A stretch of DNA of 64,000 nt from contig JAFURB010000003.1 of assembly GCA_017472065.1 (NCBI GenBank), forward strand, positions 16,524 through 80,523, written 5' to 3'. Below the pieces are notes generated by a model. That model ran no database searches and was not told the DNA's origin. It was given only the letters and a program-made list of their open reading frames with translations. The position numbers and the translations under genes were made by a program. Positions 1-64,000 of the stretch are shown here, piece by piece. How positions within the stretch are numbered: the first letter of the stretch is position 1; every line of letters starts with the position of its first letter. Origin of the DNA: Alphaproteobacteria bacterium. Its GTDB lineage: Bacteria > Pseudomonadota > Alphaproteobacteria > Rs-D84.

Positions 1-566
1 TCATACACCCGTGCATATGATGCAATATCCACCCCCGTCAGGACGATTTCGCCAAACCCAGCATCCACCGCCGCACGCACGTCGGATAAAATCTCGTCGT
101 ATTCAAATGAAACCGCACGCCCCCGCAACAGTCTTGTTACGCAATAGGTACAATCGTGATTGCATCCATTTTGAATTTGAATAAACTTCTTGGATAATTT
201 TTCATCAGTGCTGTGGAAATTCTTGATTGATGCGGCGCCGACTATGTTGCATGGCGTGCGCGCCATCGCATCTATATATGCATTAATATTTCTTTTTTGA
301 AAATTATCAACAACAATGACATTAGGTATATCACAAAACATTTCCGGGTTACGTGTTGCCGCGCATCCGGTAACGAAAATAGGTGTGTTTTTATTCTCGC
401 GCGCGATGCGGCGGACGGATTGTCCTGATTGTCGTTCGGCTTCGCCTGTGACGGCACAGGTGTTAACCACAATCGCCGTTTCCATAACATTTTTCAGCAT
501 ACTTTGAATCTTTTCAGATTCCAACGCGTTCAGCCGACAACCAAAAGATAACGTTTTAATACTCAT
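1..566 (-). CDS. Radical SAM methylthiotransferase, MtaB/MiaB-like; N-terminal 188 codons, C-terminus lies beyond the window start
   Basis: Manual reverse-complement translation from the ATG at 566-564 gives one open frame to position 1: MSIKTLSFGCRLNALESEKIQ...NTCAVTGEAE (MTTase N-domain) ... NGCNHDCTYCVTRLL (CxxxCxxC radical SAM) ... GFGEIVLTGVDIASY (MtaB-like). The ORF track does not list it (it runs off the window edge) and shows an out-of-frame 72-aa ORF instead. Confidence 0.75.
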   Translation of the reverse strand, partial: MSIKTLSFGCRLNALESEKIQSMLKNVMETAIVVNTCAVTGEAERQSGQSVRRIARENKNTPIFVTGCAATRNPEMFCDIPNVIVVDNFQKRNINAYIDAMARTPCNIVGAASIKNFHSTDEKLSKKFIQIQNGCNHDCTYCVTRLLRGRAVSFEYDEILSDVRAAVDAGFGEIVLTGVDIASYARVY

Positions 567-647
567 TTTTTTATTTTTCTGCTTGCATTTTTACTATCTA
601 TAAGGCATTATAACCAGGCTAAAAATGATTTCAACAAAGGATTTAAT

Positions 648-1040
648 ATGGCCCGTACAACAAATTCAGATACATTACCATATGTAGAAAGTCGTTATGA
701 ACTGGGGATGTTGGCATCTCAACGCGTTCGTGATTTGAACGGTGGTGCGGAACCGGTTGTGGACAAAGAAAACGACAAATTGACGGTTGTTGCCCTGCGC
801 GAAATTGCCAGTGGTAAATTAGATGTTAATGCCGTCCGTCATGAATTTGTACAATCTTACAAAGAAACACCGGCCATGTCTGATGGCGAAGAATCTTTGG
901 AAATTGGTACCGAAGATCCATTATTGCGCGAAATTGATGCGGAATTGGAAAACGCATTGGCGGACGAAGCGCCAATTGAAGATGCCGCAGATGTTATGGA
1001 CGAAGTAATGGCCGACGACATTGTCGTTAACGAAGAATAG
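648..1040 (+). CDS. rpoZ: DNA-directed RNA polymerase omega subunit, with an acidic C-terminal extension
   Basis: VESRYELGMLASQRVRDL matches the RpoZ signature helix; the 130-aa length is typical of the long-form omega in alphaproteobacteria. Confidence 0.85.
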   Translation: MARTTNSDTLPYVESRYELGMLASQRVRDLNGGAEPVVDKENDKLTVVALREIASGKLDVNAVRHEFVQSYKETPAMSDGEESLEIGTEDPLLREIDAELENALADEAPIEDAADVMDEVMADDIVVNEE

Positions 1041-1056
1041 TCTATTTACCAGACCC

Positions 1057-1147
1057 GGAGTCGTCGCATAGTTGGTCTAGTGCGCTACATTGGAAATGTA
1101 GTATACTCGCAAGGGTATCAAGGGTTCGAATCCCTTCGACTCCGCCA
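1057..1147 (+). tRNA. tRNA-Ser (anticodon GGA)
   Basis: Manual fold: acceptor GGAGTCG/CGACTCC, 3-bp D stem, anticodon stem CTACA/TGTAG with loop TTGGAAA, long variable arm, T-arm AAGGG-TTCGAAT-CCCTT, encoded CCA. Total 91 nt. Confidence 0.85.
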
Positions 1148-1157
1148 GGAATAAGCA

Positions 1158-1191
1158 AAACCCCGACAAAATCTGTCGGGGCTTTTTTTTT
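1158..1191 (+). terminator. Rho-independent terminator after tRNA-Ser
   Basis: Hairpin CCCCGACA-AAATC-TGTCGGGG followed by a T9 run. Confidence 0.7.
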
Positions 1192-1361
1192 AGCCGGATT
1201 CCAGCCACTTTTTTACCACAAAGTTACCAGTATGTACAACGAAGTTATCAAATGTTCGAATAATTCCACTGCTTACATACAATTGCCAAAATCCCGATGC
1301 CATTTTTGCCTTGAATAAACACGCTTTTTTGTTAATATCATAACCAAAAATAGGGTGTTGT

Positions 1362-2372
1362 ATGGTTGAAACAAATTTTAAAGCGGAAGCAAAATTGGTG
1401 CTGCCCGAAAAAGTAGATAGTAACATCGGTTGTTCTGTCAAAGTTTTATCCGAAGGCGTTGCTTCCTTGTGTAAACTACCGGAAAAGATATTTGATATAG
1501 TGACCAAATCAGGGGCTACACTGTTTAGGCCATTGGCGGCTTATTTAAATGGAAGGGCAGCTATTATGGAGGCACGGAGTTTTGTGGAATCGCAAAATAT
1601 TCGTAAAGAATTGAGTCAGTTTCAATTAGCAATTAATGTTGCACAAAATCTTGCGGCAAAACAGCAAGCAGGTCAAGAAGTCCCGAAAGAAATCGTTGAT
1701 ACTGATACTTTGTTTGCTATCCAAAATGCAGCGACAGAAACTACTGATAAAGATTTTTTAGAGTTTTGGGCACGCTTGTATACAGAAGAGGTTTGTAATC
1801 CGAATACGATAAGCAAAAAGACGGTCGAATTGTGTAAAGTCATAGATAGACAAGTCGCAGAAATTTTGGAAAAGAAAATATTTCCATATTGTGCTGATGG
1901 TTACTTTTTTGCTACTTACGAAATCGATGTGCATGATTTAAGCAGAATTGAAGATTATGGTTTTATTGCACAAAGAAGTACTGAAATAAGGCCAGAACAC
2001 CCATCTAATAATATTATTTTAAGCTTTGGCCAATATACAGTTGTGTGTAGATCGGGCTTTGCTATTGCACCTCCAATGCCAAAATTTTCTTTATCTATAT
2101 CTGGGGCAGAAATTCGAAATATAATTGCTCGTGATAACGTAGATGTTAATTTTGATATGCTAAAAAATAGTTTGACTTTAGCTTCAAAAAGCTGGAGGTT
2201 GTCCAAGAAGTTTAAAGGGAATATTGTTACACTTATGTCAGATAGAAATGTTGATACGAATTTTGTTATTGCCCAAGGCGACAAAATTATTTATCCAGAA
2301 AGTTGGCAAAATAAATCAATCGTAGATTATACTAATGCTTGTTTGGAGACACTAGATATTAAAACGTCATAA
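1362..2372 (+). CDS. Hypothetical protein (336 aa) between tRNA-Ser and the recombinase; possible island cargo
   Basis: Long ORF with ordinary codon usage. No motif I can assign with confidence. Confidence 0.5.
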   Translation: MVETNFKAEAKLVLPEKVDSNIGCSVKVLSEGVASLCKLPEKIFDIVTKSGATLFRPLAAYLNGRAAIMEARSFVESQNIRKELSQFQLAINVAQNLAAKQQAGQEVPKEIVDTDTLFAIQNAATETTDKDFLEFWARLYTEEVCNPNTISKKTVELCKVIDRQVAEILEKKIFPYCADGYFFATYEIDVHDLSRIEDYGFIAQRSTEIRPEHPSNNIILSFGQYTVVCRSGFAIAPPMPKFSLSISGAEIRNIIARDNVDVNFDMLKNSLTLASKSWRLSKKFKGNIVTLMSDRNVDTNFVIAQGDKIIYPESWQNKSIVDYTNACLETLDIKTS

Positions 2373-2374
2373 AC

Positions 2375-3967
2375 TTAATATAGTTGATTATCTCTCGCAA
2401 TCTGAAACAAATCATTAACATTGATATGTGCTTTACCGGACAAGATTTCATTAACCTTGTCCGGATTCATATATGCAATATCCAAGTGTCTGTAAAACTG
2501 GCGTGGCGAAGTGTGTTCTTCTTGGAATATTCTGTGGATATCCCCATCTCGTTCGTACATTTCCCTATATCTCCACGCCGTCGCGAAAGCCTTCAATATC
2601 AGGTGGTTGTTTTCTGTAATGCTCAGCGTCCCATTGCATCCACCGCCAAATCTGGTGTTGGCATATCGGCGCAGTACAACCGGTCGCACAATCGTTACAT
2701 TGTCGCCATTTACCGTATATTCCATTGGACTGTTATTATGATTGATATGATATGTAGATAAAAATGAATTATACAACCGTGGGTTGATGTTGATACAGAA
2801 TATCAGTTGTTCTTGTGAATAAGTTGCTCGTTCAATCATAACGCGAACCAATTCCCGTCTTTGCAGGTATGACAGGTCATTCCATACAATCCGTTTCAAT
2901 GCCATGACCACATTTTGGGGCAGGGCACTCACATCGCTGTCCAGAAATTCGGCTACAACTGACATGGCGATATCGTCCACCTGGGGTGCGGGCAGATAAA
3001 AGCCACGGGTTGCATAATAATGGGTGTTGGTTTTGCCTTTGCCACATGTTCGTTGATTGGTAAAGCGCACGCCGTTGTGATTAAACAGTTTGCCGGTCAA
3101 CAAATTGGGTGAACCGTGTGTTTCAGACTTGTTATTTGCGTTGTTTTGCAAGGCCGCTTGTACACGATTAAACAGTTCTGTGGGTAATATCGCCTGATGC
3201 TCGCCCGGGGCAGTAGTATTATTCGTCTTGTTCACAATTTGGCCGATATAAATCCTGTCACGCAATAATCGATGCATACTCATTTTGGCAATGGGTCGGC
3301 CACCCTTTATGATGCCTTTGGCGGTCGTCCATTGCTTTGCAAATATATTATGTGCCGCTGCATATTCGGTCAGCGCATTTACAGATTGCAGTTCTAGATA
3401 CTTTTCAAATAGTGTCCGAACTGTTGTGGCCTCAGCCTCATTCGGAATCAATTTTTTATTTATCACATCATATCCCAACCGTGGCATGCCACCCATCCAT
3501 ATACCTTTGGCTTTACTTGCGCGTATTTTATCTCGTACTCGTTCGCTGGAAACTTCGCGTTCAAACTGGGCAAATGATAACAGCATATTCAGCGTCAATT
3601 TACCCATAGATGTACTGGTATCAAAAGATTGTGTTATAGATACAAAGTTCGCGTTATACTTGTTGAAATACTGCATCATATTATGGAAATCCAGGATTGA
3701 GCGCGACAGTCGGTCCACCTTGTAAACCACCACGGTATTAACCAAGCCACGTGCCATATCGTCCAACATTTGTTTCAGGGCAGGACGTTCCATCGTCCCA
3801 CCAGAAATCGCAGCATCGCTGTATGTTTTACAATATTGCCACCCATTGAATGATTGGGATGCAATATATGCCTTGCATGCCTCTTCTTGGTTCTGCAAGG
3901 AGTTAAATTCCATGTCCAACCCATGCTCGGTTGATTTTCGTGTGTAAATCGCACATCTATTTGGCAT
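2375..3967 (-). CDS. Large serine recombinase (resolvase/invertase N-domain plus recombinase domain), 530 aa
   Basis: N-terminus RCAIYTRKSTEHGLDMEFNSLQNQEEAC carries the catalytic Ser motif (YxRxST...Q) of serine recombinases. VVYKVDRLSRS and a 530-aa length match the large serine recombinase family. Confidence 0.85.
   Translation of the reverse strand: MPNRCAIYTRKSTEHGLDMEFNSLQNQEEACKAYIASQSFNGWQYCKTYSDAAISGGTMERPALKQMLDDMARGLVNTVVVYKVDRLSRSILDFHNMMQYFNKYNANFVSITQSFDTSTSMGKLTLNMLLSFAQFEREVSSERVRDKIRASKAKGIWMGGMPRLGYDVINKKLIPNEAEATTVRTLFEKYLELQSVNALTEYAAAHNIFAKQWTTAKGIIKGGRPIAKMSMHRLLRDRIYIGQIVNKTNNTTAPGEHQAILPTELFNRVQAALQNNANNKSETHGSPNLLTGKLFNHNGVRFTNQRTCGKGKTNTHYYATRGFYLPAPQVDDIAMSVVAEFLDSDVSALPQNVVMALKRIVWNDLSYLQRRELVRVMIERATYSQEQLIFCININPRLYNSFLSTYHINHNNSPMEYTVNGDNVTIVRPVVLRRYANTRFGGGCNGTLSITENNHLILKAFATAWRYREMYERDGDIHRIFQEEHTSPRQFYRHLDIAYMNPDKVNEILSGKAHINVNDLFQIARDNQLY
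2572..2900. repeat. Copy 1 of a ~330-bp diverged direct repeat (an internal segment of the serine recombinase gene); copy 2 is at 14002-14329
   Basis: Nucleotide runs such as gaaccaattc(c/t)cgtctttgcaggtatgacag and ccacgccgtcgc...ttcaatatcag(g/a)tggttg are shared. The two ORF-track proteins align: ...VRVMIERATYSQEQLIFCININPRLYNSFLSTYHINHNNSPMEY... versus MVRVMIEQAVYSQEQLIFCININPRLYNSFLSTYHINHNNSPMEY... Confidence 0.7.
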
Positions 3968-4394
3968 TGTTGCCCCCTTTATTTAGTCCAAAGAACTTTG
4001 GACCTGAAATCTTTATGCCGGAAATCTCTTTCGCAATTCCAGACAACGTTCTGTAGGTTTGTCCGTTGTAACAAAACGTTCCATCGTCATTTGCTGTGAC
4101 ACAATGTTCGATTCCGCGGAATGTTCGTGTTATAACCGTGCCGGGACGGATATAGTACCGATTATGATACGCATGGGTGACACATTCTGTGGGATTGTCT
4201 TTGTATTTCTTTATCTTGGTCAGGAACTTTGGTTCAATCCGCAGTTTGAAGCGGTCGCATTGAATATAGTACCACAATGCCCGCATTTGTCGTTTGAATG
4301 GGTGTGGACTGTATTTAGCCCAAAGAGTCGCCCGATCTGCAAACGGCATTGCTCGCAGACCATCCAGTGTTGTTGGAAGTTCTATTTTCGCCAT
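3957..4394 (-). CDS. DUF2924-like protein (145 aa), overlapping and co-oriented with the serine recombinase
   Basis: C-terminal ...YNGQTYRTLSGIAKEISGIKISGPKFFGL resembles the conserved DUF2924 terminus (..SGPRFFGL) that is typically encoded just upstream of large serine recombinases. The 11-nt overlap with the recombinase start implies an operon. Confidence 0.6.
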   Translation of the reverse strand: MAKIELPTTLDGLRAMPFADRATLWAKYSPHPFKRQMRALWYYIQCDRFKLRIEPKFLTKIKKYKDNPTECVTHAYHNRYYIRPGTVITRTFRGIEHCVTANDDGTFCYNGQTYRTLSGIAKEISGIKISGPKFFGLNKGGNNAK

Positions 4395-4580
4395 AAATGC
4401 CTCCTTCTATGGTTGTGCAATTACTGCTTACAAAGCTTCTTAAATCAAGCAGAAAATCAAGTTTTTATAAAAATATTGTGTGTTTGTAAAAAATCTAGTT
4501 GGCAATCACTGTATATTATATAGCAATTCGAGTAAAAAATCTCCGTATTGCAATCTAAACAACAACCAAGGAGCTTTTTT

Positions 4581-5885
4581 ATGAAAACTTTAACAATAGA
4601 AAACGTGGCGCTAAATCAAATACGCGCCTATGCGAAAAACGCAAAAAATCATCCAGAAAGCCAAATCCAGCAGATAGCAGCATCTATTCAGCAGTTTGGG
4701 TTCAATAATCCGATACTAGTGGACGAAAATCTGGAAATCATTGCCGGGCACGGTCGTATGGCTGCCGCCCAATTATTGGGGCTGGATACCGTGCCAGTTA
4801 TCCGTCTGGCGCATTTATCAGATGCACAAAAGCGTGCCTATCGCCTGGCTGATAACAAAATCGCCGAAAACGGTGGCTGGAATGCAGATTTGTTGCGGTT
4901 GGAAATATCCGAACTGGAACAAATCTGTGGCGATATGGACGTATCTATTACGGGATTTTCAGATATCGAACTGGATACCTTGACTATGGATAATAGGACG
5001 ACAGCGGATTCCAAGGCAAATAATGTGCCGTACATCCCAGAAAACGAAATTGTAACACGCCCCGGTGATGTGTGGTGTATTGGCGACCATAGAATTATTT
5101 GCGGAAACAGTCTGGATGCGACGACATTTGAAACGCTGCTTGGCACGCGTCAGGCAGATATGGTTCTGCAAGATCCGCCATACAATGTCAAAATATCAGG
5201 GCATGTATGCGGTTCGGGCAATATCCGGCATAAAGAGTTTAAAATGGCATCTGGCGAGATGAGTACAGATGAGTTCACGCAGTTTTTGCACAAGAACTTT
5301 GAATTGTGTGCGAAACATTCTCGCCCTGGGGCATTACAGTACAATTTCATGGATTGGCGCCACATGGGCGAAATATTGTCCGCAGGAACCGATGCGTTTT
5401 CAGGCCTGATAAACATGTGTGTTTGGTGCAAGACTTCGGGCGGTATGGGCAGTCTGTATCGTAGTCAACACGAACTCTGCTTTATTTTCAAAAACGGCAA
5501 GGAATCACACACCAATAATGTTCAGCTTGGTAAAAATGGGCGTTATCGCACAAATGTTTGGCAGTATGCGGGCGTAAATGCCTTCGGCAGGCACAGGTCA
5601 GACATTCAAATGCATCCGACTGTAAAGCCGGTTGAAATGCTGAAAGATGCGATACTCGACGTCACACGGCGTGGCGATGTTGTGTTGGATACATTTCTTG
5701 GATCGGGCAGTACATTGATTGCCGCCCACCAATCCAAACGCATTTGTTATGGCATTGAACTGGAACCACTGTACGTGGATACTGCTATCCGCAGGTTTTT
5801 AGAAATGTTTCATATCGATGCTGTACATCAAGCATCTGGCAAAACGTATTCGGAATTATTAACCGCAAAGCGAGAGGTGTCGTAA
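4581..5885 (+). CDS. ParB-like nuclease domain fused to a DNA methyltransferase (N6-adenine/N4-cytosine, beta class); phage-type
   Basis: N-terminal ParB/Srx-like region (ILVDENLEIIAGHGRMAAAQLLG). MTase motif IV VLQDPPYN precedes motif I VVLDTFLGSGST (order IV then I gives beta class). RBS aaggag lies 7 nt upstream of the ATG at 4581. Confidence 0.75.
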   Translation: MKTLTIENVALNQIRAYAKNAKNHPESQIQQIAASIQQFGFNNPILVDENLEIIAGHGRMAAAQLLGLDTVPVIRLAHLSDAQKRAYRLADNKIAENGGWNADLLRLEISELEQICGDMDVSITGFSDIELDTLTMDNRTTADSKANNVPYIPENEIVTRPGDVWCIGDHRIICGNSLDATTFETLLGTRQADMVLQDPPYNVKISGHVCGSGNIRHKEFKMASGEMSTDEFTQFLHKNFELCAKHSRPGALQYNFMDWRHMGEILSAGTDAFSGLINMCVWCKTSGGMGSLYRSQHELCFIFKNGKESHTNNVQLGKNGRYRTNVWQYAGVNAFGRHRSDIQMHPTVKPVEMLKDAILDVTRRGDVVLDTFLGSGSTLIAAHQSKRICYGIELEPLYVDTAIRRFLEMFHIDAVHQASGKTYSELLTAKREVS

Positions 5886-6253
5886 TGGCAGATTATGAAT
5901 TGGGCTATATGAAACCGCCTAAATCGGGACAGTTCAAACCAGGTCAATCTGGTAACCCAAAGGGGCGACCAAGTGGCAGCAAAAATATTTATAAATTACT
6001 GGATGACATTGTAAACGAAAAGATTCAAATGACCAAAAATGGCAAGCCAGTAAAAATAAGCAAAAAGCAAGCCATGCTATTACAGGCGACAAACAAGGCT
6101 GTGCAAGGCGATTTAAAAGCGTTGCAGACTCTGCTGCCTGTGATGGCAGAAGCAGACAATAAAAATGAAGAACTTGCCAAAGCAGCCACAGCTATTCGGC
6201 AGGACGACATAGAAATATTAAAACAGTATTTAAAGGAAAACAACAATGAATAA
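5885..6253 (+). CDS. Putative terminase small subunit-like protein (DUF5681-like)
   Basis: N-terminal KPPKSGQFKPGQSGNPKGRPSGSKN motif. Position is immediately upstream of, and overlapping, the large terminase. Start codon overlaps the stop of the preceding gene (ATGA). Confidence 0.4.
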   Translation: MADYELGYMKPPKSGQFKPGQSGNPKGRPSGSKNIYKLLDDIVNEKIQMTKNGKPVKISKKQAMLLQATNKAVQGDLKALQTLLPVMAEADNKNEELAKAATAIRQDDIEILKQYLKENNNE

Positions 6254-7697
6254 AGAAATTATGAATGCAATATTACGTACAGATTTTAAATCTTTTGTGG
6301 TAAAGGTGTTTAACGAGGTATCTCCTGGTTCACATTACCTGAACAATTGGCATATTGATGTCATTTGTGACGCAATTATGGATATGTACGAAGGGCGACA
6401 TAATCGCCAGATTATAAATATGCCACCGCGGTATATGAAAAGTATGATATGTTCAATCGCATTGCCGGCGTGGATACTGGGACATAACCCAAAGGCTCAA
6501 ATACTTTGTGTCAGTTATAATGATGAACTGGCAGAAAAATTCGCGATCAGTTGTCGTGACGTTATGCAATCGGATTGGTATCGTGAACTTTTCCCAATGA
6601 CACGTTTGCATCAATCCAGGCAGGCTGTAAACGATTTTGCAACCACACGTGGTGGCGGACGCATTGCCGCATCTGTTGGCGGAACATTGACCGGTCGTGG
6701 CGCAGATTGGATAATCATAGACGATCCACAGAAATCTGTGGATGCAACATCGGAAACCCAGCGTGCCAAATTGAATGAATGGTATGGCTCTACGTTATAT
6801 TCGCGTCTTAATGACAAGGCAAATGGCAAAATTATACTGGTAATGCAACGTCTGCATCAGGATGATTTAACTGGACATTTGTTGGAGTTGGGCGAACAGT
6901 TCAATATCATTAAGCTGCCCATTATTGCAACCGAGGATGAAAACTGGATGGTCAAGAATCGCATTTCTGGTAAAGTGCGAGTAATTACGCGTGCCAAGGG
7001 CGAATTGCTGCACACAGAACGTGAAAATATGGATGTTGTGACAAGCATAAAGAACTCTATGGGTGAAAATGCATTTGTTGCCCAATATCAACAAGATCCA
7101 TGTCCACCAGAAGGCGGAATTATTAAAGAGTCATGGCTACACTACTATACCAAGGCACAGGGTGAATCCATAGATCCAGCTAAGTATTGCAGAATTTTTC
7201 TTAGCTGGGATACAGCCAATAAAACTGGGCCAAATAATGCGTATTCCGCTTGCTGTGTTATATTGATGACACGCGAATCCAATATGTATAAATACTACCT
7301 GCTAGATGTTGTTCGTGGCAAATGGGAAATGCCCGACCTTATCAGACAAGTGGAAAAAGTGTATTGCTATTGGAAGTATGAAAAGGGTGGACAACATTTG
7401 GTAAGATTGTTAATAGAAGATAAGGCGAGTGGAACGCAATTGATACAAATGCTAATGGCACAAAGAGACCGTCATGGATACAATTTTGCAATTGAACCAA
7501 TAAAGCCCGATACAGATAAGACATCAAGATTAATGGGGGCTAGTGCTTATATAGAAAACGGTACATTACGTTTTCCACAAGAGGCGCCTTGGTTGTCAGA
7601 TTTCAAGAAAGAACTATTAGGATTCCCTAATGGTAAATACAAAGACCAAGTTGATGCCTTAACACAATGTATAAATTATGTGGTACAACATTCATGA
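6246..7697 (+). CDS. Phage terminase large subunit (483 aa)
   Basis: Terminase_6/GTA-type TerL features: ...NNWHIDVICDAI..., ATPase Walker B IIIDDPQK, C-terminal nuclease region ...FLSWDTANK... DQVDALTQ. Confidence 0.8.
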   Translation: MNKEIMNAILRTDFKSFVVKVFNEVSPGSHYLNNWHIDVICDAIMDMYEGRHNRQIINMPPRYMKSMICSIALPAWILGHNPKAQILCVSYNDELAEKFAISCRDVMQSDWYRELFPMTRLHQSRQAVNDFATTRGGGRIAASVGGTLTGRGADWIIIDDPQKSVDATSETQRAKLNEWYGSTLYSRLNDKANGKIILVMQRLHQDDLTGHLLELGEQFNIIKLPIIATEDENWMVKNRISGKVRVITRAKGELLHTERENMDVVTSIKNSMGENAFVAQYQQDPCPPEGGIIKESWLHYYTKAQGESIDPAKYCRIFLSWDTANKTGPNNAYSACCVILMTRESNMYKYYLLDVVRGKWEMPDLIRQVEKVYCYWKYEKGGQHLVRLLIEDKASGTQLIQMLMAQRDRHGYNFAIEPIKPDTDKTSRLMGASAYIENGTLRFPQEAPWLSDFKKELLGFPNGKYKDQVDALTQCINYVVQHS

Positions 7698-7730
7698 ATC
7701 AATGGGGTGTTCGCCCCATTGATTATTTGT
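7697..7730. terminator. Bidirectional terminator between the terminase (+) and a lipoprotein gene (-)
   Basis: Hairpin AATCAATGGGG-TGTTCG-CCCCATTGATT flanked by T and A runs. Confidence 0.55.
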
Positions 7731-8289
7731 TGTCGGCAGGTGCCATCAATTTGTTCTTGCATTCAGAATGCCAGTTGGCCGTATAAACAAAGTGACCGCA
7801 ATAACTTTTGGTTATATCTTTTCTATCTGTATAACAATAGTTTGTTATGTCAACAAACCTGCCATCGTTTAGTCTTTCGGTGCGTATGGTTTTATCAAAC
7901 ATAAAATCTGCATTTTTGAACTGTTTTATGCTCCCAACCGTCCACTTATCCATTGTGCCAATATTACGAACTCTAAGATGTTGTTGGTCCATGCACTCAT
8001 CTATAGAATTTCCTGCGGAACATTCTAACAAACTGGTATAGAAAACTTGTCCTTGCTCTTTCTTGTTGACCCAGGGTTGGTCAACAGATTTTTCACTAAC
8101 AAGGACAATGTATCTACCTGGACTTTCTTCTGTGTGTATAATTGTTTTATCAGAATATCCCATACATTCTTGATATTTAGCCAATGGTTTTTCTATGGGG
8201 ATGTTCGGTTTTGTATTGTCGGATATAGGGGATTGAGCCGATCCGCAACCAAATAATATTATTGTTAGAACGGGTGATAATTTTTTCAT
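7723..8289 (-). CDS. Lipoprotein (188 aa)
   Basis: Signal peptide with lipobox MKKLSPVLTIILFGCGS. Confidence 0.6.
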   Translation of the reverse strand: MKKLSPVLTIILFGCGSAQSPISDNTKPNIPIEKPLAKYQECMGYSDKTIIHTEESPGRYIVLVSEKSVDQPWVNKKEQGQVFYTSLLECSAGNSIDECMDQQHLRVRNIGTMDKWTVGSIKQFKNADFMFDKTIRTERLNDGRFVDITNYCYTDRKDITKSYCGHFVYTANWHSECKNKLMAPADNK

Positions 8290-8304
8290 TGTTATTTCCC
8301 CTTT

Positions 8305-8850
8305 TTATCTTTTCCTGTCTTTGTACGGAACGCGCTTATCTCTACCAGACAAACAGTTTAATTTAAAATAACAATTTTTATCTAACAAACATATTGGACT
8401 AAATAATACGGAAAGTGGTGTATAAACAATTGTTGCACCGCCGCCACAAAAAAATGATTGGTAATATTTTCTTTCTTCTTTTGGAAAGTCTGTGTCGTAT
8501 TTTTCTAATGCTTCCTTATACTTTGCCTCTAGTCCCATATCATTATCAATTGTATAATCTGGAACGGTTTTTACAGTTCCCCATGCAGACGTATAACGAT
8601 ATACTCCAACTTGTTTTACACCGTCTACAGAATACACCCCACCATCCACAATATCCGACTTCATGTTGTCTATTGTAAAATGCCCTAAGTTATTCCTGTA
8701 ATACGCAAGAATTTCATCGTCATCAATAACCTGCAATACCTCTATATTGTCGGCAGTATAATCTGGTTGCAATTTTGGAGCATCGGGGTAATCTGGTTCC
8801 ATACACCCAGTTAAAGCTAGTGCTAAAAAAGATAGATTAAACTTCTTCAT
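8305..8850 (-). CDS. Lipoprotein (181 aa)
   Basis: Signal peptide with lipobox MKKFNLSFLALALTGCME. Confidence 0.6.
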   Translation of the reverse strand: MKKFNLSFLALALTGCMEPDYPDAPKLQPDYTADNIEVLQVIDDDEILAYYRNNLGHFTIDNMKSDIVDGGVYSVDGVKQVGVYRYTSAWGTVKTVPDYTIDNDMGLEAKYKEALEKYDTDFPKEERKYYQSFFCGGGATIVYTPLSVLFSPICLLDKNCYFKLNCLSGRDKRVPYKDRKR

Positions 8851-8861
8851 CTTATCCGTCC

Positions 8862-9110
8862 TTATTTTGGTAGCTTATATTTTTTGCTGTTTTTAATATA
8901 AATATCACGCACAATCCATAAAGCACCATTAATGACTTTTTTGCTTTCTTCTGTGGAACCAAGCCATCTCCAACCGCGTTTGGATACGCCTGTTTTTTCG
9001 TTTGGTCTTTTGGCGTCTATACCGTCAATATATGAATAAGTGCTTTCTTGAATCAGAATGTTGTCAGAAATCTCAATAGTAGAGTGTAATACACCTGCGG
9101 ATTTTGCCAT
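8862..9110 (-). CDS. Small hypothetical protein (82 aa)
   Basis: ORF co-oriented and tightly spaced with the upstream lipoprotein genes. No recognisable motif. Confidence 0.35.
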   Translation of the reverse strand: MAKSAGVLHSTIEISDNILIQESTYSYIDGIDAKRPNEKTGVSKRGWRWLGSTEESKKVINGALWIVRDIYIKNSKKYKLPK

Positions 9111-9124
9111 TGGCTTCTCCCTTT

Positions 9125-9350
9125 TTATAAATTAATGACCGCCAACGGAATTGACGGTCGGGGAGTTGGTGTCAGCAAACGAATGCTCCGCAGCCTTCGG
9201 GCAAGCCCTGTTTTATAGCAAACGGCTCCCCGACCAAAGTCGGGGGATTTTAACGACAAATGCCGCGTCTGCGGGCCACCACAGCCCCGAACCCAATTCC
9301 CATTGGATTCAAACAATAACTTAGCATTAATATGTAGACAAATCAAGCGA
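9125..9350. other. GC-rich, hairpin-dense intergenic segment; candidate structured RNA or regulatory element
   Basis: About 58% GC in a ~38% GC context. Several stem-loops, e.g. GGCTCCCCGACC-AAA-GTCGGGGGATTTT and GACCG-N13-CGGTC. The 73-aa ORF the track calls here is basic and low-complexity and looks spurious. Confidence 0.25.
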
Positions 9351-9424
9351 GTAATAGTTTATTCTATGGAATTTTTAATAAATTTATGCTATGTTCTCGA
9401 TGGTAGCCAAGGAATTATGCATAA

Positions 9425-10168
9425 ATGCTATTTAATGTTACGCTATTTTCGGAAGATAATATAACAATCAGTGTCTTTGATGTAGAGGAACTTTCCGATG
9501 AACTAAAGTGCTTTATTGATGACAATATTCATCAAATATGCCTAGGAGAACCGGGTGATTTGTCGTGCGTAAAATTAGATTTAAGAGATAGAATTAATGG
9601 ATGGAATGATGATAACAAAAAAATAGGTTCTATTGCGGAATTTTTTGTGCATTTATACTTAAAACATGAAGGTTATCAGCAAGAATGCTTGTTTTTTAAT
9701 CTCGAAGAAAGGTCATTAAAAAAAGGCTTTGATGGCGTGTATTCTATTGGAGAGCAGCTTTGGTTTGTGGAAAGCAAGTCTGGTTTTATAAGCACGTCTG
9801 GAGTAACACATGCATCTAAGATACGAGAAGCTTATAATGATGTAAAAACAAAAATAACTACTGGTGTCAGTAATAATCCATGGTTAAACGCTTATAATCA
9901 TGCAAGGGTTGTAAAAACTAAAAAAAAGTTACGTGATACTTTAAAACAAATATCTGATGATTTTATTAATCATAGATATCAGACGATTGATGATAAAAAC
10001 ATAATACCGTGCGCAACTATATTCTTAAATGGTATATGGCAGCCACAAGATCATGCAAATATTATAGAGATGGTAAAAAGTATATCAACATTACATGGGA
10101 AAAATATTCATGCCATTTGTATAACACAAAATAGTTATGAAGTCTTTATGCGGTATTTAGAGGATTAA
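9425..10168 (+). CDS. HamA-like protein (putative PD-(D/E)xK nuclease, DUF1837-like); first gene of a Hachiman-like pair
   Basis: 247 aa. ...GFDGVYSIGEQLWFVESKSG contains a D...E-x-K arrangement. Its stop overlaps the start of the downstream helicase (TAAAATGAG). The family assignment rests on size, motif and gene context only. Confidence 0.4.
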   Translation: MLFNVTLFSEDNITISVFDVEELSDELKCFIDDNIHQICLGEPGDLSCVKLDLRDRINGWNDDNKKIGSIAEFFVHLYLKHEGYQQECLFFNLEERSLKKGFDGVYSIGEQLWFVESKSGFISTSGVTHASKIREAYNDVKTKITTGVSNNPWLNAYNHARVVKTKKKLRDTLKQISDDFINHRYQTIDDKNIIPCATIFLNGIWQPQDHANIIEMVKSISTLHGKNIHAICITQNSYEVFMRYLED

Positions 10169-10169
10169 A

Positions 10170-12602
10170 ATGAGTGATTCTAGAAAAATATCGAATCTGA
10201 AAAGTATTAAGCCTGTTCGGGCCGTTCTAAAAAAATTATTTTTATCAGATGATACTATTGACGAAGAAGAAAAGCAATTTTTATTAACCGTAGCGATTGT
10301 ATTGCTTAATCAATATCAAGCGGATACATCACACAAAACAGCTTTTGAATTGGCGTATTTTATTGTTTTAAAATATTCAATTATGTTTCAAGATTGGCAA
10401 CCTTTGTATGATTTTGCACTAAATTATGGCTTTTATCCAATCTCTAATGCGATTATTAATAATAAAGGGATGCTTCCTAATATCACAACAGAAACTTTGA
10501 CCGTGGCAACAGAGTCTCAGTTTAAACATAATGATATTGTAGAAACGAAAGAACAAAATAGATCCAGAAGGGGGGTGTTAGCTACAGATGAAGCGTATGT
10601 AAGCTATGTTGCTCCAACATCTTTCGGAAAAAGTCAGGTTATTATTGAACATATAAGGCAAAATATAGCTTCTTATAACAAGTTCGCTATAGTTGTCCCC
10701 ACAAAATCATTGTTAATGCAAACATATAAAAACATAAAATCAGGTTTTACAAATGTTAGGGTATTAATACATGATGAAATGTATAGTGAAACCGATGAGA
10801 GATTTATTGCTGTATTTACTCAAGAAAGAGCATTGAGATTATTAGAAAAACACCAAAATATACATTTTGATGTTTTGTATATAGATGAAGCACATAAATT
10901 ATTAGAAAATTCAGATAGGAGTGTCTTGCTAACACGATTGGTAAGATTGGCAATGTATCGTAACAATCGCATAAAAATAATATATTTGTCCCCATTAATT
11001 CAAAATATTAATAATATTTCAATATCTGGTCAAAGTATAGAACCGCATAAAATATCAATTAACATAAAGATTCCTACGATTTATGAATATACAAATTCTG
11101 GAGATGTATTAATTTATAATCGATTTTTTGATGAATTTTATGCGAATGCTCATTTAGATGTTGATTATTTGCGGTATATAGAAACAAAATCAACAGATAA
11201 AAATTTTATATATTTGTACACTCCAATAAAAATAGAACGTTTTTCTAAAAGACTGTTTGAGTCTATAACGGAGATTCCTGTAAACGATGATGTTGTGCAG
11301 GTAATAGATAATCTAAATAAATATGTACATGAAGATTTTTATGTGTCTAAGTATTTGCGCAAGGGTATTATTTATATCCATGGAAAAATACCAGATGATA
11401 TAAAAGATTATTTGGAGTTCAAATTCAATACTATTAAAGAAATAAGATACTTGGTTGCAAACAATGTGATATTAGAAGGTGTAAATTTACCGTTTGATTC
11501 TTTGTTTATTATTGATTCACGGGGGCTAGATAAAAATTCATTAATAAATTTGATTGGCCGGGTGAATCGATTAAATATGGTATTTACAAGATCTATTGAC
11601 ACTCTATCAAAATTATTACCAGCAATACATTTTGTTGAAAATAATGAATTTTGTACTTGTAGTATGGCAAATAAAATCAAGCTGTTACAGACATCGGATT
11701 TTGTTGACGAGGTTGAAAACCCGCTATTGGATAGTTTTAATTTAGAAGCCGAAAAGAATGTGGAAAAACGTCATAAATGTGAAGAAACTATTAGAAATGA
11801 AAATTTGGTATTTTTAGAAACAGCAAGCGATGTACAAGTTCTAAAGCAAAATATGTTAAAACTTAGCATGAATGTGATATACAGCATAACAGACGAAGTG
11901 TGTGCCGACATTTTATCAAGAATTAACGGTTATAAAGAACAATATGGGATGCTATCCGATACAAAAAATGTATTTAACTTATTGTATCAGATATTCATAG
12001 AGCGGCTAGAGGAGACCATAAAGGATGAAGAATTTAAACGTTTGATAAATAATGCAAGTAGAGAGTATTATTATAAATTAATAGTAAAGCATAGAAAGAA
12101 GTCGTTAAAAGAGCAGATCTCTTTGACTGCCAGATATTTATATGGTCTTAAAAGAAATAGTGCCAATCCTCGTCTGTTCATAGGTTCTTCATACGGAGAG
12201 TGTGATGCTTTTGGTAATCCTTTTACAAATAAACATTTTTATATAGATGTTGGGGCAAAAAATTATTCTGAAATTGTAAATTTGTCTATAGTGAAGATAA
12301 AATTAGAGGAGGATTTTGTGAGTTTTAAACTGAATAAGTTCTTTCAGTTAATGCTGGATTATGAGCTTATATCAAGAGAGCTTTATAATGATTTAGTATA
12401 TGGCACTAATAACCCTTTGATTCTTATGTTGAGTAAACAAGGGCTAAGTCTGAATATAATAAACAAACTCATCAAAGATGAGCAATTGGGTAATTTATCA
12501 ATCGATAATTTTGGGAATTTATCATATAATGAACAATTTGCAGCATACAAAGAAACCTCTGATGACTTTTTTAAATTTGAATTAGATAAATTCTTACCAT
12601 AA
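10170..12602 (+). CDS. SF2 DExH-type helicase (810 aa), HamB-like; second gene of a Hachiman-like pair
   Basis: Walker A VAPTSFGKSQV, motif II LYIDEAHKL, motif VI LIGRVNRLN. The helicase core sits in the N-terminal half with a long C-terminal region, as in HamB. Confidence 0.6.
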   Translation: MSDSRKISNLKSIKPVRAVLKKLFLSDDTIDEEEKQFLLTVAIVLLNQYQADTSHKTAFELAYFIVLKYSIMFQDWQPLYDFALNYGFYPISNAIINNKGMLPNITTETLTVATESQFKHNDIVETKEQNRSRRGVLATDEAYVSYVAPTSFGKSQVIIEHIRQNIASYNKFAIVVPTKSLLMQTYKNIKSGFTNVRVLIHDEMYSETDERFIAVFTQERALRLLEKHQNIHFDVLYIDEAHKLLENSDRSVLLTRLVRLAMYRNNRIKIIYLSPLIQNINNISISGQSIEPHKISINIKIPTIYEYTNSGDVLIYNRFFDEFYANAHLDVDYLRYIETKSTDKNFIYLYTPIKIERFSKRLFESITEIPVNDDVVQVIDNLNKYVHEDFYVSKYLRKGIIYIHGKIPDDIKDYLEFKFNTIKEIRYLVANNVILEGVNLPFDSLFIIDSRGLDKNSLINLIGRVNRLNMVFTRSIDTLSKLLPAIHFVENNEFCTCSMANKIKLLQTSDFVDEVENPLLDSFNLEAEKNVEKRHKCEETIRNENLVFLETASDVQVLKQNMLKLSMNVIYSITDEVCADILSRINGYKEQYGMLSDTKNVFNLLYQIFIERLEETIKDEEFKRLINNASREYYYKLIVKHRKKSLKEQISLTARYLYGLKRNSANPRLFIGSSYGECDAFGNPFTNKHFYIDVGAKNYSEIVNLSIVKIKLEEDFVSFKLNKFFQLMLDYELISRELYNDLVYGTNNPLILMLSKQGLSLNIINKLIKDEQLGNLSIDNFGNLSYNEQFAAYKETSDDFFKFELDKFLP

Positions 12603-12610
12603 TAAAATAA

Positions 12611-12641
12611 AAATTCCCTGTTATTTGTTTAGGGAATTTTT
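12611..12641 (+). terminator. Terminator after the helicase gene
   Basis: Hairpin TTCCCTG-loop-AGGGAA followed by a T run. Confidence 0.45.
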
Positions 12642-12946
12642 TACGGGAAGTGGATAATATGCGACTTGGGCGTGGTGCAAAATTGGTTTTTGGGACAAAA
12701 ATGGCAAAATTTCCCTGTAAATTCCCTGATGTTGTATGCAAAAGACCGTAGAAAAGTCTTACTCCGCCAGGAAATTAAAATCAAAACCGCCCAAATTGGG
12801 CGTTTTGTTTTTGTGTTGACAGTTAAGAAAAAGCATATTAGCATTAGTAGCGTGACTTGTGATGACTAATGTTATCGCAAACATTATCCGCCAATGTGGA
12901 TAGATATTAAATAGGGTTCATCGCCCAAAACTCAAAGGAGTGAAAG

Positions 12947-13933
12947 ATGAAAAAAATCTACGACGATCCTAATATCGTTATATATTCAAAAACCGAAACA
13001 GATCCCGTTTTTCAAGAAATAAAAACATCTGATGGCAAATGTTTTAATACATCAAAACCGACTATTTATGATTTGGGAATTGGCCTTGGGGCTGCGGAAT
13101 TGATGTTTATAAACCCAAATACGGGCGAATGGCTTCATGGTGGTGATGGTGAAATTATACCAATAAGCACAAAAGCGAACAAAGTAGTGTTTAATGAAAA
13201 GGTATGGTCGTTAAGCGGGTTGGCAACACATTTGCAGAGCAAATATCCAGAATCTAAATGCCCAGAAGCTCAGGTATATGACTTTTTTGCATATGGAAGC
13301 AAAGCCGATACATTGGCAAAGAAAGAACGAGAATTTTTGGAAAAATACTATAAAATTTCCATACCAAAGGGGCGTCTTGAATTATTGGCAGAACAAAGGT
13401 ATTTGGCGGAACAAAAAAAATACGACGCAAATGATTTACCCATATTTGACGTACATAAAGATGTGTATAAAATCGTAGACTGGCAAAACGATGATTTGAC
13501 ATCTGTAAAGGGATTTAAATGGTCTATTGATGGCACAAAATTTGCTGGCGAAACACGAAAATTTAAAGAGATGTTTAAGCAAATCGTTTCTTGTTTGTAT
13601 AATCATATGCCACGGGTTTTGGATATTGAAATGATTCGCATATTGTCGGAATCTGATGCGTTATTTAATCCCACAATTAAAAAAATAATAGGTGTTTCTG
13701 GTGAAGTGCCTGTGGTAAATGGCAATATTGATGGCCTAGAGTTTTCTAATATTCCAAATAATCACAGACATATTGATACATATACGGACAGTATGTGGAT
13801 AGAAGTAGTTCCGGAGTGGCTTTACATTTGGGGGTTGTATTCCAATAATGATTTAAAAAAGAAGTTACAAATATTATTAAAATTATATGGAATAGAACCA
13901 AATATGTTAAAAATATCAATCCAAGAACACTAA
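12947..13933 (+). CDS. Hypothetical protein (328 aa); candidate island cargo
   Basis: Clean ORF with RBS aaggag, ending at a hairpin terminator. No recognisable domain. Confidence 0.5.
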   Translation: MKKIYDDPNIVIYSKTETDPVFQEIKTSDGKCFNTSKPTIYDLGIGLGAAELMFINPNTGEWLHGGDGEIIPISTKANKVVFNEKVWSLSGLATHLQSKYPESKCPEAQVYDFFAYGSKADTLAKKEREFLEKYYKISIPKGRLELLAEQRYLAEQKKYDANDLPIFDVHKDVYKIVDWQNDDLTSVKGFKWSIDGTKFAGETRKFKEMFKQIVSCLYNHMPRVLDIEMIRILSESDALFNPTIKKIIGVSGEVPVVNGNIDGLEFSNIPNNHRHIDTYTDSMWIEVVPEWLYIWGLYSNNDLKKKLQILLKLYGIEPNMLKISIQEH

Positions 13934-13939
13934 AATAAT

Positions 13940-13970
13940 AACACCGCTAAATGGCGGTGTTATTATTTTC
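13940..13970 (+). terminator. Rho-independent terminator
   Basis: AACACCGC-TAAAT-GGCGGTGTT followed by ATTATTTT. Confidence 0.65.
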
Positions 13971-13989
13971 AATTTTAACATAGTGTGTG

Positions 13990-14329
13990 CTACGTCTTGC
14001 GCCACGCCGTCGCAAACGCTTTCAATATCAGATGGTTGTTTCCTGTAATGCTTAGCGTGCCATTGTGTCCGCCCCTAAATCTGGTGTTGGCATATCGGCG
14101 CAGCACAACCGGTCGCACAATCGTCACATTATCGCTATTTACCATATATTCCATTGGACTGTTATTATGATTGATATGGTATGTAGATAAAAATGAATTG
14201 TACAACCGTGGGTTGATGTTGATGCAGAATATCAGTTGTTCTTGCGAATAAACTGCCTGTTCAATCATAACGCGAACCAATTCTCGTCTTTGCAGGTATG
14301 ACAGATCTTCCCACTCAATCCGTTTTAAT
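13990..14329 (-). pseudogene. Truncated internal fragment of a serine recombinase gene (copy 2 of the duplicated segment, 14002-14329)
   Basis: The 96-aa ORF and the sequence upstream of it are roughly 85-90% identical to residues ~335-440 of the recombinase at 2375-3967. The catalytic N-domain and the C-terminal end are both missing. Confidence 0.7.
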
Positions 14330-14357
14330 ATGCTGGTTGGCTTTTTGCAAGGTTAAG

Positions 14358-14465
14358 GAAAAAATAAAGCAGACACCGAAGTGTCTGCTTGAAATGGTGT
14401 CCACATTCACAAGAATGCTTCCTTATTAACGACTAGACATCTAATTCCAACTTGATTTTATTCGT
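14358..14465 (-). ncRNA. tracrRNA (trans-activating CRISPR RNA)
   Basis: Plus-strand 14433-14450 CTAGACATCTAATTCCAA is the exact reverse complement of the repeat core TTGGAATTAGATGTCTAG. The minus-strand RNA reads ...AAUCAAGUUGGAAUUAGAUGUCUAGUCGUUAAUAAGGAAGCAUUC...GCAGACACUUCGGUGUCUGCUUUAUUUUUU: anti-repeat, then UCGUUAAUAAGG (nexus-like; compare SpCas9 tracr AAGUUAAAAUAAGG), then an intrinsic terminator (hairpin 14369-14388 plus U run). The 5' end is not defined. Confidence 0.7.
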
Positions 14466-14573
14466 TAAGTCACCACTGGCATGATTATATCACTTGTATA
14501 AATAATGTCAAATAGTTTGATTTTATGCCCAATATTGTATACCATAATTACAAATTATTACAAAGGTGCGGAC

Positions 14574-17500
14574 ATGAAGTACAAACTTGGTTTAGATTTA
14601 GGCAGCACATCACTTGGTTGGGCTGTGGTTGAATTGGGGGATAATGATGAAATTTTGCGTTTGGTTGATATGGGTGTCCGCATCTTTCCAGATGGTCAGG
14701 AGCATTCGCCAACTGGCGTAAAGAGTTTGGCCAGTGTTCGTTCGGAAAAGAAACAGCAAAGACTTCAGACAGACCGTCGCAAGATGCGAAGAAAACAACT
14801 GTTTAGCAAATTGGTTGAAACAGGATTGTTACCGACAGATAAAGAAATGCTAAAAGAATTATTAAATCCTGGGATTGGAAATGGGAATCGAACCAATCCA
14901 TATGAATTGCGAAACAAGGCTGTTGAAGAACAAGTATCGTTGTATGAGTTAGGGCGTATTTTATGGCATTTATCCAAACATCGTGGATTTTCGGGTAAAC
15001 GAGATCAGGATATTGATATACAAAGTACAAAACAACAGGTCGAGCCATCAGAAACCGATAACGCCAAAGAAGCAAAAAATGTTAATAAAAGAATTGAACG
15101 GTTGCGCCATGAAATCGCAAGTGCAGGGGTTAAGACTTTGGGGCAATACTTACATAAGAAATATGAAGAAAACAAGTCCGTTCGTTTTACTGCGCTTGAG
15201 GCCAGTACAGGTCAATCATCTGGATTCCCCAGCAGGAAACTTTATCAAGAAGAATTTGAAACTATATGGAAAAAACAAGAAAAGTATTATCCAAATATAT
15301 TAAACGAGCAGTTAAAAAAAGAGTTACGTGATGATATAATGTATTTTCAGCGACCATTGGCACAGCAACCAGTCGGAAAGTGTAAATTTGAGAAGTCTGA
15401 AGATAGAATCGCAAAGTGTTATCCATTATATCAGGAATATCGAATTTTGCAGGATATTAATGATTTAGAATTGGATGGCACACCGTTACCTGATGAGTAT
15501 CGTATGGCAATCTATCATATGCTTATGAATCCTAATGCTGTTGATGAAATGATTGACGGAAATGGGCGATTGTCGTTTGATAAAATTCGCGAGCACTTGA
15601 ATATTATCGGCAGATTTAATTTGGAACATATTGGTAATCGTGGATTGTTGTGTAACAAGACAAACAAAGTTATGTCTTCTGATGCAGTGTTTGGTGACAA
15701 ATGGTTTGACTTTGATGCAGAAACCCAGGAAAAAATAATTTACGAGATTACGGCTTATCACAAGACAAAAAATCAAAGTAAAGAAGCTCTTCAAGAGATG
15801 GGGATAAAAGATGATGCATTGATTGAACGCTTGCTAAAAAAACACTCTTTGTTGACCAAAGGCTATTCTGAATTGTCTGCGATGGCAATAAAAAGGGTGT
15901 TGCCAGCCATGAAAAATGGAAAAAAATGGCACGAAGCGGCAGCGGAGAAATACGGAAAACACACGGTTGTCAGACCGTATTATACATTTGGGTATAATCC
16001 ACCCAAGCAATTACCAGACTACAGAAAATTATTTCACGAATCTCTTACCAATGGAAAAATTGGCAATGTGACAGTGCATATTGGCTTAAATCAATTGCGT
16101 GCAGTTATTAATGCCTTGATAGAAAGATACGGTCATCCATATAGCATAGCCATTGAAATGGCGCGTGAATTAAAAATGGGTAAAAAGGCATTGGATATAT
16201 ACAGGCGAAAACAATGGCAAAACCAAAAGTTTAATATAGATGCCCGCAGAAAAATTAACGATGTCTTGGGACGTTCGTATGATAGTGCTGTGTCTTCTGG
16301 TGAAATGGAAAGGTATAAAGTATGGTATAACCTAAATCCGAAAAACGAAAATCAAAGGTATGACTGGTATGATTCTTCTGATACCCCATTGATAAGTTTA
16401 CGTGATGCCTTGTCATCGGAATATGAAATTGAACACATTATTCCACGGTCAATTGGTGGTGATGATACATGGGCAAATAAAATTTTGACCAGAAAGGATC
16501 ATAACTTAGCCAAAGGTAACATGTTGCCATATCAATATTTGTCAGAAAGCCAGCTGGCACGTGCAAAGCGCTGGGCCAAAGATTCAGATGATGTCAGAAA
16601 GACAGAATCTCAGCGCAAGGAAGAAGAAAAAGCAATTAGAGCAGGTAAACCGGTTCCTTTTGTGTTTAATTCGTTTGCGTGGCGTTTTGAATCTAATGCT
16701 GGTTCGCACATAAACAAAGATTTCAAATCACGCGATTTGAATGATACCCGCTATTTGTGCAAGGTGGCACGTGATTATTTATCATATATTTGTGTTGGTT
16801 ATTCTCATGCAGAAAAACAGCGAACCCCTTATGTTATTGCCAGTAATGGTACGATGACCAGTTTATTCAAAGATATATGGGAATTAAATGACTGTTTGCC
16901 TTATGATTATGATAAGTGGTCAATTCAGGATTGGCAACGTGATATTATGAAACAAAGAATCTTTGAACGTCTGTTCAAAGATGATCCGGAATTTGGTGTG
17001 TATGATAAAGAAAAAACAGCAAGCAAGGCAAAACAAGATGCCGAAAAAAAGCAAATAGAAGAGGAATTAAAAAATACGCCCGATTCAGAGTTTCTGAAAA
17101 TATCTAGCAGAAAGAAAGACCGAACCAACCATTATCATCATGCTCTGGATGCATTTGTGATTGCATGTTTGGACAACAAAATGGTGCAAGAAATCAATGC
17201 GCGCGCAAACGAATTTGCGGACATGCGCGACAAGTGGAACAGGCAAAATGATGCAGACAAAGAAAAAAGCTTGCAACAGATTCGCAAAGAGCAAATTCAG
17301 AAAGAATACACTAAGCCATTTGGTGGGTTTGATAAAAATCTTTTGGCAAAAACTTTGGCTGATTTGGTGGTGGCAGAAAAACAGCAACCGGATAAATTGC
17401 AGCAGTATTTGTCAGGAAAAAGCAAAGGTGTTGCTTCTTTTACACAAGATACAGCATTTGGGATTGCTGATGAAGAATATTTTGATGATGGCTATATAAT

Positions 17501-18134
17501 GTTACGTGTGAACGGCAAAACGTCCAAGGCCGATTTGAAAACATTGGTGCCCGTGTTTAACAAACAGCATCCCGAATATAAAAGATTAAAACAGCAATAT
17601 ATTGATGCGTATGCCCAGTGGCGCACGGACAAAAAAGATCGCCAGAAAATAAGAAACTTGATGGCTTGTATATCACGTGACAAGGTATTCAAGTGGTTGG
17701 CCAGTGGTGGTAATTATGCGACTGAAATTTATACAAATGGCAAAAGCGCTGTTTGGTCATCGGATATTATGTCGAATTGGTGGGCTTTGCAACGCGGCGG
17801 TCGTTTCTGGTGGCGCGATGATTATCCAAATGGAAAATGCATAATGAAATTACGCATCGGCAGCAAGATTCGTGTAATGCATGAAAACGCAACACTTTTG
17901 AAAGAACAAAGAAATATTGGGAAATGGGTGATAAGTCAGATAGAACACGGTCGTGATTTGTTGTTTCGGGTCAAAAAGTTAACAGGTACAAACATTTACT
18001 TGACGCCGGTGCATGTCGCACTTGAAAAACCCGATGATACAAAAACATGGCAGGCCTCGGCACGTTCACTACAAAAAGTATCTGCACAGATTGTTGAAAT
18101 ATCTGTTCTGGGCGATGTTGTTGAACTAAAATAA
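14574..18134 (+). CDS. cas9: Cas9 endonuclease (1186 aa), type II-C-like
   Basis: RuvC-I MKYKLGLDLGSTSLGWAV; Arg-rich bridge helix RRKMRRKQLF; HNH YEIEHIIPRSIGGDDTWANKILTRKDHNLAKGN; RuvC-III NHYHHALDAFVIA. The track ORF starts 23 codons earlier; the ATG at 14574 follows RBS AAAGG and matches the conserved Cas9 N-terminus. There is no csn2 or cas4 in the locus. Confidence 0.9.
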   Translation: MKYKLGLDLGSTSLGWAVVELGDNDEILRLVDMGVRIFPDGQEHSPTGVKSLASVRSEKKQQRLQTDRRKMRRKQLFSKLVETGLLPTDKEMLKELLNPGIGNGNRTNPYELRNKAVEEQVSLYELGRILWHLSKHRGFSGKRDQDIDIQSTKQQVEPSETDNAKEAKNVNKRIERLRHEIASAGVKTLGQYLHKKYEENKSVRFTALEASTGQSSGFPSRKLYQEEFETIWKKQEKYYPNILNEQLKKELRDDIMYFQRPLAQQPVGKCKFEKSEDRIAKCYPLYQEYRILQDINDLELDGTPLPDEYRMAIYHMLMNPNAVDEMIDGNGRLSFDKIREHLNIIGRFNLEHIGNRGLLCNKTNKVMSSDAVFGDKWFDFDAETQEKIIYEITAYHKTKNQSKEALQEMGIKDDALIERLLKKHSLLTKGYSELSAMAIKRVLPAMKNGKKWHEAAAEKYGKHTVVRPYYTFGYNPPKQLPDYRKLFHESLTNGKIGNVTVHIGLNQLRAVINALIERYGHPYSIAIEMARELKMGKKALDIYRRKQWQNQKFNIDARRKINDVLGRSYDSAVSSGEMERYKVWYNLNPKNENQRYDWYDSSDTPLISLRDALSSEYEIEHIIPRSIGGDDTWANKILTRKDHNLAKGNMLPYQYLSESQLARAKRWAKDSDDVRKTESQRKEEEKAIRAGKPVPFVFNSFAWRFESNAGSHINKDFKSRDLNDTRYLCKVARDYLSYICVGYSHAEKQRTPYVIASNGTMTSLFKDIWELNDCLPYDYDKWSIQDWQRDIMKQRIFERLFKDDPEFGVYDKEKTASKAKQDAEKKQIEEELKNTPDSEFLKISSRKKDRTNHYHHALDAFVIACLDNKMVQEINARANEFADMRDKWNRQNDADKEKSLQQIRKEQIQKEYTKPFGGFDKNLLAKTLADLVVAEKQQPDKLQQYLSGKSKGVASFTQDTAFGIADEEYFDDGYIMLRVNGKTSKADLKTLVPVFNKQHPEYKRLKQQYIDAYAQWRTDKKDRQKIRNLMACISRDKVFKWLASGGNYATEIYTNGKSAVWSSDIMSNWWALQRGGRFWWRDDYPNGKCIMKLRIGSKIRVMHENATLLKEQRNIGKWVISQIEHGRDLLFRVKKLTGTNIYLTPVHVALEKPDDTKTWQASARSLQKVSAQIVEISVLGDVVELK

Positions 18135-18464
18135 TTGTAATTGATTGGGGCGTTGTGCCAGTGCGGTTGGCATCTCGGCCTTGTCCAGGTGGATTATGTC
18201 CCCAAATTGGGTGTCTGTAAAGAACAGAATATTCACGTCCCCCGTACACGGGTTGTTGCGTTTTATTGCCCGGATATATTTTTGTGAATTTTCGCGTGTA
18301 CCTGTAAATCGCATATATACAGAGTATTGCGCCATCGAAAATCCCATGTCTTGCAGGAAATTACGAAACTGGCTTGCTGCGCGCCGTTCCTGTTTCGTTT
18401 CGGTCGGTAAATCGAACATAACCATCATCCACATGTACTTTAATCCATCAGTTCTGTATGACAT
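18126..18464 (-). CDS. cas2: Cas2
   Basis: MSYRTDGLKYMWMMVMFDLPTETKQERRAASQFRNFLQDMGF matches the type II Cas2 N-terminus (compare MSYRYMRMILMFDMPTDT). The 3' end overlaps the cas9 stop region by 9 bp, convergently. Confidence 0.85.
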   Translation of the reverse strand: MSYRTDGLKYMWMMVMFDLPTETKQERRAASQFRNFLQDMGFSMAQYSVYMRFTGTRENSQKYIRAIKRNNPCTGDVNILFFTDTQFGDIIHLDKAEMPTALAQRPNQLQLF

Positions 18465-19383
18465 TTTCAAAATCCAATTTATTTTTCTTTTCACTCAGGG
18501 AATTTACAAAATTCCAAACATCGCGTTGCATAATATTTATCAATGGTGAAAATCCAGCGCGTGTTTTAATCTCGGATTCTAAAATCATCGCCATTTGACG
18601 TTTGTCATCTGGTGTTAATTCGCGCGTTTGGTCGTCTGAACCTTGAAAAATCTGATATACAATTGCATCTACGATTGGGCGATATGGTTCCATTAAATCA
18701 TCAACCAGGCACATTGGATTTAGTTGGTTGTGGTGCTGTATTCCATATGACGGGTTTAGTCCTGCTGCAACCACCAAACGTGCCATTGCGCCCCTAATAA
18801 TTGCATATCCATAGTTTAAGAAAGCATTAATTCCACCCATCGTATGTATGCGTAAGAATCCGCCACCGAACAGGGCGGGAAAATACATGCGGGCGGCGAT
18901 TCCTTCTATATTACTGGTGTCACCAGATTGTACAACTGTTGGCAGATTTTTGATTTTGTTATCCAATCCGAAATAGTCCAATACGCGTGATTGGTTTCGA
19001 ATTTTTTCCTGAACAATCGTTTTCCATAATTGTTTTTGTAGTGGCTTGGATGAATTGACCTGTGTTTGCTGTACGGTCATTTGTCGTGTTTGTCCGATCA
19101 ATGGCGTCATTATTCCCACCGGATTATAGTTGTCGCCAATGATGATTAAAGGGATTCCATTGTCGCATAATTGGGTCATAAGATTTTGTGTAAATAAAAT
19201 GGCACGGCCTGTTGCCATTACGGCACAAATAGAATCCATTGGAACCTCGGCCAATGTGATGCCGCGTTCTTTGATGCACAAGAAACCACGGCGTGCCGTC
19301 AATTCGCGATTGTTATTAGAAATTTCAATAATGTTTGTTTGCATATCTGTTATATAAGCACAAAATATTGATTTGTCAACCAT
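18448..19383 (-). CDS. cas1: Cas1 integrase
   Basis: Type II Cas1 hallmarks: ...SGDTSNIEGIAARMYFPALFG..., ...NYGYAIIRGAMARLVVAAGLNPSYGIQHH..., ...DLMEPYRPIVD... The start may instead be the internal Met MQTNII at about 19344. Confidence 0.9.
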   Translation of the reverse strand: MVDKSIFCAYITDMQTNIIEISNNNRELTARRGFLCIKERGITLAEVPMDSICAVMATGRAILFTQNLMTQLCDNGIPLIIIGDNYNPVGIMTPLIGQTRQMTVQQTQVNSSKPLQKQLWKTIVQEKIRNQSRVLDYFGLDNKIKNLPTVVQSGDTSNIEGIAARMYFPALFGGGFLRIHTMGGINAFLNYGYAIIRGAMARLVVAAGLNPSYGIQHHNQLNPMCLVDDLMEPYRPIVDAIVYQIFQGSDDQTRELTPDDKRQMAMILESEIKTRAGFSPLINIMQRDVWNFVNSLSEKKNKLDFENVIQN

Positions 19384-19472
19384 AAGTAAGTTTCTTATAA
19401 AGAAAAAATAGCAAAACGAATCGATTTTTTGAATAAATTTGATTGTTTTTTGATTTTAGATATAACATAAAA

Positions 19473-19497
19473 GCCCCAGGAATCTGGGGACTTTTGT
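19473..19497. terminator. Hairpin/terminator between the CRISPR array and the cas1 start
   Basis: CCCCAG-GAAT-CTGGGG, with a T-rich tract on the plus strand (CTTTTGTG) and also on the minus strand (CTTTTATG). Confidence 0.45.
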
Positions 19498-19504
19498 GCT
19501 ATGG

Positions 19505-21786
19505 ATTATATCAGATTGGAATTAGATGTCTAGCCGCAACGTAGTTAAAACAAAGGAGTAAAAAATGAAAATTATATCAGATTGGAATTAGATGTCTAGC
19601 CGCAACTCGGCACGTGTGATGTATTCGTCCAATTCGATTATATCAGATTGGAATTAGATGTCTAGCCGCAACGTACAAGGCGTTTATATGGCTTAAAAAT
19701 GGATTATATCAGATTGGAATTAGATGTCTAGCCGCAACGTATATATGCACATTCGGCGGTGCTACTGGATTATATCAGATTGGAATTAGATGTCTAGCCG
19801 CAACGAATGCTTTCCCCGCCGTCGGGTTTCCATGATTATATCAGATTGGAATTAGATGTCTAGCCGCAACTGGAAGATTGGGAGCGCCACGGTTATAAAT
19901 ATTATATCAGATTGGAATTAGATGTCTAGCCGCAACAGTTGGAAATCCAACGTGAAGAAATGGAAGTATTATATCAGATTGGAATTAGATGTCTAGCCGC
20001 AACTTCAGTGGCACAGCCGCGCGCACGCCATGAATTATATCAGATTGGAATTAGATGTCTAGCCGCAACCTGCTTTTTAGTGTGTTGTAATCCGCGGAAA
20101 TTATATCAGATTGGAATTAGATGTCTAGCCGCAACTTTTTGAATAGATTGTAATAACAGATATTTATTATATCAGATTGGAATTAGATGTCTAGCCGCAA
20201 CAGTACCACCAAAGAGAAATCGTCCGGAAACATTATATCAGATTGGAATTAGATGTCTAGCCGCAACTTTGCAACAGTATGTCACAAGGCGCGGTTTATT
20301 ATATCAGATTGGAATTAGATGTCTAGCCGCAACTAGGGCGCGCCAGTTATTCAAATGAACCTTATTATATCAGATTGGAATTAGATGTCTAGCCGCAACG
20401 CCACGATACAGACCCCCGCGCCGGTGTGAATTATATCAGATTGGAATTAGATGTCTAGCCGCAACCGACACACACATTATTATATATAACACTGGATTAT
20501 ATCAGATTGGAATTAGATGTCTAGCCGCAACATCGCACGGCTTGCCTTTTCACTAAACACAATTATATCAGATTGGAATTAGATGTCTAGCCGCAACGGG
20601 TGACATTGTTGCACACCGTAAGCAATTATTATATCAGATTGGAATTAGATGTCTAGCCGCAACCAATTTACCGGCAATTTCAAATGCAATTTGATTATAT
20701 CAGATTGGAATTAGATGTCTAGCCGCAACTCCTTATGCTTGTGGCGGTGTTGTTGGTTTATTATATCAGATTGGAATTAGATGTCTAGCCGCAACATATA
20801 ATTTGTCCCCGTTATGATTTTCTTTATTATATCAGATTGGAATTAGATGTCTAGCCGCAACGGATTATACCAAAAGTCATGTCCATGTTCAATTATATCA
20901 GATTGGAATTAGATGTCTAGCCGCAACATTCTGGTGAAAAGTTCATTGTTTATACCCATTATATCAGATTGGAATTAGATGTCTAGCCGCAACGTTTCCC
21001 GCCACCAGATGAATAAAAATTTTATTATATCAGATTGGAATTAGATGTCTAGCCGCAACGACCTCAATCCCCACGTCCGTGGTATAACCATTATATCAGA
21101 TTGGAATTAGATGTCTAGCCGCAACATTTGCGTACGAACACGATTTGAACGGCAAATTATATCAGATTGGAATTAGATGTCTAGCCGCAACTGATAAATT
21201 GCATTCCAAACGGCGGTAAATATTATATCAGATTGGAATTAGATGTCTAGCCGCAACTAGCAATCTGGGGAGATAAAAACATTATTGATTATATCAGATT
21301 GGAATTAGATGTCTAGCCGCAACGATATAAAAACTTAGGAGCACTTGATTTCAATTATATCAGATTGGAATTAGATGTCTAGCCGCAACATACTGATATA
21401 TTAAAGTCGATTCTTAACTATTATATCAGATTGGAATTAGATGTCTAGCCGCAACACTGAGTTAGGTCTTATTACTTTAGATGAAAATTATATCAGATTG
21501 GAATTAGATGTCTAGCCGCAACAGGAACCGACTACTGTTATTCACTTGACATATTATATCAGATTGGAATTAGATGTCTAGCCGCAACATATCTTCAAAT
21601 GCCATCGCATCCTTAACCATTATATCAGATTGGAATTAGATGTCTAGCCGCAACGTTACAAATGATGATTGATGATGCTCATTAATTATATCAGATTGGA
21701 ATTAGATGTCTAGCCGCAACCTCTGGCATTATCTGCACCATCTACACACAATTATATCAGATTGGAATTAGATGTCTAGCCGCAAC
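19505..21786 (-). CRISPR. CRISPR array: 35 direct repeats of 36 bp and 34 spacers of 29-31 bp; crRNA inferred to be a minus-strand transcript
   Basis: Plus-strand repeat ATTATATCAGATTGGAATTAGATGTCTAGCCGCAAC, period ~66 bp, first repeat 19505-19540, last 21751-21786. In crRNA orientation the repeat is GTTGCGGCTAGACATCTAATTCCAATCTGATATAAT. Strand is inferred from the tracrRNA anti-repeat orientation. Confidence 0.95.
21751..21759 (-). promoter_or_regulatory. Representative intra-repeat extended -10 element (TGATATAAT) at the 3' end of each repeat in crRNA orientation
   Basis: On the minus strand each repeat ends ...CTGATATAAT, which is TGnTATAAT. This would start transcription a few nt into the adjacent spacer, as described for Neisseria and Campylobacter type II-C arrays. 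Confidence 0.5.
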
Positions 21787-21981
21787 CGCGATGGTGGTGG
21801 TCATGTGCATATCAAAACGGGTCATCCCCGTTCGTGGTTACGGGGATAGTAATTATTGGTTGTAATCTTATTATGCTTGTATTCATAATTATGTTCAAGT
21901 GTCTTTTATAAGATGATTTTCATATGATGGGTATCTTTATACCTCTTTTCTTTGTGTGAAATATATGATATAATACCAAAC

Positions 21982-22278
21982 ATGAGAAAGACAATATTGG
22001 CAATTTTATTGCTGGGGTTGACTGGATGTATGTCTGGGACACCCAATGGTGAATATGTGGATGCACCTGTGGAATGTGCGGGTGATTGTTCTGGGGTGAA
22101 TTTTTCCATGCCAAATGGAAATGACCTGAAACTGGAAACAGATCGTCATGTTGTACATGTAACGGCGGATCCAAACACAAATTATGCATACTATGTATGG
22201 ACGGGGGATAAATCATACGATGATGATCCCGACATCATGGTCGAAAATGGCGAAGCCTATGTATTAACTGTTGAATAA
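21982..22278 (+). CDS. Small lipoprotein (99 aa)
   Basis: MRKTILAILLLGLTGCMSG lipobox. Followed by a bidirectional terminator. Confidence 0.55.
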   Translation: MRKTILAILLLGLTGCMSGTPNGEYVDAPVECAGDCSGVNFSMPNGNDLKLETDRHVVHVTADPNTNYAYYVWTGDKSYDDDPDIMVENGEAYVLTVE

Positions 22279-22280
22279 AA

Positions 22281-22310
22281 ACAAAACCGCCGTTTGGCGG
22301 TTTATTTATG
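22281..22310. terminator. Bidirectional terminator
   Basis: AACCGCCG-TTTG-GCGGTTT flanked by A and T runs. Confidence 0.6.
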
Positions 22311-23463
22311 CGTTCTGTCCGGCAACGCGACCCGATGCCCATGCCCATTGCAGGTTAAAACCACCCAAATCGCCGGCGATATCTAAAACTTCGCCCACAA
22401 AGAATAAGCCTGGACAGATTTTTGATTCCATTGTTTTTGATGAAATATTGTCGGTTGAAACACCGCCGCGAACAATTTCTGCGCTTTGCAGATTGTGTAA
22501 TTTTATGTCATGCGTATCAATGTGCATATTGTTGATATTGTTTGCGATTGCGCGAATTTCCGTATCACGCCAATCGGCGATATTACGCGTGTCGGCATGT
22601 GAAAAATATTTGGCGATGCGTACTGGTAAATGCTCGGCCAATATGGTTGAAATATTGCGTTTTCCATTTTTTTGTTTTGCATCTTTTAGTGCTGAAAAAA
22701 TATCACAATCCGGACACAGATTTATTGTGATGCCGTTTGATAAATCACGAACACTGGCACGATACACGACCGGTCCGCCAATACCAAAATGCGTGAATAA
22801 CATATTGTCGCGAATTTTTTCACGGCCAACGGATATTTCTGCTTTTATTGAAATGCCGGCCATATCTGCGCCAAATATCGGCACCGCCATTGCACACAGG
22901 GCTGGTCGCACCGGTACAATTTCATGGCCGAATTGTTTCGCGATTTTATATCCAGTGTCCGATACACCCAATGTGCCAAACGATATGCCACCCGTTGCCA
23001 CGATGATGGATTTAGAACAAAATTCTGTGCCATTTGCAACAACGATAAATTCTTCACTGCGTTTATTAACATTATTTACATTATGGTTGAATTTAATATC
23101 TGCGCCCATGGCATCGCGCCCCAGGGCGTCAACAACCGCATCCGCGCCGTCGGCACAAAAATATCGTCCAGGCTCTTTTTCATATAACTTTAATTTGTGT
23201 CGTTCGCACCATTTTAAGATGTCGGTGGGGCCGACCCGGCTTAGTGCGCCACGAACAAAGTTTGGATTTTTTCCAAAATATCGTGTGGCCCCGGCGGCCA
23301 TATTTGTAATGTTGCATTTGCCACCACCGGATGCGGCAACCTTGCGTGCGGGGGATGCGCCCATATCCAGAACCAGAACGCGCCGACCACGCGTTACCAA
23401 TTCACCCGCCGCCGCCAATCCTGCGGCCCCCGCGCCAATAATAATTACATCATACTGTTTCAT
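22306..23463 (-). CDS. FAD-dependent oxidoreductase, HI0933/BaiN-like flavoprotein (385 aa)
   Basis: MKQYDVIIIGAGAAGLAAAGEL Rossmann dinucleotide-binding motif. Length and C-terminal GxxxxG region fit the HI0933 family. The 420-aa plus-strand ORF over the same region is antisense and spurious. Confidence 0.8.
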   Translation of the reverse strand: MKQYDVIIIGAGAAGLAAAGELVTRGRRVLVLDMGASPARKVAASGGGKCNITNMAAGATRYFGKNPNFVRGALSRVGPTDILKWCERHKLKLYEKEPGRYFCADGADAVVDALGRDAMGADIKFNHNVNNVNKRSEEFIVVANGTEFCSKSIIVATGGISFGTLGVSDTGYKIAKQFGHEIVPVRPALCAMAVPIFGADMAGISIKAEISVGREKIRDNMLFTHFGIGGPVVYRASVRDLSNGITINLCPDCDIFSALKDAKQKNGKRNISTILAEHLPVRIAKYFSHADTRNIADWRDTEIRAIANNINNMHIDTHDIKLHNLQSAEIVRGGVSTDNISSKTMESKICPGLFFVGEVLDIAGDLGGFNLQWAWASGRVAGQNA

Positions 23464-23466
23464 ATG

Positions 23467-23997
23467 TTATCTTTTTCGTACGACATTATCTTGTACATGT
23501 GTAATTAATTTTAGCATATTTTTATCCGGATAACGATTGATTATTTCGTCGATGTTGTCTTGGATTTCTTGGTCTGCGATACGCAAAATATCACCCATTG
23601 TTAATGGTTGTTCGATTTCGATATGCCATGCGCCACATTGATACAGTTTGTTTTTGTCGTTGCACCGTTGCTTATGAACCGGGGACAGTGGCTTGATTTC
23701 AAAGAAATACATTTCATGCCATGGTGTAATATCGCCCATCCCGACATAGTACCACATCAACAAATCAATTGCATTGTCAGTGAAATGAATCATTGGTATT
23801 TCTGTCTGCAGTGTTATTCCCGGTTGTGGGATGCCTGATTTTGAATACTGTTTACACCAATCAAACAGTCGTCCCCGTGAAACAAATCGCTGGCCGGGGT
23901 AAATTTCATCAATGTCTAATATGTTGTATGTTTGTGCAAAGTGAGAATTGTGCACAGTAATCATCTTAAAAAAACGCGGATAGTCTAAGTTTTTCAT
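23467..23997 (-). CDS. Hypothetical protein (176 aa)
   Basis: ORF co-oriented with and 3 bp upstream of the oxidoreductase. No assignable motif. Confidence 0.45.
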   Translation of the reverse strand: MKNLDYPRFFKMITVHNSHFAQTYNILDIDEIYPGQRFVSRGRLFDWCKQYSKSGIPQPGITLQTEIPMIHFTDNAIDLLMWYYVGMGDITPWHEMYFFEIKPLSPVHKQRCNDKNKLYQCGAWHIEIEQPLTMGDILRIADQEIQDNIDEIINRYPDKNMLKLITHVQDNVVRKR

Positions 23998-24102
23998 TGC
24001 AACAATGTTACCCCATGTTTATGGTTTGTCAACATGAAAAAAGATTCTTTTTCGCGCTTGCAATTATTTTCAGGATTCTATATAATAGCCAACGCACACC
24101 AC

Positions 24103-24190
24103 GGAGCGTTGGCAGAGTGGTAATGCAGCAGATTGCTAATCTGTGACCGGTATTATCGGTCCATAGGTTCGAGTCCTATACGCTCCGCCA
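24103..24190 (+). tRNA. tRNA-Ser (anticodon GCU)
   Basis: Manual fold: acceptor GGAGCGT/ACGCTCC, anticodon stem GCAGA/TCTGT with loop TTGCTAA, long variable arm, T-arm ATAGG-TTCGAGT-CCTAT, encoded CCA. Total 88 nt. Confidence 0.85.
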
Positions 24191-24197
24191 TAAAAAT

Positions 24198-24229
24198 TCA
24201 ACCGACCATCTGGTCGGTTTAATTTTTAT
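24198..24229 (+). terminator. Terminator after tRNA-Ser(GCU)
   Basis: AACCGACCA-TC-TGGTCGGTT followed by TAATTTTTAT. Confidence 0.65.
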
Positions 24230-24234
24230 AACGG

Positions 24235-24375
24235 AAAGTAGGGCGAGAACCGTAAAAGGTTCGATACGGAGTAGATTTGGGCAGCAACGCGCCCCCAAAT
24301 CGTTACGAGTGGAGAATCCTGTCCCCTTAGCGCCCGTCACCGAATTGGGGCTTGAAAGCAGAGGTGTAAATATCG
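24235..24375. other. GC-rich segment immediately downstream of tRNA-Ser(GCU); possible ncRNA or an old att remnant
   Basis: About 55% GC with short stems (GGGCAGCAACGCGCCCC, GGGGCTTGAAAGCAGAGG). No family recognised. Confidence 0.2.
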
Positions 24376-24388
24376 CACAATTAGCCGC

Positions 24389-24416
24389 TTGACAAAATGT
24401 AGTTTTGTGTTATATT
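24389..24416 (+). promoter_or_regulatory. Sigma70-like promoter for the HNH endonuclease gene
   Basis: TTGACA (24389-24394), 16-nt spacer, TATATT (24411-24416). Confidence 0.4.
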
Positions 24417-24433
24417 TAGCTGTGAGGTTAAAA

Positions 24434-25324
24434 TTGTTGTCTAATAAAAAGCGATTGACGTGGAAAGAAATCAATAAATTGATTAAAGAAACTTATGGCA
24501 GTTGTCATGAGATACGTTGGCGTGTTATGCATTGTGAACCGTATCTAAAACTGTTAAAAAAGGCAAAAAAACATGGACAGCAAGAAAACACAAAGCAGTA
24601 CTATCTTATCCCACCTTTGCTGGGGGGAACAGAAAAAATTTGGTTAACAGAAACAGAGCATGTAGAACAGTTAAGAATCTGGAGAAAGCTATTTCCAACA
24701 TGGGCGCGTTTTTATCAAAAAAACCTTTCTGATGCTTATCGGTATTATAAATTGCGTATGGACGAATTAAAAGCGCATCCAGAATATTGTAAAATTATCA
24801 AGATAGGATTGTCGAGAAAAAAAGAACGAGTGCCAGGATACGATTTGCATCACATTGTTCCTAAATGTTTAGGAGGTTTCGATATCCCTGAAAATACAGT
24901 GTTGCTCTCGCATCAAGAACACATTATGTGTCATGAAATTTTGTGTCAAATATATCCAAATGAAAATGGTTTGCAATATTGTTTTGACTTAATGACAAAT
25001 AAACCACAAAAAATATTTGACAGATTGCAGGCTGATGCATACAAGTCAGTTAGTTTAGATGATTTGAGACAATTGTTGCACGAATACGAACATACCGTAT
25101 GGCTTTACAACAAAGAGTGTGATACTACCAAGAATGTGATTTTAGGTCAAATGAAAAGGTTTGAAAGGGTCGTCAAGGCCAATGTTGAATCTAATAATAG
25201 TGTTTATGAGATGTGGTGGTTGTTTTTAGGACTTCCTGTATTCTTTGTGATGTTTGCACCAATTTTTATAGTCGTGATAATAGTGCTTGGTTTGTCAAAA
25301 CTAATAGACTCGTACCGTGCATAA
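24434..25324 (+). CDS. HNH endonuclease with a C-terminal transmembrane helix
   Basis: HNH motif GYDLHHIVPKCLGGFDIPENTVLLSHQEHIMCHE. C-terminal hydrophobic segment WWLFLGLPVFFVMFAPIFIVVIIVLGL. The track ORF begins at 24389 on a TTG that overlaps the -35 box; I propose the TTG at 24434, 6 nt after GAGG. The start is uncertain. Confidence 0.6.
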   Translation: MLSNKKRLTWKEINKLIKETYGSCHEIRWRVMHCEPYLKLLKKAKKHGQQENTKQYYLIPPLLGGTEKIWLTETEHVEQLRIWRKLFPTWARFYQKNLSDAYRYYKLRMDELKAHPEYCKIIKIGLSRKKERVPGYDLHHIVPKCLGGFDIPENTVLLSHQEHIMCHEILCQIYPNENGLQYCFDLMTNKPQKIFDRLQADAYKSVSLDDLRQLLHEYEHTVWLYNKECDTTKNVILGQMKRFERVVKANVESNNSVYEMWWLFLGLPVFFVMFAPIFIVVIIVLGLSKLIDSYRA

Positions 25325-25511
25325 ATCACATTTTTCTTTGTCTTGACTTTATCGTGCGTGCTGTGTCACAATGCGGATATGACAATACGTTTTATTAATT
25401 TTTACTGTTGTTGTTAATTATTGCTTTTTTTTAAGCAAACTTATTTTGTTTGCATTTCAATTACCTGTTTACTAAACTCTACACAAGAATTTTAACAAAG
25501 GAAGAACGCAT

Positions 25512-26945
25512 ATGACACTGAAAGTATATAATGTTATGACCCGACAAAAGCAAGAATTTAAGCCTTTAACCCCAGGGGCGGTAAAAATGTATGCGTGTGG
25601 TATTACTGTGTCGGCGGATGCACACATTGGCCATGCGTACCAGTCTGTGGCATTTGATGTTATTACACGTTATTTGCGTTATCGTGGTTATGATGTTAAA
25701 TACGTCCGTAACTATACCGATGTTGATGATAAAATTATCGCCAATGCAAACGCAATCGGCGCAGATCCTATTGAATTTGCCGAAAAGAATATTGCCAAGA
25801 CCGATGCAGAAATGGCGGCACTGGGGAACGAAAATCCAACCATTATGGCGCGTGCCACGCATTGCATTGATGACATTATCGCATTTGTCCAAAAATTAAT
25901 TGATTCAGGTCACGCATACGCATCTGAATTTGGCGATGTTTATTTTAAGTTAGACAGTTTCCCACAATATGGCAAACTGTCGCATATCCAGACCAATAAA
26001 AACGAAACCGGTGTTCGTAAATCTGTTGAGCCAGGAAAATTAAACGATGGTGATTTTGCGTTATGGAAGTCTGCCAAACCGGGCGAGGTTTCTTGGGCTT
26101 CGCCATGGGGGGCGGGTCGTCCTGGTTGGCATATTGAATGCAGTGCGATGAACATGAAATATCTGGGGGACCAGATTGATATTCATGGTGGTGGTCGTGA
26201 TTTGGTATTCCCACATCATGAAAATGAAATCGCCCAGACCGAGGCCCTGACCGGAAAAACATTTGCACAATACTGGATTCATTGTGGTCTGGTCAAAGTT
26301 AATGGCCAAAAGATGAGTAAGTCATTGGGTAATGGTATCCTGTTACAGGATGTTTTGGCAAAATATGATGCCGATGTAATTCGTTTTGCGTTATTGCGGA
26401 ACACTTATTCAACAGACATCGACATCACAGATAACTTTTTCCCGGATGCTGTGCGTCACATATACAAAATGTATTCTGTGATACGCGATGTAAACGCGCG
26501 CACATTTGATGGTGCGAATTCGGCCAAAACCGCGGAAATGATTGAAAAAATTGTCGCTGAATTTGAAACTTCGATGGATGATAACTTTAACACATCGGGC
26601 GTGACGGCATCGTTGTTCAGTTGGTTTAACTTTATCACGGCGGAACTAGCCAAAAAGACCACGGAATATGACCTGGCTGCCATTATTGCCAAGATTGTTG
26701 AATTGATGTCTGTGTTAAATATTTTACAGGCCAATCCGTCACAGTATATTGCCACGGCCCAGAATAAAATCTTGGCGGCGAATGGCGTGACAGTGGCTGA
26801 AATTGAATCTGCGATTGCCGACCGTGCATCGGCCAAGGCAAACAAGGACTGGACGGTCGCTGATGCAATTCGAAACAATATGTCATCACGCGGGATTGTA
26901 TTTCGTGATGGGCCAAACGGCACGACATGGGATGTTGTTCTGTGA
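25512..26945 (+). CDS. cysS: Cysteinyl-tRNA synthetase
   Basis: HIGH motif (ADAHIGHAYQSVAFDVITRYLRYRGYDV) and KMSKSLGN motif; 477 aa. Confidence 0.9.
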   Translation: MTLKVYNVMTRQKQEFKPLTPGAVKMYACGITVSADAHIGHAYQSVAFDVITRYLRYRGYDVKYVRNYTDVDDKIIANANAIGADPIEFAEKNIAKTDAEMAALGNENPTIMARATHCIDDIIAFVQKLIDSGHAYASEFGDVYFKLDSFPQYGKLSHIQTNKNETGVRKSVEPGKLNDGDFALWKSAKPGEVSWASPWGAGRPGWHIECSAMNMKYLGDQIDIHGGGRDLVFPHHENEIAQTEALTGKTFAQYWIHCGLVKVNGQKMSKSLGNGILLQDVLAKYDADVIRFALLRNTYSTDIDITDNFFPDAVRHIYKMYSVIRDVNARTFDGANSAKTAEMIEKIVAEFETSMDDNFNTSGVTASLFSWFNFITAELAKKTTEYDLAAIIAKIVELMSVLNILQANPSQYIATAQNKILAANGVTVAEIESAIADRASAKANKDWTVADAIRNNMSSRGIVFRDGPNGTTWDVVL

Positions 26946-27051
26946 TGGCGCGTTTTGAAAAAATACATACAATAAAAAAATAATAAAAATCGGTTGAAAT
27001 TGGGGTAATATTGGTGTATATTACCCCCCGTAATTACAAGAGGAAATTTCC

Positions 27052-27603
27052 ATGAACTATCCATATATGCCAAAATCTACTGCCTTGTGGCTGATTGAAA
27101 ATACCGCATTAACATTTGAACAAATCGCAGATTTCTGCGGCATGCATGAATTAGAGGTAAAAAGTATTGCCGATGCAGAAACATATAAAATTCAACCATT
27201 AAACCCGGTTCTAAGTGGACAATTAACACGCGAAGATATTGAAAAATGCGAAGCGGATGCGTCTGCGCGCCTGACATTGCGTGATGAAATTGTTGCCGCC
27301 CAGAACAAACAGAACAAGCGCGGCGTTGGCTATACACCAAAATTACATCGTCAAAATCGTCTGGGTGGTATTTTGTGGATTTTGAAAAATTATCCAGAAT
27401 TATCAGACGGCCAGGTTGCCCGCCTGATGCGTAGTACAAACCCAACGGTTGCATCTGTTCGCAATAAGACACACAATTCATATTCTTTGATTCAGATTCA
27501 AAGTCCAATTGTGTTAGGGTTGGTTTCTGAGTCTGCGATTCATGATGCCGTGGCCAAGGCGCAACGCGCGGCCAGCAAACCTGCAAAAAAGAAGAAAAAA
27601 TAA
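27052..27603 (+). CDS. DUF1013-like protein (alphaproteobacterial family commonly found upstream of rpoD)
   Basis: N-terminus ...MPKSTALWLIENTALTFEQIADFCGMHELEVKSIADAE resembles the conserved DUF1013 N-terminal region. Position is directly upstream of rpoD. Confidence 0.55.
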   Translation: MNYPYMPKSTALWLIENTALTFEQIADFCGMHELEVKSIADAETYKIQPLNPVLSGQLTREDIEKCEADASARLTLRDEIVAAQNKQNKRGVGYTPKLHRQNRLGGILWILKNYPELSDGQVARLMRSTNPTVASVRNKTHNSYSLIQIQSPIVLGLVSESAIHDAVAKAQRAASKPAKKKKK

Positions 27604-27637
27604 TAATTTCAACACATTAACAAACTGCAAAGGTTGA

Positions 27638-29725
27638 TTGATGGTAAAAAAACTGGACGATGCAACAAGACTGCTTATTGAGTCTTTGCCAGAAAACTTG
27701 CAAAAACTAGCGGAATCCGCAATCGAGGTTGGTTATATGTCCCAAATGGACTTTACCGCCGCCACCGAAGCGGACGAGGTTCCCGCCGACGAACAGGACG
27801 AGGTTCTGGACTTTTTCCAACAGGACCTGGGACTGGAAGTTTTAGAATCTGACAGTTATCAGCGTGATTTGGGTAAATATTACGACGACGAAGATTCTGA
27901 TGAACCACGCGACAAGACACGCAATCTGTTGAACGCGGATGCCGAACAGGTTGATGTCAACGACGATGATTATGAACACTATGCCAAGCAATTGGAACGC
28001 AGCCAGACCGGCTCATTGGTGCTGGGGGTCCAGGATTCTGTTCAATCGTATTTGAAACAAATTGGTACGGTTCAATTATTAACCGCCGCGGGCGAGGTTG
28101 CAATTGCCCAACGTATCGAGGCCGCATCCCGCCTTATGGTATATGGTCTGTGCGAAAGTCCTATGACAATCCAGGCCATGCTTGATTGGTACCAGCAGTT
28201 ATTAAACGAAGATATTCGTCTGCGCTATATCGTGAATCTGGAAGTTATGTATTCCAGTGAATCTGAACAAAAATCCCTGGCGGCATTGTCTGAGGCATTA
28301 AAGTCCAAGGGTGTCGAACATGTCGATGAATTGGATGATGACGACCTGGACGATTTGGCCGATGCCACCGCCGACGAAGAAGATGAAGAAGACGAAGATT
28401 TAGACGAAGAAGACGGTATCAAAAAAGAAGATACCCCACGTGGCACATCGGGCGTTCCAATTCCTGTGATGGAAGAATCCTTGATGCCAATGGTTACTGA
28501 ATTGTTCGCCAAGATTAAGCGCATATTTAACAGTATGCAGAAATTACAGGCCAAACGCTTGGAAAATCTGTTGTCGTCGGACACGCCGGATGCCGCATTG
28601 GAAAAGAAATATACTAAAATGCGTCTGGAATTGTTTGAACATGTCAGCAAGATTCGCCTGAACGATGACCGTGTTGCGGAAATTCTGGAACAATTGACCA
28701 AGCGCGACCAGTTATTAATGGGGCTAGAAGGAAAATTGTTGCGTTTGGCGATGGCAAATAAAATCAAACGCGAAGATTTCTTGGCCGAATATGTCGGTAA
28801 TGAATTAAACCGTAACTGGGTTAAAAAGTTGGCTAAACATAAAAATGCCACATGGTCGAACTTTGCGAAAAAGCACGAAAAAGATATCTTGAAAATCCAA
28901 GAAGACATCACCGCAATCGCGACTGAAACCGGTCAACCAACCGCAGAATATAAAAAGGTTGTCGAATTAGTTCGTCGTGGCCAGGCCGAAGCCGCCCGTG
29001 CCAAACGCGAAATGATAGAAGCCAACCTGCGTCTTGTTATCAAATTTGCGAAAAAATCCAGCAATCGTGGATTGGGATTGGATTTTTCGGACTTGGTCCA
29101 GGATGGCAATATTGGTTTGATGAAGGCTGTTGATAAATTTGACTATCGTTTAGGTAATAAATTTTCAACATATGCGACAAACTGGATTCAGCAGGGTATT
29201 TCACGCAGTATCGCCGACCAGGCGCGTACAATTCGTATCCCTGTGCATATGATTGATAATATCCACAAGATTCAGCGTGCATCGCGTCAGTTTATGCATA
29301 AATACGGTCGCCAGCCAACCGCCGAAGAATTGTCCAAGATTATATATCTGCCGGTGGACAAAATCCACAAGGCAATGAAGGTTAATCTTAAACCAATTTC
29401 ATTAGAGGCACCCGTCGGCACCGAAGACGACAGTTCGCGTATTGAAATCATTGCGGACGAAACGGCTAAAAATCCGTTCACATCGGCCGCGCAAAAGAAC
29501 CTGCGTAAAATTGTGACCCAGATTCTTTCTGAACTGGATCCCAAGGAAGAAACAGTCCTGCGCCAGCGTTTTGGTATGTCAACGAATAAAACCAGCACCC
29601 TGGAAGAGGTTGGTGAATACATCGGTGTTACCCGTGAACGTATCCGCCAGATTGAACAAAAGGCGTTGAATAAACTGAAACATCCAACACGCGCCCGCAA
29701 ACTGCGTAGTTTCTTAGAAGATTAA
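27638..29725 (+). CDS. rpoD: RNA polymerase sigma-70 (RpoD), with an acidic N-terminal insertion
   Basis: Region 2 NRGLGLDFSDLVQDGNIGLMKAVDKFDYRLGNKFSTYATNWIQQGISRSIADQARTIRIPVHM and region 4 LEEVGEYIGVTRERIRQIEQKALNKL. Confidence 0.95.
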   Translation: MMVKKLDDATRLLIESLPENLQKLAESAIEVGYMSQMDFTAATEADEVPADEQDEVLDFFQQDLGLEVLESDSYQRDLGKYYDDEDSDEPRDKTRNLLNADAEQVDVNDDDYEHYAKQLERSQTGSLVLGVQDSVQSYLKQIGTVQLLTAAGEVAIAQRIEAASRLMVYGLCESPMTIQAMLDWYQQLLNEDIRLRYIVNLEVMYSSESEQKSLAALSEALKSKGVEHVDELDDDDLDDLADATADEEDEEDEDLDEEDGIKKEDTPRGTSGVPIPVMEESLMPMVTELFAKIKRIFNSMQKLQAKRLENLLSSDTPDAALEKKYTKMRLELFEHVSKIRLNDDRVAEILEQLTKRDQLLMGLEGKLLRLAMANKIKREDFLAEYVGNELNRNWVKKLAKHKNATWSNFAKKHEKDILKIQEDITAIATETGQPTAEYKKVVELVRRGQAEAARAKREMIEANLRLVIKFAKKSSNRGLGLDFSDLVQDGNIGLMKAVDKFDYRLGNKFSTYATNWIQQGISRSIADQARTIRIPVHMIDNIHKIQRASRQFMHKYGRQPTAEELSKIIYLPVDKIHKAMKVNLKPISLEAPVGTEDDSSRIEIIADETAKNPFTSAAQKNLRKIVTQILSELDPKEETVLRQRFGMSTNKTSTLEEVGEYIGVTRERIRQIEQKALNKLKHPTRARKLRSFLED

Positions 29726-29727
29726 AA

Positions 29728-29758
29728 CAGACCCGCATATTTATGCGGGTTTTTATGT
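29728..29758 (+). terminator. Terminator after rpoD
   Basis: ACCCGCATA-TTT-ATGCGGGT followed by TTTTTAT. Confidence 0.65.
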
Positions 29759-29779
29759 TAAAACAAAAAAGGAGTAAAA

Positions 29780-30478
29780 ATGTACCAAGGAAAAATCATT
29801 GCCGTCGAAGGTGCCGACAAGGCCGGAAAACACACCCAGGTTACAAAAATTGTAGAATATTTGAAATCAAAGGGGATTTGTTGCCAGACATTGGCCTTTC
29901 CCATGTACACTGTTAATAACTATCCCACCTTTTTTGGTCAGTTTATAAAAGATTATTTGAACGGTAAATTTGGTCCGACCCGTGATCTGCCGGCTGAATA
30001 TACGATGTTGCCATATGCGCTTGACCGACAAAGCAGTATGAAATGGGTAAAACAGTGGATAACAGATGACCGTTGGGTGATTATGGATCGATACACATAC
30101 AGTAATGCATTTTCGATTGCGAAAACCCCACGCGAACAGTGGGATTCCAAGATTGATTTTCTGGAAAATCTTGAATTTGTTAATATGGGAATTTTGCGTC
30201 CAGATTATAATATTTATTTATCGTTGGATCCGCGTGTGGCATATGATATGCGATATACCGGTATGAAGGAATATCAAAACGGCAAACCAGATATACATGA
30301 ATCCGATTTGAAATTATTGACTGATGTTTCTGATGTTTATCGTCACATTGCGTCGCGTGATCCAAAGAAATGGACAATTGTTGATGAAATGCGCCCTGAT
30401 GGCACCCGCATGACCATTGACCAGGTTTTTGATGCCATCCGCCCTACAATTGATGGATTTATTCAAAAAACACGTTGA
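29780..30478 (+). CDS. Thymidylate kinase-like P-loop kinase (divergent)
   Basis: P-loop IIAVEGADKAGKHTQ and a DRY-type motif MDRYTYSNAFSIAK, as in dTMP kinases. Divergent enough that the substrate is uncertain. Confidence 0.5.
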   Translation: MYQGKIIAVEGADKAGKHTQVTKIVEYLKSKGICCQTLAFPMYTVNNYPTFFGQFIKDYLNGKFGPTRDLPAEYTMLPYALDRQSSMKWVKQWITDDRWVIMDRYTYSNAFSIAKTPREQWDSKIDFLENLEFVNMGILRPDYNIYLSLDPRVAYDMRYTGMKEYQNGKPDIHESDLKLLTDVSDVYRHIASRDPKKWTIVDEMRPDGTRMTIDQVFDAIRPTIDGFIQKTR

Positions 30479-30490
30479 TAAGATGTTATG

Positions 30491-30522
30491 AAAACCCGGG
30501 GCAATCCCCGGGTATTATTTTT
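30491..30522. terminator. Bidirectional terminator
   Basis: CCCGGGG-CAAT-CCCCGGG followed by a T-rich tail. Confidence 0.6.
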
Positions 30523-30979
30523 CCATTTTATCTAGAATTGCATCCAGTTTACGCAAAGAACTGTTTGCACAACCACGACCCGTCCAATGTAGCAATTCTT
30601 CACCAGTTACATTATCTGCAATAGAAACATTGAAACGCAACCACCAGAACCCGTTTAGCGAACACCAAATTGGTCTAAACTTATTAACAGATTCAGATAT
30701 GAATACAATATATTTAGCCTTGCCTACTTCGGATGCCGATATTTTTGAATCAGTTCCCTCTGCGGTAATGTATGTAGTTGAAACGCTAGACTTTACGTGC
30801 CCCACCGTCAGGTTGTACCCGCGTTCTTCCATTAATTGCTTGGCGCCTAATTGCATCAGGTTTCCACCAGAATCGACATAAAAAACTTCGTGTTTATCCA
30901 ATGTACCTGGTTTCATATTCACATGGTTGCACGCAGCCAGGGTTGTAATTAAGATTAACGATAATAATTTTTGAAACAT
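30515..30979 (-). CDS. Lipoprotein (154 aa)
   Basis: MFQKLLSLILITTLAACNH lipobox. Confidence 0.55.
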   Translation of the reverse strand: MFQKLLSLILITTLAACNHVNMKPGTLDKHEVFYVDSGGNLMQLGAKQLMEERGYNLTVGHVKSSVSTTYITAEGTDSKISASEVGKAKYIVFISESVNKFRPIWCSLNGFWWLRFNVSIADNVTGEELLHWTGRGCANSSLRKLDAILDKMEK

Positions 30980-31448
30980 TTCCCATAATCCTTTTTGCTG
31001 ATTTTATGCCACCGCCGCGAATAAGACAAGATAAAATATAACTTGCGAAACGGAATTTTATCCTGTATGATTGACATGAACTTAATGGGAATTGGGTTCA
31101 AGGGCCGTAAGAAAGCCCGGTTTACGCGGCGCAGAATGCGTTGTATCCATTTTTTAGGTTGCGACGCAATGCGCCGTTTCCTGGCCAGAACGGTCGGGAA
31201 GCCGCCGGTTATAAAACAGGTTTGATATAACCAAAGGCCGTCGGGGGCGACTCGTAAATCCGCTTTTCTTAACTTCCCGGTCACTTGTTTCAGGTGGCTT
31301 TTTTTATTTCCATTTTCCTGTTTTGTTTCCATGAAATATGGGTGGGTGTGGCGCATCGCAAGACCGCCAGAATTGGTCGATTTTATATACTTTAAGTCAC
31401 CCAGTTGTTTGAACCCCACCCGTTTTTATAAAACCAAGGGGGAATCCT

Positions 31449-32282
31449 GTGCCAAAAGTTTCTGTCTTAATGCCAGTATACAATACACGAGAAGATTATC
31501 TGCGATCGGCAATTGAAAGTATTCTTGATCAAACATTTACAGATTTTGAATTTATAATTATTAATGACGGTAGTACAGAAATTGACCCCACGCCGATAGT
31601 CAAGTCTTACAAAGATTCGCGCATCAAGTATTATAAAAATAGCAAGAACAAAGGATTGGTTTTTACTCGTAATCGCTTAATGGCATTGGCAACTGGAGAA
31701 TTTATTGCTTGGATGGACAGTGATGATATTTCATTACCACATCGTTTGGCTACTCAATTAAAATATTTTGTAAATCATCCAGATGTGTCCATTGTAGGGT
31801 CGTGGATTCGTGTTTTCCCGATGCCAGATAAAGGTGGACATCAAAAAGAAAATATTGGTGTTTTGGATGTGTTGCGTGGCTGGCCATTAAACAACCCAAC
31901 TGTTATGTGGCGTCGTGCAGATATAGAAAAACATGAACTGAAATACGATGATAAATTTCCCGTTGCCGAAGATTATGATTTTTGGTCCCGGGCTGTGCGG
32001 GTTTTGAAAATAGCCAATGTGCAAGAGGAATTATTGATGTACAGGCGTATGGGGCAGAATATATCAGTGTCGCGTGGTGAACAAATGGAAAAATTGGATA
32101 AACAGATTAAACAGTCCCTATTGGACTTATTAACAGGTGATTTATATCTGCAAAAAGAGATAACAAAGTTAATCAAGAGAAATCCACGTAAAAAAATATT
32201 TTATAAAGAGATTTTGCCAAACAAACAACGTGATATTTGGGTGTTGGGTATGCGTTTGTTTTCTTACAAGGTGACCCATTAA
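31449..32282 (+). CDS. Family 2 glycosyltransferase (GTG start)
   Basis: VSVLMPVYNTREDYLRSAIESILDQTFTDFEFIIINDGSTE is a GT2 N-terminal signature; DSDD motif (WMDSDDISLP). RBS AAGGGGG upstream. Confidence 0.8.
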   Translation: MPKVSVLMPVYNTREDYLRSAIESILDQTFTDFEFIIINDGSTEIDPTPIVKSYKDSRIKYYKNSKNKGLVFTRNRLMALATGEFIAWMDSDDISLPHRLATQLKYFVNHPDVSIVGSWIRVFPMPDKGGHQKENIGVLDVLRGWPLNNPTVMWRRADIEKHELKYDDKFPVAEDYDFWSRAVRVLKIANVQEELLMYRRMGQNISVSRGEQMEKLDKQIKQSLLDLLTGDLYLQKEITKLIKRNPRKKIFYKEILPNKQRDIWVLGMRLFSYKVTH

Positions 32283-32319
32283 TACTATTAAAAATCAAAT
32301 AGCATAAAAGGGGATTTGC

Positions 32320-34269
32320 ATGCCAAAAGTATCCGTAATTGTTCCTTGTTATAATGTTTCGCAATATATAGACATGTGTCTGGATTCTTTGGTGAATCAG
32401 ACATTGAAAGATATTGAAATTATCTGTGTTGATGATTGTGGTACCGACGACACCATGGACACGGTTCGTAAATATGCTGCAAATGATAAGCGCATAAAAA
32501 TAGTAAAGAACAAACAAAACAGTGGTTTGTCAGAAAGTCGCAATAATGGTATTCGACACAGTTCTGCAGAATATATAATGTGCTGTGATTCGGATGATTT
32601 TTATGCGCCCGATATGTGTGCCAAGATGTATGATGCGATAACATCTGAAAATGCTGACATTGGTATATGCGGAACAAATGTTATTTACGAGGCCGACCAC
32701 CACATGCAGAAATCAGACGAAGGTTATTTTACAATCAGACACAATGGTACTGTTGATTTCAGCAGTTCCGATTTTTCCAAATATCCGGTATGTGCATGGA
32801 ATAAGATATATCGTCGGGATATTATTTTTGAACATGATGTTTGGTTTCCGCGTGGCCTAAAATACGAAGATGAATTTTTCTTTCCTGCATATTGTTCATA
32901 TGTTAAACGGGCGGCCCTGGTATCTGATAAATTGTACCAGTATCGTCGCCGCGCGGGTTCTATTATGAATCAGACATTTCGTCGTGTTGCAAAATGTAAC
33001 ATGGATTATATCAAAATTGCGATTGCGTGGCACGATTGGGCGGTGTCGCACAATGTTTTTGACGCACATTCAGATTGGTTCTGGATAAATATGTTTTTAC
33101 CAATGTTGCGTAATTCATTAAAGAATTCAGACAGAAAATATCACGATGATATTTACAGGACTGCATGCGAATTTATAGATAAATCATATGTTGCACAAAA
33201 TTCATTATTTCATGCATCGCGGTGCATAGATGTTATTCGCAAACATAATGTGATGCCACGCAAATATTTGTTTGGTTTATTGCGCGTACAAAATGATGCA
33301 CTGCGTTGCGATGTAAAGTTTGCAGGTATCAGTATCTTCAAGGTAAAACGCACCCACGCACGCAGTTTGTATTATTTATTTGGCATGCGAATTGCCAAGT
33401 CTGTAAATAAATATACAATTTGCATCCCGCGCACCATCAACGCATTAGACCTAGATAATACACAACTGATATCTGTGTTGCGTGAAATGGGTGAATTTAC
33501 ATATATTCCAAATGGCGGGAATATTGGTGATATGTTAATCGCATCATCAACCATGGCATTTTTCGATGATAATGATATATCATATACCATGTATAATGGT
33601 AATTCTGCACCGAATATTGTTTATGGCGGTGGTGGCATTTGGACATCCAGTTATGAACGCGATTGGTCTAAATTTTTACCGATTTTCCAATCTGCCCAAC
33701 GTGTTGTTATTTTGCCCAGTTCATTTAATGGTTGTCAAAAACTATTAGATATATTGGATGAACGATTTACGGTATTTTGTCGCGAAGAAAAAAGTTACAA
33801 ATACCTGAAATCAGCAAACACAGGTGCGAAAATTTTACTGGATCATGATATGGCGCTTCGCATGTCGCCAAAAATATTGTCTGTTCCACTAAAATATTCT
33901 GAAAAGACATCAAATGTACTTGGTAATATTGCATGGGGTCGGATTCCGCGAAATGTTGCATATTTTATGCGTACTGATTGCGAAAGTTCGGGGCATTACA
34001 CCAGTGATATGGATGTGTCGGACCTGGCATATGGTTCATCAACCAGTTCGACCGATTACATAAACTTTTGCGCGCTGTTAATGCTGACCATTGTTAATAT
34101 CCCAGATGTAATTGTCACAGACCGTCTGCACGTTGGTATTGCGGGATTATTGATGGGGAAAACGGTTTATTTGCTGGATAATTCATATGGAAAATTATCC
34201 GGTGTATATAAAAATTCATTAAAACAATTCAAAACCATGCATTTCTGTACCGAAATGCCAAATTTATAA
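32320..34269 (+). CDS. Bifunctional protein: N-terminal GT2 glycosyltransferase plus C-terminal polysaccharide pyruvyl transferase-like domain
   Basis: N-terminus VSVIVPCYNVSQYIDMCLDSLVNQT...CVDDCGTDDT (GT2). C-terminal half has GGNIGDMLIA and VTDRLHVGIAGLLMG, which resemble the GNxGD and DRLH motifs of CsaB/WcaK-type pyruvyl transferases. Confidence 0.65.
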   Translation: MPKVSVIVPCYNVSQYIDMCLDSLVNQTLKDIEIICVDDCGTDDTMDTVRKYAANDKRIKIVKNKQNSGLSESRNNGIRHSSAEYIMCCDSDDFYAPDMCAKMYDAITSENADIGICGTNVIYEADHHMQKSDEGYFTIRHNGTVDFSSSDFSKYPVCAWNKIYRRDIIFEHDVWFPRGLKYEDEFFFPAYCSYVKRAALVSDKLYQYRRRAGSIMNQTFRRVAKCNMDYIKIAIAWHDWAVSHNVFDAHSDWFWINMFLPMLRNSLKNSDRKYHDDIYRTACEFIDKSYVAQNSLFHASRCIDVIRKHNVMPRKYLFGLLRVQNDALRCDVKFAGISIFKVKRTHARSLYYLFGMRIAKSVNKYTICIPRTINALDLDNTQLISVLREMGEFTYIPNGGNIGDMLIASSTMAFFDDNDISYTMYNGNSAPNIVYGGGGIWTSSYERDWSKFLPIFQSAQRVVILPSSFNGCQKLLDILDERFTVFCREEKSYKYLKSANTGAKILLDHDMALRMSPKILSVPLKYSEKTSNVLGNIAWGRIPRNVAYFMRTDCESSGHYTSDMDVSDLAYGSSTSSTDYINFCALLMLTIVNIPDVIVTDRLHVGIAGLLMGKTVYLLDNSYGKLSGVYKNSLKQFKTMHFCTEMPNL

Positions 34270-34281
34270 AAAGGGGAAAGT

Positions 34282-35328
34282 ATGACGGATAAAATTGTAA
34301 AATTTATTGAAATGGCGGTTCCAACATGGCCATGTAATTTTAGATGTCAATATTGTTATGTTGGCCAACATTATTCTGATATTGAACGTGGCAAGGTTCA
34401 AAAATTTGAATACACACCTGAACAAATTGCAAATGCGTTAAGCCGTGAACGCTTGGGTGGAACGGCAATGATGAATTTTTGTGCAAATGGTGAAACATTA
34501 ATCTTGCCGATAAATCTTGAATATATCAAAGCGATATTGGCCCAGGGACACTTCGTTATGGTTGTTACAAACATGACCCAGACCAAGGCATTAAAAGAAT
34601 TATGTGAATTGCCGGCCGAATGGCGCGAAAGATTGTTTTTGAAGTGTTCATTTCATTGGATGGAATTAAAACGGTTGGATATGCTGGATTTGTTCGTTGA
34701 AAATGTTCAAATGTGTTGGGATGCCGGAATCAGTCAAACAATTGAAATAACACCCCACGATGAATTGATACCGGAAATCCCAGAAATCAAAGAATTTTCA
34801 TTAAAACATTTTGGCGCATTGCCACATATTACAATTGCGCGTGATGAAAATAATGAACTTAAGAAGTTAACGAAATTATCGGATTCAGAATATGAAAAAA
34901 TTTGGGGGCAATTTGATTCTGCGTTGTTTAGCTACAAATTACGCACATGGGGAAAAAAAGTAAAGAATTATTGTTATGTAGGCGAATGGGGGTATTCGAT
35001 AAATATAGCAAATGGGAAAATTTATAAATGTTCATCATGTGGCTTTGTTGGCAATTTGGTAAAAAACACATATAAATCATTACCTAAAAAACCGGCTTGT
35101 ACGAAGTGTCCATTCAGACATTGTTACAACTCTCATGGGTGGCTGGGTTTTGGTGGCATGGTCCCAGAACTTGCAAAAGAAACCTATGCACAAATGCGAG
35201 ACAGAGTTCGTAATGATGGTACTCATTGGGTCTTGCCGCGGATGTTAAAGGTGTTTGAAACAAGGGTTTCAGATAATCATAAAGAGCATTCTGTAATCAA
35301 AAAGTTTTATAAAAGACTGATGTCCTGA
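34282..35328 (+). CDS. Radical SAM domain protein with a Cys-rich C-terminal (SPASM-like) region
   Basis: CNFRCQYC (Cx3Cx2C) near the N-terminus; C-terminal CSSCGFVGN...CTKCPFRHC cluster. Sits in the polysaccharide gene cluster. Confidence 0.6.
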   Translation: MTDKIVKFIEMAVPTWPCNFRCQYCYVGQHYSDIERGKVQKFEYTPEQIANALSRERLGGTAMMNFCANGETLILPINLEYIKAILAQGHFVMVVTNMTQTKALKELCELPAEWRERLFLKCSFHWMELKRLDMLDLFVENVQMCWDAGISQTIEITPHDELIPEIPEIKEFSLKHFGALPHITIARDENNELKKLTKLSDSEYEKIWGQFDSALFSYKLRTWGKKVKNYCYVGEWGYSINIANGKIYKCSSCGFVGNLVKNTYKSLPKKPACTKCPFRHCYNSHGWLGFGGMVPELAKETYAQMRDRVRNDGTHWVLPRMLKVFETRVSDNHKEHSVIKKFYKRLMS

Positions 35329-35358
35329 TAAAAAACTGGGGCGATGCCCCAGTTTTTT
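35329..35358. terminator. Bidirectional terminator
   Basis: CTGGGGC-GAT-GCCCCAG flanked by A6 and T6 runs. Confidence 0.65.
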
Positions 35359-36010
35359 ATGCGCTGATACCACATGCGTACCAATATACTGCATTGTTCG
35401 TTGTTAATTTGTTAATCGTAAATTTATCCAGTGATACGGTGCGAACCACAATTGAATTTTGTTCGGTTACCGCCGTGTCGATTACTTTGGTTAAAATAAC
35501 ATTTGGTGTAATACTAAAACTTAGTGGGAAATTTGTGATGACCGATGTTGTGCCGGCATTTTTTGGAATCATACCCCCCATTTCAATCCAGCCGCTTTTA
35601 TATTTCCGGTACCATGTATAGTTGTTTTCCGCCGTTGGTAATTGGCTTTCCACAACCCAATCGCCGTTCACATCCGTCACGCGTGCCATCGCAACACCAC
35701 CCGTTGTTTCGCCATCATGAACGCGTACTGTTTTTGCATCCATGTCCACGGTGATTTCACCCGGCACACCTGTATATGCATCATTGACCGCCCCGTCACC
35801 GCGTTTAGGCACCAGGTTATGACTCTTGTTCGCGTCATCCAGTATTTCTTGCATCTGTACACCACACATTTTTTCATACATCGTGTTCAGTATTGCGCGC
35901 CGTTCATATGGCTGGAATTCGTGGTCATTTTCTACCCGATCGACCAGTCGCGTTAACACATTTCCCATTGCGTTCAGTATTTCTGATAATTCTGATTTTG
36001 GTAAAGACAT
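35357..36010 (-). CDS. Hypothetical protein (217 aa)
   Basis: Clean ORF. No confident motif, though the C-terminal region is Thr/Asn-rich and fibre-like. Confidence 0.45.
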   Translation of the reverse strand: MSLPKSELSEILNAMGNVLTRLVDRVENDHEFQPYERRAILNTMYEKMCGVQMQEILDDANKSHNLVPKRGDGAVNDAYTGVPGEITVDMDAKTVRVHDGETTGGVAMARVTDVNGDWVVESQLPTAENNYTWYRKYKSGWIEMGGMIPKNAGTTSVITNFPLSFSITPNVILTKVIDTAVTEQNSIVVRTVSLDKFTINKLTTNNAVYWYACGISA

Positions 36011-36184
36011 AATTTGTTTATCCTTTGGTTAAAATTATGTCGCCCCAGTTGTTTGAATAAAAAAATCCTGCATGTTTGCAGGATAAAAAAAGGCTGCACA
36101 TCTGCGCCGCCATCTTCCCAGATTATACCACAAAACATGCCAAAAATCAATCATAAATACCACGATAAATAAAAGTTTATATTA

Positions 36185-36460
36185 AAGTTCAAAGTGCATA
36201 GTGCAAAGTTCAAATGTGGAAAAATTAAACACTATCGTCATACCGGCGAAGGCCGGTATCCACTGCGTTCTTCTTAATTTCGAAACTAGGTGGAATACAA
36301 TGGACCCCGGCCTAGCATCACCCACAAAATTTTCAATTTTGCAGGACCCGAACGCCGGGGTGACGGCTTTAAGAGTTTCTTAGATAAACTTTTATTTATA
36401 ATAAGTATTAATTAATAGAATCTACAATTGCACTTTGAACTTTGCACTCTGCACTTTGAA
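36185..36460. mobile_element. MITE-like element: ~33-bp imperfect terminal inverted repeats flanking a ~210-bp core with GC-rich palindromes
   Basis: Left inverted repeat AAGTTCAAAGTGCATAGTGCAAAGTTCAAATG (36185-36217); right inverted repeat (reverse complement) TTCAAAGTGCAGAGTGCAAAGTTCAAAGTGCAATTG (36427-36460). The core contains ATACCGGCGAAGGCCGGTAT and GACCCGAACGCCGGGGTGACGG palindromic segments. No transposase ORF. Confidence 0.5.
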
Positions 36461-36491
36461 AAAAATCCCGCCAACGGCGGGATTTTTTTTT
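36461..36491. terminator. Bidirectional terminator (also terminates the minus-strand tRNA-Arg)
   Basis: A7-TCCCGCC-AAC-GGCGGGA-T9. Confidence 0.65.
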
Positions 36492-36495
36492 ATCT

Positions 36496-36572
36496 TGGCG
36501 CACCCGGCGCGATTCGAACGCGCAATCCCCGCCTTCGGAGGGCGATGCTCTATCCAATTAAGCCACGGGTGC
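36496..36572 (-). tRNA. tRNA-Arg (anticodon CCG)
   Basis: Reverse complement GCACCCGTGGCTTAATTGGATAGAGCATCGCCCTCCGAAGGCGGGGATTGCGCGTTCGAATCGCGCCGGGTGCGCCA: cloverleaf with anticodon loop CTCCGAA, T-arm GCGCG-TTCGAAT-CGCGC, encoded CCA. Total 77 nt. Confidence 0.85.
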
Positions 36573-36624
36573 ATCGTCGTATATTATAAATATTTACATT
36601 GAAAATGCAAGTGTGCTGGGCGGT

Positions 36625-37428
36625 CTATTTTATCCTGGCTGCAATATCGTTTTTGAACGCGCGCAACTTTTTCTGGATTTTTCTGGCCGCCAACCCGGCA
36701 CGGATAAATTTACGGTCCAATTTGCGATGTGTGATACTGTCGTAATAATCCATCAGTTCTTCGGACATGTCGGGTAATGGAAAACCGTCCAACAATGAAA
36801 TCATTGCAAATTCTTCGGATGCCAGGGCAATTCCCGTCACATCAATAATTTGGTCCAGTGTGCCGTCTTTTTTGCAGATTATGTTTGCCGGGTGCAAATC
36901 GCAGTGTAACAATCGCACATTGTGATATTGCGATGTAGCCTTGATAATCGCATTAAACAGTGCCTTGGGGCGGGCAACGGTTGGTGAAATTTTGTAAACA
37001 TCATAAAAATATTTGCCGCCTGATGAATATATTTCATCAAGGCTGCAATCGGCCAATCGGGCTTGGAAATCCAGAACCTGTTTATATGTGTCAAAAATCT
37101 TGTCGTAGCCGGGCAGTTTGGCAATAAATTCGGCCAGTGTGGGGTTGGGGTTATATTTATAAACCTCGTACCATTGGGCAAAGTACCCATGAATATTGAT
37201 TTTTGGGATATTGAACCCCTTGCGGGTTAAATTTTCAGACACTTGTTTGTCGCGCGTGGCGATGCGTGAATCTACGAATTTACAGATAATTGGACCGCGT
37301 TTGCGCGTGTCTGCCAGAAAGATTGGTTTGTTTGGTGTACACCCATCAGGTGTTCTGATGTTTGTTGCGTTTGGAAAACTGTTTTTTATCGCGGCGTGAA
37401 AAAAAGTGTGTTTATCTAAATCTTCCAT
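36625..37428 (-). CDS. Protein kinase-like phosphotransferase (APH/choline-kinase family)
   Basis: LLHCDLHPANIIC (HxDxxxxN catalytic loop) and IIDVTGIA (DxxG-like metal-binding region). Confidence 0.6.
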   Translation of the reverse strand: MEDLDKHTFFHAAIKNSFPNATNIRTPDGCTPNKPIFLADTRKRGPIICKFVDSRIATRDKQVSENLTRKGFNIPKINIHGYFAQWYEVYKYNPNPTLAEFIAKLPGYDKIFDTYKQVLDFQARLADCSLDEIYSSGGKYFYDVYKISPTVARPKALFNAIIKATSQYHNVRLLHCDLHPANIICKKDGTLDQIIDVTGIALASEEFAMISLLDGFPLPDMSEELMDYYDSITHRKLDRKFIRAGLAARKIQKKLRAFKNDIAARIK

Positions 37429-37482
37429 AATTGTTTGCCTTGGGGAAATAATTTTAGACTAGATTTTTATAATGTCAAGCAT

Positions 37483-38548
37483 TTAACCGCGTTGCAGCAA
37501 ACTTAACATAAAATCATCCAAATCCCCATCCAAGACCGCATCAGAATCCGTTTTTTCGACCCCTGTGCGAACATCTTTGACCAATTGATATGGATACAAG
37601 ACATAGTTTCTTATCTGGCTGCCCCAATCAATCTTTTTTTGCTGGGCCAGGGCGGCATTTTCAGCCTCGGCCCGTTTTTGCAGTTCTAATTCATACAATT
37701 TACTGCGTAACATTTTCATTGCCATTTCGCGGTTTTGAATCTGGCTGCGTTCATTTTGACATGTTACAACTGTGTTTGTTGGTATGTGTGTTATGCGAAC
37801 CGCACTGTCGGTTTTGTTAACGTGTTGCCCGCCGGCACCTGATGAACGATATGTGTCAATGCGTAAATCTTTGTCGTTTATTTCAATTTCAATTGTGTCA
37901 TCAACATCGGGCCAAACATCAACTGATGCAAAACTGGTCTGGCGTTTGCCGTTGGCATTAAATGGTGAAATTCGAACCAGACGATGAACACCGATTTCAT
38001 TTTTTAGCCACCCATACGCCCGATTGCCCGATATGCGGTATGTGATATTTTTTATCCCAGCGGTGTCACCGGGGTGTTCTTCGATAATCTCGGTTGAAAA
38101 ACCGTGGCGTTCGGCCCAGCGCGCATACATGCGTGATAACATCTGGGCCCAATCTTGGGCCTCGGTTCCGCCGGCGCCGGCCTGGATAAACAAGAACGCA
38201 CCGTTGTTATCTGCGGGTTCTCGGAACAGGGTGATGAATTTTGCGCGATGTGCGGCATCTGCCAATGCCTCGATTCCGGCAATGACATCCGTATCATCTG
38301 GGGCAATTTGATACAGTTCACTTAAATTCTTGTATTCTGATTCCAGGTGTTTTAATTCGCCCATTGATTTTTCCAGACCAGATTTTTTTTGCAAAATGGC
38401 CCGCGCAGAATCAGGATTGTTCCATAAATCTGGATTATTAACCTGGGAATTTAGTTCGTCAATCTGTGATTGCAGTTTTTCAGGGTCAAAGAAACCCCCT
38501 AACGGCGGAAATGTCGTCGGAAATCTGCGATAAAACTTCATTAACCAT
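37483..38548 (-). CDS. prfB: Peptide chain release factor 2, requiring a +1 programmed ribosomal frameshift at CUU UGA C (38491-38485)
   Basis: GGQ motif (SGAGGQHVNKTDSAVRITHIPT) and SPF motif (RISPFNANGKRQT). Upstream in the 0 frame, ATG (38548) GTT AAT GAA ... GTT AGG GGG TTT CTT TGA encodes MVNEVLSQISDDISAVRGFL then stop, with the SD-like AGGGGG 3 nt before CTT TGA C. This is the canonical prfB autoregulatory site. The track ORF (from 38541) is the +1 frame only. Confidence 0.9.
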
Positions 38549-38672
38549 AATCATGGCACCCATGATAACATTAAAATTTGTTGAATCAATGAATTTTTGG
38601 CACCGGATATTAAAACAGTGTTTGCGTTTTTTAGACTAATATGTTAAAATTCATCTAACGAGAGGGACCCTA

Positions 38673-39923
38673 ATGACGAAATTTTTCATGATTTTTGGGC
38701 TTTTTGGCCTGTGCTTTGGTGCAATGGATGCACATGCGGTGTCTGCTGGTACGGTTTCTGCGGCAAACGCGGCATCTAATTCGCGCAGTGTTTCTATGTA
38801 CACCCCCAGTGCCGATGGCGCCCGTGGAAATCAAGGTCTTGCCAACGCGTACAAGGCCAATCAACGCAATACATATTACATGGTGACCCAACCGGATGTT
38901 GACACCGCGTGCCGTGAAAAGATTTATGCATGCCTGTCAGATTATTGTGGCGATGTGACCGTTGTGCCGGGTCAACGCACATCAAAATGTCAGTATGCAA
39001 CAGAATCCGAATTGTATAATTATACATTACTTTGTCTGCAAAAGGATAATTCTGTCTTGTTGCCCCAATATAATACAAATACGCGCACTGGTCCGGGCGG
39101 CATGAATACTGCGGCGCGCCTGTGCCCACCATATGTTCAGCAAGAATTAATGTCATACCTGTCCATGGCAAACATGGCGAACCAGTTATCTAAATCTAAT
39201 TCCGACCTGTGTATTCAGCGTCGCCAGGAATTAGAGGCTGCCATGGCGTGCCACTCGGTCGCGCTGGCGTACGGTAACGAAACGGCCAGTATGCTGAACC
39301 GTCAATTGACAGATTATTGTGGTGCCGGTGTCCCAGGGGGCAGTGCTGAAATGGTAACTCGTTTTGCCAACGCGGGCAATGTTGGTGCAAATATTTGGGG
39401 GTGGGCCGAAAAGATTGTTAGTCTGAACCTGAACGAAAAGGGCGCAGATTGGCAGATGGCGGTTGATTCTGTCTTGGCGGGATATACAAATCGTATGAAC
39501 CTGGCATGTGGTGATAATCTGCAGATTAATACAACAGGTGCGGCCGCGTCGTCAAACGAACCAACAACATTGCAGACTGTTGCGGCGTTGGCGGTGGGGA
39601 CTGCGTTCCCAACGGTAAACAATAATGCGCCAAATCCGTATGAAACCCAATCGGTGTTTATGCAGGTTGAATCACGTTCTGAGTTATGGGATTATAACAC
39701 CGCGTACCAGGTGGTCCAGGCCGGTTTGACTAATAACTCCATGACGCAAAATGCATTTTTGACCAGCGCGCAAATGGATGATATGCAAACGGCATACAAA
39801 CGCGGAACCAAGGTGTTCATTATTCGTGACAGTGCGCGTTGCTATATGATTCCTGTGGCGCAATTGTCCCAGACGGAAACATCGCTTGTGTCACAGACAT
39901 TTGCCAATTGTATCAGTAAATAA
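38673..39923 (+). CDS. Secreted Cys-containing protein of unknown function (416 aa)
   Basis: Signal peptide MTKFFMIFGLFGLCFGAMDAHA. RBS GAGGG. Followed by a terminator. Confidence 0.55.
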   Translation: MTKFFMIFGLFGLCFGAMDAHAVSAGTVSAANAASNSRSVSMYTPSADGARGNQGLANAYKANQRNTYYMVTQPDVDTACREKIYACLSDYCGDVTVVPGQRTSKCQYATESELYNYTLLCLQKDNSVLLPQYNTNTRTGPGGMNTAARLCPPYVQQELMSYLSMANMANQLSKSNSDLCIQRRQELEAAMACHSVALAYGNETASMLNRQLTDYCGAGVPGGSAEMVTRFANAGNVGANIWGWAEKIVSLNLNEKGADWQMAVDSVLAGYTNRMNLACGDNLQINTTGAAASSNEPTTLQTVAALAVGTAFPTVNNNAPNPYETQSVFMQVESRSELWDYNTAYQVVQAGLTNNSMTQNAFLTSAQMDDMQTAYKRGTKVFIIRDSARCYMIPVAQLSQTETSLVSQTFANCISK

Positions 39924-39950
39924 TAATCCCCCGCATGGGGGATTTTTTTA
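39924..39950 (+). terminator. Terminator
   Basis: ATCCCCC-GCAT-GGGGGAT followed by T8. Confidence 0.65.
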
Positions 39951-40018
39951 TTATTGCTTTCATTAAAAAACATTGTATAATCACACGGCAATCTTTAAGA
40001 CAATATTAGGGGAAACAC

Positions 40019-41326
40019 ATGTTCAAAAAAGAAAAAATCAAAGATTTACATTATTCTGTTACTGGTCTGATTTCTGCCGATGAATTACAGGGTGCGGCCG
40101 ATGAAATTTTATTGGAACACGGTAAAAAGGTTAAAATGCCGGGATTTCGCACAGGCAAGGTTCCATTAAACATCCTGCGTCAAAAATACAACGCATCTGC
40201 ATACGGCGAAGCCATTGATAAATTAATGAACCGTGATCTGGAAACATATGTCGCGGATAAAAAAATTCGTTTGGCCGGCGCACCCAAGGTTGATTTAGCT
40301 GGTTGGGAAATTGGCAAAGATGCTGAATATTCAATGGAATTTGACATTTTGCCAACATTGCCTGCGATTGATTTAGAAAAAATCACAGTAACTAAAAAGA
40401 ACGCCAAACTGGATGAAAAAGAAGTTGAAACAGCATTGGAAAACATCCGCAAATCACGCAGTTCTGCAATTAAACAAGACGCAGATTACAAGGCGGCCGA
40501 TGGTGACACCGCGGTTATTGATTTCAAGGGGTTTGTTGGTGATGTCGCATTCGAAGGCGGCGCGGCAACTAAACATCATTTAATCTTGGGTTCTGGTTCA
40601 TTTATTCCTGGGTTCGAAGATCAGATTATTGGACACAAATCTGGCGATAAATTTGATGTTAATGTTAAATTCCCATCTGATTATCATGCTGAAAATCTGG
40701 CGGGCAAAGATGCGCGTTTCGAAGTTTTGGTTCACGAAGTTCGCAAACATATCTTGCCAGAATTGAACGACGATTTGGCCAAACAGGTCGGTCAAGAATC
40801 TGTTGAAGCGTTGCGTGAACATATCCGTAAAATCATCAATGAACAATATGACGAAGCGGCCAAACGCGACATGCGTAATGAATTGTTGGATGCATTGGCG
40901 GACAAGGTTAAATTGGATTTGCCAGAAACATTGGTTGAACAAGAATACAACATGGCAAAATCAGAATTCGACCATCATAATTCACATTGTCACGATGAAA
41001 AATGTGAACACAAATGGGATGAAAAACAAGAACGCAAAGATGCCGAACGCCGTGTTAAATTGGGCTTAATCTTGGCTGAATGGGGCACCCAGAACAAGGT
41101 AGAGGTTACACGCGACGACCTGCAACAGGCCATCTGGGCCGAAGCGGCGCGTTACCCAGATCCGAAACAGGTATTTGAATTCTATAACCAGAATCAAAAT
41201 GCGTTGGCGATGTTGCGTGGCATGATTTTTGAACGCAAGGCCCTGGATGCAATGTTGACACATGTCAAGACCAAGGACAAAACTGTCCCAGCAGACGAAT
41301 TGTTCAAACAGGCATCTGTTCGCTAA
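40019..41326 (+). CDS. tig: Trigger factor, with a His/Cys-rich insertion
   Basis: N-terminal ribosome-binding signature MPGFRTGKVP; PPIase-like middle domain. Unusual insert EFDHHNSHCHDEKCEHKWDEKQERK. Confidence 0.85.
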   Translation: MFKKEKIKDLHYSVTGLISADELQGAADEILLEHGKKVKMPGFRTGKVPLNILRQKYNASAYGEAIDKLMNRDLETYVADKKIRLAGAPKVDLAGWEIGKDAEYSMEFDILPTLPAIDLEKITVTKKNAKLDEKEVETALENIRKSRSSAIKQDADYKAADGDTAVIDFKGFVGDVAFEGGAATKHHLILGSGSFIPGFEDQIIGHKSGDKFDVNVKFPSDYHAENLAGKDARFEVLVHEVRKHILPELNDDLAKQVGQESVEALREHIRKIINEQYDEAAKRDMRNELLDALADKVKLDLPETLVEQEYNMAKSEFDHHNSHCHDEKCEHKWDEKQERKDAERRVKLGLILAEWGTQNKVEVTRDDLQQAIWAEAARYPDPKQVFEFYNQNQNALAMLRGMIFERKALDAMLTHVKTKDKTVPADELFKQASVR

Positions 41327-41335
41327 GTCAATAAA

Positions 41336-41362
41336 AACGCACCGAACGGTGCGTTTTCTTTT
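41336..41362 (+). terminator. Terminator after tig
   Basis: AACGCACCG-AAC-GGTGCGTT followed by TTCTTTT. Confidence 0.6.
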
Positions 41363-41382
41363 AATTATTTGGGGGAAATGAT

Positions 41383-42348
41383 ATGAAGGCGTATTTGGAT
41401 ATTTTAGAAAATATTTATAACAACTGTGCCGATGTGCGTCAAAATCGCACCGGAATACCAGATATCGGTACGGGACATGGTGCAACATTTGTGCATGATA
41501 TGGCGGACGGATTTCCGCTAATCACAACCAAAAAAATGGGGCTGAAAAATATTGCAACCGAACTAGAATTCTTTTTGCGTGGCATAACGGACAAGAAATG
41601 GTTACAAGACAGAAAATGTAAAATCTGGAACGAGTGGGCAAACCCCATCAAGGTCGAAGAATCATACAACATAAAAACTAAAATGCTAGAGCAGGGCGGT
41701 CCGTTAACCGATCAACAAAAACAAATTGTCCGTAATTCTGTTATGGATTATGAACGGGATTTGGGGCCGATTTATGGATTCCAATGGCGGCATTTTGGTG
41801 GTGAATATCAGTGGGATTTGAATCGAATTGAACAGAATCCATCAGATAATTTTAATCATGAACGCCCCGGCGTTGACCAGGTTGCCACCGCAATCGACAA
41901 ATTAAAAAACAATCCCAACGATCGTCGTATAATTGTGTCTGCGTGGAATCCGGTTGATTTCCCCCAGATGGCATTGCCACCGTGCCATGTCATGCACCAG
42001 TTAATTGCCCGTGACGGTCGCCTGAATCTGATTTGGACCCAGCGTTCATGTGACATGTTCCTTGGGATACCGTATAATATTGCCAGTTATGCGTTATTGT
42101 TATTGCTGTATGCCAAAGAATCTGGAATGACACCCGGGATATTAAAGGGCGAATTTCATGATGCACACATTTACACAAATCATTTACCCCAGGTTGCCCA
42201 GCAATTATCGCGCACCCCGTATAAGTTACCAACGGTTACAATCCCAGATGAAAACTGGCATGGGATGTTGAATTGGCATGCGGATGATGGATTCAAACTT
42301 AATGATTACATATGTCATGAAAAATTAGCGGGCGCGGTTGCGCGATAA
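41383..42348 (+). CDS. thyA: Thymidylate synthase (ThyA), with a ~55-aa internal insertion
   Basis: RTGIPDIGTGHGATFVHDMADGFPLITTKKMGLKNIATELEFFLRG...; catalytic LPPCHVMHQ; DAHIYTNH. 321 aa versus ~264 for a typical ThyA. Confidence 0.9.
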   Translation: MKAYLDILENIYNNCADVRQNRTGIPDIGTGHGATFVHDMADGFPLITTKKMGLKNIATELEFFLRGITDKKWLQDRKCKIWNEWANPIKVEESYNIKTKMLEQGGPLTDQQKQIVRNSVMDYERDLGPIYGFQWRHFGGEYQWDLNRIEQNPSDNFNHERPGVDQVATAIDKLKNNPNDRRIIVSAWNPVDFPQMALPPCHVMHQLIARDGRLNLIWTQRSCDMFLGIPYNIASYALLLLLYAKESGMTPGILKGEFHDAHIYTNHLPQVAQQLSRTPYKLPTVTIPDENWHGMLNWHADDGFKLNDYICHEKLAGAVAR

Positions 42349-42559
42349 TTCGCTTGACAATTAACTGTTGTGATGTCATAATAAGTGTGCGTCGTAACAG
42401 ATAACGAGGCGTGCATAAAAGACGCATATCTTTTTGGGAACGCCTACAATGCAAATGCAAGAGGTTACGCTCCGTTTTTCGAACCGATTTTGTCGGTTCT
42501 TTTTTTTATTCCTATATCGGTGCTTGAATGAATATTGAAAATTTGATATAATATTTGCC

Positions 42560-43729
42560 ATGAAATTATCGCGTCGCAGTGTTTTGAAAATAACGGGTTT
42601 TAGTGTTCTGGCACTAACGGCATTGCCACGCATGGCATTTGCTGCGCGCAATTCATTGCGTTCTTTGCGTACTGGGGTGCAGCCTGGCAACAAAACCCGT
42701 TTGGTGATTGAAACGGCGACGCGCCCGTCTTATTCATTATCGTATCCCGCGAATCAGTTGATTGTTACATTGTCCAATACGGCCGCCAACACGGGGATAA
42801 GTCCGAAATTGGCATCCGGTACATTGGTAAAATCCCTGGCCCAGGCCCAGATATCTGATTCCCTGCAAATAATTGTAAATTTGAACAAACCGATTTCGCA
42901 AATACCAAAATCTCAGATTATGGTATTGGAACCAAATGGTGATAATGATTATCGTTTGGTGCTGGATTTCGTGGCGGGAACACCTGGGGCGGCATCGGCG
43001 ACCACTGCTACAACAACGGCATCATCGCCCAAGAAAACGGCCGCACCATCAAAAAAATACATTGTTGTTGTTGATGCAGGCCACGGGGGCAAGGACCCTG
43101 GCTGTATTGGCAAGGGTGGCACCCGTGAAAAAGACATTGTTTTATCTGTGGCGCGCAAATTAAAAACGCAACTGGATGCCAATGGGTTCCAAACATATTT
43201 AACGCGCAGTGGGGATACATATCTAAAATTGGCCCAACGCGCCGAAATTGCAGAAAAGAAAAAAGCAGACCTGTTTATATCGCTGCACGCAAATGCAAAC
43301 CCCAGCCGCGCTATGAAGGGATTTTCAATCTATACACTTTCTGAAAAAGCGTCCGACGAAGAGGCAAAAAAACTGGCCGAGGCTGAAAATGCCGCCGACA
43401 AAATCGGGGTCGAAGGATTTACCGAATTTGAAGAAAATATTCGCATTGCGCTGTCTTCGTTACAACAACACGCCGTCGCAGAAATGAGTGAAGAATACGC
43501 CAACGGTGCTGCGCGTGCGTTCAAGAAAAAATCTATAACACAACAACCTGGGCCTGATGTTCGTCATGCGCCATTTGCGGTTTTGCGTTCGACTGTGCCG
43601 GGCGCATTGCTCGAATTGGGGCATTTGTCCAACGCGGCCGAGGAAAAGTTACTTAAATCATCCGCACACCAAGACAAACTGGTCGCTGCGATTGTTAAAT
43701 CGGTTAAAAACTATAATTTTGATGTATAA
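42560..43729 (+). CDS. amiC: N-acetylmuramoyl-L-alanine amidase (Amidase_3, AmiC-like) with a Tat signal peptide
   Basis: Twin-arginine signal MKLSRRSVLKITGFSVLALTALPRMAFA. Catalytic region VVVDAGHGGKDPGCIG...DLFISLHANA. Confidence 0.85.
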   Translation: MKLSRRSVLKITGFSVLALTALPRMAFAARNSLRSLRTGVQPGNKTRLVIETATRPSYSLSYPANQLIVTLSNTAANTGISPKLASGTLVKSLAQAQISDSLQIIVNLNKPISQIPKSQIMVLEPNGDNDYRLVLDFVAGTPGAASATTATTTASSPKKTAAPSKKYIVVVDAGHGGKDPGCIGKGGTREKDIVLSVARKLKTQLDANGFQTYLTRSGDTYLKLAQRAEIAEKKKADLFISLHANANPSRAMKGFSIYTLSEKASDEEAKKLAEAENAADKIGVEGFTEFEENIRIALSSLQQHAVAEMSEEYANGAARAFKKKSITQQPGPDVRHAPFAVLRSTVPGALLELGHLSNAAEEKLLKSSAHQDKLVAAIVKSVKNYNFDV

Positions 43730-43733
43730 AAAT

Positions 43734-43755
43734 ACCCGCGATATGCGGGTTTTAT
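43734..43755. terminator. Bidirectional terminator between amiC (+) and tRNA-Ser (-)
   Basis: ACCCGCG-ATAT-GCGGGT flanked by A and T tracts. Confidence 0.6.
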
Positions 43756-43757
43756 TC

Positions 43758-43847
43758 TGGCGGAGCAGAAGGGATTTGAACCCTTGATAGAGTTGCCCCT
43801 ATACGCGATTTCGAGTCGCGCGCATTCAACCACTCTGCCACTGCTCC
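43758..43847 (-). tRNA. tRNA-Ser (anticodon CGA)
   Basis: Reverse complement GGAGCAGTGGCAGAGTGGTTGAATGCGCGCGACTCGAAATCGCGTATAGGGGCAACTCTATCAAGGGTTCAAATCCCTTCTGCTCCGCCA: anticodon loop CTCGAAA, long variable arm. Total 90 nt. Confidence 0.85.
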
Positions 43848-43934
43848 TGTGTGCGCCATTATAATCATGCTGGGATTATTTTGCAAGGGTTAATATTTGA
43901 CTTTTTCCATCCGTTGATTAGAATAAAAAACACT

Positions 43935-44279
43935 ATGGCTATGACATTTAATGAACAGGTTTATGATACCGTTGCGCGCATCCCGGCGGGGCGCGTTGCG
44001 ACATTTGGTCAAATCGCACAAATGATTGGTCGTCCGCGTATGGCGCGATTTGTTGGGTATGCATCGAATAATAAAAACAGTTGGCATCTGCCATGGCATC
44101 GTGTTGTGTTCAAGAACGGTTCGCTGTGTTCTGGATTCGCCGCTGAACAGTATCGCATGCTAAAATCCGAAGGGGTAAAATTCGATTCAGATAAATGTGT
44201 TATAATGTCTGAATACCAGTGGGACCCCGAACGTGATGGAATGCCATTGGAACTGAAAGATTTGCCATTGGTGTTTTAA
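43935..44279 (+). CDS. Alkyltransferase-like (ATL) protein, MGMT DNA-binding domain with Trp replacing the catalytic Cys
   Basis: GRVATFGQIAQMIGRP...HLPWHRVV: PWHRV instead of PCHRV, which is the ATL signature. Confidence 0.65.
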   Translation: MAMTFNEQVYDTVARIPAGRVATFGQIAQMIGRPRMARFVGYASNNKNSWHLPWHRVVFKNGSLCSGFAAEQYRMLKSEGVKFDSDKCVIMSEYQWDPERDGMPLELKDLPLVF

Positions 44280-44305
44280 GAAAAACGGGGAATTTTCCCC
44301 GTTTT

Positions 44306-45001
44306 TTATTTGTTCTTTTTTGCACCGCTCGATTTCTGTGTCAGACGTTCGTATATCGTATCTGATGCCAATGGTTTGTATGACAAAAACCATGCGCGTG
44401 AATCAATGTTTTTTTCACGTTTTTTTGCAAATTTATTTAGTTCATTTGTATTCTGTGGGGCGGGCACCAAAACATGTTCCCCCGGCACCCAGTCGGCGGG
44501 AATCGCAACACGAAACGCATCTGCGGTTTGTAATGCAACAACAATTCGCATAATTTCTGTAAAATTGCGCCCCAATACCGCCGGATAGTATAAAATTGCA
44601 CGAATAATCCCCATGGGGTCAATTATAAATACTGCGCGCACGGCATGTGTATCGGATGACGAATCGTGAATCATGCCGTATGTGCGTGCGATGTCTGTGT
44701 CCATGTCGGCGATAACAGGAAATGTGATTTTTGCACCGCCGTCCATTTCGCTGATTGCATGAATCCACGCAAGATGAGATGGAATTGCGCCAACCGACAA
44801 TGCAACCAGGTCTGTATTTAATTCATCAAATTGACTTAATAATTCCTGGAATCTAATAAATTCTGTTGTGCATACCGGGGTAAAATCAGACGGATGTGAA
44901 AAGAAAATCACCCATTTTCCGGCATAGTCATGTGGAAAATGTAATGGCCCGTTTGTTGTCTGGGCATGAAATTCGGGGGCCGTGTCACCAATCAGTGGCA
45001 T
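44306..45001 (-). CDS. Peroxiredoxin (1-Cys Prx / Prx6-like)
   Basis: Active site SHPSDFTPVCTTE; 231 aa from MPLIGDTAPEF. The track ORF extends 13 codons further upstream. Confidence 0.85.
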   Translation of the reverse strand: MPLIGDTAPEFHAQTTNGPLHFPHDYAGKWVIFFSHPSDFTPVCTTEFIRFQELLSQFDELNTDLVALSVGAIPSHLAWIHAISEMDGGAKITFPVIADMDTDIARTYGMIHDSSSDTHAVRAVFIIDPMGIIRAILYYPAVLGRNFTEIMRIVVALQTADAFRVAIPADWVPGEHVLVPAPQNTNELNKFAKKREKNIDSRAWFLSYKPLASDTIYERLTQKSSGAKKNK

Positions 45002-45191
45002 TTTATTTGCTACGATTTCATCGTCACAGATATTGAACATATGCGTTTCTCCTTTTTTTGTTTGTATAAATTTAGCCTAGCATTTTCAACGCACTAATCG
45101 TCACAGGAACCTATTCATTTAATAATAAAAAACTTTACTCTTGATAAAATGTGCTATGATATGAATAATATAGGGCAAGATAAAAGGATAT

Positions 45192-45476
45192 ATGATTATG
45201 AAACGTTCTGATATTGTACGAACTATTCAGGTTCAATTTAAGCATATGCGCGCATCTGATGCGGCGGCAATTCTGGATACTGTGGCGGATCACATGATTG
45301 ATTCTGTTGCCAACGGCGATCGTATTGAAATTCGCGGTTTTGGTACATTTCAACCACGCGCCCGCGCGACCAAAATCGGATATAATCCATGTACTGGGAT
45401 GCCAATGCCATTACCGGCCAGCACGACAATCCTTTTCAAGCCCAGTCGTGAATTAACAAAAAAAATGAACGGATAA
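45192..45476 (+). CDS. ihfB: Integration host factor beta subunit (HU/IHF family)
   Basis: GDRIEIRGFGTFQPRARATKIGYNPCTG matches the IHF-beta beta-arm signature. Confidence 0.8.
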   Translation: MIMKRSDIVRTIQVQFKHMRASDAAAILDTVADHMIDSVANGDRIEIRGFGTFQPRARATKIGYNPCTGMPMPLPASTTILFKPSRELTKKMNG

Positions 45477-45482
45477 TAAATT

Positions 45483-47228
45483 ATGTTATTTGGTAAAAAA
45501 TCGGGAATTAAAAACCGTAATCGTGAACGTTATGAACGCATACGTCGCCTGATGTGGATTAAGTGTTCATCATGTGGGAAACTGGTTTACTATAAAGATT
45601 ACAAGGAAAACCTGTACATTTGTCCGCATTGTAAACGTGCGTTTATCATGTCGCCTAAGCAGCGGTTTAATTTGCTGTTTGATGACAAGACATGGGAAAA
45701 AATAACACTGCCCACAACGACGGACGACCCGTTACAGTTTGTTGACAGAATCCCGTATGTTGATCGTTTGGCTGATGCGCGTGCTGATACCGGGTGCAGT
45801 GATGCTGTTACCACGGCGGATGGCACAATTGGTGGTGTCCCATCGACGGTATGTGTGTTAAACGGTGATTTTATGATGGGGTCAATGGGGCGTGCGGCCG
45901 GCGACGGTATTATTGCCAGCATTGAACACGCCATTGATACCAAACGTCCATTTATTATGGTTGTGGCCAGTGGTGGTGCCCGTATGCAGGAAAATATCCT
46001 GTCGTTGATGCAGATGGCGCGTACAACGGCGGCTGTGAATAAACTGCATGAAAACAAAATTCCATATATTGTTTTATTAACGGATCCAACATATGGTGGC
46101 GTTACGGCATCATTTGCGATGCTGGGGGATATTCATATTGCAGAATCCGGTGCGCGCATTGGATTTGCCGGTCGGCGTGTAATAGAACAAAATATTCGTG
46201 AAAAATTACCATCTAATTTCCAGACGGCTGAATATCTGTATGAACATGGCATGGTCGATATGGTTGTCGAACGTCGTGATTTGCATGATGTTTTGGCGCG
46301 CATTTTGGCAGTGTTAACGAAACAGCCACGCGAACCAAAGCAGATAAATATCGCGACACCTGCATATGATACATCTAAAAAAATCCGTGGCATGGGCGAA
46401 ACAGATGCATATGACAAAGTATTGTTGGCCCGCCATGAAAATCGTCCACACTTTTTAGACTATATCAGTGGCATCGTAGATGATTGGACATATCTGGCCG
46501 GTGACAGATTATATGCCGAAGATGCCGCCATGGCATCTGGAATTGGTTTTTGGCGCGGTATTCCGTCGGTCATTATTGGCCAAGAACAAGGGCGCACAAT
46601 CGAAACCCGTCAAAAGCATCGCTTTGGCATGGCCAATCCAGACGGTTATCGCAAGGCCCAGCGTATGATGCGCCTGGCAGAAAAGTTTGAATTGCCGTTG
46701 ATTTCTTTGTTTGATACTGCCGGTGCATTTGCCGGCCGCGAAGGCGAAGAACGTGGCCAGTCCCAGGCTGTTGCAGAATCGATGTCGGTCGGTCTGTCTA
46801 TCAAGACCCCATATGTTGCTGTTAATGTCGGCCAGGGTGGATCTGGGGGGGCAATTGCAATTGGTACGGCGGATCGCGTACTGATGTTGGAAAATGCGAT
46901 TTATTCTGTTATCGCACCTGAATCATGTGCATCAATTTTATGGAAGGATAACAAGTTCAAGGCCGATGCCGCCGCTGCAATGAAACTGACGGCGCGTGAT
47001 ATGGCGAACTTAAATGTTATTGATGAAATTATCCCAGAACCGGACAAGGGCGCGCACACAAATTGGCAAACAACAATGGAATTGTTGTCGGCGGCGGTTG
47101 CAAATCATATCGCTGAATTGCAGACCGTTCCTGTGGACCAATTGCCGGCTATGCGTGCGGATAAATTCTTTGCAATGACGCGCGATGTTGAAATATTTCA
47201 ACCCGCCCATGATACCGAAGACAATTAA
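45483..47228 (+). CDS. Acetyl-CoA carboxylase carboxyltransferase, fused beta (AccD) and alpha (AccA) subunits in one 581-aa ORF
   Basis: N-terminal Zn ribbon CSSCGKLVYYKDYKENLYICPHCKRAF plus GGVPSTVCVLNGDFMMGSMG (AccD). C-terminal GFWRGIPSVIIGQEQGR...ISLFDTAGAFAG...IDEIIPEPDKGAHTN (AccA). No stop codon between the two halves. Confidence 0.8.
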   Translation: MLFGKKSGIKNRNRERYERIRRLMWIKCSSCGKLVYYKDYKENLYICPHCKRAFIMSPKQRFNLLFDDKTWEKITLPTTTDDPLQFVDRIPYVDRLADARADTGCSDAVTTADGTIGGVPSTVCVLNGDFMMGSMGRAAGDGIIASIEHAIDTKRPFIMVVASGGARMQENILSLMQMARTTAAVNKLHENKIPYIVLLTDPTYGGVTASFAMLGDIHIAESGARIGFAGRRVIEQNIREKLPSNFQTAEYLYEHGMVDMVVERRDLHDVLARILAVLTKQPREPKQINIATPAYDTSKKIRGMGETDAYDKVLLARHENRPHFLDYISGIVDDWTYLAGDRLYAEDAAMASGIGFWRGIPSVIIGQEQGRTIETRQKHRFGMANPDGYRKAQRMMRLAEKFELPLISLFDTAGAFAGREGEERGQSQAVAESMSVGLSIKTPYVAVNVGQGGSGGAIAIGTADRVLMLENAIYSVIAPESCASILWKDNKFKADAAAAMKLTARDMANLNVIDEIIPEPDKGAHTNWQTTMELLSAAVANHIAELQTVPVDQLPAMRADKFFAMTRDVEIFQPAHDTEDN

Positions 47229-47256
47229 AAAATCCCCCAATTGGGGGATTTTTTAT
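47229..47256. terminator. Bidirectional terminator
   Basis: ATCCCCCAA-TTGGGGGAT followed by T6. Confidence 0.6.
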
Positions 47257-48485
47257 AACTTTAATACACCGTCTGCAAATTCGATTGTTGCCGGTGTGCC
47301 GGTATTGGTTCGGCTGATTATATTATTGTTTGCATCGCGCACAATCGCATACCCACGTGCCAGAACATTTTTATAACTTAACGATTGTAACATCTGTCCC
47401 AGGTGGGAAATCGATTGGTTTAATGTGTTCATACGATTTTGCAGAATTGTTGGAAATCCTGCGATGATGTCCATGCGCTGATGCGCGATGGCGATTTTAT
47501 TGTCGATTAAAATATTCATCGTGCGCCCCATGTCATCCAGACGCTGGGCGTGTTCCATGACCAGTTGTCGTGGACTTTTTATGCTGACCGATTCTATGCG
47601 TGATTTTGCATTAACCAGTCGCGTTGTAAATGTATTAGACAGTCTGGTCCACATATTGTCTAATTCCTGGAACAGGGCCAGTTTTGTTGGCACAACCATT
47701 TCCGCCGCCCCTGTGGGGGTTGGTGCGCGTACATCGGCGGCAAAGTCTATTAACATCCAGTCTGGTTCATGTCCCACGCCGGAAATCAGTGGTATATGGC
47801 TGGCTGCGGCGGCACGTACAACGATTTCTTCGGAAAATGGCAACAGGTCTTCCAATGATCCACCACCACGCGCAACAATAATTACATCAACATTGTTTGC
47901 GCGATTAAAGTATTCAATGCCGGCGGCAACCTCGGCGGCGGCGGTTGTACCCTGGACCGTCGCAGGATATAAAATAACATGTACTGGGAATCGTTCACGC
48001 AACCTGTTTTGAATATCTTGAAATGCAGCACCGGTCGGACTGGTTACAACGCCGATGCGCTGCGGTAACTGGGGCAGGGGCTTTTTTCGTGCCTGGTCAA
48101 ATAATCCTTCGGCGGCTAATTTTTGCTTTCTTTCTTCCAGCATTTTAAGAATTGCACCCACACCAGCCATTTCGATTTCATTGATGATGATTTGATAATT
48201 ACTGCGTGCCGGGTATGTTGTAAATCGACCGGTGACAACGACCTCCATCCCTTCTTCCAGTTTGAACGCAATCGGTGTGCCACGCCAAATAATCGCAGAA
48301 ATAGCGGCCCCTGCATCCTTGACCGTCATATACATATGGCCCGACGAAGCGCGTGTAATTTGTGATAATTCGCCGCGTATTTTTATGCGCGGAAATGCGG
48401 TTTCAACCACCCCTTTCAGTAATGATGCCGCATCTGTTACACTGAATATTGTATCTGGTTTAACAAAAGGTTCTGGTTTCTGCAT
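47253..48485 (-). CDS. xseA: Exodeoxyribonuclease VII large subunit
   Basis: N-terminal OB-fold region ...IRGELSQITRASSGHMYMTVKD...; 410 aa. Confidence 0.85.
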   Translation of the reverse strand: MQKPEPFVKPDTIFSVTDAASLLKGVVETAFPRIKIRGELSQITRASSGHMYMTVKDAGAAISAIIWRGTPIAFKLEEGMEVVVTGRFTTYPARSNYQIIINEIEMAGVGAILKMLEERKQKLAAEGLFDQARKKPLPQLPQRIGVVTSPTGAAFQDIQNRLRERFPVHVILYPATVQGTTAAAEVAAGIEYFNRANNVDVIIVARGGGSLEDLLPFSEEIVVRAAAASHIPLISGVGHEPDWMLIDFAADVRAPTPTGAAEMVVPTKLALFQELDNMWTRLSNTFTTRLVNAKSRIESVSIKSPRQLVMEHAQRLDDMGRTMNILIDNKIAIAHQRMDIIAGFPTILQNRMNTLNQSISHLGQMLQSLSYKNVLARGYAIVRDANNNIISRTNTGTPATIEFADGVLKL

Positions 48486-48976
48486 TATTCAAGCCCCGCA
48501 TATTTTGCCAATGTTAATGCCTTTTCTTTTAGCATATCATAAAACATTTCATCTGTTTTCAGTTCGTTAACTGGTCGTCCCATTTTATAAATTTCTGGTA
48601 ATTGTTTTGAATCAAATTGCGTATGCGTTACATCAAATATTGTATGAGATTTTTTATGATACAACCACCAATGCATATTTGTTCCACGCAATTGCCATAC
48701 TGCATCACCGCCTGTCATTGAATAAATCAGATAACTGGATATCATACAGAATCCATCCGACGGATCAATGTCACCACGCATTTCTTCGCCCAGTACGCGA
48801 TGATGTGTTAACCGTTTCTTAAAAGATTCACGCAACAGGTAAACAATTTCTGGTAATGTAAAGTTTTCGCTGTACGCATCTTCAAAATTTATTGCACTTA
48901 AAACCAACTTGTTTGATTCTTGGTTATATTGTGCCAGTTTGTTCTTTGCGTTATAAAATTGATCTGTACCTTTCAT
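48485..48976 (-). CDS. Hypothetical protein (163 aa), translationally coupled to xseA
   Basis: ORF ends where xseA starts (ATGA-type overlap). No motif assigned. Confidence 0.45.
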   Translation of the reverse strand: MKGTDQFYNAKNKLAQYNQESNKLVLSAINFEDAYSENFTLPEIVYLLRESFKKRLTHHRVLGEEMRGDIDPSDGFCMISSYLIYSMTGGDAVWQLRGTNMHWWLYHKKSHTIFDVTHTQFDSKQLPEIYKMGRPVNELKTDEMFYDMLKEKALTLAKYAGLE

Positions 48977-49013
48977 GGATAAGATTATATCACAGACGCA
49001 CGAAAATTCAATT

Positions 49014-50138
49014 TTATAATTCTGTCAGTGGCCACCGTGGCCGTGGTGCAATTGGTTCGGTAACGATTCGACCAGCTTTATAATTTTCAATTCCCGCCCA
49101 TGCAATCATTGCACCATTATCTGTACACAGATTCATTGGTGGTGCGGCAAATGTCATATTAAATTTCTTGGACATTTTTTCCATACTTGCACGAATTGCA
49201 CTGTTTTTTGCAACACCCCCCGCAACAACCAGTGTTTTTGGTGCTGCATCCCGAACGCGTTCATCGGACATCGCGTTTTCTAATCGGTTTGTAATGCAAT
49301 CAACAACCGCCGCCTGGAAAGATGCACAGAAATCATTTATAAAATTATCATCATGTGGCCCTGGATTTTTATCCAAAAATGTGCGCGCGGCTGTCTTGAT
49401 GCCACTGAACGAAAAATCGCACCCTGGTTTGTCGCACAGCGGTCGTGGAAACTTGAACGCATGTGGATTGCCGGATTGGGCGCGCGAATCTACAATCGGT
49501 CCCCCCGGGTACCCCAGTCCTAGCATCTTGGCCACTTTGTCATATGCTTCACCGGCACTGTCATCCAGTGTCTGGCCGATTAATTCATATTGTCCAACAC
49601 CCCGCACCAACAAAATCTGGCAATGTCCCCCCGATGCCAACATCAACAGGTACGGAAATTCGACCATCATATTACCACTGGCACCATCGGCTGTGGTCGC
49701 ATGCAAGCGTGGTACCAACGCATGCCCTTCCAGGTGATTAACTGCAACCAATGGTTTGTTTGTTGATTGTGCGATACCCGTTGCGGCCATCCACCCAACC
49801 AAAACCCCACCAATCAGTCCTGGCCCCGCCGTCGCAGCAATTATATCGATATCATCAATTGTTTTGCCGGCCCGTGCCAGCGTGGTTTTAATAACATCAT
49901 CAATTGCCAGAATATGCGCCCGTGCGGCCAGTTCTGGCACAACCCCACCGTATTTTTGGTGTTCTGGGATTTGCGAATAAATTATATGTGATAAAATATT
50001 GCGATTTGAATCAACAATCGCCGCCGATGTTTCGTCGCACGACGATTCAATCCCCAAACACAGCAATGGCCGTGTATCAGATTTCGAATCACCGACCAAA
50101 GTCCCCATATCCATATGAATAATTTTTTCATCTGTCAT
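49014..50138 (-). CDS. tsaD: tRNA N6-adenosine threonylcarbamoyltransferase TsaD (Kae1/Gcp)
   Basis: LGIESSCDETSAAIV ... VAVNHLEGHAL ... GGVAKN motifs. The start may be 8-10 codons downstream of the track's first Met. Confidence 0.9.
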   Translation of the reverse strand: MTDEKIIHMDMGTLVGDSKSDTRPLLCLGIESSCDETSAAIVDSNRNILSHIIYSQIPEHQKYGGVVPELAARAHILAIDDVIKTTLARAGKTIDDIDIIAATAGPGLIGGVLVGWMAATGIAQSTNKPLVAVNHLEGHALVPRLHATTADGASGNMMVEFPYLLMLASGGHCQILLVRGVGQYELIGQTLDDSAGEAYDKVAKMLGLGYPGGPIVDSRAQSGNPHAFKFPRPLCDKPGCDFSFSGIKTAARTFLDKNPGPHDDNFINDFCASFQAAVVDCITNRLENAMSDERVRDAAPKTLVVAGGVAKNSAIRASMEKMSKKFNMTFAAPPMNLCTDNGAMIAWAGIENYKAGRIVTEPIAPRPRWPLTEL

Positions 50139-50139
50139 T

Positions 50140-50826
50140 TTATTTAATCTCTATAAATGCAACACCTTGTTCACCCATTTGACGACGTCTGTCAGAATAT
50201 TTCTTAAAGTCTGCATCAACAACATGTCCCGCCGCCGATGATGCATGCCGCAAAACGGTCCCCCCCGGCAATAACAATCCCATATGTGTCACGGCCAGTT
50301 CCGTTCCAATCGTATCAAGGCTTTTTGAATTTGCGCTGATAAACAAAACAATCATAACGCGTTCGTTGTCTATATCCCCAAGATTTTTATATGGAACATA
50401 TTCAATAGATGTTTTAACAGGGGCAATATCGGCATCAATTCCATGAACTTTTTTCATCCATGTGGCTTTGTCGATTGTCAAATGTCGTGTTACTGTTTTA
50501 CCAAATTGCGAACTAACATTTTCAACACGATTTTTATTGTTGGCCAGCCAGTCAGATTCAATAAAATGATTTCTGTTCATGAAATCGATTTTGCCGTCTT
50601 TGTATCGAATTTGGTTCAGGTTACTAACATCGCCCCCCGCCATAACGGTTTCAACAAATGTCGTGCAATCAAATGCATCCGTCCGGATAAGTGGGTCGTT
50701 ATCTGGTGCCTTTTCTTCGCCCAGTGGGTCACGCATATATTTTGCACCCATATAATTGTCGCCCATTGGCACGCCTGGCGCAATGGCACAACCTGTCATC
50801 AATAACAATATTGCAATCCATTTCAT
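50140..50826 (-). CDS. Lipoprotein, possibly DUF1460-like
   Basis: Lipobox MKWIAILLLMTGCAI. DAFDCTTFVETVMA resembles the DUF1460 cysteine motif. Confidence 0.45.
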   Translation of the reverse strand: MKWIAILLLMTGCAIAPGVPMGDNYMGAKYMRDPLGEEKAPDNDPLIRTDAFDCTTFVETVMAGGDVSNLNQIRYKDGKIDFMNRNHFIESDWLANNKNRVENVSSQFGKTVTRHLTIDKATWMKKVHGIDADIAPVKTSIEYVPYKNLGDIDNERVMIVLFISANSKSLDTIGTELAVTHMGLLLPGGTVLRHASSAAGHVVDADFKKYSDRRRQMGEQGVAFIEIK

Positions 50827-50832
50827 GATTTT

Positions 50833-51138
50833 TTACAGATTTTCTTTTAATTGCATCCCCAGATTGCACAAACGCGCAGCATCTGCGATTGTCATTTCCC
50901 CTGCATCTGGCAGACTTGCCATCTTATCAACGCATGCAACCAATATATCAATGTTTTTGTCGCCCCCAACCAATGTTTGAACGGTCGATATGCGTTCGTC
51001 ATTATTTGCAGACAGCCAACTTTTTAATGTCCCCGTACTTAGATCTTTGGAACGCAATGACATCGTGAACACAAACAACGCCAATACTAAAACCCCTGCG
51101 CCAATCAGAATTTTGAAATATTTTTTTATAAAATTCAT
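50833..51138 (-). CDS. Small membrane-anchored protein (101 aa)
   Basis: N-terminal transmembrane segment ILIGAGVLVLALFVFTM. Confidence 0.4.
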   Translation of the reverse strand: MNFIKKYFKILIGAGVLVLALFVFTMSLRSKDLSTGTLKSWLSANNDERISTVQTLVGGDKNIDILVACVDKMASLPDAGEMTIADAARLCNLGMQLKENL

Positions 51139-51527
51139 CTTATATTCTCCTCTTTATTCATTTGGTTCATCAGATGTGAATATTGTGGCAAAATGCGTCT
51201 TGCGTTTTTCAATAATTCACCTTCTGACATTTTGTTTGGTGCGTGGTAATACACCGGACCATCGACAATAATTTTTGTTGGTTGATTTGTCCACATTAAA
51301 CCATCACCAAATTTTTGGCAATCGATATTCTGGGCACTTACACGATAAATTGTTGTCCACACTGTACCGTGCGTTAATGGTTCTTTGTGCGACATTGCCA
51401 TTAATTCTTTGGCCTTTTCCAGACTCATGCATACATAAACATTTGTATTATACGGCCACCACTTTTCCCCAGACCTGTGGGCGCCACCACCACTTAGCAT
51501 ATAGCCCGTCATTTCGTTGATAATCAT
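51135..51527 (-). CDS. Hypothetical protein (130 aa)
   Basis: ORF with 4-bp overlap to the downstream gene. No motif. Confidence 0.4.
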   Translation of the reverse strand: MIINEMTGYMLSGGGAHRSGEKWWPYNTNVYVCMSLEKAKELMAMSHKEPLTHGTVWTTIYRVSAQNIDCQKFGDGLMWTNQPTKIIVDGPVYYHAPNKMSEGELLKNARRILPQYSHLMNQMNKEENIR

Positions 51528-51532
51528 AATTA

Positions 51533-51898
51533 TTATTCCTTGTTTTTGCAGTCAACCAACCATACATCATAATCTGCATTTTGCAGTGGTCGAACGCCCG
51601 GTTCATTGCGCGACATCCAGTTGCTAAACACCATACCATCTGTTGCGGTTGATATTTCCAAGAACGCAAAGTAATCTTCTGCATCAAATGGATCCGATTG
51701 CTTGCATGCGCGCACGGTAATATTAATTTTTTCAAATTGTGCAGAATTCCCAACAGGGATATTTATGTTATAAACCTTGCCGGCGGCTTTGTTCATAACA
51801 CGAACGGCGGCAATTTCGCGGTCAATATATGCGTTCGCCACCACGGGCAGGGCGCAAAAAAACATAAAAAGTGCAACTAATTTTTTCATACCACGCAT
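51533..51898 (-). CDS. Secreted hypothetical protein (start at MRGMKKLV)
   Basis: Signal peptide MKKLVALFMFFCALPVVANA. The track ORF starts 45 codons earlier, in non-coding-looking sequence. Confidence 0.45.
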   Translation of the reverse strand: MRGMKKLVALFMFFCALPVVANAYIDREIAAVRVMNKAAGKVYNINIPVGNSAQFEKINITVRACKQSDPFDAEDYFAFLEISTATDGMVFSNWMSRNEPGVRPLQNADYDVWLVDCKNKE

Positions 51899-51977
51899 AT
51901 TACCTTGTATGTCAAAAAATGTCAATTCATATTCAAATACATGTTGACAAACACGAATTGTGTGCAATAATTTAACT

Positions 51978-52916
51978 ATGATAAAGATAAAAAACGATGA
52001 TCGTTTGGCTTTTTTACGCACTAATAACCCCAAGATGGCTGAAAAAGACTATCTTGAGTGTTTGATATTGGATAAACTGTTTCAGAACGATTATATATTC
52101 AATAACTTTGTATTCGCGGGCGGCGGCTCACTAACTAAAACATATAGCCTAAGCCAGCGCATCGGCCAGGATATCGATCTTGCCTGTGCGAATTTTGCTG
52201 ACATCCCTGATACGCGTTCAAAAAAGAAATTAAGTAATTTTAGAAAGTCTTTCAAAAAATTTGTCTTTGATACGGTAAAACCGGTTGTAAACAGTGCAAT
52301 TAATCAAGATTCGCGTTTCATGATAATTACCGATCGCGATTGGAACGCACTGGAAAACAAAGAACACTTTATGTCATCACCAACATTACATGTTCTGTAT
52401 AAATCAGAATTGGGGCCTGATATGGGGCATTTATGTATTGAAATAATTCCACGCAAATATGACAGTGATACAATTACATATCGTTCAGTACAACCGTATT
52501 CAATTAACAAAGAAATAGGAAATATACCGACCGTATCATATGAACAAACCTTCTGGGACAAGATTTATGCGCTGCACTCAAACGCAGTCGCGCGTATCCC
52601 ACATTTTGACGACGGTTTTTCGCGTCACTATTATGATGTTGCAACATTGGCGCCGTTTGTTGATTTGGAAAACACATATCATTTGTTGGACCGGATTGCG
52701 GCGCACCAACAAAAATATACCACCAAGGATATTGATGCAATCACATCACCGTCTGATATTGTCTTGTTGCCTGACGACCGAACACTGGGACGATTAAGTG
52801 CGGATTACCAATCACTGGATACGGCCTTTAATGCGCCGCGCGAATCATGGGAACAGATTGTTCAAATGCTGCGTGAACTTAATCAAAAATTAAATAAATG
52901 CCAAGGGGGGCACTAA
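51978..52916 (+). CDS. AbiEii/AbiGii-type nucleotidyltransferase (DUF1814-like)
   Basis: NFVFAGGGSLTKTYSLSQRIGQDIDLAC matches the GGTAL...R.SEDLD signature of AbiEii-family toxins. No AbiEi-like antitoxin gene is upstream. Confidence 0.55.
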   Translation: MIKIKNDDRLAFLRTNNPKMAEKDYLECLILDKLFQNDYIFNNFVFAGGGSLTKTYSLSQRIGQDIDLACANFADIPDTRSKKKLSNFRKSFKKFVFDTVKPVVNSAINQDSRFMIITDRDWNALENKEHFMSSPTLHVLYKSELGPDMGHLCIEIIPRKYDSDTITYRSVQPYSINKEIGNIPTVSYEQTFWDKIYALHSNAVARIPHFDDGFSRHYYDVATLAPFVDLENTYHLLDRIAAHQQKYTTKDIDAITSPSDIVLLPDDRTLGRLSADYQSLDTAFNAPRESWEQIVQMLRELNQKLNKCQGGH

Positions 52917-52918
52917 AC

Positions 52919-53443
52919 ATGGCTACATATGTTTTTTCAGACCCACATTTTGATTCAGAAAAAATTATCGCAAATGGCGAACGTCCGTTTCGTGATGTTG
53001 CACATATGAATCACACACTAATAGAAAATTATAATTCTGTTGTACAAAAACAAGATGTTTGTTATTGGCTGGGCGATGTAATGTATGGCGCATCCAAGGA
53101 CAAGGTTTCTAAAATCCTGCGTCAATTGCATGGTCGAAAATATTTGATTATGGGAAACCATGATCGTGGTCATTCTGAAACATGGTGGCGTGACGCCGGG
53201 TTTGATAAAGTATTTACCAACCCCGTTTATATTGCCGAACAATACATAATGTTGTCGCATGAACCACTGGAAGAATTCGGGGATTTATCACCAATTGCAA
53301 ATATTCATGGACATATTCATATCCAAGATTATGATTTTCCCAACCATGCCCAGTGCATAAATGTATGTGTTGAAAAGACTGATTACAAACCTGTATTGAT
53401 GTTCAATCCGTTTTTGACCCATATGCGTGAATTTAGCAAATAA
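52919..53443 (+). CDS. Calcineurin-like metallophosphoesterase (175 aa)
   Basis: Motifs SDPHFD, LGDVMYG and GNHDRGH (D-x-H, GD, GNH[DE]). Confidence 0.7.
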   Translation: MATYVFSDPHFDSEKIIANGERPFRDVAHMNHTLIENYNSVVQKQDVCYWLGDVMYGASKDKVSKILRQLHGRKYLIMGNHDRGHSETWWRDAGFDKVFTNPVYIAEQYIMLSHEPLEEFGDLSPIANIHGHIHIQDYDFPNHAQCINVCVEKTDYKPVLMFNPFLTHMREFSK

Positions 53444-53475
53444 AAAAACACCCGCCCAATGGGCGGGATTATTTT
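53444..53475. terminator. Bidirectional terminator
   Basis: A7-CACCCGCCC-AAT-GGGCGGG followed by ATTATTTT. Confidence 0.6.
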
Positions 53476-56400
53476 ACCACGGGATGTAACCTTCGTTACA
53501 TTTGCGTTCACATTTTTTGGTATTTGGGTTCCATTTCATTGTACCCGTGCCTTCTGGGTCCGTGTATTCTTTTATCGGACAAATTGGAACGCACTCGTTA
53601 TTTTCCAGGTTATACAGTTCACCTTGGTACAAGCATGCTGCAATTTCACAGCCACGCACATAACTGCTTACTGCGACTTCGCCCAGTATGCTGTATGCAT
53701 TTCTGCAACGGCCACATTGCTTGCCTGGTTCGTCTGTTTCATATTTGTCGTTTGTATAACCTGCATCACATGATGTTGCAATACAATCGCCCCATGTGCC
53801 GCGTCTAGAATCCCACTCTTGTACCCCAGAACCGTGTTCTACCTTACATTCTTGCACATCTGGTACACATGCATTTGATGCAATATGATATCCATCTGCA
53901 CATTCTGTAATCACACAGATTCCATAGGCACCAATTTTCGTATCCCATGTACGCGTTGCAGCAATTGCGTTTGGTGCGCTGCATGTCTGAACATTATCGG
54001 CACACTGATCCCCGTCTGGATGGTATCCTGTGTGACACTTTGCCACCAGACAGTTTCCATTTGGTTTATACGCGGTTGCATTTTCACGATCGCATTCCTG
54101 GCAACGACCATTAATCAGTTCATATTCCGGCTTACAAGATGTTTCTACGCATGTTTCTACACCGTTCACTGTTCTGATTTCGCATGGATTGCCTGTATCA
54201 GACACGCCCTTGTACGTACATACATTGTCATAATATGCCTTGTCACTGTCACGGATTGCCATACCATATTCGATTTCATAATCTTCACATGTTATATAGC
54301 ACTGTTCAATTTTCGTCGAACCTGGTTCTGCAAACGGATGTGTTCCATTTGTCAAATCTTTACAAGACTTTGGTCCGTTGTCTGGTTTGCCATCGCCATC
54401 CAAATCTTCACCGGAACCTGGTTCACATATCATGCCTTCTGGACATAATATACACTCGGTTGCATCCGAACTCAGGTAATATTGCGGTTTACATGATGCA
54501 ATTTCACATGTGTCTGCGATATTTTCGCCGGCATAGTCACGCCCAGACATCGCTTCAACATTACCCGACGCATCACATGCCCCCCAACATTGATCTGTGC
54601 TGGTCGCGCCTTTATCAGAATTTGGATAACGGCCATTAAACAGATCTGCACAAACCTTTGGCTGGGAATCTGGTATGCCGTCACCGTCTGTGTCTTTTCC
54701 TGTGTTTTCATCGCAAATGCTGCCTTCTGGACATAGGATACACTGGTTGTTGCTCAGATAATATCCATTTGCACATGAATCAACTGCACATGTTGTACAA
54801 TCCGCAGTATAATTTTCAGCACTTGTGTCATATCCACAAACCTTTGTACCGGTTCCGCTGCCTGCTTCACATGGAATGTCACTCATAAAGCATGCAGATG
54901 CATCTGCGCTGGTTGGACCCTCGGTCTGACCACGCTGACCATTATATGTCGCGCATTCTTGACGTGCGGTCAGATAGCCTTCATTTCCTGCATCTGCAAC
55001 CGGCCCAAAGAATCCATAATCAACCGGAACACAGTCTGCATCGCCATATGCCGCCCAGTAATAGCCCGCGCTACAATTTTGGAACATTCTGTCACCACAA
55101 ACTGTATAATCGCCTGTTTCTGGTGTGTATCGGCAATAACGCACACCACTACCATGTTCTGATGTGAACGGATTTTCAGATTTATAACACATCGTTGATG
55201 TCGCAGATGTTTCGCTGTCTGTGTCACCGCCGTCTGGACATGGTGTTTTATTCAGACTGCCTTCTTCACTGTATGCATCATATCCGACCTTTACGCAATC
55301 GATTGCGTCGGCATTTTCGCGATAGTAACCACCTTGACATGCTGTGATATACTTGTCACGGCAATTTGTTGCATACTTTGCACTGCCATCATCGTTTTGT
55401 GATGTATAGTTACATACCTGGGTACCTGTACCATATGTCGCAACATAATCAACGGTCTTATAACATTGGCCAACTTCGGCGGCGGTTGTCAATGAACCTG
55501 TTGTCCCATTTTCTGGACAAACTTCACGTGTCCGGCTACCTTCACCGCTATAGTGGTCTTCGCCGACCTCGGTGCAATCTGTGCCAGAAACATAATAGTA
55601 TCCCGCCACACATGACTTTACAGATATATCACGACATGGATAGTTGTACTTTTTATCTGTGTCATTGTAATTACATGTCTGGGTCCCCGATGCTTTACCT
55701 GTTTCTGATGTATAATCTAAGCCTTGCTTATAGCACACACCCACATTTGTTGCGCTTTCGCCACCTGCGGATATACCATCGTCTGGGCATACTTCATGTC
55801 CTGCCAGACCTGCATCGGTTGGGAAACTGCCACCTGGACAATAATGGTTTGCTTCACATACCACGCATGAACCGCCTGTACCTGGATAGTAATATCCTGC
55901 TTCGCAATCTGTGTTGCCTTGGGCCCATACAACATTGGCTGATGTGTCTTTTGTTGTAACTGTCAACACAGCCGCTGTTGTCTGCAATGTACCTGATGCA
56001 TCGACAATTGTCACATCGCCAATTTTATAACCTGCAAAATTATATCCCGGTTTGCTTGGCAGATTGGCTGTTTCGATTGATGTAATCGGTGTTTTTGCCG
56101 CTTCATCACTGTACCAACCAATTGTATATTTCAGGTATACAGGGTCCTGTGTCGCGTTCGATGTTGCATCACTGGCAACCAATGTAATTTTGAATACATC
56201 TGCATCCCATGCCGCAAACAGTTTTGTATTTTCCCCTGTTGCAGAAATATTTTTATCTGTCGATGCACCCGCGGTATAGCATGTGCCGGTACCATCTGCA
56301 TTTGTACACCATTTGCCTGCTGGTACATATCCTGCACGTGTCAATGCACTTGTTGCAGGCAAATCACATTTGCCGCTGTTAAATTCACATGTAACAGAAT

Positions 56401-59400
56401 CCACAACATTACCTGTGCCTTGGTTCTTGTCCAAAACAATTGTGTATTTATTTGCAATACATTTTGGATCTGTACCGTTTTGTGGGGTGTATCCCGGATT
56501 ACATGTAATTGTATACGAACATGCCGGATAATCGCCACCTGTGGTGCTGAACATGCGTTCTTCGTCCGCGGTAACAGTTTTGCTGTTTGTGATATCACTG
56601 GTTGTCAATGCACATGCATTGTAACAGTTTGTCATCGCTGCACGTGGTTGAACCGAACCGATTCCATCATCTGCGCCTGTTTCACCCGGACACGCATGTG
56701 ATTTCATCGTTTCTGGATATTCCGCACCATCCGCTTTTTCTGGGGCAGGGCTGTAATATCCATCCGGAACCGGTGTACATGCAATCGCACCATTACCGGT
56801 ATAGTAATACCCTGCATCACAACTTAACGCAATCGCTTTACAGTCTGTGTAATATACTGCGCTGTCGCCTGTACCACTGGTGTACGCACAATCCCACAAT
56901 GCGGTACCATATTCGAACTTGATATCACCATTAACCGTTATCTTGCGACACTGGGTAATGGCTGTTTCACCTGATTCGATTGTCGCGCCACCCGCCGGAC
57001 ATGTTTCAATACAGCCTGTGGAACCTTCGTTGATTTTACCTGTGCCTGGGCAGTATTGACCCAATTTACATTCGGTTCTTGTTCCGTTGTTGAAATAATA
57101 TCCTGCTTCGCACTCGACCATGTTTTGATCCCAGATTGCATACAGTGTAATTTCCCCGCCGTCAGATACCAGGTTGGTGATATTACCACCCGCAACAATG
57201 GATTGGCCACTTCCGTCTGCCTGGGTGTTCCATACGCTAAATGTTTTGTAATCCATGATGATGGCATCTGCAGCATTACATTGCATGTCATATGTACATG
57301 TAACATCTGGAACGGATACACCTGCGGCATCTGTTGGGTCAAAGTGAACTGTAAATGTTGTCTCTGTCCAATTTGCCGTAACAGTGACATTGCCTGTAGT
57401 GCCTTCGGCTATTTTGTCCCCAGACACTTTATCACCGGTCCAACCCTCAAATATGTATCCTATCTTGCTTGGGTTTTCCAGTGTCAATGGTGTGTCTTCG
57501 ATTGTGTATGTCGCCGGATTAGAAGCGCTGTTCGTACCACCGTTCAGGTTATACGCAATGTCATACACCTTAACCGACCATTGGGCATACAGGGTTGAAT
57601 CCGCTGTAAATGTTGTGTTCACAGGCAACTTACCATCTGTGCCGATAATCGGATGGCCACCAGACTGTGCATCAAAGTAACCCTTGAATGTATACCCAGT
57701 ACGTGTTGGTATTGTCACTGTGCTGATTGCGCCAGATGCATCTTTGTCACCATACCAACCAACAGTATATTTCTGATACGCCGCACCATCGCCTCCATTA
57801 CCATCATTGTCGTCCAATGTGACTTTATATGTACCTGGTGTACATGTCGCAACATCAGATGCAGTCATTGGTGCGCCATATAAGGTTTTCTTGTAACCAT
57901 ATTCAATAGCATCTGTTGTATTTTCAACATATCCTGGATCACAAACAAATGTAAATGAACAGAATGCTGTCGGTGTACACACTGTTTGTGGATACCATTT
58001 ATATCCCAATGTCGGGGCATTGTCCGTCGCTTCTGTACATGTCGCGTGTTCTGGGCAATGATTAATAGTGTCTTGCATAACTTGACCATTATCATCCAAT
58101 ACATAGTCTGCTGCATGATTGCATGTTGGCGCGCAACTAGCAAAGCAGGCATATGGACCATTAGCCAATGTTCCAACCTGAGAACGATTGTAAGTTCCAT
58201 CCAACAAAGATGAACACAGTTCGCAAGTACCTGTATCTTCCTTCATATAGTATTTAACCGCACACATAGTAGTTGTATTGGCTAAATCTACAGGACAAGA
58301 ATTATTGGCTACAGTACATTCATTAGAACCATAATATTGAATACCTGTAAACACTTCATTAGTGTCATAGACACACTTAGAAAAATTCTCTGGACAACTG
58401 TCTGGTTCGACGCAGGCTGTTTCGCATGGTTTATAACACCCAGAAGCATCTGTTGTTCCTACATCCGAATTTGGATATTCCCCGCCTGTCAGGTCTGAAC
58501 AGCTAACTGCTTCTTTACCTTCTTCGCATACCATATCTTTTGGGCATGCGCCATCACATTGTGATGAACTGCTGGCGGTTGTTAAGCCATTGGTTGTTGA
58601 ACCCGCTGGACACGCAGAAATCTTTGTTGAGCATCCTGGATTTTCCGCCAATGGAATTTCGGCACTGCCCGAACATGTTTCCTGATCCGGACTATAGTTG
58701 TTTACACCAACTTCGACACAATATGGCGTTGCACCAGTCCCGGCATAAGAACCGTCATCATAGTAACCGCCATCACATGTCACAACAACACCCAGTTGGC
58801 AGTTGTCTTTATACCCAGACACATCTGTCAAATCGGATGGTACATCTGAACCGTGTGTACATCTTGCGCGCATATAGCCATGAGTGATTTTAACAGCGGT
58901 ATTTCCACGCTTACATGCGGTAATGTCGGCTGATTTGTCTGAATCAGTTGTAACTTGCTTGTCTGTGCCAAAACCTGGACACATGCTACGGCTCAACGAG
59001 TCTGTAGGACTGCTGTAATAACCCTTTCCAACAACTGAACAGTCTGTATCCGTAGTTTTTGCCCGATAGTATCCAGGAATACATGTGAATACAGTTTTGT
59101 TTACACATTTGTCACCATATGTACCAGAGTTATAATAGCATGTCTGTGATCCCGTTGCAGTTGTCGTAGAATATGCGACATTTGTTGCAAAACATGCCAC
59201 TGCGCTGGTTGACTTCGTCGCTGAATCGATACGAACGGTCAATTTTGCCCCCGATGCATCGGTTGCGGCGGTATATGTGCCGTTCAGATCCGCGCATTCC
59301 GCACGTCCCTTTTCGGGACCGATTTCTTGGACGGTTGTAACCCCTTCACAATAACTGCCGGCCGGACAGTCTGTACATGTTGTGCCTGTCCCCTTATAGT

Positions 59401-62400
59401 ATGTACCGGCCGCACATGTGATTGATGCATTTTGCTTCCAGTTGGCTGTAATTGTTGCATTGGCATCTAATACCTTGTAATTCGTGGTCAAATTACCAGA
59501 TTCATCAACAACAACATCGCCGTCTGATGACAAGTATCCCGAACAAGTTTCCCCGCCCGCCTTGGTTGGTAATGGCACAGATGTGATTTTTGTTGTTGCG
59601 TCGTAATTGGAATACCACCCCGTATTGTATTTCAGCCAGATTGTATTTGTGCTTGATGTGCCACCATCATGGTCCAGTGTGATTTCATAAACCATCGGTA
59701 CACATGTTTCGCCATCTGCTTCATACCCAGGCTCGTTACATTTGGTTGTATATGTACATGCCGGTATTTTCGTGCCGTTATAGTACACAGAAGTCGCCGT
59801 TGGCACACGTGTACCATTTGTAATCGATGTATTTGAACAGGTATTATAGCAATCTTCCGCTTCATCCGAGCCGGCCGCACTTGTCACCGTGGCATCCGCC
59901 CCGGCCAGGTCACTACAATAATACACCGCGGTGTCGCCTGTTGGGCTGTATTCGCCTGGTTGTGTTGATATACATTCTGTATCGTCATTAGACAAACGAT
60001 ACATACCTGCATTACACCAGTTAATTGTAATATTGCATGCGCCTGCATAATTGTCGGTTTCCGCCGCATTTACACCATGATAACATACTTGGTCACCTTT
60101 ACCAGTTCCGTTTGGTGTCGCGGTATTTGAACGTGTTGTAAAGCATTGGCTGATGCTTGTGCTGCCATCGTCCGATGACACCGTACCATTAAGCAGAATA
60201 TCAGACGGACATGTGCGTTCACAACCCGATGTTGTGCTATATTCTGTACCCGCGCTTACATTGCCACCCGGACAGTATGAACCCGCCTCACACTTGTTGC
60301 CATCTGCATCTTGGCCTGCGGTACATGTGAATATACCCAATGACCAACGCGCATACAGTGTGCCTGTGCCTGCGGTGTCCCACACTTTCACCGGTTTGCC
60401 CGCCGCGTCATAGTATTGGTTGCCGCCCGTTTCGGCCGATGTATCATAATAACCCACGAAGTTATAATTTGTAAGATTTGGCACTATTATCGCTGGCAAC
60501 AGACTGTTATATGTTGCCGTTACAGATGGGGTCCCATCCGTGCCACCATTTGCATCTAATGTCACGGGGTATGTGTTTGCCTTGCATCCCAATCCGTCGG
60601 CTGTTTTCGAGTATCCTTCGTCACAATCCCATGCGTCTGGTTCAGTTTTGCACTCTTCTGCATTTTCTGGACATGACCGACATTCAGAACGATCGTTGTA
60701 TGGGAAATAGTTGGTTGCACATGTTGCTACTTTACAACCATACTCGCCACCCTTGGTAACAGTTCCCTCCACTTTTGCTGAATTTTCTATATCATCGGTT
60801 GTACATGCGCGATAGCACTGTGTGTCATTTTGTGAAGCACACACATCATATGTCCCCAATGTGAATCCTGTAACATTTGAACAACTGTATGTACAGTTTG
60901 TACATGTTCCGTTCAATGGATATTGTGTTGATGTACAGTTACACAGCCCCGCGGTTACTTCGTTACATGGGTCCCACTGGGCATAGAACGTTAATGTTGA
61001 TGTACATGTGCCTTTGACAACACTGGTAACCTGGGTACCACCTGTGGCCGCAGTGTACCAGCCCAAGAAGTTATACCCCGGTTTTGTTACATTGGTTTTG
61101 GTTGGTAATGTAAATGTTTCTGTTTCTACATTACACGCCGCGGTATAATCACCATTGATTGTCCCGCCATCTGTTACATAGTTTATTTGCTTTTCACTTT
61201 CAGATGTCCATTTGGCGGTAAATGTTTTGTCCGCAGTATATGTCCACTTGAACGCGGTGCCGGCGGCTTTGGTGTCGCTGGTGCCACTGACCGCCCATCC
61301 AGCAAAGTTATATCCACTGCGCGTACATGTGTCTCCCCCCGCTGGGGTATAGTTACTGTTATATGTTGCGGTATTTGATGTCGGTGGGGTGCCTGTGCCG
61401 TCACCACAATCATATGCAACCGTATATGTGCGTTCCGAACATGTCGCACTTACACTTGCGGTGTTTACTGTACCCGTAACATCAAATGATTCTGTTGTGT
61501 CGGCATCACCGTTTTTACTGAATCCTTTGTTACATGTGATTGAACATACAACCTTGTTCCCAGATACTTCTGACAATTTTGCCGTACCATTTGTTGCAGA
61601 ACATGATGCCGTCGTCCACTTGGCATAGAAGGTTTTAGTCCCTGTTGCGGTTGTTGCAATTGTCTGACTGTATGCACAGCTGCTTTTTGCACTGTCTGTG
61701 CACCATCCTGCGAACACATGACCCGATTTAGTTGGAATGCCGGCAATTGTCGCGCCTGTGCCGTATGTGTATGTCGTCGGTGCGCCAGAATAGTTTGTTC
61801 CACCATCTAATTCATAGCTGATTGGATATGCAATTGGCGAACATGGCGTTGTGCCAGATGTCGTTGTCTCGCCATTTGTTGTGCCACCAACACTGTGTCC
61901 CGTGTTGCATGTACATGATGTTGCGGTGTTTCCGGCATCCGCGCCTGAACCTGTTGGACATGTTGAACAACTGATTGTTGTACCACTGGCAACTGGATTG
62001 TATTTGCCGTCATTACATGTTCCGGTGTATGTACATGTCCGTGCTGTTTGGTCTTCGGTCAGGTTGCAAGATGCCGCATTTGTCCCCTTGACACACGCGT
62101 TACATTTCCACGCACATGAATCAGTTGTTGCCGCACCGTCCCATGCCGCATTTTCCGGCAGGTCGCTACACTCACTACATGTAATGCTGGACGATGTAGT
62201 TGTTTTGTTGTGGTTCGCGTTGTAATAACCCGTCGAACAAACATGTACATATTGACATACATTGTTTGTAACACCACTTAATGTCGCAGATGCAACCCCG
62301 GTACCCTTGGTCGCGGCGGTACATCCTGTCCATTTCGCGTACAGTGTTACATCCGCACCAGTGTTGATGTTCTTGATACTGCCACCGGCGGCATAGTTGG

Positions 62401-63997
62401 TGCCTGTGCCGTCTGATTTTGTGTTCCAACCGCCAAATACATGGTTGGTTTTCAACATTGTACCCTGGGCCGCTGCGGTACATGCTTGGTCATACGTACA
62501 CTCAACACTTGTTGGATTTGCAGTGCCACTGTCTGCGCCATTTACGTTAAATGTTACCGTGAATTTTTTTGCCGACCATGTGCCTGTGATTGTGGCGGTA
62601 CCACTGTATACCCCCAGATTTGCACTGTTACATGTTACAGATGTGTTTGCCGCAAATGTTTTGCCATTAACGGTCCAGCCACCAAATGTGTATCCATCTG
62701 CGGTCATGGCATCCGGTGTTGTAAATGTGTCACCATATGTACAACTGGCCGGTGTTGTTGGCGCGGTGCCACGGCCACCATTTGCCCACTTTAATGTAAT
62801 CGTGTTTGCCGTACATTCCGTGCCAGCATCATTGGCGGTCCATCCATCATTACATTTCCATTTTGCATACAGTGACTTGTTGCCGGTTGAACCCTTGGCA
62901 ATTTGGGTGATTTTGTTTGTAAATGACGATTCGGTGTACCAGCCTAAAAACGTGCTGTTTGCGCGTGTTGGGGTCCCCAGTGTTATCGTAGCCGTCGTCA
63001 CATTATATGATGTCGGTGCGCCGGTATAGTTGGTACCACCATTAAGTGTATATGAAATACTGTATGTAATGATATCCCATTTGGCTGTAAATGTCTTGTC
63101 TTCAGTATATGTCCATGTGAACGGGGTGCCGGCGGTTTTGGTGACACTGGTTCCACTGACGGTCCATCCGCCAAATTCATATCCACTTGGCGCAGTGCAC
63201 GTGTTTGTTTTTGGGGTATAGCTGCTGTTATAAGTTGCCGTGTCTGATGTTGGCGCGTCGCCCGTGCCACTGCCACAGTTATATGTAACGTTATATGTAT
63301 TTTCCTTCCAACCGGCATATAAATTCTGACCGCCAGAAACTAAATAAGGAACAGTTTCCAGCGCGGCACTGCCATTTGCGTTATAATATTTCTCTGCAAG
63401 GGCATTTGTATATTCAGACAGCGTGTACCAACCCATAAATGTATATCCGTTGCGGGTTGGGGCGGTTGTGCTGATTTCTGGTAATGCCTGGCCGAATGTT
63501 GCGGTAACATCGGCGGATTGTCCACCCGAACCACCATTTGCAATAAATCTAAATGTATATGTGTCTGCTATACATGCTGTTTCCAAAGAATATACACCGG
63601 CATCTGCCGTGTATGTTCCTGATTCACCTTCTGGATGAACGTATCCGTTTTTACAAGTTACCGCACATGTCAATATGTTGTCGTTTATTCCGACCAATGC
63701 AGATGCCACACCGGTACCTGCCACACACTCGCCTGTTTGCCATACTGGGGTAATGGTTTTATCCTTGTCGCATGTTATCGTCGAACCTTCTGACCAACCC
63801 GTAAAGATTGAGTATAACAGTGTCAATGCGTTGGTTGATCCATCCCAGTCTGGCAATTCGATTTCATCGCCATATTTACATGTAATTTTAACATCATCTG
63901 TTCCTGTCGCGGTGACGCCTGCAACCGTCAATGAACCAGATGCAGTAACTTTATCAATTGTGATGGTGTATTCATTGGCTTCCCATTGTGCATACAT
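53474..63997 (-). CDS. Giant secreted repeat protein / putative adhesin (C-terminal 3507 or more aa; N-terminus lies beyond the window end)
   Basis: One uninterrupted 10.5-kb ORF. Many Listeria-Bacteroides (Flg_new) type repeats (...GYTFGGWTVNGKTF...LYAKW; NGYTFMGWYT...LYAGW). Cys-rich modules. Thrombospondin type-3-like Ca-binding repeats (DTDGDGIPD, DLDGDGKPD). Gly/Thr-rich composition. Confidence 0.8.
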   Translation of the reverse strand: MYAQWEANEYTITIDKVTASGSLTVAGVTATGTDDVKITCKYGDEIELPDWDGSTNALTLLYSIFTGWSEGSTITCDKDKTITPVWQTGECVAGTGVASALVGINDNILTCAVTCKNGYVHPEGESGTYTADAGVYSLETACIADTYTFRFIANGGSGGQSADVTATFGQALPEISTTAPTRNGYTFMGWYTLSEYTNALAEKYYNANGSAALETVPYLVSGGQNLYAGWKENTYNVTYNCGSGTGDAPTSDTATYNSSYTPKTNTCTAPSGYEFGGWTVSGTSVTKTAGTPFTWTYTEDKTFTAKWDIITYSISYTLNGGTNYTGAPTSYNVTTATITLGTPTRANSTFLGWYTESSFTNKITQIAKGSTGNKSLYAKWKCNDGWTANDAGTECTANTITLKWANGGRGTAPTTPASCTYGDTFTTPDAMTADGYTFGGWTVNGKTFAANTSVTCNSANLGVYSGTATITGTWSAKKFTVTFNVNGADSGTANPTSVECTYDQACTAAAQGTMLKTNHVFGGWNTKSDGTGTNYAAGGSIKNINTGADVTLYAKWTGCTAATKGTGVASATLSGVTNNVCQYVHVCSTGYYNANHNKTTTSSSITCSECSDLPENAAWDGAATTDSCAWKCNACVKGTNAASCNLTEDQTARTCTYTGTCNDGKYNPVASGTTISCSTCPTGSGADAGNTATSCTCNTGHSVGGTTNGETTTSGTTPCSPIAYPISYELDGGTNYSGAPTTYTYGTGATIAGIPTKSGHVFAGWCTDSAKSSCAYSQTIATTATGTKTFYAKWTTASCSATNGTAKLSEVSGNKVVCSITCNKGFSKNGDADTTESFDVTGTVNTASVSATCSERTYTVAYDCGDGTGTPPTSNTATYNSNYTPAGGDTCTRSGYNFAGWAVSGTSDTKAAGTAFKWTYTADKTFTAKWTSESEKQINYVTDGGTINGDYTAACNVETETFTLPTKTNVTKPGYNFLGWYTAATGGTQVTSVVKGTCTSTLTFYAQWDPCNEVTAGLCNCTSTQYPLNGTCTNCTYSCSNVTGFTLGTYDVCASQNDTQCYRACTTDDIENSAKVEGTVTKGGEYGCKVATCATNYFPYNDRSECRSCPENAEECKTEPDAWDCDEGYSKTADGLGCKANTYPVTLDANGGTDGTPSVTATYNSLLPAIIVPNLTNYNFVGYYDTSAETGGNQYYDAAGKPVKVWDTAGTGTLYARWSLGIFTCTAGQDADGNKCEAGSYCPGGNVSAGTEYSTTSGCERTCPSDILLNGTVSSDDGSTSISQCFTTRSNTATPNGTGKGDQVCYHGVNAAETDNYAGACNITINWCNAGMYRLSNDDTECISTQPGEYSPTGDTAVYYCSDLAGADATVTSAAGSDEAEDCYNTCSNTSITNGTRVPTATSVYYNGTKIPACTYTTKCNEPGYEADGETCVPMVYEITLDHDGGTSSTNTIWLKYNTGWYSNYDATTKITSVPLPTKAGGETCSGYLSSDGDVVVDESGNLTTNYKVLDANATITANWKQNASITCAAGTYYKGTGTTCTDCPAGSYCEGVTTVQEIGPEKGRAECADLNGTYTAATDASGAKLTVRIDSATKSTSAVACFATNVAYSTTTATGSQTCYYNSGTYGDKCVNKTVFTCIPGYYRAKTTDTDCSVVGKGYYSSPTDSLSRSMCPGFGTDKQVTTDSDKSADITACKRGNTAVKITHGYMRARCTHGSDVPSDLTDVSGYKDNCQLGVVVTCDGGYYDDGSYAGTGATPYCVEVGVNNYSPDQETCSGSAEIPLAENPGCSTKISACPAGSTTNGLTTASSSSQCDGACPKDMVCEEGKEAVSCSDLTGGEYPNSDVGTTDASGCYKPCETACVEPDSCPENFSKCVYDTNEVFTGIQYYGSNECTVANNSCPVDLANTTTMCAVKYYMKEDTGTCELCSSLLDGTYNRSQVGTLANGPYACFASCAPTCNHAADYVLDDNGQVMQDTINHCPEHATCTEATDNAPTLGYKWYPQTVCTPTAFCSFTFVCDPGYVENTTDAIEYGYKKTLYGAPMTASDVATCTPGTYKVTLDDNDGNGGDGAAYQKYTVGWYGDKDASGAISTVTIPTRTGYTFKGYFDAQSGGHPIIGTDGKLPVNTTFTADSTLYAQWSVKVYDIAYNLNGGTNSASNPATYTIEDTPLTLENPSKIGYIFEGWTGDKVSGDKIAEGTTGNVTVTANWTETTFTVHFDPTDAAGVSVPDVTCTYDMQCNAADAIIMDYKTFSVWNTQADGSGQSIVAGGNITNLVSDGGEITLYAIWDQNMVECEAGYYFNNGTRTECKLGQYCPGTGKINEGSTGCIETCPAGGATIESGETAITQCRKITVNGDIKFEYGTALWDCAYTSGTGDSAVYYTDCKAIALSCDAGYYYTGNGAIACTPVPDGYYSPAPEKADGAEYPETMKSHACPGETGADDGIGSVQPRAAMTNCYNACALTTSDITNSKTVTADEERMFSTTGGDYPACSYTITCNPGYTPQNGTDPKCIANKYTIVLDKNQGTGNVVDSVTCEFNSGKCDLPATSALTRAGYVPAGKWCTNADGTGTCYTAGASTDKNISATGENTKLFAAWDADVFKITLVASDATSNATQDPVYLKYTIGWYSDEAAKTPITSIETANLPSKPGYNFAGYKIGDVTIVDASGTLQTTAAVLTVTTKDTSANVVWAQGNTDCEAGYYYPGTGGSCVVCEANHYCPGGSFPTDAGLAGHEVCPDDGISAGGESATNVGVCYKQGLDYTSETGKASGTQTCNYNDTDKKYNYPCRDISVKSCVAGYYYVSGTDCTEVGEDHYSGEGSRTREVCPENGTTGSLTTAAEVGQCYKTVDYVATYGTGTQVCNYTSQNDDGSAKYATNCRDKYITACQGGYYRENADAIDCVKVGYDAYSEEGSLNKTPCPDGGDTDSETSATSTMCYKSENPFTSEHGSGVRYCRYTPETGDYTVCGDRMFQNCSAGYYWAAYGDADCVPVDYGFFGPVADAGNEGYLTARQECATYNGQRGQTEGPTSADASACFMSDIPCEAGSGTGTKVCGYDTSAENYTADCTTCAVDSCANGYYLSNNQCILCPEGSICDENTGKDTDGDGIPDSQPKVCADLFNGRYPNSDKGATSTDQCWGACDASGNVEAMSGRDYAGENIADTCEIASCKPQYYLSSDATECILCPEGMICEPGSGEDLDGDGKPDNGPKSCKDLTNGTHPFAEPGSTKIEQCYITCEDYEIEYGMAIRDSDKAYYDNVCTYKGVSDTGNPCEIRTVNGVETCVETSCKPEYELINGRCQECDRENATAYKPNGNCLVAKCHTGYHPDGDQCADNVQTCSAPNAIAATRTWDTKIGAYGICVITECADGYHIASNACVPDVQECKVEHGSGVQEWDSRRGTWGDCIATSCDAGYTNDKYETDEPGKQCGRCRNAYSILGEVAVSSYVRGCEIAACLYQGELYNLENNECVPICPIKEYTDPEGTGTMKWNPNTKKCERKCNEGYIPW

Positions 63998-64000
63998 GGT

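Follow-up and report, generated by a model that had tools for sequence, protein, structure and literature searches.

A Probable Layered tRNA-Ser(GGA) Hotspot with Putative Defense Cargo in a Candidatus Enterousia-Like Gut Alphaproteobacterium

Positions 1148 to 21958 of a 64,000-nucleotide stretch of DNA (here, the window) from a gut alphaproteobacterium resembling Candidatus Enterousia (genomes, <1 Mb) very probably represent an Enterousia chromosomal hotspot built in three layers by tRNA-targeting recombinase elements. The driver would be a family of integrative elements encoding a large serine recombinase and a DUF2924 protein, inserting at the 3' end of tRNA-Ser(GGA) via a 9- to 13-nt identity core, ACTCCGCCA(GGAA). 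Every element would supply its own terminator for the tRNA and leave the tRNA whole at attL; newcomers could therefore enter at the same place, pushing earlier elements outward, where they would decay. The first layer would be an intact element, E1, with a conserved core and two exchangeable cargo slots (here DUF2806 and Hachiman); the second, E2, a remnant comprising a 328-aa gene in the slot 1 position and the 3'-terminal part of another recombinase gene; and the third, a type II-C CRISPR-Cas locus that would have taken the place of what else belonged to E2 and of the 192-aa gene native to the flank.

A first-pass annotation had described one island (1057 to 24190) bracketed by two tRNA-Ser genes. 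Both tRNA genes and all genes it listed were found in the window, and its reading as an integration hotspot gathering defense cargo stands, given the conserved flanks, strain-level variation, the E1 repeat and recombinase, and the contrast in defense gene content set out below. The phage-like element it noted is E1, with its large serine recombinase and terminase large subunit (TerL). The same gene block was not seen in all relatives, and its contents vary. Instead of a single island, however, the block probably comprises three layers of different age. The GC content of the island is 37.9% against 43% in the flanks; this is driven by the cargo (30 to 36%), the element core being at 43%, like the flanks.

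The left flank is formed by the conserved core gene rpoZ (648 to 1040, plus strand; Pfam RNA_pol_Rpb6, 3.7e-14) and tRNA-Ser(GGA) (1057 to 1147, plus strand; ARAGORN and Rfam), the proposed integration target, and the two are linked in 55/55 related loci scanned. Related loci and strain contigs set against the window carry L-numbers. Homology with L096, L097, L100, and L101 begins exactly at 21959, left of which the sequence differs, and 21959 to 24129 is kept at 98.0 to 98.5% identity in strains without island content. This stretch holds a lipoprotein gene (21982 to 22278, plus strand), an HI0933 flavoprotein gene (oxidoreductase; 22306 to 23463, minus strand), and a 176-aa gene (23467 to 23997, minus strand), all equally conserved in strains with different sequence left of 21959. 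The island limits are tRNA-Ser(GGA) (1147) and 21958/21959 (~20.8 kb), and these three genes are core, outside the island. The product of the 176-aa gene is not a lipoprotein. The distance from tRNA to lipoprotein is 4.6 kb in L096, a hotspot from which Hachiman and CRISPR-Cas are absent, versus 20.8 kb in the window; in 26 species, 0.2 to 9 kb separate the tRNA from the right anchor (192-aa gene, lipoprotein, and HI0933), the site being essentially empty in L024 and L012. The earlier extent thus overshot the right edge by ~2.2 kb, and many species show linkage of rpoZ/tRNA-Ser(GGA) to the lipoprotein and oxidoreductase genes that it counted as cargo. It had also expected rpoZ beside cysS/rpoD when the island is absent; in the window, cysS lies right of the HI0933 region and rpoD further right, but in L028, L029, and L058 the rpoD gene is situated 6 to 8 kb upstream of rpoZ (accompanied by the adjoining 183-aa gene in L028 and L058), and HI0933 abuts a giant gene (53.5 kb in the window) in L024, L045, and L064. 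As the ancestral right flank, cysS/rpoD is not supported by these gene orders.

The second tRNA gene, tRNA-Ser(GCT) (24103 to 24190, plus strand; ARAGORN and Rfam), lies outside the island and had been taken for its right boundary; it carries no att repeat and was found within 10 kb of rpoZ/tRNA-Ser(GGA) in 0/55 related loci scanned. That two tRNA-Ser genes bracket the block is a coincidence of position, true of this window only. Beyond the second tRNA gene, and likewise outside the island, lie a truncated mini-unit (24191 to 24315) and a 1,015-bp HNH block (24316 to 25330) that is absent from strain L095. The 311-aa open reading frame (ORF) past this tRNA gave no family-profile match, but an HNH-type motif (DLHHIVP...N...HxxH) is readable in its translation. 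The HNH gene is a 1-kb indel in its own right, located at another, small tRNA-linked site.

Element E1 (1152 to 12773; 11,622 bp) is intact and delimited by an exact 13-nt direct repeat of the tRNA-Ser(GGA) 3' end, with the attL core, ACTCCGCCAGGAA, at 1139 to 1151 (plus strand) and the attR core at 12761 to 12773, following a right arm at 12722 to 12760 (arm and core, 12722 to 12773, plus strand). This is the sole direct repeat of a tRNA end, and it closes at 12773. The left end (1152 to 1306, plus strand) provides the tRNA with E1's own terminator hairpin. In L003, the closest E1-empty site and one from another species, the sequence that follows attR in the window comes within 3 nt of the tRNA. 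Neither an excised E1 circle nor a same-species empty attB was found, and no circular or encapsidated form was seen when looked for. The E1 ends are shared by L081, L082, L086, and L088, in which the right arm is identical whatever the cargo, and in many recombinase-bearing loci homology to the left end stops at ~1302 to 1309, the start of cargo slot 1.

The conserved core opens with a 530-aa large serine recombinase (2375 to 3967, minus strand) that combines an N-terminal resolvase catalytic domain (Pfam Resolvase, 2.5e-39) with a recombinase domain (Pfam Recombinase, 2.1e-11), as in phage-type large serine recombinases. It matched PHROG integrase (1.5e-88) and TP901-1 integrase (1.1e-24), its catalytic motif is intact, with the nucleophile serine in YTRKST, and its C-terminal 250 residues gave no Pfam match. 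Phage-type enzymes of this family have a zinc-ribbon/coiled-coil domain at the C terminus and a crossover of only ~2 bp that needs no long homology. With 13 nt, the core is long for a serine integrase, a family that seldom targets tRNA genes, so we infer catalysis of integration and excision by the E1 recombinase only from its being the sole recombinase. Across loci, it is always paired with the DUF2924 protein (3957 to 4394, minus strand; Pfam, 4.4e-20). On the plus strand follow a ParB-N domain fused to an N6/N4 DNA methyltransferase (4548 to 5885; profile matches), a DUF5681 protein (5885 to 6253; Pfam, 1.3e-23) whose position suggests a small terminase subunit, and TerL (6246 to 7697; PHROG, 2.2e-111; Pfam Terminase_6C). 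Two lipoproteins with lipoboxes (188 aa, 7723 to 8289; 181 aa, 8305 to 8850) and an 82-aa protein (together 7723 to 9110, minus strand) are 97 to 100% identical in L009 and L103, and 297 blocks in the assembly collection list an 82-aa protein of exactly this sequence. A highly conserved, GC-rich noncoding stretch (9111 to 9312), ending in a 27-nt hairpin motif (9285 to 9311), borders cargo slot 2 on its inner side. Profile scans found no structural-protein family in E1 (Pfam and PHROG; three small core ORFs are without assignment) and no replication-gene domain (primase or Rep) in any E1 ORF.

Estimates of dN/dS were 0.04 to 0.13 for TerL (0.08), DUF5681 (0.04 to 0.07), the ParB-methylase, DUF2924, and the recombinase, at synonymous divergence of 0.6 to 1.8; the value for rpoZ was 0.08. 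The E1 core is under purifying selection. E1 is 97.1% identical to the copy in L009, where the flank is 88.6% identical, and synonymous divergence is 0.07 to 0.17 for E1 genes versus 0.47 for rpoZ. The gene set occurs with the same ends in >10 genomes of different species, and comparison of these sequences shows horizontal transfer of E1. Recombinase genes or remnants lie ≤3.2 kb from the tRNA in 25/78 related species.

Cargo slot 1 of E1 holds a DUF2806 protein (1362 to 2372, plus strand; Pfam, 9.7e-10; GC content, 35 to 35.7%), and in other E1 copies AbiJ, CoiA_N, or other genes. Slot 2 holds a candidate Hachiman pair (9425 to 12602, plus strand; GC content, 29.9 to 30%), in which hamA (9425 to 10168) ends 1 nt before the start of hamB (10170 to 12602). 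HamB is an SF2 helicase by its Pfam matches (DEAD, ResIII, and Helicase_C) and matched PADLOC (3.5e-47) and PDB chain 8zue_B, "Anti-bacteriophage protein B" (4.7e-11). The 247-aa HamA candidate gave no match in Pfam-A, PADLOC, or PDB scans; an identical protein and ~40 homologues carry a precomputed PF08878.17 match, one of these is named HamA by UniRef, and a D...ESK motif is readable in its translation. The pair resembles Hachiman in that a HamB helicase is preceded by a HamA-family (DUF1837) PD-(D/E)xK candidate, and it differs from known Hachiman in that this candidate is too divergent for current Pfam and PADLOC profiles.

In other copies of the E1 core, the cargo is AbiJ, PD-Lambda-4, or a restriction-modification pair (GHKL restriction enzyme and Dcm methylase), a second tandem element carries bSEFIR, and further hotspot cargo includes AIPR/DUF4420/Dcm and, in L015 and L031, Cas9 loci. 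In a PADLOC census of two nonsyntenic regions (E ≤ 1e-10), 187 families were matched from 124 ORFs downstream of the tRNA versus 4 from 125 upstream-control ORFs. These totals count families, not proteins; redundancy among the methylase models inflates them, as recombinase matches (mad3, 10 members) probably do too. Known defense genes are enriched downstream of tRNA-Ser(GGA) relative to the upstream control. The defense identities of the cargo are assigned by homology, and these genes would protect against phages.

Beyond attR, homology and layout mark 12774 to 14329 as a probable remnant of an older element, E2. It begins after 12773 with a native-type tRNA terminator, followed by a 328-aa hypothetical gene in the slot 1 position (12947 to 13933, plus strand) and a recombinase 3' fragment (14000 to 14329; gene sense, minus) that is 90 to 91% identical in DNA to 2573 to 2900. 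This layout is that of the second elements that stand in tandem past the distal core in L086 and L088; L081 and L082 hold a relic unit distal to attR, and many related loci hold recombinase fragments only. A sequence search found no att core or arm at the right end of E2.

The CRISPR-Cas block (14330 to 21958) comprises a candidate tracrRNA (14345 to 14470, minus strand; anti-repeat at 14430 to 14461, then a terminator hairpin and U-run), cas9 (14505 to 18134, plus strand), cas2 (18126 to 18494, minus strand), cas1 (18448 to 19383, minus strand), an array (19505 to 21786, minus strand) of 35 identical 36-nt repeats (GTTGCGGCTAGACATCTAATTCCAATCTGATATAAT, minus strand) with 34 spacers, and a probable leader (21787 to 21958). 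The three cas genes have profile matches; csn2 and cas4 were not found, nor was any further ORF of ≥80 aa within the block. By gene set, the locus is assigned to type II-C, which it also resembles in its 36-nt GTTG... repeats and tracrRNA anti-repeat. Unlike the usual type II-C, its cas genes do not form one codirectional operon: cas2-cas1 is convergent with cas9, their ends overlapping by 9 nt, a layout also seen in L015. The locus is variable cargo: the window, L094, and L095 have it, but at this junction it is missing from L096, L097, L100, and L101, whose adjoining core is 98.0 to 98.5% identical. The first-pass annotation had suggested that it may belong to the mobile cargo. The block has no att core or arm at its right end and no tRNA-derived direct repeat.

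The idea of one 23-kb island between tRNA-Ser(GGA) and tRNA-Ser(GCT), with rpoZ next to cysS/rpoD when it is absent, is barely tenable: both tRNA genes are in place and a variable HNH gene lies just past the second, but the conserved 21959 to 24129, the lipoprotein and HI0933 genes that follow rpoZ/tRNA-Ser(GGA) in many species, the lack of tRNA-Ser(GCT) there in all 55 loci, rpoD upstream of rpoZ, and a single tRNA-end repeat closing at 12773 all speak against it. Species-level variability alone is no proof of a hotspot, because synteny collapses on both sides, from 5.5 kb upstream of rpoZ outward and downstream of the tRNA, and other species have a 30-kb core block in a different place. General gene-order loss in a fast-rearranging clade, with no dedicated hotspot, is nonetheless a highly improbable account of the variability, which is also found among strains 98.0 to 98.5% identical, involves precise, repeat-flanked insertions, and leaves the right anchor within 0.2 to 9 kb; moreover, the PADLOC contrast was obtained between regions that are both nonsyntenic.

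Within the hotspot, E1 could be seen as the dead stump of a truncated prophage, inherited only vertically, beside which defense genes arrived independently. The lack of capsid, portal, tail, and replication genes, the many loci with recombinase fragments only, and the occurrence of the recombinase-DUF2924 pair with a terminase in Wolbachia WO prophages (PMC10299305) fit this reading, but we judge it unlikely in view of the identical ends across species, the low dN/dS, the far greater between-species similarity of E1 than of the adjoining core gene, and cargo slots enclosed by conserved arms and a repeat. The most specific version of the favored explanation, which we hold only tentatively, makes E1 a phage satellite: the recombinase would excise it, its own TerL and DUF5681 would pack an 11- to 14-kb genome into helper-phage capsids, and defense cargo would spread between Enterousia species. 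The small size of E1, its integrase and selected terminase pair without structural genes, and its interspecies transfer are consistent with this, and the conserved noncoding stretch at 9111 to 9312 could be a packaging or regulatory site. P4-like satellites and PICIs also have defense hotspots, but the terminase gene usual in known satellite families is that of the small subunit, not TerL. Against it, too, stand the missing replication module and the absence of circular or encapsidated forms, and no helper phage was identified because IMG/VR, outside island copies, holds no relative of E1 TerL above 34% identity.

The layered hotspot favored here is an island of an ordinary kind; the element family carrying it appears undescribed. 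P4-like elements and PICIs with defense hotspots were reportedly described by Rousset et al. and by Fillol-Salom et al. in 2022. Like them, E1 is small, with a conserved core, one or two defense loci that vary between near-identical copies, and no structural genes. Unlike them, it lacks a tyrosine integrase, a primase, and capsid-size or small-terminase redirection genes and encodes a large terminase subunit, and its helper dependence is putative. Wolbachia phage WO presumably has a ParB-methylase and a terminase near the same end as its recombinase-DUF2924 pair. WO shares with E1 an alphaproteobacterial host and the adjoining recombinase and DUF2924 genes but is a complete phage of ~65 kb, with a 15.6-kb form proposed as a gene transfer agent (PMC10299305), whereas E1 stops after TerL and carries defense cargo.

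PLE of Vibrio cholerae is likewise an anti-phage island that owes its mobility to a large serine recombinase, a likeness that covers the shared recombinase superfamily only; PLE inserts into Vibrio cholerae repeats, depends on a directionality factor encoded by a phage, and possesses a replication module but no terminase, whereas E1 lies at a tRNA and has a terminase (PMC6002521). Pipolins share tRNA-gene integration, direct repeats, and exchangeable defense systems with E1, which differs in having no primer-independent PolB and a recombinase of another type (PMC11551731). Prochlorococcus tycheposons, which form tRNA-linked genomic islands by tandem accretion and a minority of which use large serine recombinases, resemble the Enterousia elements in their streamlined host genome, tRNA-site integration with full or partial tRNA repeats, arrays in which some elements are intact and others decayed, and cargo-carrying and PICI-like forms (bioRxiv 10.1101/2020.12.28.424599). 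Unlike tycheposons, E1 pairs its large serine recombinase with DUF2924, has a core of TerL, DUF5681, and ParB-methylase without replication genes, and carries putative anti-phage cargo where tycheposons carry nutrient-uptake genes.

The window was 100% identical to ENA contig XIEF21-1_SAMN15829981_METAG-scaffold_29 (297,612 bp) and, from 20128 rightwards, to one contig of NCBI MAG GCA_017467005.1. Its nearest species-level genomes were Candidatus Enterousia/order Rs-D84 Alphaproteobacteria from animal guts; Enterousia-group genomes measure 0.75 to 1.0 Mb and lack many basic pathways (PMC12306168). The first-pass annotation had proposed a variable island of about 23 kb at 1057-24190, bracketed by two tRNA-Ser genes. 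Both tRNAs were present (tRNA-Ser(GGA), 1057-1147; tRNA-Ser(GCT), 24103-24190; ARAGORN and Rfam), and profile searches recovered most of the listed genes: rpoZ; a large serine recombinase (LSR) gene neighboring those for DUF2924, a ParB-domain methylase, DUF5681, and TerL; two lipoprotein genes; HamB, with a HamA candidate before it; a hypothetical gene of 328 aa; 330 bp of a recombinase gene; the cas9, cas2, and cas1 genes and an array of 35 identical repeats; and a lipoprotein, an HI0933 flavoprotein, and cysS. The HNH gene listed past the second tRNA is a 311-aa open reading frame (ORF) whose HNH motif is readable in translation, but it had no profile match. The strand of cas2 and cas1 was corrected to minus, convergent with cas9.

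Loci around rpoZ homologues were collected (n = 80, one per species), and strain-level variants were retrieved with the exact lipoprotein sequence as query; L-numbers denote these related loci and strain contigs. tRNA-Ser(GGA) was linked to rpoZ in 55/55 loci scanned, and tRNA-Ser(GCT) lay within 10 kb of rpoZ/tRNA-Ser(GGA) in 0/55. Downstream of tRNA-Ser(GGA), the lipoprotein and HI0933 genes recurred in the same orientation, preceded in some species by a 192-aa gene, and 0.2 to 9 kb separated the tRNA from these right-flank genes in 26 species. Two loci were essentially empty sites (L012 and L024), the latter ordered rpoZ, tRNA, 192-aa gene, lipoprotein, HI0933. Strains L096, L097, L100, and L101 matched the window at 98.0 to 98.5% identity to the right of 21958; immediately to the left, they were unrelated to it. 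In L096, the tRNA-Ser(GGA) 3' end and the lipoprotein were just 4.6 kb apart, with a decayed recombinase element and neither Hachiman nor CRISPR-Cas between them. The variable region was therefore delimited, from the strain-level breakpoints and the right anchor genes, as 1148-21958 (20,811 bp); by the same sequence comparisons, the lipoprotein (21982-22278), the oxidoreductase, and a 176-aa gene are core and lie outside it. The proposed right boundary at tRNA-Ser(GCT) was rejected, given the 0/55 count and a flank conserved in strains that differ left of 21959. Nor were cysS/rpoD the ancestral neighbors, as rpoD lies upstream of rpoZ in L028, L029, and L058 (in L028 and L058 together with an adjacent 183-aa gene); in L024, L045, and L064, a giant gene (at 53.5 kb in the window) abuts HI0933. 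The exact rpoZ protein, used to look for a same-species empty site, retrieved the source contig and otherwise just short contigs ending right behind rpoZ.

Most of the region is element E1 (1152-12773). The sequence ACTCCGCCAGGAA, in which GGAA follows the 9 terminal nucleotides of the tRNA (1139-1151), recurs exactly once, at 12761-12773, and is preceded there by a 39-nt right arm, TTCCCTGATGTTGTATGCAAAAGACCGTAGAAAAGTCTT (12722-12760). Beyond 12773, the window continues with a native-type terminator and the 328-aa gene, sequence that in L003 begins within 3 nt of the tRNA. L081, L082, L086, and L088 keep the right arm at the distal end of their copies of the element despite differing cargo. 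The repeat, the L003 junction, and the conserved right arm thus identify E1, at the level of sequence, as an 11,622-bp insertion with defined ends. The predicted attP is ...GACCGTAGAAAAGTCTT-ACTCCGCCAGGAA-TAAGCAAAACCCCGAC..., and the restored attB is deduced to be tRNA...CCCTTCG-ACTCCGCCAGGAA-ATTAAAATCAAAACCGCCC.

Two other placements of the attachment site were discarded. Homology with many loci stops at ~1306, which suggested an attB there; this position is the start of a cargo slot, and it was rejected as attB because the right arm, core, and left terminator recur as one unit in tandem arrays. An SSV1-like site inside the recombinase gene was suggested by truncation points clustered at the window equivalent of 2876-2920; integrated elements have intact recombinase genes, breakpoints differ, and the cluster coincides with a mosaic boundary between two recombinase C-terminal variants. 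The 3' third of the gene is mosaic (window 2375-2964 and 14000-14329; L031, L043, L047, L067, L096, and L166), and in many copies homology begins only at ~2930-2970, with two C-terminal variants. The truncations at 2876-2920 are independent, with one identical junction common to L043, L047, and L067.

The E1 core runs LSR, DUF2924, ParB-methylase, DUF5681, TerL, two lipoproteins, and an 82-aa protein; next comes a GC-rich conserved noncoding stretch terminating in a 27-nt hairpin motif. This core adjoins rpoZ/tRNA-Ser(GGA) in L009, L039, L079, L081-L089, L103, and L104, and the exact 82-aa sequence was found in 297 blocks of the assembly collection. The L009 copy was 97.1% identical to E1 over 5.3 kb, compared with 88.6% in the adjoining rpoZ region, and synonymous divergence was 0.07 to 0.17 for the element versus 0.47 for rpoZ; horizontal transfer of E1 between species is evident in these DNA comparisons. 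The noncoding stretch (9111-9312; 53.5% GC, upstream of the 82-aa gene) is 97 to 100% conserved between elements otherwise ~80% identical (L021, L025, and L079 among those compared) and folds better than shuffled sequences (z = -3.2). Its hairpin motif (9285-9311) marks the inner edge of the second cargo slot, occurs in either orientation, and is a candidate crossover site; in L079, the whole block from ParB-methylase to the 82-aa gene is inverted beside a stretch of this type.

Two positions differ between otherwise near-identical E1 copies, a pattern that marks their cargo as exchangeable. Slot 1 extends from the left end to the stop codon of the recombinase gene; it holds DUF2806 in the window and elsewhere AbiJ (4.6e-73), CoiA_N, or genes without assignment, and in the tandem second element of L086 it has bSEFIR (5.8e-89). 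Slot 2, bounded by the hairpin motif and the right arm, holds Hachiman in the window and in other copies PD-Lambda-4 (~5e-47), a GHKL-type restriction enzyme paired with a Dcm methylase, or a 1387-aa AAA_14 protein. After slot 2, just inside the right arm, most copies (L081-L088) carry a 203/216-aa gene (faint DuOB) with DUF488 (PADLOC candidate PDC-M45C, 5.8e-32), a pair missing from the window's copy. In other species, the LSR-DUF2924 module stands directly with HNH/Dcm/AIPR/DUF4420 or Dcm/DUF6339, without TerL. Cargo GC content was 30 to 36%; the element core, like the chromosome, had 43%. The slot 2 pair is probably Hachiman on sequence grounds: the HamA candidate (9425-10168) had no match in Pfam or PDB scans (with Pfam-A relaxed to E ≤ 10) and matched PADLOC only weakly, to PD-(D/E)xK, but an identical protein and ~40 homologues carry a precomputed PF08878.17 assignment, and one is named HamA in UniRef. 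The annotation sources for this gene, precomputed PF08878.17 and the negative Pfam-A scan, conflict.

Beyond the distal repeat lies an older remnant, E2 (12774-14329). It retains a terminator, the 328-aa gene, and 330 bp from the 3' end of a second recombinase gene, oriented like the first. Its layout (core, slot 1 cargo, LSR) is that of the second elements behind the distal repeat in L086 and L088, and L081 and L082 contain a complete older relic unit just past attR; these arrangements therefore indicate that new elements enter at the tRNA and displace older material outward. Recombinase genes or remnants lay within 3.2 kb of the tRNA in 25/78 species (14 full length, 4 cut by contig ends, and 7 fragments).

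Conservation of gene neighbors across species was discarded as proof of a hotspot, being nondiscriminating, since synteny is also lost upstream of -5.5 kb; strain-level comparison, anchor-distance analysis, and a PADLOC control were used instead. Random samples of ORFs (≥150 aa) from 78 species were searched with PADLOC (E ≤ 1e-10). The 124 ORFs lying up to 10 kb downstream of the tRNA matched 187 families, a count inflated by redundant models and probably also by the recombinase itself (mad3), and the 125 ORFs from -11 to -5.5 kb upstream matched 4. The upstream control is fair because both regions are nonsyntenic between species. Downstream matches included Cas9, Drt8, GajB, AriA, SoFic, and many restriction-modification models.

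The CRISPR-Cas block (14330-21958) consists of a candidate tracrRNA (minus strand; anti-repeat at 14430-14461, then a terminator hairpin), cas9 (plus), and cas2, cas1, and the array (minus). Strains L094 and L095 have this block, and L096 and L097 lack it; L015 has a related locus 1.2 kb from the tRNA (cas1 79%, cas2 86%, and cas9 only 32% identical), and L031 has a different type II locus. The presence/absence pattern and the L015 and L031 loci thus place CRISPR-Cas among the hotspot cargo, which upholds the earlier suggestion that it is mobile in so far as it is strain-variable; carriage by a recombinase element found no support, and no att core or arm was found flanking 14330-21958. The block may instead have arrived as a replacement, by recombination via flanking homology; the native 192-aa flank gene is absent from the window. 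Spacers had no match in the window, element copies, or other loci (the sole partial hit was a ribosome-binding-site-like stretch), and two leader-proximal spacers had no exact match in IMG/VR. The convergent cas9 and cas2-cas1 genes (14505-19383) overlap by 9 nt at their tails, a layout shared with L015 (11880-16476), and the tracrRNA region and first ~190 nt of cas9 still align at 75%, which suggests that a conserved adaptation module acquired a different effector.

What kind of element E1 is was weighed between a prophage in decay and a satellite. The former is unlikely: dN/dS was 0.04 to 0.13 for LSR, DUF2924, ParB-methylase, DUF5681, and TerL (synonymous divergence, 0.6 to 1.8), like rpoZ, which indicates selection on the core and functioning genes, and the recombinase retains its serine motif. 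The LSR, as the only recombinase present, would catalyze attP × attB recombination in the tRNA 3' end, perhaps assisted by DUF2924, and the lipoproteins and cargo would protect the cell. TerL and DUF5681 might package the element into helper-phage capsids, making E1 a phage satellite, a reading that we hold only tentatively: E1 has no replication gene, IMG/VR holds no phage TerL closer than 34%, and a scan of a single metagenome for the arm-core-left-end junction found one decayed tandem array and no circular form. It is conceivable, if doubtful, that gut Alphaproteobacteria with reduced genomes harbor a previously undescribed family of phage satellites, or of transducing elements resembling satellites, of which E1 would be a representative. 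Such elements would span 11 to 14 kb, integrate at a tRNA 3' end by an LSR with DUF2924, and carry their own large terminase, no replication or capsid genes, and two defense-gene hotspots, one per end; if so, satellites would be the main vehicle of antiphage immunity in organisms with genomes of <1 Mb.

Phage satellites with defense hotspots are known, and the architecture of E1 matches them. Among described systems, tycheposons share tRNA-linked islands built by tandem accretion (bioRxiv 10.1101/2020.12.28.424599), PLE is likewise LSR driven (PMC6002521), pipolins have an architecture like that of E1 (PMC11551731), and the LSR-DUF2924 pair also occurs in Wolbachia WO prophages (PMC10299305). 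A literature search turned up no account of this element family or of defense islands in Enterousia. Because tRNA-linked defense islands and mobile elements with exchangeable defense slots are already well established, the region is a solid but expected example. A genome of ≤1.0 Mb here spends 20.8 kb (~2%) on mobile immunity, and the vehicle is a serine-recombinase/DUF2924 element at a tRNA 3' end with a selected TerL/DUF5681/ParB-methylase core and two cargo slots. These slots are a hunting ground for new defense genes (DUF2806, the 328-aa protein, the 1387-aa AAA_14 protein, and the 203/216-aa gene with DUF488), and the deduced attP/attB pair is a possible new serine-integrase tool.

The clade conserves gene order poorly outside the 5.5-kb block around rpoZ. 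A 30-kb core block from HI0933 to the giant gene (23500-53500; cysS, rpoD, tRNA-Arg, tRNA-Ser(CGA), and others) differs in position between species (window compared with L024, L028, L029, L045, L058, and L064). The giant ORF (53474-63997, minus strand; >3,507 aa) runs past the window end, and DNA homologous to it directly follows HI0933 in L024, L045, and L064.

In ~24/78 species, a conserved 110- to 150-nt unit follows the tRNA-Ser(GGA) terminator (just after the tRNA in L005-L008, L011, L012, L023, L024, L028-L032, L048, L057, L078, and L096). These mini-units, of two sequence types, end in a degenerate T-arm and an exact copy of the last 9 to 15 nt of the tRNA, and their central hairpin has compensatory changes. 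Neither ARAGORN nor Rfam matched them, and identification with tmRNA or any other known RNA was rejected; they could be a relic att arm, a miniature nonautonomous element, or a small RNA; as nonautonomous derivatives, they could be mobilized by E1-type machinery. A related mini-unit lies behind tRNA-Ser(GCT) in L095 (4384-4592) and in the window (24191-24315), where it is truncated by the HNH-motif block (24316-25330). That block is a 1,015-bp indel missing from strain L095 (98.6% identical), which has in its place the rest of the mini-unit and a second copy of the tRNA-Ser(GCT) 3' end; judged from this comparison, the tRNA-Ser(GCT) region is a second, small tRNA-linked variable site.

Follow-up and report, generated by a model that had tools for sequence, protein, structure and literature searches.

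Phage packaging genes that lie beside a serine recombinase, with no gene for a virion in their company, raise the question of whether they are the remains of a prophage or part of an element that moves in the capsids of another phage. Both possibilities were offered by the initial annotation of the window, i.e. the whole 64-kb stretch of DNA analysed here, for an element placed at positions 2375-8850.

Limits of the island and its tRNA target

These limits turn out to be too narrow. A direct repeat, an empty site and conserved end blocks set them at 1152 and 12773, and the region between is an integrative mobile island of 11.6 kb, inserted at a serine tRNA gene. The integration target is a tRNA-Ser(GGA) (1057-1147, plus strand; ARAGORN and Rfam), whose 3' end is the left att core. 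The 13-bp direct repeat ACTCCGCCAGGAA occurs exactly twice in the 64 kb, with 0 copies expected from shuffles, and both copies mark island ends: the attL core at 1139-1151 and the right copy at 12761-12773, both on the plus strand. The search for att sites against an empty site, as suggested in the initial annotation, was fruitful: in a related species (L175 and L176) the tRNA-Ser site is empty and the core runs straight into a terminator sequence, which identifies the hairpin at 12774-12810 (plus strand) as the native tRNA-Ser terminator, pushed to the right of the insertion.

Conserved blocks border both cores on the inside, also on the plus strand. The left-arm block X (1152-1330), defined by homology, comprises a terminator-like hairpin (1161-1181) and ~150 bp, and in L001, L004, L009, L011 and L012 its homologues come directly after either of two cores, that of the tRNA or that of blkB. 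The right-end block, blkB (12611-12773), closes with a hairpin resembling a T arm and with the right repeat copy. We propose that X and blkB are the P' and P arms of attP, respectively; X possibly also includes the promoter region of the first cargo slot.

Relatives occupy comparable sites. The rpoZ/tRNA-Ser site is also filled in L011, L001 shows a 17-bp repeat at tRNA-Ser(TGA), and the elements of L029, L044 and L048 lie at tRNA-Tyr; members of the family are found in tandem and in multiple copies, and their per-gene identities are mosaic. Taken together, a repeat confined to the ends, the tRNA sites, the empty site, the tandem and multiple copies and the mosaic identities indicate that the element is mobile. 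Next to the island, at 12947-14334, lies the remnant of a second, tandem element, in which a 328-aa gene (plus strand) is followed by a 110-aa recombinase fragment (13990-14334, minus strand) that is 92% identical to residues 357-466 of the island recombinase. A DNA duplicate was also detected for this remnant. The same pseudo-tRNA junction in L004 also has a late region of a phage (DGR/Mtd, holin, HNH) in tandem, hence phages use the same site as the islands.

Core-to-core lengths are 11.6, 11.6, 11.8, ~12.0 and 14.7 kb despite differing cargo, about one third of a related phage contig of 39.6 kb, and the size is satellite-like. IMG/VR holds no attP junction or excised circle, and the small IMG/VR contigs of the family show no terminal repeats. 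It should be noted that, to our knowledge, targeting of a tRNA 3' end with a shared core of 13-17 bp is unusual for a large serine recombinase, and that L001 shares ~125 bp more beyond the repeat core; hence, the att repeats could derive partly from serial insertions or homologous exchange and not from Rec-catalysed integration.

Integration and packaging genes without a virion

The two minus-strand genes of the initial annotation, a large serine recombinase and a DUF2924-like gene, are recovered by Pfam and PHROG at the positions given there. The recombinase (2375-3967, 530 aa), the presumed integrase, is CcrB/XisF-like, with Resolvase (PF00239, 2.5e-39) and Recombinase (PF07508, 2.1e-11) domains in Pfam and a PHROG integrase match of 1.5e-88; its best NCBIfam matches, CcrB, XisF and CcrC, are all far below the curated cut-offs. 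The nucleophile S12, within RKSTE, is invariant, an alignment of close relatives shows >90% conservation over the N-terminal 334 aa and the fastest divergence in the C-terminal third, and no Pfam match to Zn_ribbon_recom is reported; dN/dS is ~0.1. The DUF2924 protein (3957-4394; Pfam 4.4e-20) is always encoded directly upstream of the recombinase and shows a dN/dS of 0.04-0.11. It is a putative DNA-binding accessory or directionality factor and could also be a regulator; for its AF2 model (pLDDT 78) the sole fold match, to the DNA-binding domain of MPND, is weak.

The plus-strand packaging module starts with a fusion of ParB_N and N6_N4_Mtase domains (4581-5885; Pfam, with a PF01555 match of 5.5e-30). 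Its longest ORF begins at TTG 4548, the gene call (L170) at ATG 4581. The beta-class assignment made previously is borne out, since motif IV (DPPY, in VLQDPPYNV) lies N-terminal to motif I (FxGxG, here FLGSG in DTFLGSGST), as expected for an N6/N4 DNA methyltransferase of that class. The following gene (5885-6253), which overlaps the start of the large terminase gene, encodes a DUF5681 protein (Pfam 1.3e-23) with SGNPKGRP at residues 22-29. The initial annotation called it a small-terminase-like protein with a GNPKGRP motif. Motif and gene are there; compared with solved or annotated small terminases, DUF5681 shows no detectable fold or profile similarity beyond a short basic motif, hhalign against annotated TerS giving only NPxGRPK in common. 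In the true phage L119, DUF5681 occupies the same slot before TerL and the portal, and from its gene position we take the protein to be a candidate small terminase.

The large terminase of the initial annotation, TerL (6246-7697), is intact and full length, with a PHROG_38 match of 2.2e-111 and both Terminase_6C (6e-12) and TIGR01630 above cut-offs. Across 25 sequences, down to 51% identity, P60, P61, R62, K65, D159, D160, D322, E391, D467 and D470 are invariant, so that the N-terminal ATPase keeps its Walker-A-like PPRxxKS and its Walker B DD, and the C-terminal RNaseH-like nuclease its acidic residues. The five integration and packaging genes are full length and without frameshifts, with dN/dS of 0.04-0.2 among six relatives; they are under strong purifying selection, which, together with the invariant catalytic residues of TerL, argues that they are functional rather than decayed.

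Concerning virion genes, the initial annotation was right to report none: no portal, capsid or tail gene was found anywhere in the 64 kb. Pfam and PHROG yield no structural gene among the ORFs in 7700-9400, and 158 proteins from the head regions of true phages whose TerLs are related have no phmmer match (E<1e-3) in six frames of the whole window, nor in about 100 family loci with 10-kb flanks, where Pfam assigns the candidate ORFs downstream of TerL to Rad52, DnaB, methylase and ApeA. A GTA-type head-tail structural cluster is likewise absent from the window and from the 10-kb flanks of about 100 loci. Outside the island the window carries housekeeping genes; a weak tail-fibre-like ORF is seen at 35357-36010. 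Within 1152-12773 no ORF has an AlpA/MerR/Stl-type regulator domain (Pfam, PHROG, NCBIfam), and in the island there is no primase, Rep or helicase domain except the Hachiman helicase, nor a detectable capsid-remodelling or capsid-size gene.

Phage ancestry and variable cargo

The module recurs without head genes in more than 100 loci, whose hosts include Alphaproteobacteria, Melainabacteria, Acidobacteriota and Verrucomicrobiota, and about 100 of the genome and IMG/VR loci that were fetched have the trio of methyltransferase, DUF5681 and TerL; a 5.4-kb copy from human faeces is deposited as 'Bacteriophage sp.' (MT839917.1). DUF2924 and the recombinase lie within 10 kb in ~2/3 of the trio loci, in all four relative arrangements; layout B has the recombinase directly after TerL, and L029, L041 and L044 have cargo between TerL and recombinase. 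The remaining ~1/3 have no recombinase within 10 kb, and the trio may be fixed in those genomes. In an NJ tree all capsid-less TerLs form one clade, separate from the TerLs of phages in which a portal gene comes next, and the sister group of this clade consists of true phages, which points to a single phage lineage as the origin. The initial annotation proposed to look for related intact prophages with the same recombinase and terminase; true phages that have the packaging module, with portal and capsid genes following, do exist. One sister phage, L119 (IMGVR_UViG_3300020046_008302), has the order ParB-MTase, DUF5681, TerL, portal, MuF, S78 protease and HK97 capsid, and phage WO has the same recombinase/DUF2924 pair and ParB-methylase/terminase/portal order (PMC10299305). 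The island family descends from temperate HK97-head phages, such as Wolbachia phage WO and the phage of contig L119, and has kept only two phage modules, integration and DNA packaging. No description of this large family was found in the literature.

A decaying prophage, in which these genes would be the remainder after loss of head, tail, lysis and regulation genes, would explain why all five genes have phage homologues, why a truncated recombinase copy lies nearby and why a weak tail-fibre-like ORF occurs in the window. This half of the initial annotation has nevertheless become hardly credible: the low dN/dS and lack of frameshifts speak of maintenance, an identical reduced gene set recurs in more than 100 loci of several phyla within one TerL clade, layout B leaves no room for lost genes, and the ends of the element are well defined, with an empty site in a related species.

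The remainder of the island is cargo and small genes. DUF2806, the RNA leader, Hachiman and blkB all belong to the element. Cargo slot 1 holds a DUF2806 protein (1362-2372, plus strand; Pfam 9.7e-10), replaced in relatives by DUF4238, DUF2321 or Hypoth_Ymh. Beyond TerL, a hairpin terminator (7697-7724) marks the convergent junction with a minus-strand operon of small proteins (7723-9110), consisting of two lipoproteins (7723-8289 and 8305-8850, with lipoboxes LFGC and LTGC) and an 82-aa protein (8862-9110) without signal peptide. The operon has no match in Pfam, PHROG, NCBIfam or PADLOC, and its gene set differs between relatives (clusters c5, c8, c12 and c20, among others). Directly 5' of it, structure analysis gives an RNA leader (9105-9324, minus strand) of 8 helices and 45 pairs, which ends in a terminator-like hairpin (9137-9159) followed by a Shine-Dalgarno sequence and ATG. 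The leader has no Rfam family, and its reading as a new structured RNA is well supported. An assignment to Rfam sRNA-Xcc1 was rejected, since the long form in L041 reaches 41.4 bits, below the gathering threshold of 53 bits, and the leader copies of the window remain unmatched even at lax E-value cut-offs of 10 and 5. Cargo slot 2 is a Hachiman system (9425-12602, plus strand; PADLOC and Pfam) of HamA (9425-10168) and HamB (10170-12602; PADLOC 3.5e-47), with Pfam HamA recorded on the first-gene protein in L170 and on its L001 orthologue; GC is low in this slot (0.28-0.32). Relatives hold many further defence systems; a sample of 132 neighbour proteins contains parts of SIR2-pAgo, Septu, CBASS, type I R-M, AbiE, DRT and DISARM.

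As the module always lies among defence genes, the trio could itself be an anti-phage system, in which a resident terminase competes for or mis-cuts invader concatemers or titrates procapsids, the methylase marks self DNA, and the recombinase serves solely to shift the island within a replicon or from one to another, so that island DNA is never productively packaged. A TerL that is under selection and, to judge by sequence, catalytically intact would agree with this, as would the third of loci without a nearby recombinase, and there is precedent in characterised satellites that block their helpers by terminase interference and in defence systems that target packaging. We nonetheless regard this explanation as unlikely. 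PADLOC has no model for DUF5681, TerL, DUF2924 or the recombinase, a methylase with TerL as its sole partner nuclease corresponds to no known self/non-self scheme, and integrase linkage, tRNA sites, tandem arrays and spread across phyla suggest selection for the element's own transfer. Interference and satellite transfer are, in any case, not mutually exclusive.

Proposed transfer of the island and its likeness to known systems

The reading that we favour, by a little better than an even chance, is a helper-dependent, satellite-like island with its own terminase and defence genes. The recombinase would integrate the element, in circular form, at the 3' end of a tRNA gene, a step partly shown by the direct repeat, the empty site and the tandem copies. 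When a compatible helper phage grows, DUF5681 and TerL would recognise and cut the element DNA and pump it into helper procapsids in headful fashion, as multimers or with adjacent DNA, and the methyltransferase would have methylated the packaged DNA beforehand and thereby protected it from restriction in the next host. The cargo would be the island's payment to its host, held in two variable slots, one beside the recombinase and the other beyond the small-protein operon, itself under putative structured-RNA control.

The hijacking of a helper, as the initial annotation had it, fits the selection, the recurrence, the single clade and the defined ends, while no helper phage, excised circle or encapsidated copy was found. 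The lack of a helper and of an attP junction in IMG/VR weakens the satellite reading, as do the missing TerS similarity of DUF5681 and the ~1/3 of loci without recombinase within 10 kb. Packaging by a TerL requires docking on a portal, and the TerL-encoding cfPICI bring their own, which weakens it further. The same holds for the absence of a replication gene and of a recognisable helper-sensing regulator, both of which characterised satellites usually have (PMC10085698).

The island might instead stay integrated and serve as a launch pad, with headful packaging in situ from an internal pac site, rightwards, exporting Hachiman and the Cas9 locus in helper capsids by GTA-like lateral transduction. 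The packaging genes do face cargo slot 2 and the CRISPR-Cas locus, the island has no replication gene, and its TerL, with a Terminase_6C domain, belongs to the Terminase_6 group, which includes headful packagers; phages and PICIs are reported to spread defence genes by lateral transduction (PMC12829572). Such export is nevertheless quite improbable, since the orientation of trio and cargo is not fixed (L029, L041, L044 and layout B), the clean att repeats and the empty site indicate that the unit moves whole, and a near-constant ~11.6-12 kb fits unit packaging better.

Carrying the helper-dependent reading further, we tentatively suggest, at rather less than even chances, a new pan-phylum satellite class, the 'terminase island', which would combine an integrase with a complete packaging motor, made up of a TerS-like protein, TerL and a protective methylase, and would have no replication, capsid or regulatory genes. 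It would out-compete the helper terminase for procapsids, be a major carrier of the defence systems exchanged among uncultured gut and soil bacteria, whether packaged as a unit or laterally, and keep its small-protein operon under a new riboswitch-like or antitermination RNA. If islands do load foreign capsids with their own terminase, the minimal satellite gene set is reduced to an integrase and a packaging motor. The satellite host range would then extend to Acidobacteriota, Melainabacteria, gut Alphaproteobacteria and Verrucomicrobiota, from which we know of no satellites; many short 'viral' IMG/VR contigs holding only a terminase and a recombinase would be accounted for; and Hachiman, pAgo, CBASS, Septu and DRT would have a concrete horizontal route in uncultured bacteria. 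The family also offers parts that can be tested: a large serine recombinase that targets tRNA genes and is paired with a DUF2924 protein, of interest to genome engineering; a role for two domains of unknown function; and a new structured RNA.

Several features that define the named satellite families PICI, cfPICI and P4 are missing from the island (a replication gene, a recognised regulator, a capsid or capsid-remodelling gene). It resembles PICI/SaPI in being a chromosomal island of ~10-15 kb with site-specific integration and no virion genes, in having its integrase at one end, near the left att site, in having a gene at the position of the small terminase subunit, which may redirect packaging, and in carrying accessory defence cargo both next to the integrase and behind the packaging genes (PMC10085698). 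It differs in lacking an AlpA/MerR/Stl regulator, a primase-replicase and a capsid-size gene, in encoding its own TerL and ParB-methyltransferase, and in its hosts, which include phyla without described PICIs; its integrase is a serine enzyme whereas that of PICI is a tyrosine one, although SatelliteFinder treats the two as exchangeable (PMC10085698). The cfPICI, alone among the satellite families described so far in encoding both TerL and TerS (PMC10085698), share the terL gene but have their own capsid, portal, protease, head-tail adaptor and connector, none of which is in the island. With phage WO and L119, which belong to the sister group of the island clade in the TerL tree, the island has in common the order ParB_N-methylase, DUF5681-type small protein and TerL, and with WO also the DUF2924 gene immediately upstream of the large serine recombinase, but after TerL these phages continue with portal, protease, capsid and tail genes, all of which are absent from the island clade. 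P4 is almost equal in size to the island (~11.6 kb) and is helper-dependent with variable defence cargo slots; the island differs in having no P4-type primase, Sid/Psu/Delta or cos-based use of a helper terminase, and brings its own terminase instead. SCCmec, finally, is comparable as a chromosomal cassette with variable cargo, tandem arrays at one site and a Ccr-like recombinase, but SCC elements are devoid of packaging genes and their insertion site is orfX/rlmH, whereas the island lies in a tRNA gene.

Gene content, boundaries and mobility of the island

The first 22 kb of the window were mapped from the ORF list and profile searches (Pfam, PHROGs, NCBIfam and PADLOC). On the plus strand rpoZ (648-1040) and tRNA-Ser(GGA) (1057-1147) are followed by a DUF2806 protein (1362-2372), and the minus strand then carries a large serine recombinase of 530 aa (2375-3967; Resolvase 2.5e-39, Recombinase 2.1e-11, closest NCBIfam models CcrB/XisF) and a DUF2924 gene (3957-4394). 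The packaging trio lies on the plus strand and consists of a ParB_N + N6_N4_Mtase fusion (4581-5885, the longest ORF beginning at 4548), a DUF5681 protein (5885-6253) and the large terminase, TerL (6246-7697; PHROG_38 2.2e-111). Two lipobox proteins (7723-8289 and 8305-8850) and an 82-aa protein (8862-9110) follow on the minus strand, and the Hachiman genes HamA and HamB (9425-12602) on the plus strand. Further right come a 328-aa protein (12947-13933, plus), Cas9 (14505-18134, plus; 1209 aa, with HNH and RuvC_III), Cas1 in divergent orientation (18448-19383, minus) and a CRISPR array (19505-21800; 35 repeats of 36 nt and 34 spacers of 30-31 nt). The genes and motifs named in the initial annotation are thus all present, DPPY preceding FLGSG and GNPKGRP being found in the translated sequences. 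Beyond 22.3 kb the window holds housekeeping genes; a single 3507-aa ORF (53474-63997, minus) runs towards its edge.

The extent first proposed, 2375-8850, proves too narrow, since repeats and an empty site define a larger element at 1152-12773. Comparison with relatives reveals two short conserved blocks, at 9105-9324 and 12611-12773, that bracket the variable defence cargo. The right block terminates in a T-arm-like hairpin and ACTCCGCCAGGAA, which is the tRNA-Ser 3' end plus four bases; this 13-mer has exactly two copies in the window, with 0 expected by chance. In two metagenome contigs of a related species, whose rpoZ region is 70-74% identical to the window, the tRNA-Ser core runs straight into the terminator that the window has immediately right of the second repeat, and hence 1152-12773 (11,622 bp) is an insertion. 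The delimitable relatives show core-to-core lengths of 11.6, 11.8, ~12.0 and 14.7 kb despite differing cargo. Their sites include tRNA-Ser(TGA) with a repeat of 17 bp (locus L001), tRNA-Ser(GGA) (L011), a pseudo-tRNA end ahead of the recombinase (L007), and a mirror layout adjoining tRNA-Tyr (L029, L044 and L048). The element is an island that was inserted site-specifically and has spread horizontally, and presumably the serine recombinase itself uses the repeat core.

Among the close relatives aligned the N-terminal 334 aa of the recombinase are >90% identical, and the C-terminal third (2375-2964) ~50%; this third may set the specificity for the target tRNA. A swapped C-terminus, suggested by blastn homology starting inside the gene, was rejected, as the protein alignment is full-length with a faster-evolving C-terminal third.

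Between 12947 and 14334 the 328-aa gene is followed by a 110-aa recombinase fragment that shares 92% identity with residues 357-466 of the recombinase. This stretch appears to be the left-hand remnant of a second island in tandem, cut short just before Cas9. At locus L004 a phage late region (1-4440; Mtd with a DGR reverse transcriptase, holin and HNH) extends up to a pseudo-tRNA-Ser 3' half-site, which directly abuts the island; prophage and island thus lie in tandem at one tRNA, so that phages and islands share the site, and this prophage is a candidate helper context. In L001 the ~125 bp following both cores are 91% identical, therefore serial insertion or homologous exchange also shapes the junctions. 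Elsewhere in the window, a 217-aa ORF (35357-36010, minus) adjoins a tRNA-Arg (36496-36572); its matches to Mtd_N (26.2 bits) and to a Gp53-like tail-fibre C-terminus are weak, and it may be what remains of a phage with a DGR, resembling the L004 neighbour.

A widespread capsid-less family and its phage ancestry

The element carries no virion, replication or lysis genes. As query set we took 158 proteins whose genes lie close behind TerL in true phages with a related TerL; they had no match anywhere in the window, translated in all six frames, and across ~100 related loci the sole match was L105, an unrelated Mu-like phage contig. The ORFs following TerL in the window have no match in Pfam, PHROGs, NCBIfam or PADLOC. 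The absence of structural genes noted earlier is borne out, and the search for capsid or portal homologues, proposed in the initial annotation as a test of its reading, is therefore negative.

TerL homologues number thousands, with dozens at 83-87% identity, always 483-484 aa long and on large chromosomal contigs. Five of their neighbourhoods show the constant order recombinase, DUF2924, methylase, DUF5681, TerL, followed by two or three small minus-strand genes and then by a different defence system each, the sets found being Hachiman, DUF4238+RT+HTH, an unknown pair and SIR2+pAgo. Scanning species-representative genomes assigned the window to Candidatus Enterousia, a gut alphaproteobacterium known from metagenome assemblies alone, and located the module also in other Alphaproteobacteria, Gastranaerophilales and Vampirovibrio (Melainabacteria), Acidobacteriota, Akkermansiaceae, Anaerolineaceae, Nitrospirae and Binataceae. 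IMG/VR holds many 4-13 kb contigs consisting of just module genes, and GenBank MT839917.1 (5,365 bp, 'Bacteriophage sp.', human faeces) contains the five genes only; the literature searched yielded no mention of it. The DUF2924-recombinase pair may precede or follow the packaging trio and can face either way; in the compact layout it comes directly after TerL. Several genomes have two or more module copies. A 37.5 kb contig classed as viral (L178/L179, IMGVR_UViG_3300029904_000303) is an array of two to three copies with differing cargo between them. In L007 (5169-8130) a class-Ib aminoacyl-tRNA-synthetase-like gene lies between recombinase and DUF2924, and ahead of the methylase there are a Fic/HTH gene and another, short DUF5681-like ORF, hence the core can tolerate insertions. 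The family is widespread and apparently undescribed: in the literature searched we found no description of the module, mentions of DUF2924 concerning Wolbachia and those of DUF5681 a phage context, with none on such islands.

Pairwise comparison of the window and five relatives gave dN/dS of 0.04-0.2 for each of the five module genes, and identity varies gene by gene within one element pair, indicating recombination among elements. The ATPase and nuclease residues of TerL are invariant in 25 sequences down to 51% identity. In a neighbour-joining tree of 151 TerLs every capsid-less locus falls in one clade, whose sister branch consists of true phages; one of these (L119) encodes, in order, ParB-MTase, DUF5681, TerL, Phage_portal, MuF, S78 protease and HK97 capsid. 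The same layout is seen in phage WO of Wolbachia, where DUF2924 lies just upstream of a recombinase gene (PMC10299305). Purifying selection, the single TerL clade and this gene order therefore mark the family as a reduced, since radiated descendant of such phages. The initial annotation had left a choice between a decayed prophage and a satellite-like element. Low dN/dS, invariant TerL residues and a single radiated capsid-less clade lead us to reject the former, and the satellite-like reading is favoured.

A structured RNA and the variable cargo

The left conserved block (9105-9324) encodes a minus-strand RNA, one-sided changes keeping G-U pairs on that strand and giving A-C mismatches on the plus strand; on the same grounds, an att site or a plus-strand RNA was rejected for this block. 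The motif comprises 8 helices with strong covariation, and its covariance model finds 24 instances at 22 loci. In an alignment fitted to that model, and so biased in favour of structure, 96.6% of cells are paired over the 24 instances vs 31-56% in slid controls, with compensatory changes at 38 of the 45 pairs. The RNA invariably sits immediately 5' of the small-protein genes adjoining TerL, whichever strand these occupy, and is closed by a terminator-like hairpin just ahead of the ribosome-binding site. A second copy (31065-31330, plus) stands upstream of a glycosyltransferase/pyruvyl-transferase/radical-SAM operon (31449-35328). The closing hairpin suggests a putative cis-regulatory leader of envelope-related genes, riboswitch-like or an antitermination element. 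The motif matches no Rfam family and is new. A longer variant with an inserted domain (L041, 13803-13890, minus) scored 41.4 bits (E 4e-6, 381-nt search) against sRNA-Xcc1, an integron-cassette sRNA, below the 53-bit gathering score.

Cargo occupies two slots. Slot 1, between tRNA and recombinase, holds one variable gene (DUF2806 in the window; DUF4238, DUF2321 or Hypoth_Ymh in relatives), and slot 2 holds defence systems. Hachiman, which fills it in the window, has a GC content of 0.28-0.32 vs 0.39-0.46 for the core genes. Among 132 non-redundant neighbour proteins sampled, PADLOC matched type I R-M, Septu PtuA, SIR2-pAgo, CBASS cyclases and effectors, AbiEii, DRT UG13a, DISARM DrmMII, SoFic and several candidate (PDC) systems.

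Proposed mechanism and comparison with known satellites

The genes for integration and packaging are conserved and look catalytically competent. We propose that the recombinase integrates and excises the island, probably assisted by DUF2924, whose match to a DNA-binding fold is faint. When a compatible HK97-type phage grows, DUF5681 and TerL would load island DNA into its procapsids, as ~11.6 kb multimers or, alternatively, as the island plus neighbouring DNA, and the methylase would shield it. Gene position points to DUF5681 as the putative TerS; only a shared NPxGRPK motif emerged when the PDB was searched with a profile, when DUF5681 was compared by hhalign with the Aaphi23 and CRP-902 TerS, and when an AF2 model was run through Foldseek against the PDB.

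IMG/VR contig ends, an attP scan and spacer comparisons gave no sign of a helper phage or of a circular or encapsidated form of the island: none of 80 IMG/VR contigs has the direct terminal repeats that signal circularity, the predicted attP junction (right-end block 12611-12773, core, left-arm block 1152-1330) has no match in IMG/VR, the 34 CRISPR spacers gave only 16-17-nt chance matches against all fetched loci, and the two of them scanned against IMG/VR had no match there.

A circular virome scaffold of 15.8 kb, for which 'ParB, Terminase, Resolvase' genes are listed, was termed a putative satellite in 2015 (PMC4490671) and may be related to the island family. By the SatelliteFinder criteria (PMC10085698), the island resembles PICIs in its integrase, TerS-position gene, size and accessory cargo, but differs in having no regulator, primase-replicase or capsid-morphogenesis genes. 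With cfPICIs it has TerL in common, whereas their head genes are all absent from it. The element probably works like a satellite and stands outside every named family.

Follow-up and report, generated by a model that had tools for sequence, protein, structure and literature searches.

Introduction

Tandem arrays of integrative elements at tRNA genes, and their 'accretion' there, have been described for the genomic islands of the Islander/TIGER work (Hudson et al., 2015; PMC4383910). In those islands an intact tRNA gene together with a displaced 3' fragment marks the island ends, the newer island lies closest to the tRNA, and both damaged islands and remnants of integrases are known to result, all of which applies to the locus described here. 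In contrast, the islands described there use tyrosine integrases, while the element here carries a large serine recombinase (LSR) only, and the older relic at our locus comes without a displaced tRNA fragment of its own. Closer in enzyme type are the tandem islands of Dehalococcoides at ssrA, the tmRNA gene, with DsiB as their serine recombinase (McMurdie et al., 2011; PMC3146451). As compared by published description, both systems have a serine recombinase of about 530-540 residues encoded on the reverse strand beside attL, a ParB-domain gene in the integration module (here the ParB_N-methylase gene), and a short direct repeat that copies a structured-RNA gene's 3' end as island boundary, 20 bp long there and 13 bp here; in both, several islands are stacked downstream of the target, some of them without integration genes and apparently fixed. 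They differ in the target, which is tRNA-Ser here and the tmRNA there, and in the cargo, which comprises terminase genes and defence systems here and dehalogenases there. Also unlike the Dehalococcoides islands, our element has neither a second, small serine recombinase (DsiA) nor any second Resolvase-domain ORF, and a DUF2924 gene takes that position.

Phage large serine integrases of the phiC31, Bxb1 and A118/LI class have a resolvase catalytic domain at the N-terminus, a recombinase domain and a long C-terminal region, and are encoded at one end of the integrated element. The enzyme at our locus has the same two domains according to Pfam, a long C-terminal region and a gene at one end of the element, but it shows no Pfam zinc-ribbon match and no CxxC pairs, it is a mosaic of exchangeable modules, and its element sits at the 3' end of a tRNA gene, the shared core being 13 bp long.

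The locus lies in a 64-kb stretch of DNA, referred to as the window, which was analysed at its full length. It contains, next to the tracrRNA of a type II CRISPR-Cas locus, a fragment of a second recombinase gene, and the origin of this fragment is the subject of the present analysis. Loci and contigs used for comparison carry L numbers; the features of the window are listed in Table 1.

Table 1. Features of the tRNA-Ser locus in the coordinates of the window
Feature	Position	Strand	Basis or remark
tRNA-Ser(GGA), hotspot target gene	1057-1147	+	ARAGORN; Rfam tRNA, 58 bits
attL core ACTCCGCCAGGAA, 3' end of tRNA-Ser	1139-1151	+	exact 13-mer
DUF2806 gene, left-end cargo between tRNA and 3' end of the recombinase gene	1362-2372	+	Pfam PF10987
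Large serine recombinase of the current element, 530 aa	2375-3967	-	Pfam Resolvase and Recombinase
Repeat copy 1	2573-2900	-	codons 356-465 of the intact 530-aa recombinase
Conserved core: DUF2924, ParB-methyltransferase, DUF5681, large terminase, four small ORFs	3957-9346	.	Pfam, PHROGs
ParB_N-methylase	4548-5885		Pfam
Hachiman defence pair HamA and HamB, version-specific cargo	9425-12602	+	HamB PADLOC 3.5e-47; HamA precomputed Pfam PF08878
Conserved right arm ending in CCGTAGAAAAGTCTT, with repeated TTCCCTG motifs	12611-12760	+	homology
attR core, second copy of ACTCCGCCAGGAA	12761-12773	+	exact 13-mer
Terminator hairpin displaced from the tRNA-Ser gene	12788-12802	+	terminator scan
328-aa gene, positional left-end cargo of the older element	12947-13933	+	no Pfam, PHROG or PADLOC match
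Two-way terminator hairpin common to the 12947-13933 gene and the Fic stub	13932-13969	.	terminator scan
Fic/DOC-family gene stub, last ~17 codons and downstream untranslated sequence	13959-14007	-	homology to L026
Repeat copy 2, pseudogene remnant of the serine recombinase gene of the older element, with a type alpha C-terminal module	14002-14329	-	codons 356-465
Joining sequence of about 30 nt at the right-hand deletion or rearrangement junction	14330-14356 (to 14359)	.	no homologue
tracrRNA: anti-repeat 14430-14463, terminator stem 14367-14390, T-run	14357-14477	-	terminator scan
Predicted tracrRNA promoter TTGACA, 16 nt, TATAAT	14484-14511	-	12/12 consensus positions
Type II CRISPR-Cas: cas9 (+), cas2-cas1 (-), array of 36-bp repeats	14505-21787	.	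Pfam; precomputed Pfam (Cas2); self-BLAST

Results

The current element occupies the 3' end of a tRNA-Ser gene

The 13-mer that forms the tRNA-Ser gene's 3' end occurs at two sites only in the 64-kb window, even when two mismatches are allowed. Its distal copy follows a right arm that is conserved in L014 (91% identity) and in L021, L023 and L025 (76-79%), where a copy of the tRNA-Ser tail terminates the arm in each case. Beyond the distal core, positions 12774-12812 align without a break to the terminator downstream of tRNA-Ser in L045, and hairpins homologous to the displaced one are found directly 3' of the tRNA or of the core in L045, L046, L014 and L029; in this cross-species comparison, the reconstructed empty site matches tRNA-Ser plus terminator of L045 without interruption. 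Taken together, the alignments delimit a putative element of 11.6 kb, here called A, with the 13-bp tRNA-Ser repeats as its ends. Contrary to the preliminary description, the two copies of the recombinase segment do not bracket the element. Since A ends at the tRNA-tail repeats, the fragment, a second integrase remnant in the same orientation, lies 1.2 kb past attR and outside the element, as do the 12947-13933 gene and the Fic-gene stub.

The LSR is the sole recombinase between the two repeats, and a tRNA-Ser gene lies downstream of this LSR family, in convergent orientation, in 19 of 26 related loci; it is probably the enzyme that acts at the tRNA site. The conserved core is 96-97% identical to L006 and L008 at the DNA level, its proteins are 95-100% identical to those of the IMG/VR contig L037, and the Hachiman pair is absent from L006 and L008. 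The DUF2806 protein recurs with 98-99% identity in L001 and L002 and with 100% in L045-L047. A same-species empty site or a contig without A was not found, all recovered long contigs being occupied, and a pattern search of IMG/VR for the predicted circular attP junction gave 0 matches; it is thus comparative anatomy that supports both the mobility of A and the assignment of the enzyme to the site. Short contigs ending at the tRNA tail (L029, L032, L033) could reflect polymorphic occupancy, of which they are no proof.

A partial second recombinase gene lies beyond the element

Comparison of the window with itself by BLAST returned a direct repeat of 328 bp between 2573-2900 and 14002-14329, with 90.24% identity, 32 mismatches, 0 gaps and E = 4e-126, and, CRISPR repeats aside, no other long repeat in this region. 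The repeat of about 330 bp that had been described (2572-2900 and 14002-14329, same orientation, roughly 85-90% identity) is thus real, as is the absence of both gene ends from copy 2, of which residues 356-465 alone remain. The only ORFs over copy 2 are one of 96 aa, which starts with TTG, is in the recombinase frame and has no Pfam match, and one of 61 aa on the opposite strand, so that it is not part of an intact gene in another frame. The recombinase frame is open across 110 codons, with no ATG start and with an in-frame stop upstream. The Resolvase and Recombinase domains (residues 6-276) are missing; with homology kept in frame and both catalytic domain and start codon lost, the fragment has the make-up of an LSR remnant from which no active enzyme would be possible.

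The same arrangement was found in at least five long contigs, and fragment, tracrRNA and cas9 are spanned at 100% identity by L027, a short-read contig of another sample; given this agreement, an assembly artefact was rejected as its source. Homologous deletion between the copies, which the preliminary description also foresaw, is possible in principle, but at 90% identity and with a longest identical run of 34 bp the copies are a poor substrate, and none of the contigs recovered by exact-protein look-ups (rpoZ, DUF2806, LSR, Cas9 and the 12947-13933 protein) carries the product.

The mismatches between fragment and copy 1 fall on the three codon positions as 5/6/21 and amount to 17 synonymous and 9 non-synonymous codon changes. 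As the divergence is skewed to third positions, it accrued under selection, which supports the view that the lineage of the fragment was still a functional gene while it diverged. Identity of the fragment to the recombinases of seven other species is 88-90%, whereas copy 1 is 93-94% identical to those same seven genes and only 90% to the fragment, which forms a branch of its own in the recombinase comparison. These relationships indicate that copy 2 is the relic of a different allele and does not derive from copy 1.

Recombinase alleles are modular and often truncated

A sliding identity profile resolves the intact LSR into a chimera of a type a middle module and a type alpha C-terminal module: residues 160-320 resemble L005-L009 (91-100%) and residues 330-530 resemble L001-L003 (90-98%). 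Many LSR alleles switch type at residues ~320-345, and recurrent homology breaks fall at 2930-2964 within the recombinase gene. Fragment-only or tandem LSR states are present in L014 and L021-L026, and extra tRNA-tail cores in L014, L023 and L045; by these comparisons, the hotspot has been used repeatedly in related genomes. An independent parallel is provided by L024 vs L014, where an A-type element is inserted between the tRNA and an alpha-type relic and where a 7-kb loss, with 8 bp of microhomology at the join, placed the alpha-type relic beside a different cas9.

The relics themselves vary in extent. Three independent ones begin at residues 356, 360 and 364, and others are cut at residues 241, 256, 305, 317, 443 and 498. 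The clustering of 5' truncations at 356/360/364 is not predicted by random deletion.

The left junction is shared with a sister strain

The 3' end of the fragment is fused, via the 6-bp microhomology CCACGC (14002-14007), to a stub that matches the C-terminus of an L026 protein with DUF4172, Fic and winged-helix domains (88% over 49 nt; 12/16 residues). The terminal 'RKT*' had been considered as a naturally short LSR C-terminus, with the stop followed by a terminator; this reading was rejected, as it is the out-of-frame 3' end of the Fic-family gene. At 13932-14026 an Rfam ohsC match stays below threshold (34.8 bits vs a gathering score of 50) and is ascribed to the terminator hairpin.

The join is common to the sister strain L029, in which an identical 12947-13933 protein is linked to a recombinase relic with the same 3' end (AWRKT*). 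The L029 relic is longer, covering residues ~305-465, and is joined to an FtsK-like gene via a GCG microhomology. Eleven derived substitutions are common to both relics, and the window fragment is orthologous to the L029 remnant. Since the two lineages split, the window has gained 3 private synonymous and 4 private non-synonymous substitutions, and L029 5 synonymous and 3 non-synonymous ones; the counts are small. Over the same period the fragment diverged by 5.0%, compared with ~1.4% in the adjacent gene (~3.5 times as much), the adjacent protein being unchanged. Within the limits of such small counts, the fragment thus appears to have evolved in a relaxed, neutral mode after truncation.

A displaced tRNA fragment marking the far end or the left end of the older element was not found: the whole window holds neither a third core, with up to two mismatches allowed, nor another segment resembling the arm. 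Sixteen nucleotides at 22276-22291 show some similarity (E = 0.59); the match resembles a terminator and was rejected as an attachment core or arm.

The right junction and the CRISPR-Cas locus

The preliminary description had the fragment ending directly at the tracrRNA terminator. The two are close, but do not abut: recombinase homology ends at 14329 and the T-run that follows the terminator stem reaches 14357, so that ~28 nt intervene. For the joint at 14330-14359 only short matches at chance level were obtained, and neither the recombinase genes nor L038 downstream of its tracrRNA has a matching sequence. As the joint of ~30 nt cannot be traced, the junction is not a clean deletion of an arrangement of the L029/L038 type.

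Homology to L038-L043 starts at 14360-14372, and L038, whose Cas9 is 99% identical, corresponds to the window only from 14360 rightwards. The ~2.5 kb upstream of that point in L038 hold the genes that L029 links to its relic, so that in L029 and L038 combined ~2.5 kb of other genes separates relic from tracrRNA, the linkage of these two short contigs from other samples being inferred from a 536-bp overlap at 92.7%. Comparison with these contigs indicates that the adjacency of relic and tracrRNA is secondary and specific to the lineage of the window.

The locus itself has the constituents of a type II system, namely a Cas9 with HNH and RuvC domains, cas1, cas2, an array, and a tracrRNA with anti-repeat and terminator; neither csn2 nor cas4 was seen between cas9 and the array. 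The anti-repeat matches all CRISPR repeats, with a computed energy of -41.1 kcal/mol for the duplex with the minus-strand repeat. Against JGI metagenome contigs, Cas9 gave a single weak match of 28% identity.

Discussion

Most probably, the fragment is what remains of an older element's integrase gene, now decaying neutrally; this element, B, would have left it behind in a history of four steps. That an earlier, related element had left a scar here, by serial insertion followed by deletion, had already been suspected, and the separate branch of the fragment, its orthologue in L029, its position beyond attR and its codon-biased divergence all speak for such an origin at this hotspot. The elements concerned would belong to a family that carries a large serine recombinase and inserts at the 3' end of tRNA-Ser(GGA), beside rpoZ, in Candidatus Enterousia. 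At the outset, B or a stack of such elements would have held the site, the integrase pointing at the tRNA; its 3' end would have been separated from the tRNA by one or two genes of cargo, namely the 12947-13933 gene and a Fic-family gene, in the layout that DUF2806 and integrase show at present. A deletion mediated by the CCACGC microhomology would then have joined codon ~465 of the integrase to the final ~17 codons of Fic, retaining the shared terminator. Thereafter the 5' part of the integrase and the adjoining cargo would have been lost, the cut falling at codon ~305 with a join to the FtsK-like gene in the L029 lineage, and at codon ~356 in the lineage of the window, where ~30 nt would lead to the end of the tracrRNA terminator and a further ~2.6 kb would have been removed. 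Finally, the newer 11.6-kb element A (integrase, DUF2924, ParB-methylase, terminase genes and Hachiman) would have entered the tRNA gene, duplicating the 13-bp tRNA tail and displacing the relic by 11.6 kb. This order of events, with A arriving after B, is the one we infer, and the ~390 bp would have survived only because they are sited between two functional terminators.

Other origins of the fragment have to be weighed against this one. That a piece of copy 1 was copied 11 kb away in place and then diverged would account for the common orientation and the gap-free alignment of the copies, but it is hardly credible: copy 1 is nearer to its orthologues in other species than to the fragment, seven other alleles all lie at the same distance from the fragment, the third-position bias bespeaks divergence under selection, and the L029 relic extends into sequence that matches other alleles and is 100% identical to L001 in the 61 nt examined at its junction. 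In SSV1-type integrases, the crossover site lies inside the integrase gene. A comparable site near codon ~350 of the recombinase gene would make the fragment a by-product of integration rather than of deletion; the incoming C-terminal piece would have been left at the far end while a mosaic full-length gene was built at the near end. Both the intragenic site and this fate of the incoming piece are, in our estimate, very unlikely. The type switches at residues ~320-345 in many alleles, the three relic starts at 356, 360 and 364 and the proximity of the chimera junction in the intact gene to the fragment start would all fit such a mechanism. Against it, the element ends 1.2 kb short of the fragment, at the tRNA-tail repeat with its conserved arm, the reciprocal product would be a C-terminal module of the beta type while the fragment is of the alpha type, the remaining relics are cut at scattered residues from 241 to 498, and the readable junctions (L029, L014 and the 3' end in the window) are microhomology joins to unrelated genes. 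An attachment site in the recombinase gene was dropped as a candidate once the tRNA-tail repeats and the conserved arm had been recognised and the module type of the fragment proved wrong.

Retention for a function would have the fragment supply either a truncated coiled-coil peptide that acts against related incoming integrases and is expressed by read-through of the tracrRNA terminator, or a spacer or terminator context for the tracrRNA. The frame left open over 110 codons, the 96-aa TTG ORF and the location directly downstream of the tracrRNA on the same strand are what such a role would call for. We nevertheless regard it as extremely improbable, given that non-synonymous changes have been as frequent as synonymous ones since the L029 split, that divergence is ~3.5 times that of the neighbouring gene, that the extent of the fragment varies between strains, that there is no ATG start, a strong terminator ahead and no family match, and that L038 has the same tracrRNA without an adjoining fragment. 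More weight, though still rather little, goes to the fragment as a trace of the vehicle of the CRISPR-Cas locus, an older element with tracrRNA, cas9, cas2, cas1 and array as distal cargo. The locus sits in the variable stretch that runs from tRNA-Ser to the HI0933-like gene, where none of 26 related genomes has this Cas9, and relatives with 53-75% identical Cas9 have the locus elsewhere in the chromosome. Moreover, the genes upstream of the tracrRNA in L038 (WYL, FtsK-like, 228-aa and 166-aa) are homologous to cargo of the recombinase elements in L004 and L001, with no attachment site between them and the tracrRNA. On the other side, the CRISPR-Cas locus is outside A, the far end of the older element was not found in the window, and neither an attachment core nor a conserved arm is present to the right of the array in the window. 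L014 has an attachment-like site that separates its relic from its different cas9, which is therefore outside the relic. An intact recombinase linked to this CRISPR type occurs in no genome found: the relatives with 53-75% identical Cas9 have no LSR nearby, and L038 (99%) has its cargo-like genes within 5.3 kb upstream but no LSR. The adjacency of fragment and tracrRNA, in addition, arose secondarily. CRISPR-Cas may have been cargo of the older element, and the wider proposition that a tRNA-Ser-specific serine integrase mobilises elements with a complete type II CRISPR-Cas9 locus, from tracrRNA to array, as distal cargo seems to us doubtful. If it were true, whole Cas9 loci would hop among gut Alphaproteobacteria into one tRNA hotspot and become fixed once deletions destroy the integrase.

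Read as the remnant of B, the fragment itself is an ordinary genomic scar, junk DNA that records the history of the locus, and in annotation the boundary of the current element belongs at 12773 and not at the fragment. The anatomy of the locus points to a family of serine integrases that would target a tRNA gene, and serine integrases with such targets were called unknown in the 2015 reference paper (Hudson et al., 2015; PMC4383910). For island fixation the locus would offer a worked example, in which microhomology deletions erase the integrase up to the nearest functional terminators. For Candidatus Enterousia, the fragment shows the interval from tRNA-Ser(GGA) to the HI0933-like gene to be a repeatedly used landing pad of serine-recombinase elements, which bring in defence systems and later leave them stranded, among them Hachiman, a Fic-family gene and perhaps CRISPR-Cas9.

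A recombinase gene fragment beside the tracrRNA gene

The host of the locus is Candidatus Enterousia, a gut alphaproteobacterium represented by metagenome-assembled genomes. Self-comparison of the window aligns 2573-2900 (copy 1) with 14002-14329 on the minus strand (the fragment) over 328 bp at 90.24% identity, with 32 mismatches and 0 gaps (E = 4e-126), which bears out the direct repeat of about 330 bp in the preliminary description; the pair is the sole long non-CRISPR repeat near the fragment. Copy 1 comprises codons 356-465 of the intact 530-residue large serine recombinase (LSR), which carries Resolvase and Recombinase domains, and the fragment, limited to these codons, indeed lacks both gene ends. 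Nor is it part of another intact gene, as only a 96-codon TTG ORF in the recombinase frame, for which a search returned no family match, and a 61-codon ORF on the opposite strand overlap it. It adjoins the tracrRNA terminator, though not directly as had been proposed: LSR homology stops at 14329 and the terminator (stem 14367-14390) has a T-run reaching 14357, leaving about 28 nt between them. The arrangement is seen in at least five long contigs, and an independent short-read contig (L027) spans fragment, tracrRNA and cas9 at 100% identity, which rules out an assembly artefact. Homologous deletion would have 328 bp of 90% identical sequence to act on, in which the longest uninterrupted matches are 34, 27 and 25 bp; no deletion product between the two copies was seen among the contigs recovered.

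Features of the locus, in window positions
Feature	Position	Strand
rpoZ	648-1040	+
tRNA-Ser(GGA)	1057-1147	+
DUF2806 gene	1362-2372	+
LSR	2375-3967	-
DUF2924 gene	3957-4394	-
ParB-methyltransferase	4548-5885	+
DUF5681 gene	5885-6253	+
Large terminase	6246-7697	+
Four small ORFs	7723-9346	-
HamA/HamB	9425-12602	+
Gene without assigned function	12947-13933	+
Two-way terminator	13932-13969	both
Fragment	14002-14329	-
tracrRNA	about 14477 to 14357	-
cas9	14505-18134	+
cas2-cas1	18126-19383	-
CRISPR array	19505-21787	
HI0933-like gene	22306-23463	-

The fragment is distinct from the resident recombinase gene

The reading frame of the fragment is open across all 110 codons. By codon position (1/2/3), the mismatches between the two copies number 5/6/21; of the codon changes, 17 are synonymous and 9 non-synonymous, indicating that most of the divergence accrued while both sequences were working genes. 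The comparison of divergence suggested in the preliminary description places copy 1 nearer to its orthologues in other species (93-94% over the same 328 bp) than to the fragment (90%). The fragment itself is about as similar to the LSR genes of the related loci L010 (90.3%), L002 (90.2%) and L001 (89.3%) as to copy 1, and stands alone on a long branch in this 328-bp comparison. On these identities, the fragment did not arise by copying of the resident LSR gene.

A sliding identity profile of 17 LSR genes resolves three parts: a conserved catalytic part (residues 1-160), a middle of two types (~160-320) and a C-terminal part of two types (~330-530). In the window LSR the middle is of the type found in L005-L009 and L014 (91-100%) and the C-terminal part of the type found in L001-L003 (90-98%), so that copy 1 itself belongs to a chimeric gene. 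The C-terminal type of the fragment, 'alpha', is the same as in the window LSR, which means that the crossover behind the chimera cannot have left the fragment as its reciprocal product. More generally, in LSR genes L001-L018 exchangeable modules make up a mosaic that breaks near residues 160, 325 and 465; the L010 LSR has a different tail beyond residue ~465, and the pairing of middle 'a' with C-terminal 'alpha' occurs only in the window LSR among the 17 compared.

A fragment in L029, a short contig from another sample, has 11 derived substitutions in common with that of the window, which identifies the two as the same relic. Private changes since their split number 7 in the window (3 synonymous, 4 non-synonymous) and 8 in L029 (5 and 3, respectively), and over 402 bp of the fragment region the two have diverged by 5.0%, against ~1.4% in the adjacent 1.15 kb, whose protein is unchanged. 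The counts are small, and they are consistent with a pseudogene evolving neutrally.

Both ends of the fragment resemble deletion joins

At the left (3') join, 13959-14007 matches the end of a Fic-family gene (DUF4172, Fic and winged helix) in the related locus L026 at 88% over 49 nt, the Fic frame reading RGARRSTHYVKIE in the window and RGAGRSTHYVKTE in L026. Fic and recombinase homologies overlap in CCACGC (14002-14007), which points to fusion by microhomology of recombinase codon ~465 to the last ~17 Fic codons; the terminator common to the Fic stub and the 12947-13933 gene is retained. The same join is present in L029, in which the 12947-13933 protein is identical and a longer remnant (residues ~305-465) is fused via GCG to an FtsK-like gene. 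The distal sequence of L029 matches 2868-3403 of L038, another short contig from a different sample, at 92.7%. L038 encodes a 99% identical Cas9, has sequence in common with the window only from 14360 rightwards, and, on the relic side of its tracrRNA, has ~2.5 kb holding the FtsK-like gene and three others. This arrangement indicates that the window lineage lost a further ~2.6 kb, to within the terminator T-run. A source for the ~30 nt at the right (5') join (14330-14359) was sought and not traced. From these alignments, both ends are evidently deletion joins.

Separate LSR relics are cut at residues 356, 360 and 364, at most ~25 bp apart (window 14329; L024 ~9997; L022 ~10003; L045 3939), with a different upstream flank in each, a clustering that random deletion would not predict. 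The remaining relic cuts lie at residues 241, 256, 305, 317, 443 and 498.

The current element ends at repeats of the tRNA-Ser tail

The 13-mer ACTCCGCCAGGAA, the 3' end of tRNA-Ser(GGA), has exactly two copies in the 64-kb window (1139-1151 and 12761-12773), even with up to two mismatches allowed. The second closes an arm of ~150 bp (12611-12760) that is conserved in L014 (91%), L021, L023 and L025 and ends in a tRNA-tail copy in each. To the right of this second core, a terminator hairpin (12774-12812) corresponds to the sequence directly after the real tRNA-Ser in the related locus L045, and a reconstructed empty site (1100-1151 plus 12774-12830) aligns continuously with L045 with a score of 120, versus 54 for the actual right junction. 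Repeats, arm and alignment together delimit the current mobile element, element A, to ~11.6 kb (1152-12760), with the LSR as its only recombinase. The two recombinase copies had been taken to bracket the phage-like element plus the Hachiman-like module; the true ends of the element are the tRNA-tail repeats, and the fragment sits 1.2 kb outside, together with the 12947-13933 gene and the Fic stub. Neither a same-species empty site nor a circle junction was found among the contigs recovered or by IMG/VR search. Within the arm, a hairpin (ATTCCCTG...AGGGAAT) and several occurrences of the motif TTCCCTG may be protein-binding sites for integration or excision.

The core from DUF2924 through ParB-methylase, DUF5681 and large terminase to the four small ORFs is 96-97% identical in DNA to L006 (97% over window 3988-9312) and L008 (96% over window 2930-7681), and its proteins are 95-100% identical to those of the IMG/VR contig L037. 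Since L006 and L008 come from different species with a far more diverged rpoZ flank, this suggests recent movement of the core between species. Similarly, L045 and L046 match window 1134-2876 at 97%, against just 74% in the rpoZ flank. Terminase genes are present in the 11.6 kb and no capsid or tail gene was identified, so that element A may be a satellite or defective phage. Compared with L006, L008, L037 and L036, only the window version carries the Hachiman pair.

Relatives reveal successive occupation of tRNA-Ser

Of 26 related loci, 19 have a convergent tRNA-Ser just downstream of the LSR gene or its remnant (GGA in 16, TGA in 3), and the LSR family appears to integrate at the tRNA-Ser 3' end. 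Throughout L001-L026 the LSR is paired with a DUF2924 gene. Only an LSR fragment remains in L021-L026, while L014 has a fragment and an intact gene together with three cores; arm-plus-core sites number two in L023. In L024, tRNA-Ser is followed by two genes and an alpha-type fragment (residues 360-526), with 7 kb of cargo between that fragment and a different cas9. In L014 the same relic has been displaced by an A-type element, and a 7-kb loss, fusing residue ~443 to an arm-plus-core site via 8-bp microhomology, puts it beside that genome's cas9. The two loci make up an independent before-and-after pair.

A second arm type (CCATTGCGCCAATGTGGCGCAAATGGGAATCAGAC followed by a 19-nt tRNA-Ser tail), at 2980-3083 in L014, between the recombinase relic and the different cas9, and at ~12886 in L003, marks another element family using the same tRNA-Ser. 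Breaks at or within the tRNA-Ser 3' end or core are seen in short-read contigs of several samples (start of L029 and L047, ends of L032 and L033) and could reflect mixed occupied and empty sites.

History of the fragment and of the CRISPR-Cas locus

The fragment most probably derives from an older element that decayed before element A arrived. An alpha-type element, or a stack of them, would have occupied the tRNA-Ser hotspot; microhomology deletions would have removed first the 3' end of the integrase and later the 5' part along with neighbouring cargo, halting at functional terminators on either side, and element A would afterwards have integrated into the tRNA gene, displacing the relic. 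We infer the order of events and the action of the LSR at the tRNA site. The scar of an earlier related element envisaged in the preliminary description finds support in the codon-position pattern of the mismatches, the separate branch of the fragment, the relic in L029 and the position of the fragment beyond the right tRNA-tail repeat.

That the CRISPR-Cas locus itself arrived as cargo of this older element is unlikely. The locus does lie inside the variable interval, with this Cas9 at that place in none of 26 relatives and relatives with a 53-75% identical Cas9 encoding it elsewhere; moreover, homologues of the L038 genes upstream of the tracrRNA occur in the LSR-element cargo of L004 and L001, and in L038 no attachment site separates those genes from the tracrRNA. 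However, to the right of the CRISPR array the window shows neither an attachment core nor an arm, no genome linking an intact LSR with this CRISPR type was found, and L014 has an attachment-like site between the relic and its own, different cas9.

The type II layout (14357-21950; L038-L043) is unusual yet conserved: plus-strand cas9 and the minus-strand cas2-cas1 and array are convergent, and the tracrRNA diverges from cas9. Its perfect consensus promoter (14511-14484) overlaps the first possible cas9 start, 14505; public gene calls place the start at 14574. The anti-repeat is at 14430-14463, and the computed tracrRNA/repeat duplex is -41.1 kcal/mol for a minus-strand reading of the array. Between the CRISPR leader side and the HI0933-like gene, a small ORF (21952-22278, plus strand) with a lipoprotein-like signal (MRKTILAILLLGLTGC) had no family match and no counterpart in the relatives compared. 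A giant ORF of 3507 codons (53474-63997, minus strand) runs nearly to the window end and contains an internal repeat (61208-61429 and 63077-63298, 77% identity).

Relation to known systems

Both integrase remnants and tandem islands are well documented at tRNA and tmRNA genes (Islander, PMC4383910). According to that 2015 paper, tRNA genes were not among the known targets of serine-family integrases; a search of a later paper from the same group (PMC12884075) brought up no statement on the matter, nor did a further literature search. The closest described system is that of the Dehalococcoides ssrA islands (PMC3146451). Beside attL these encode a ~540-residue serine recombinase on the reverse strand; they also carry a ParB-domain gene and 20-bp repeats of the 3' end of the RNA gene, and they occur stacked, with some islands apparently fixed. 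In contrast, the target here is tRNA-Ser, a DUF2924 gene occupies the position of the second small recombinase, which is absent, and the cargo consists of terminase and defence genes. The repeat is real and its explanation ordinary, a pseudogene scar of serial insertion and deletion; more interesting than the fragment is its setting, a defence-rich hotspot built by a serine-integrase family that has exchangeable modules and is apparently specific for tRNA.
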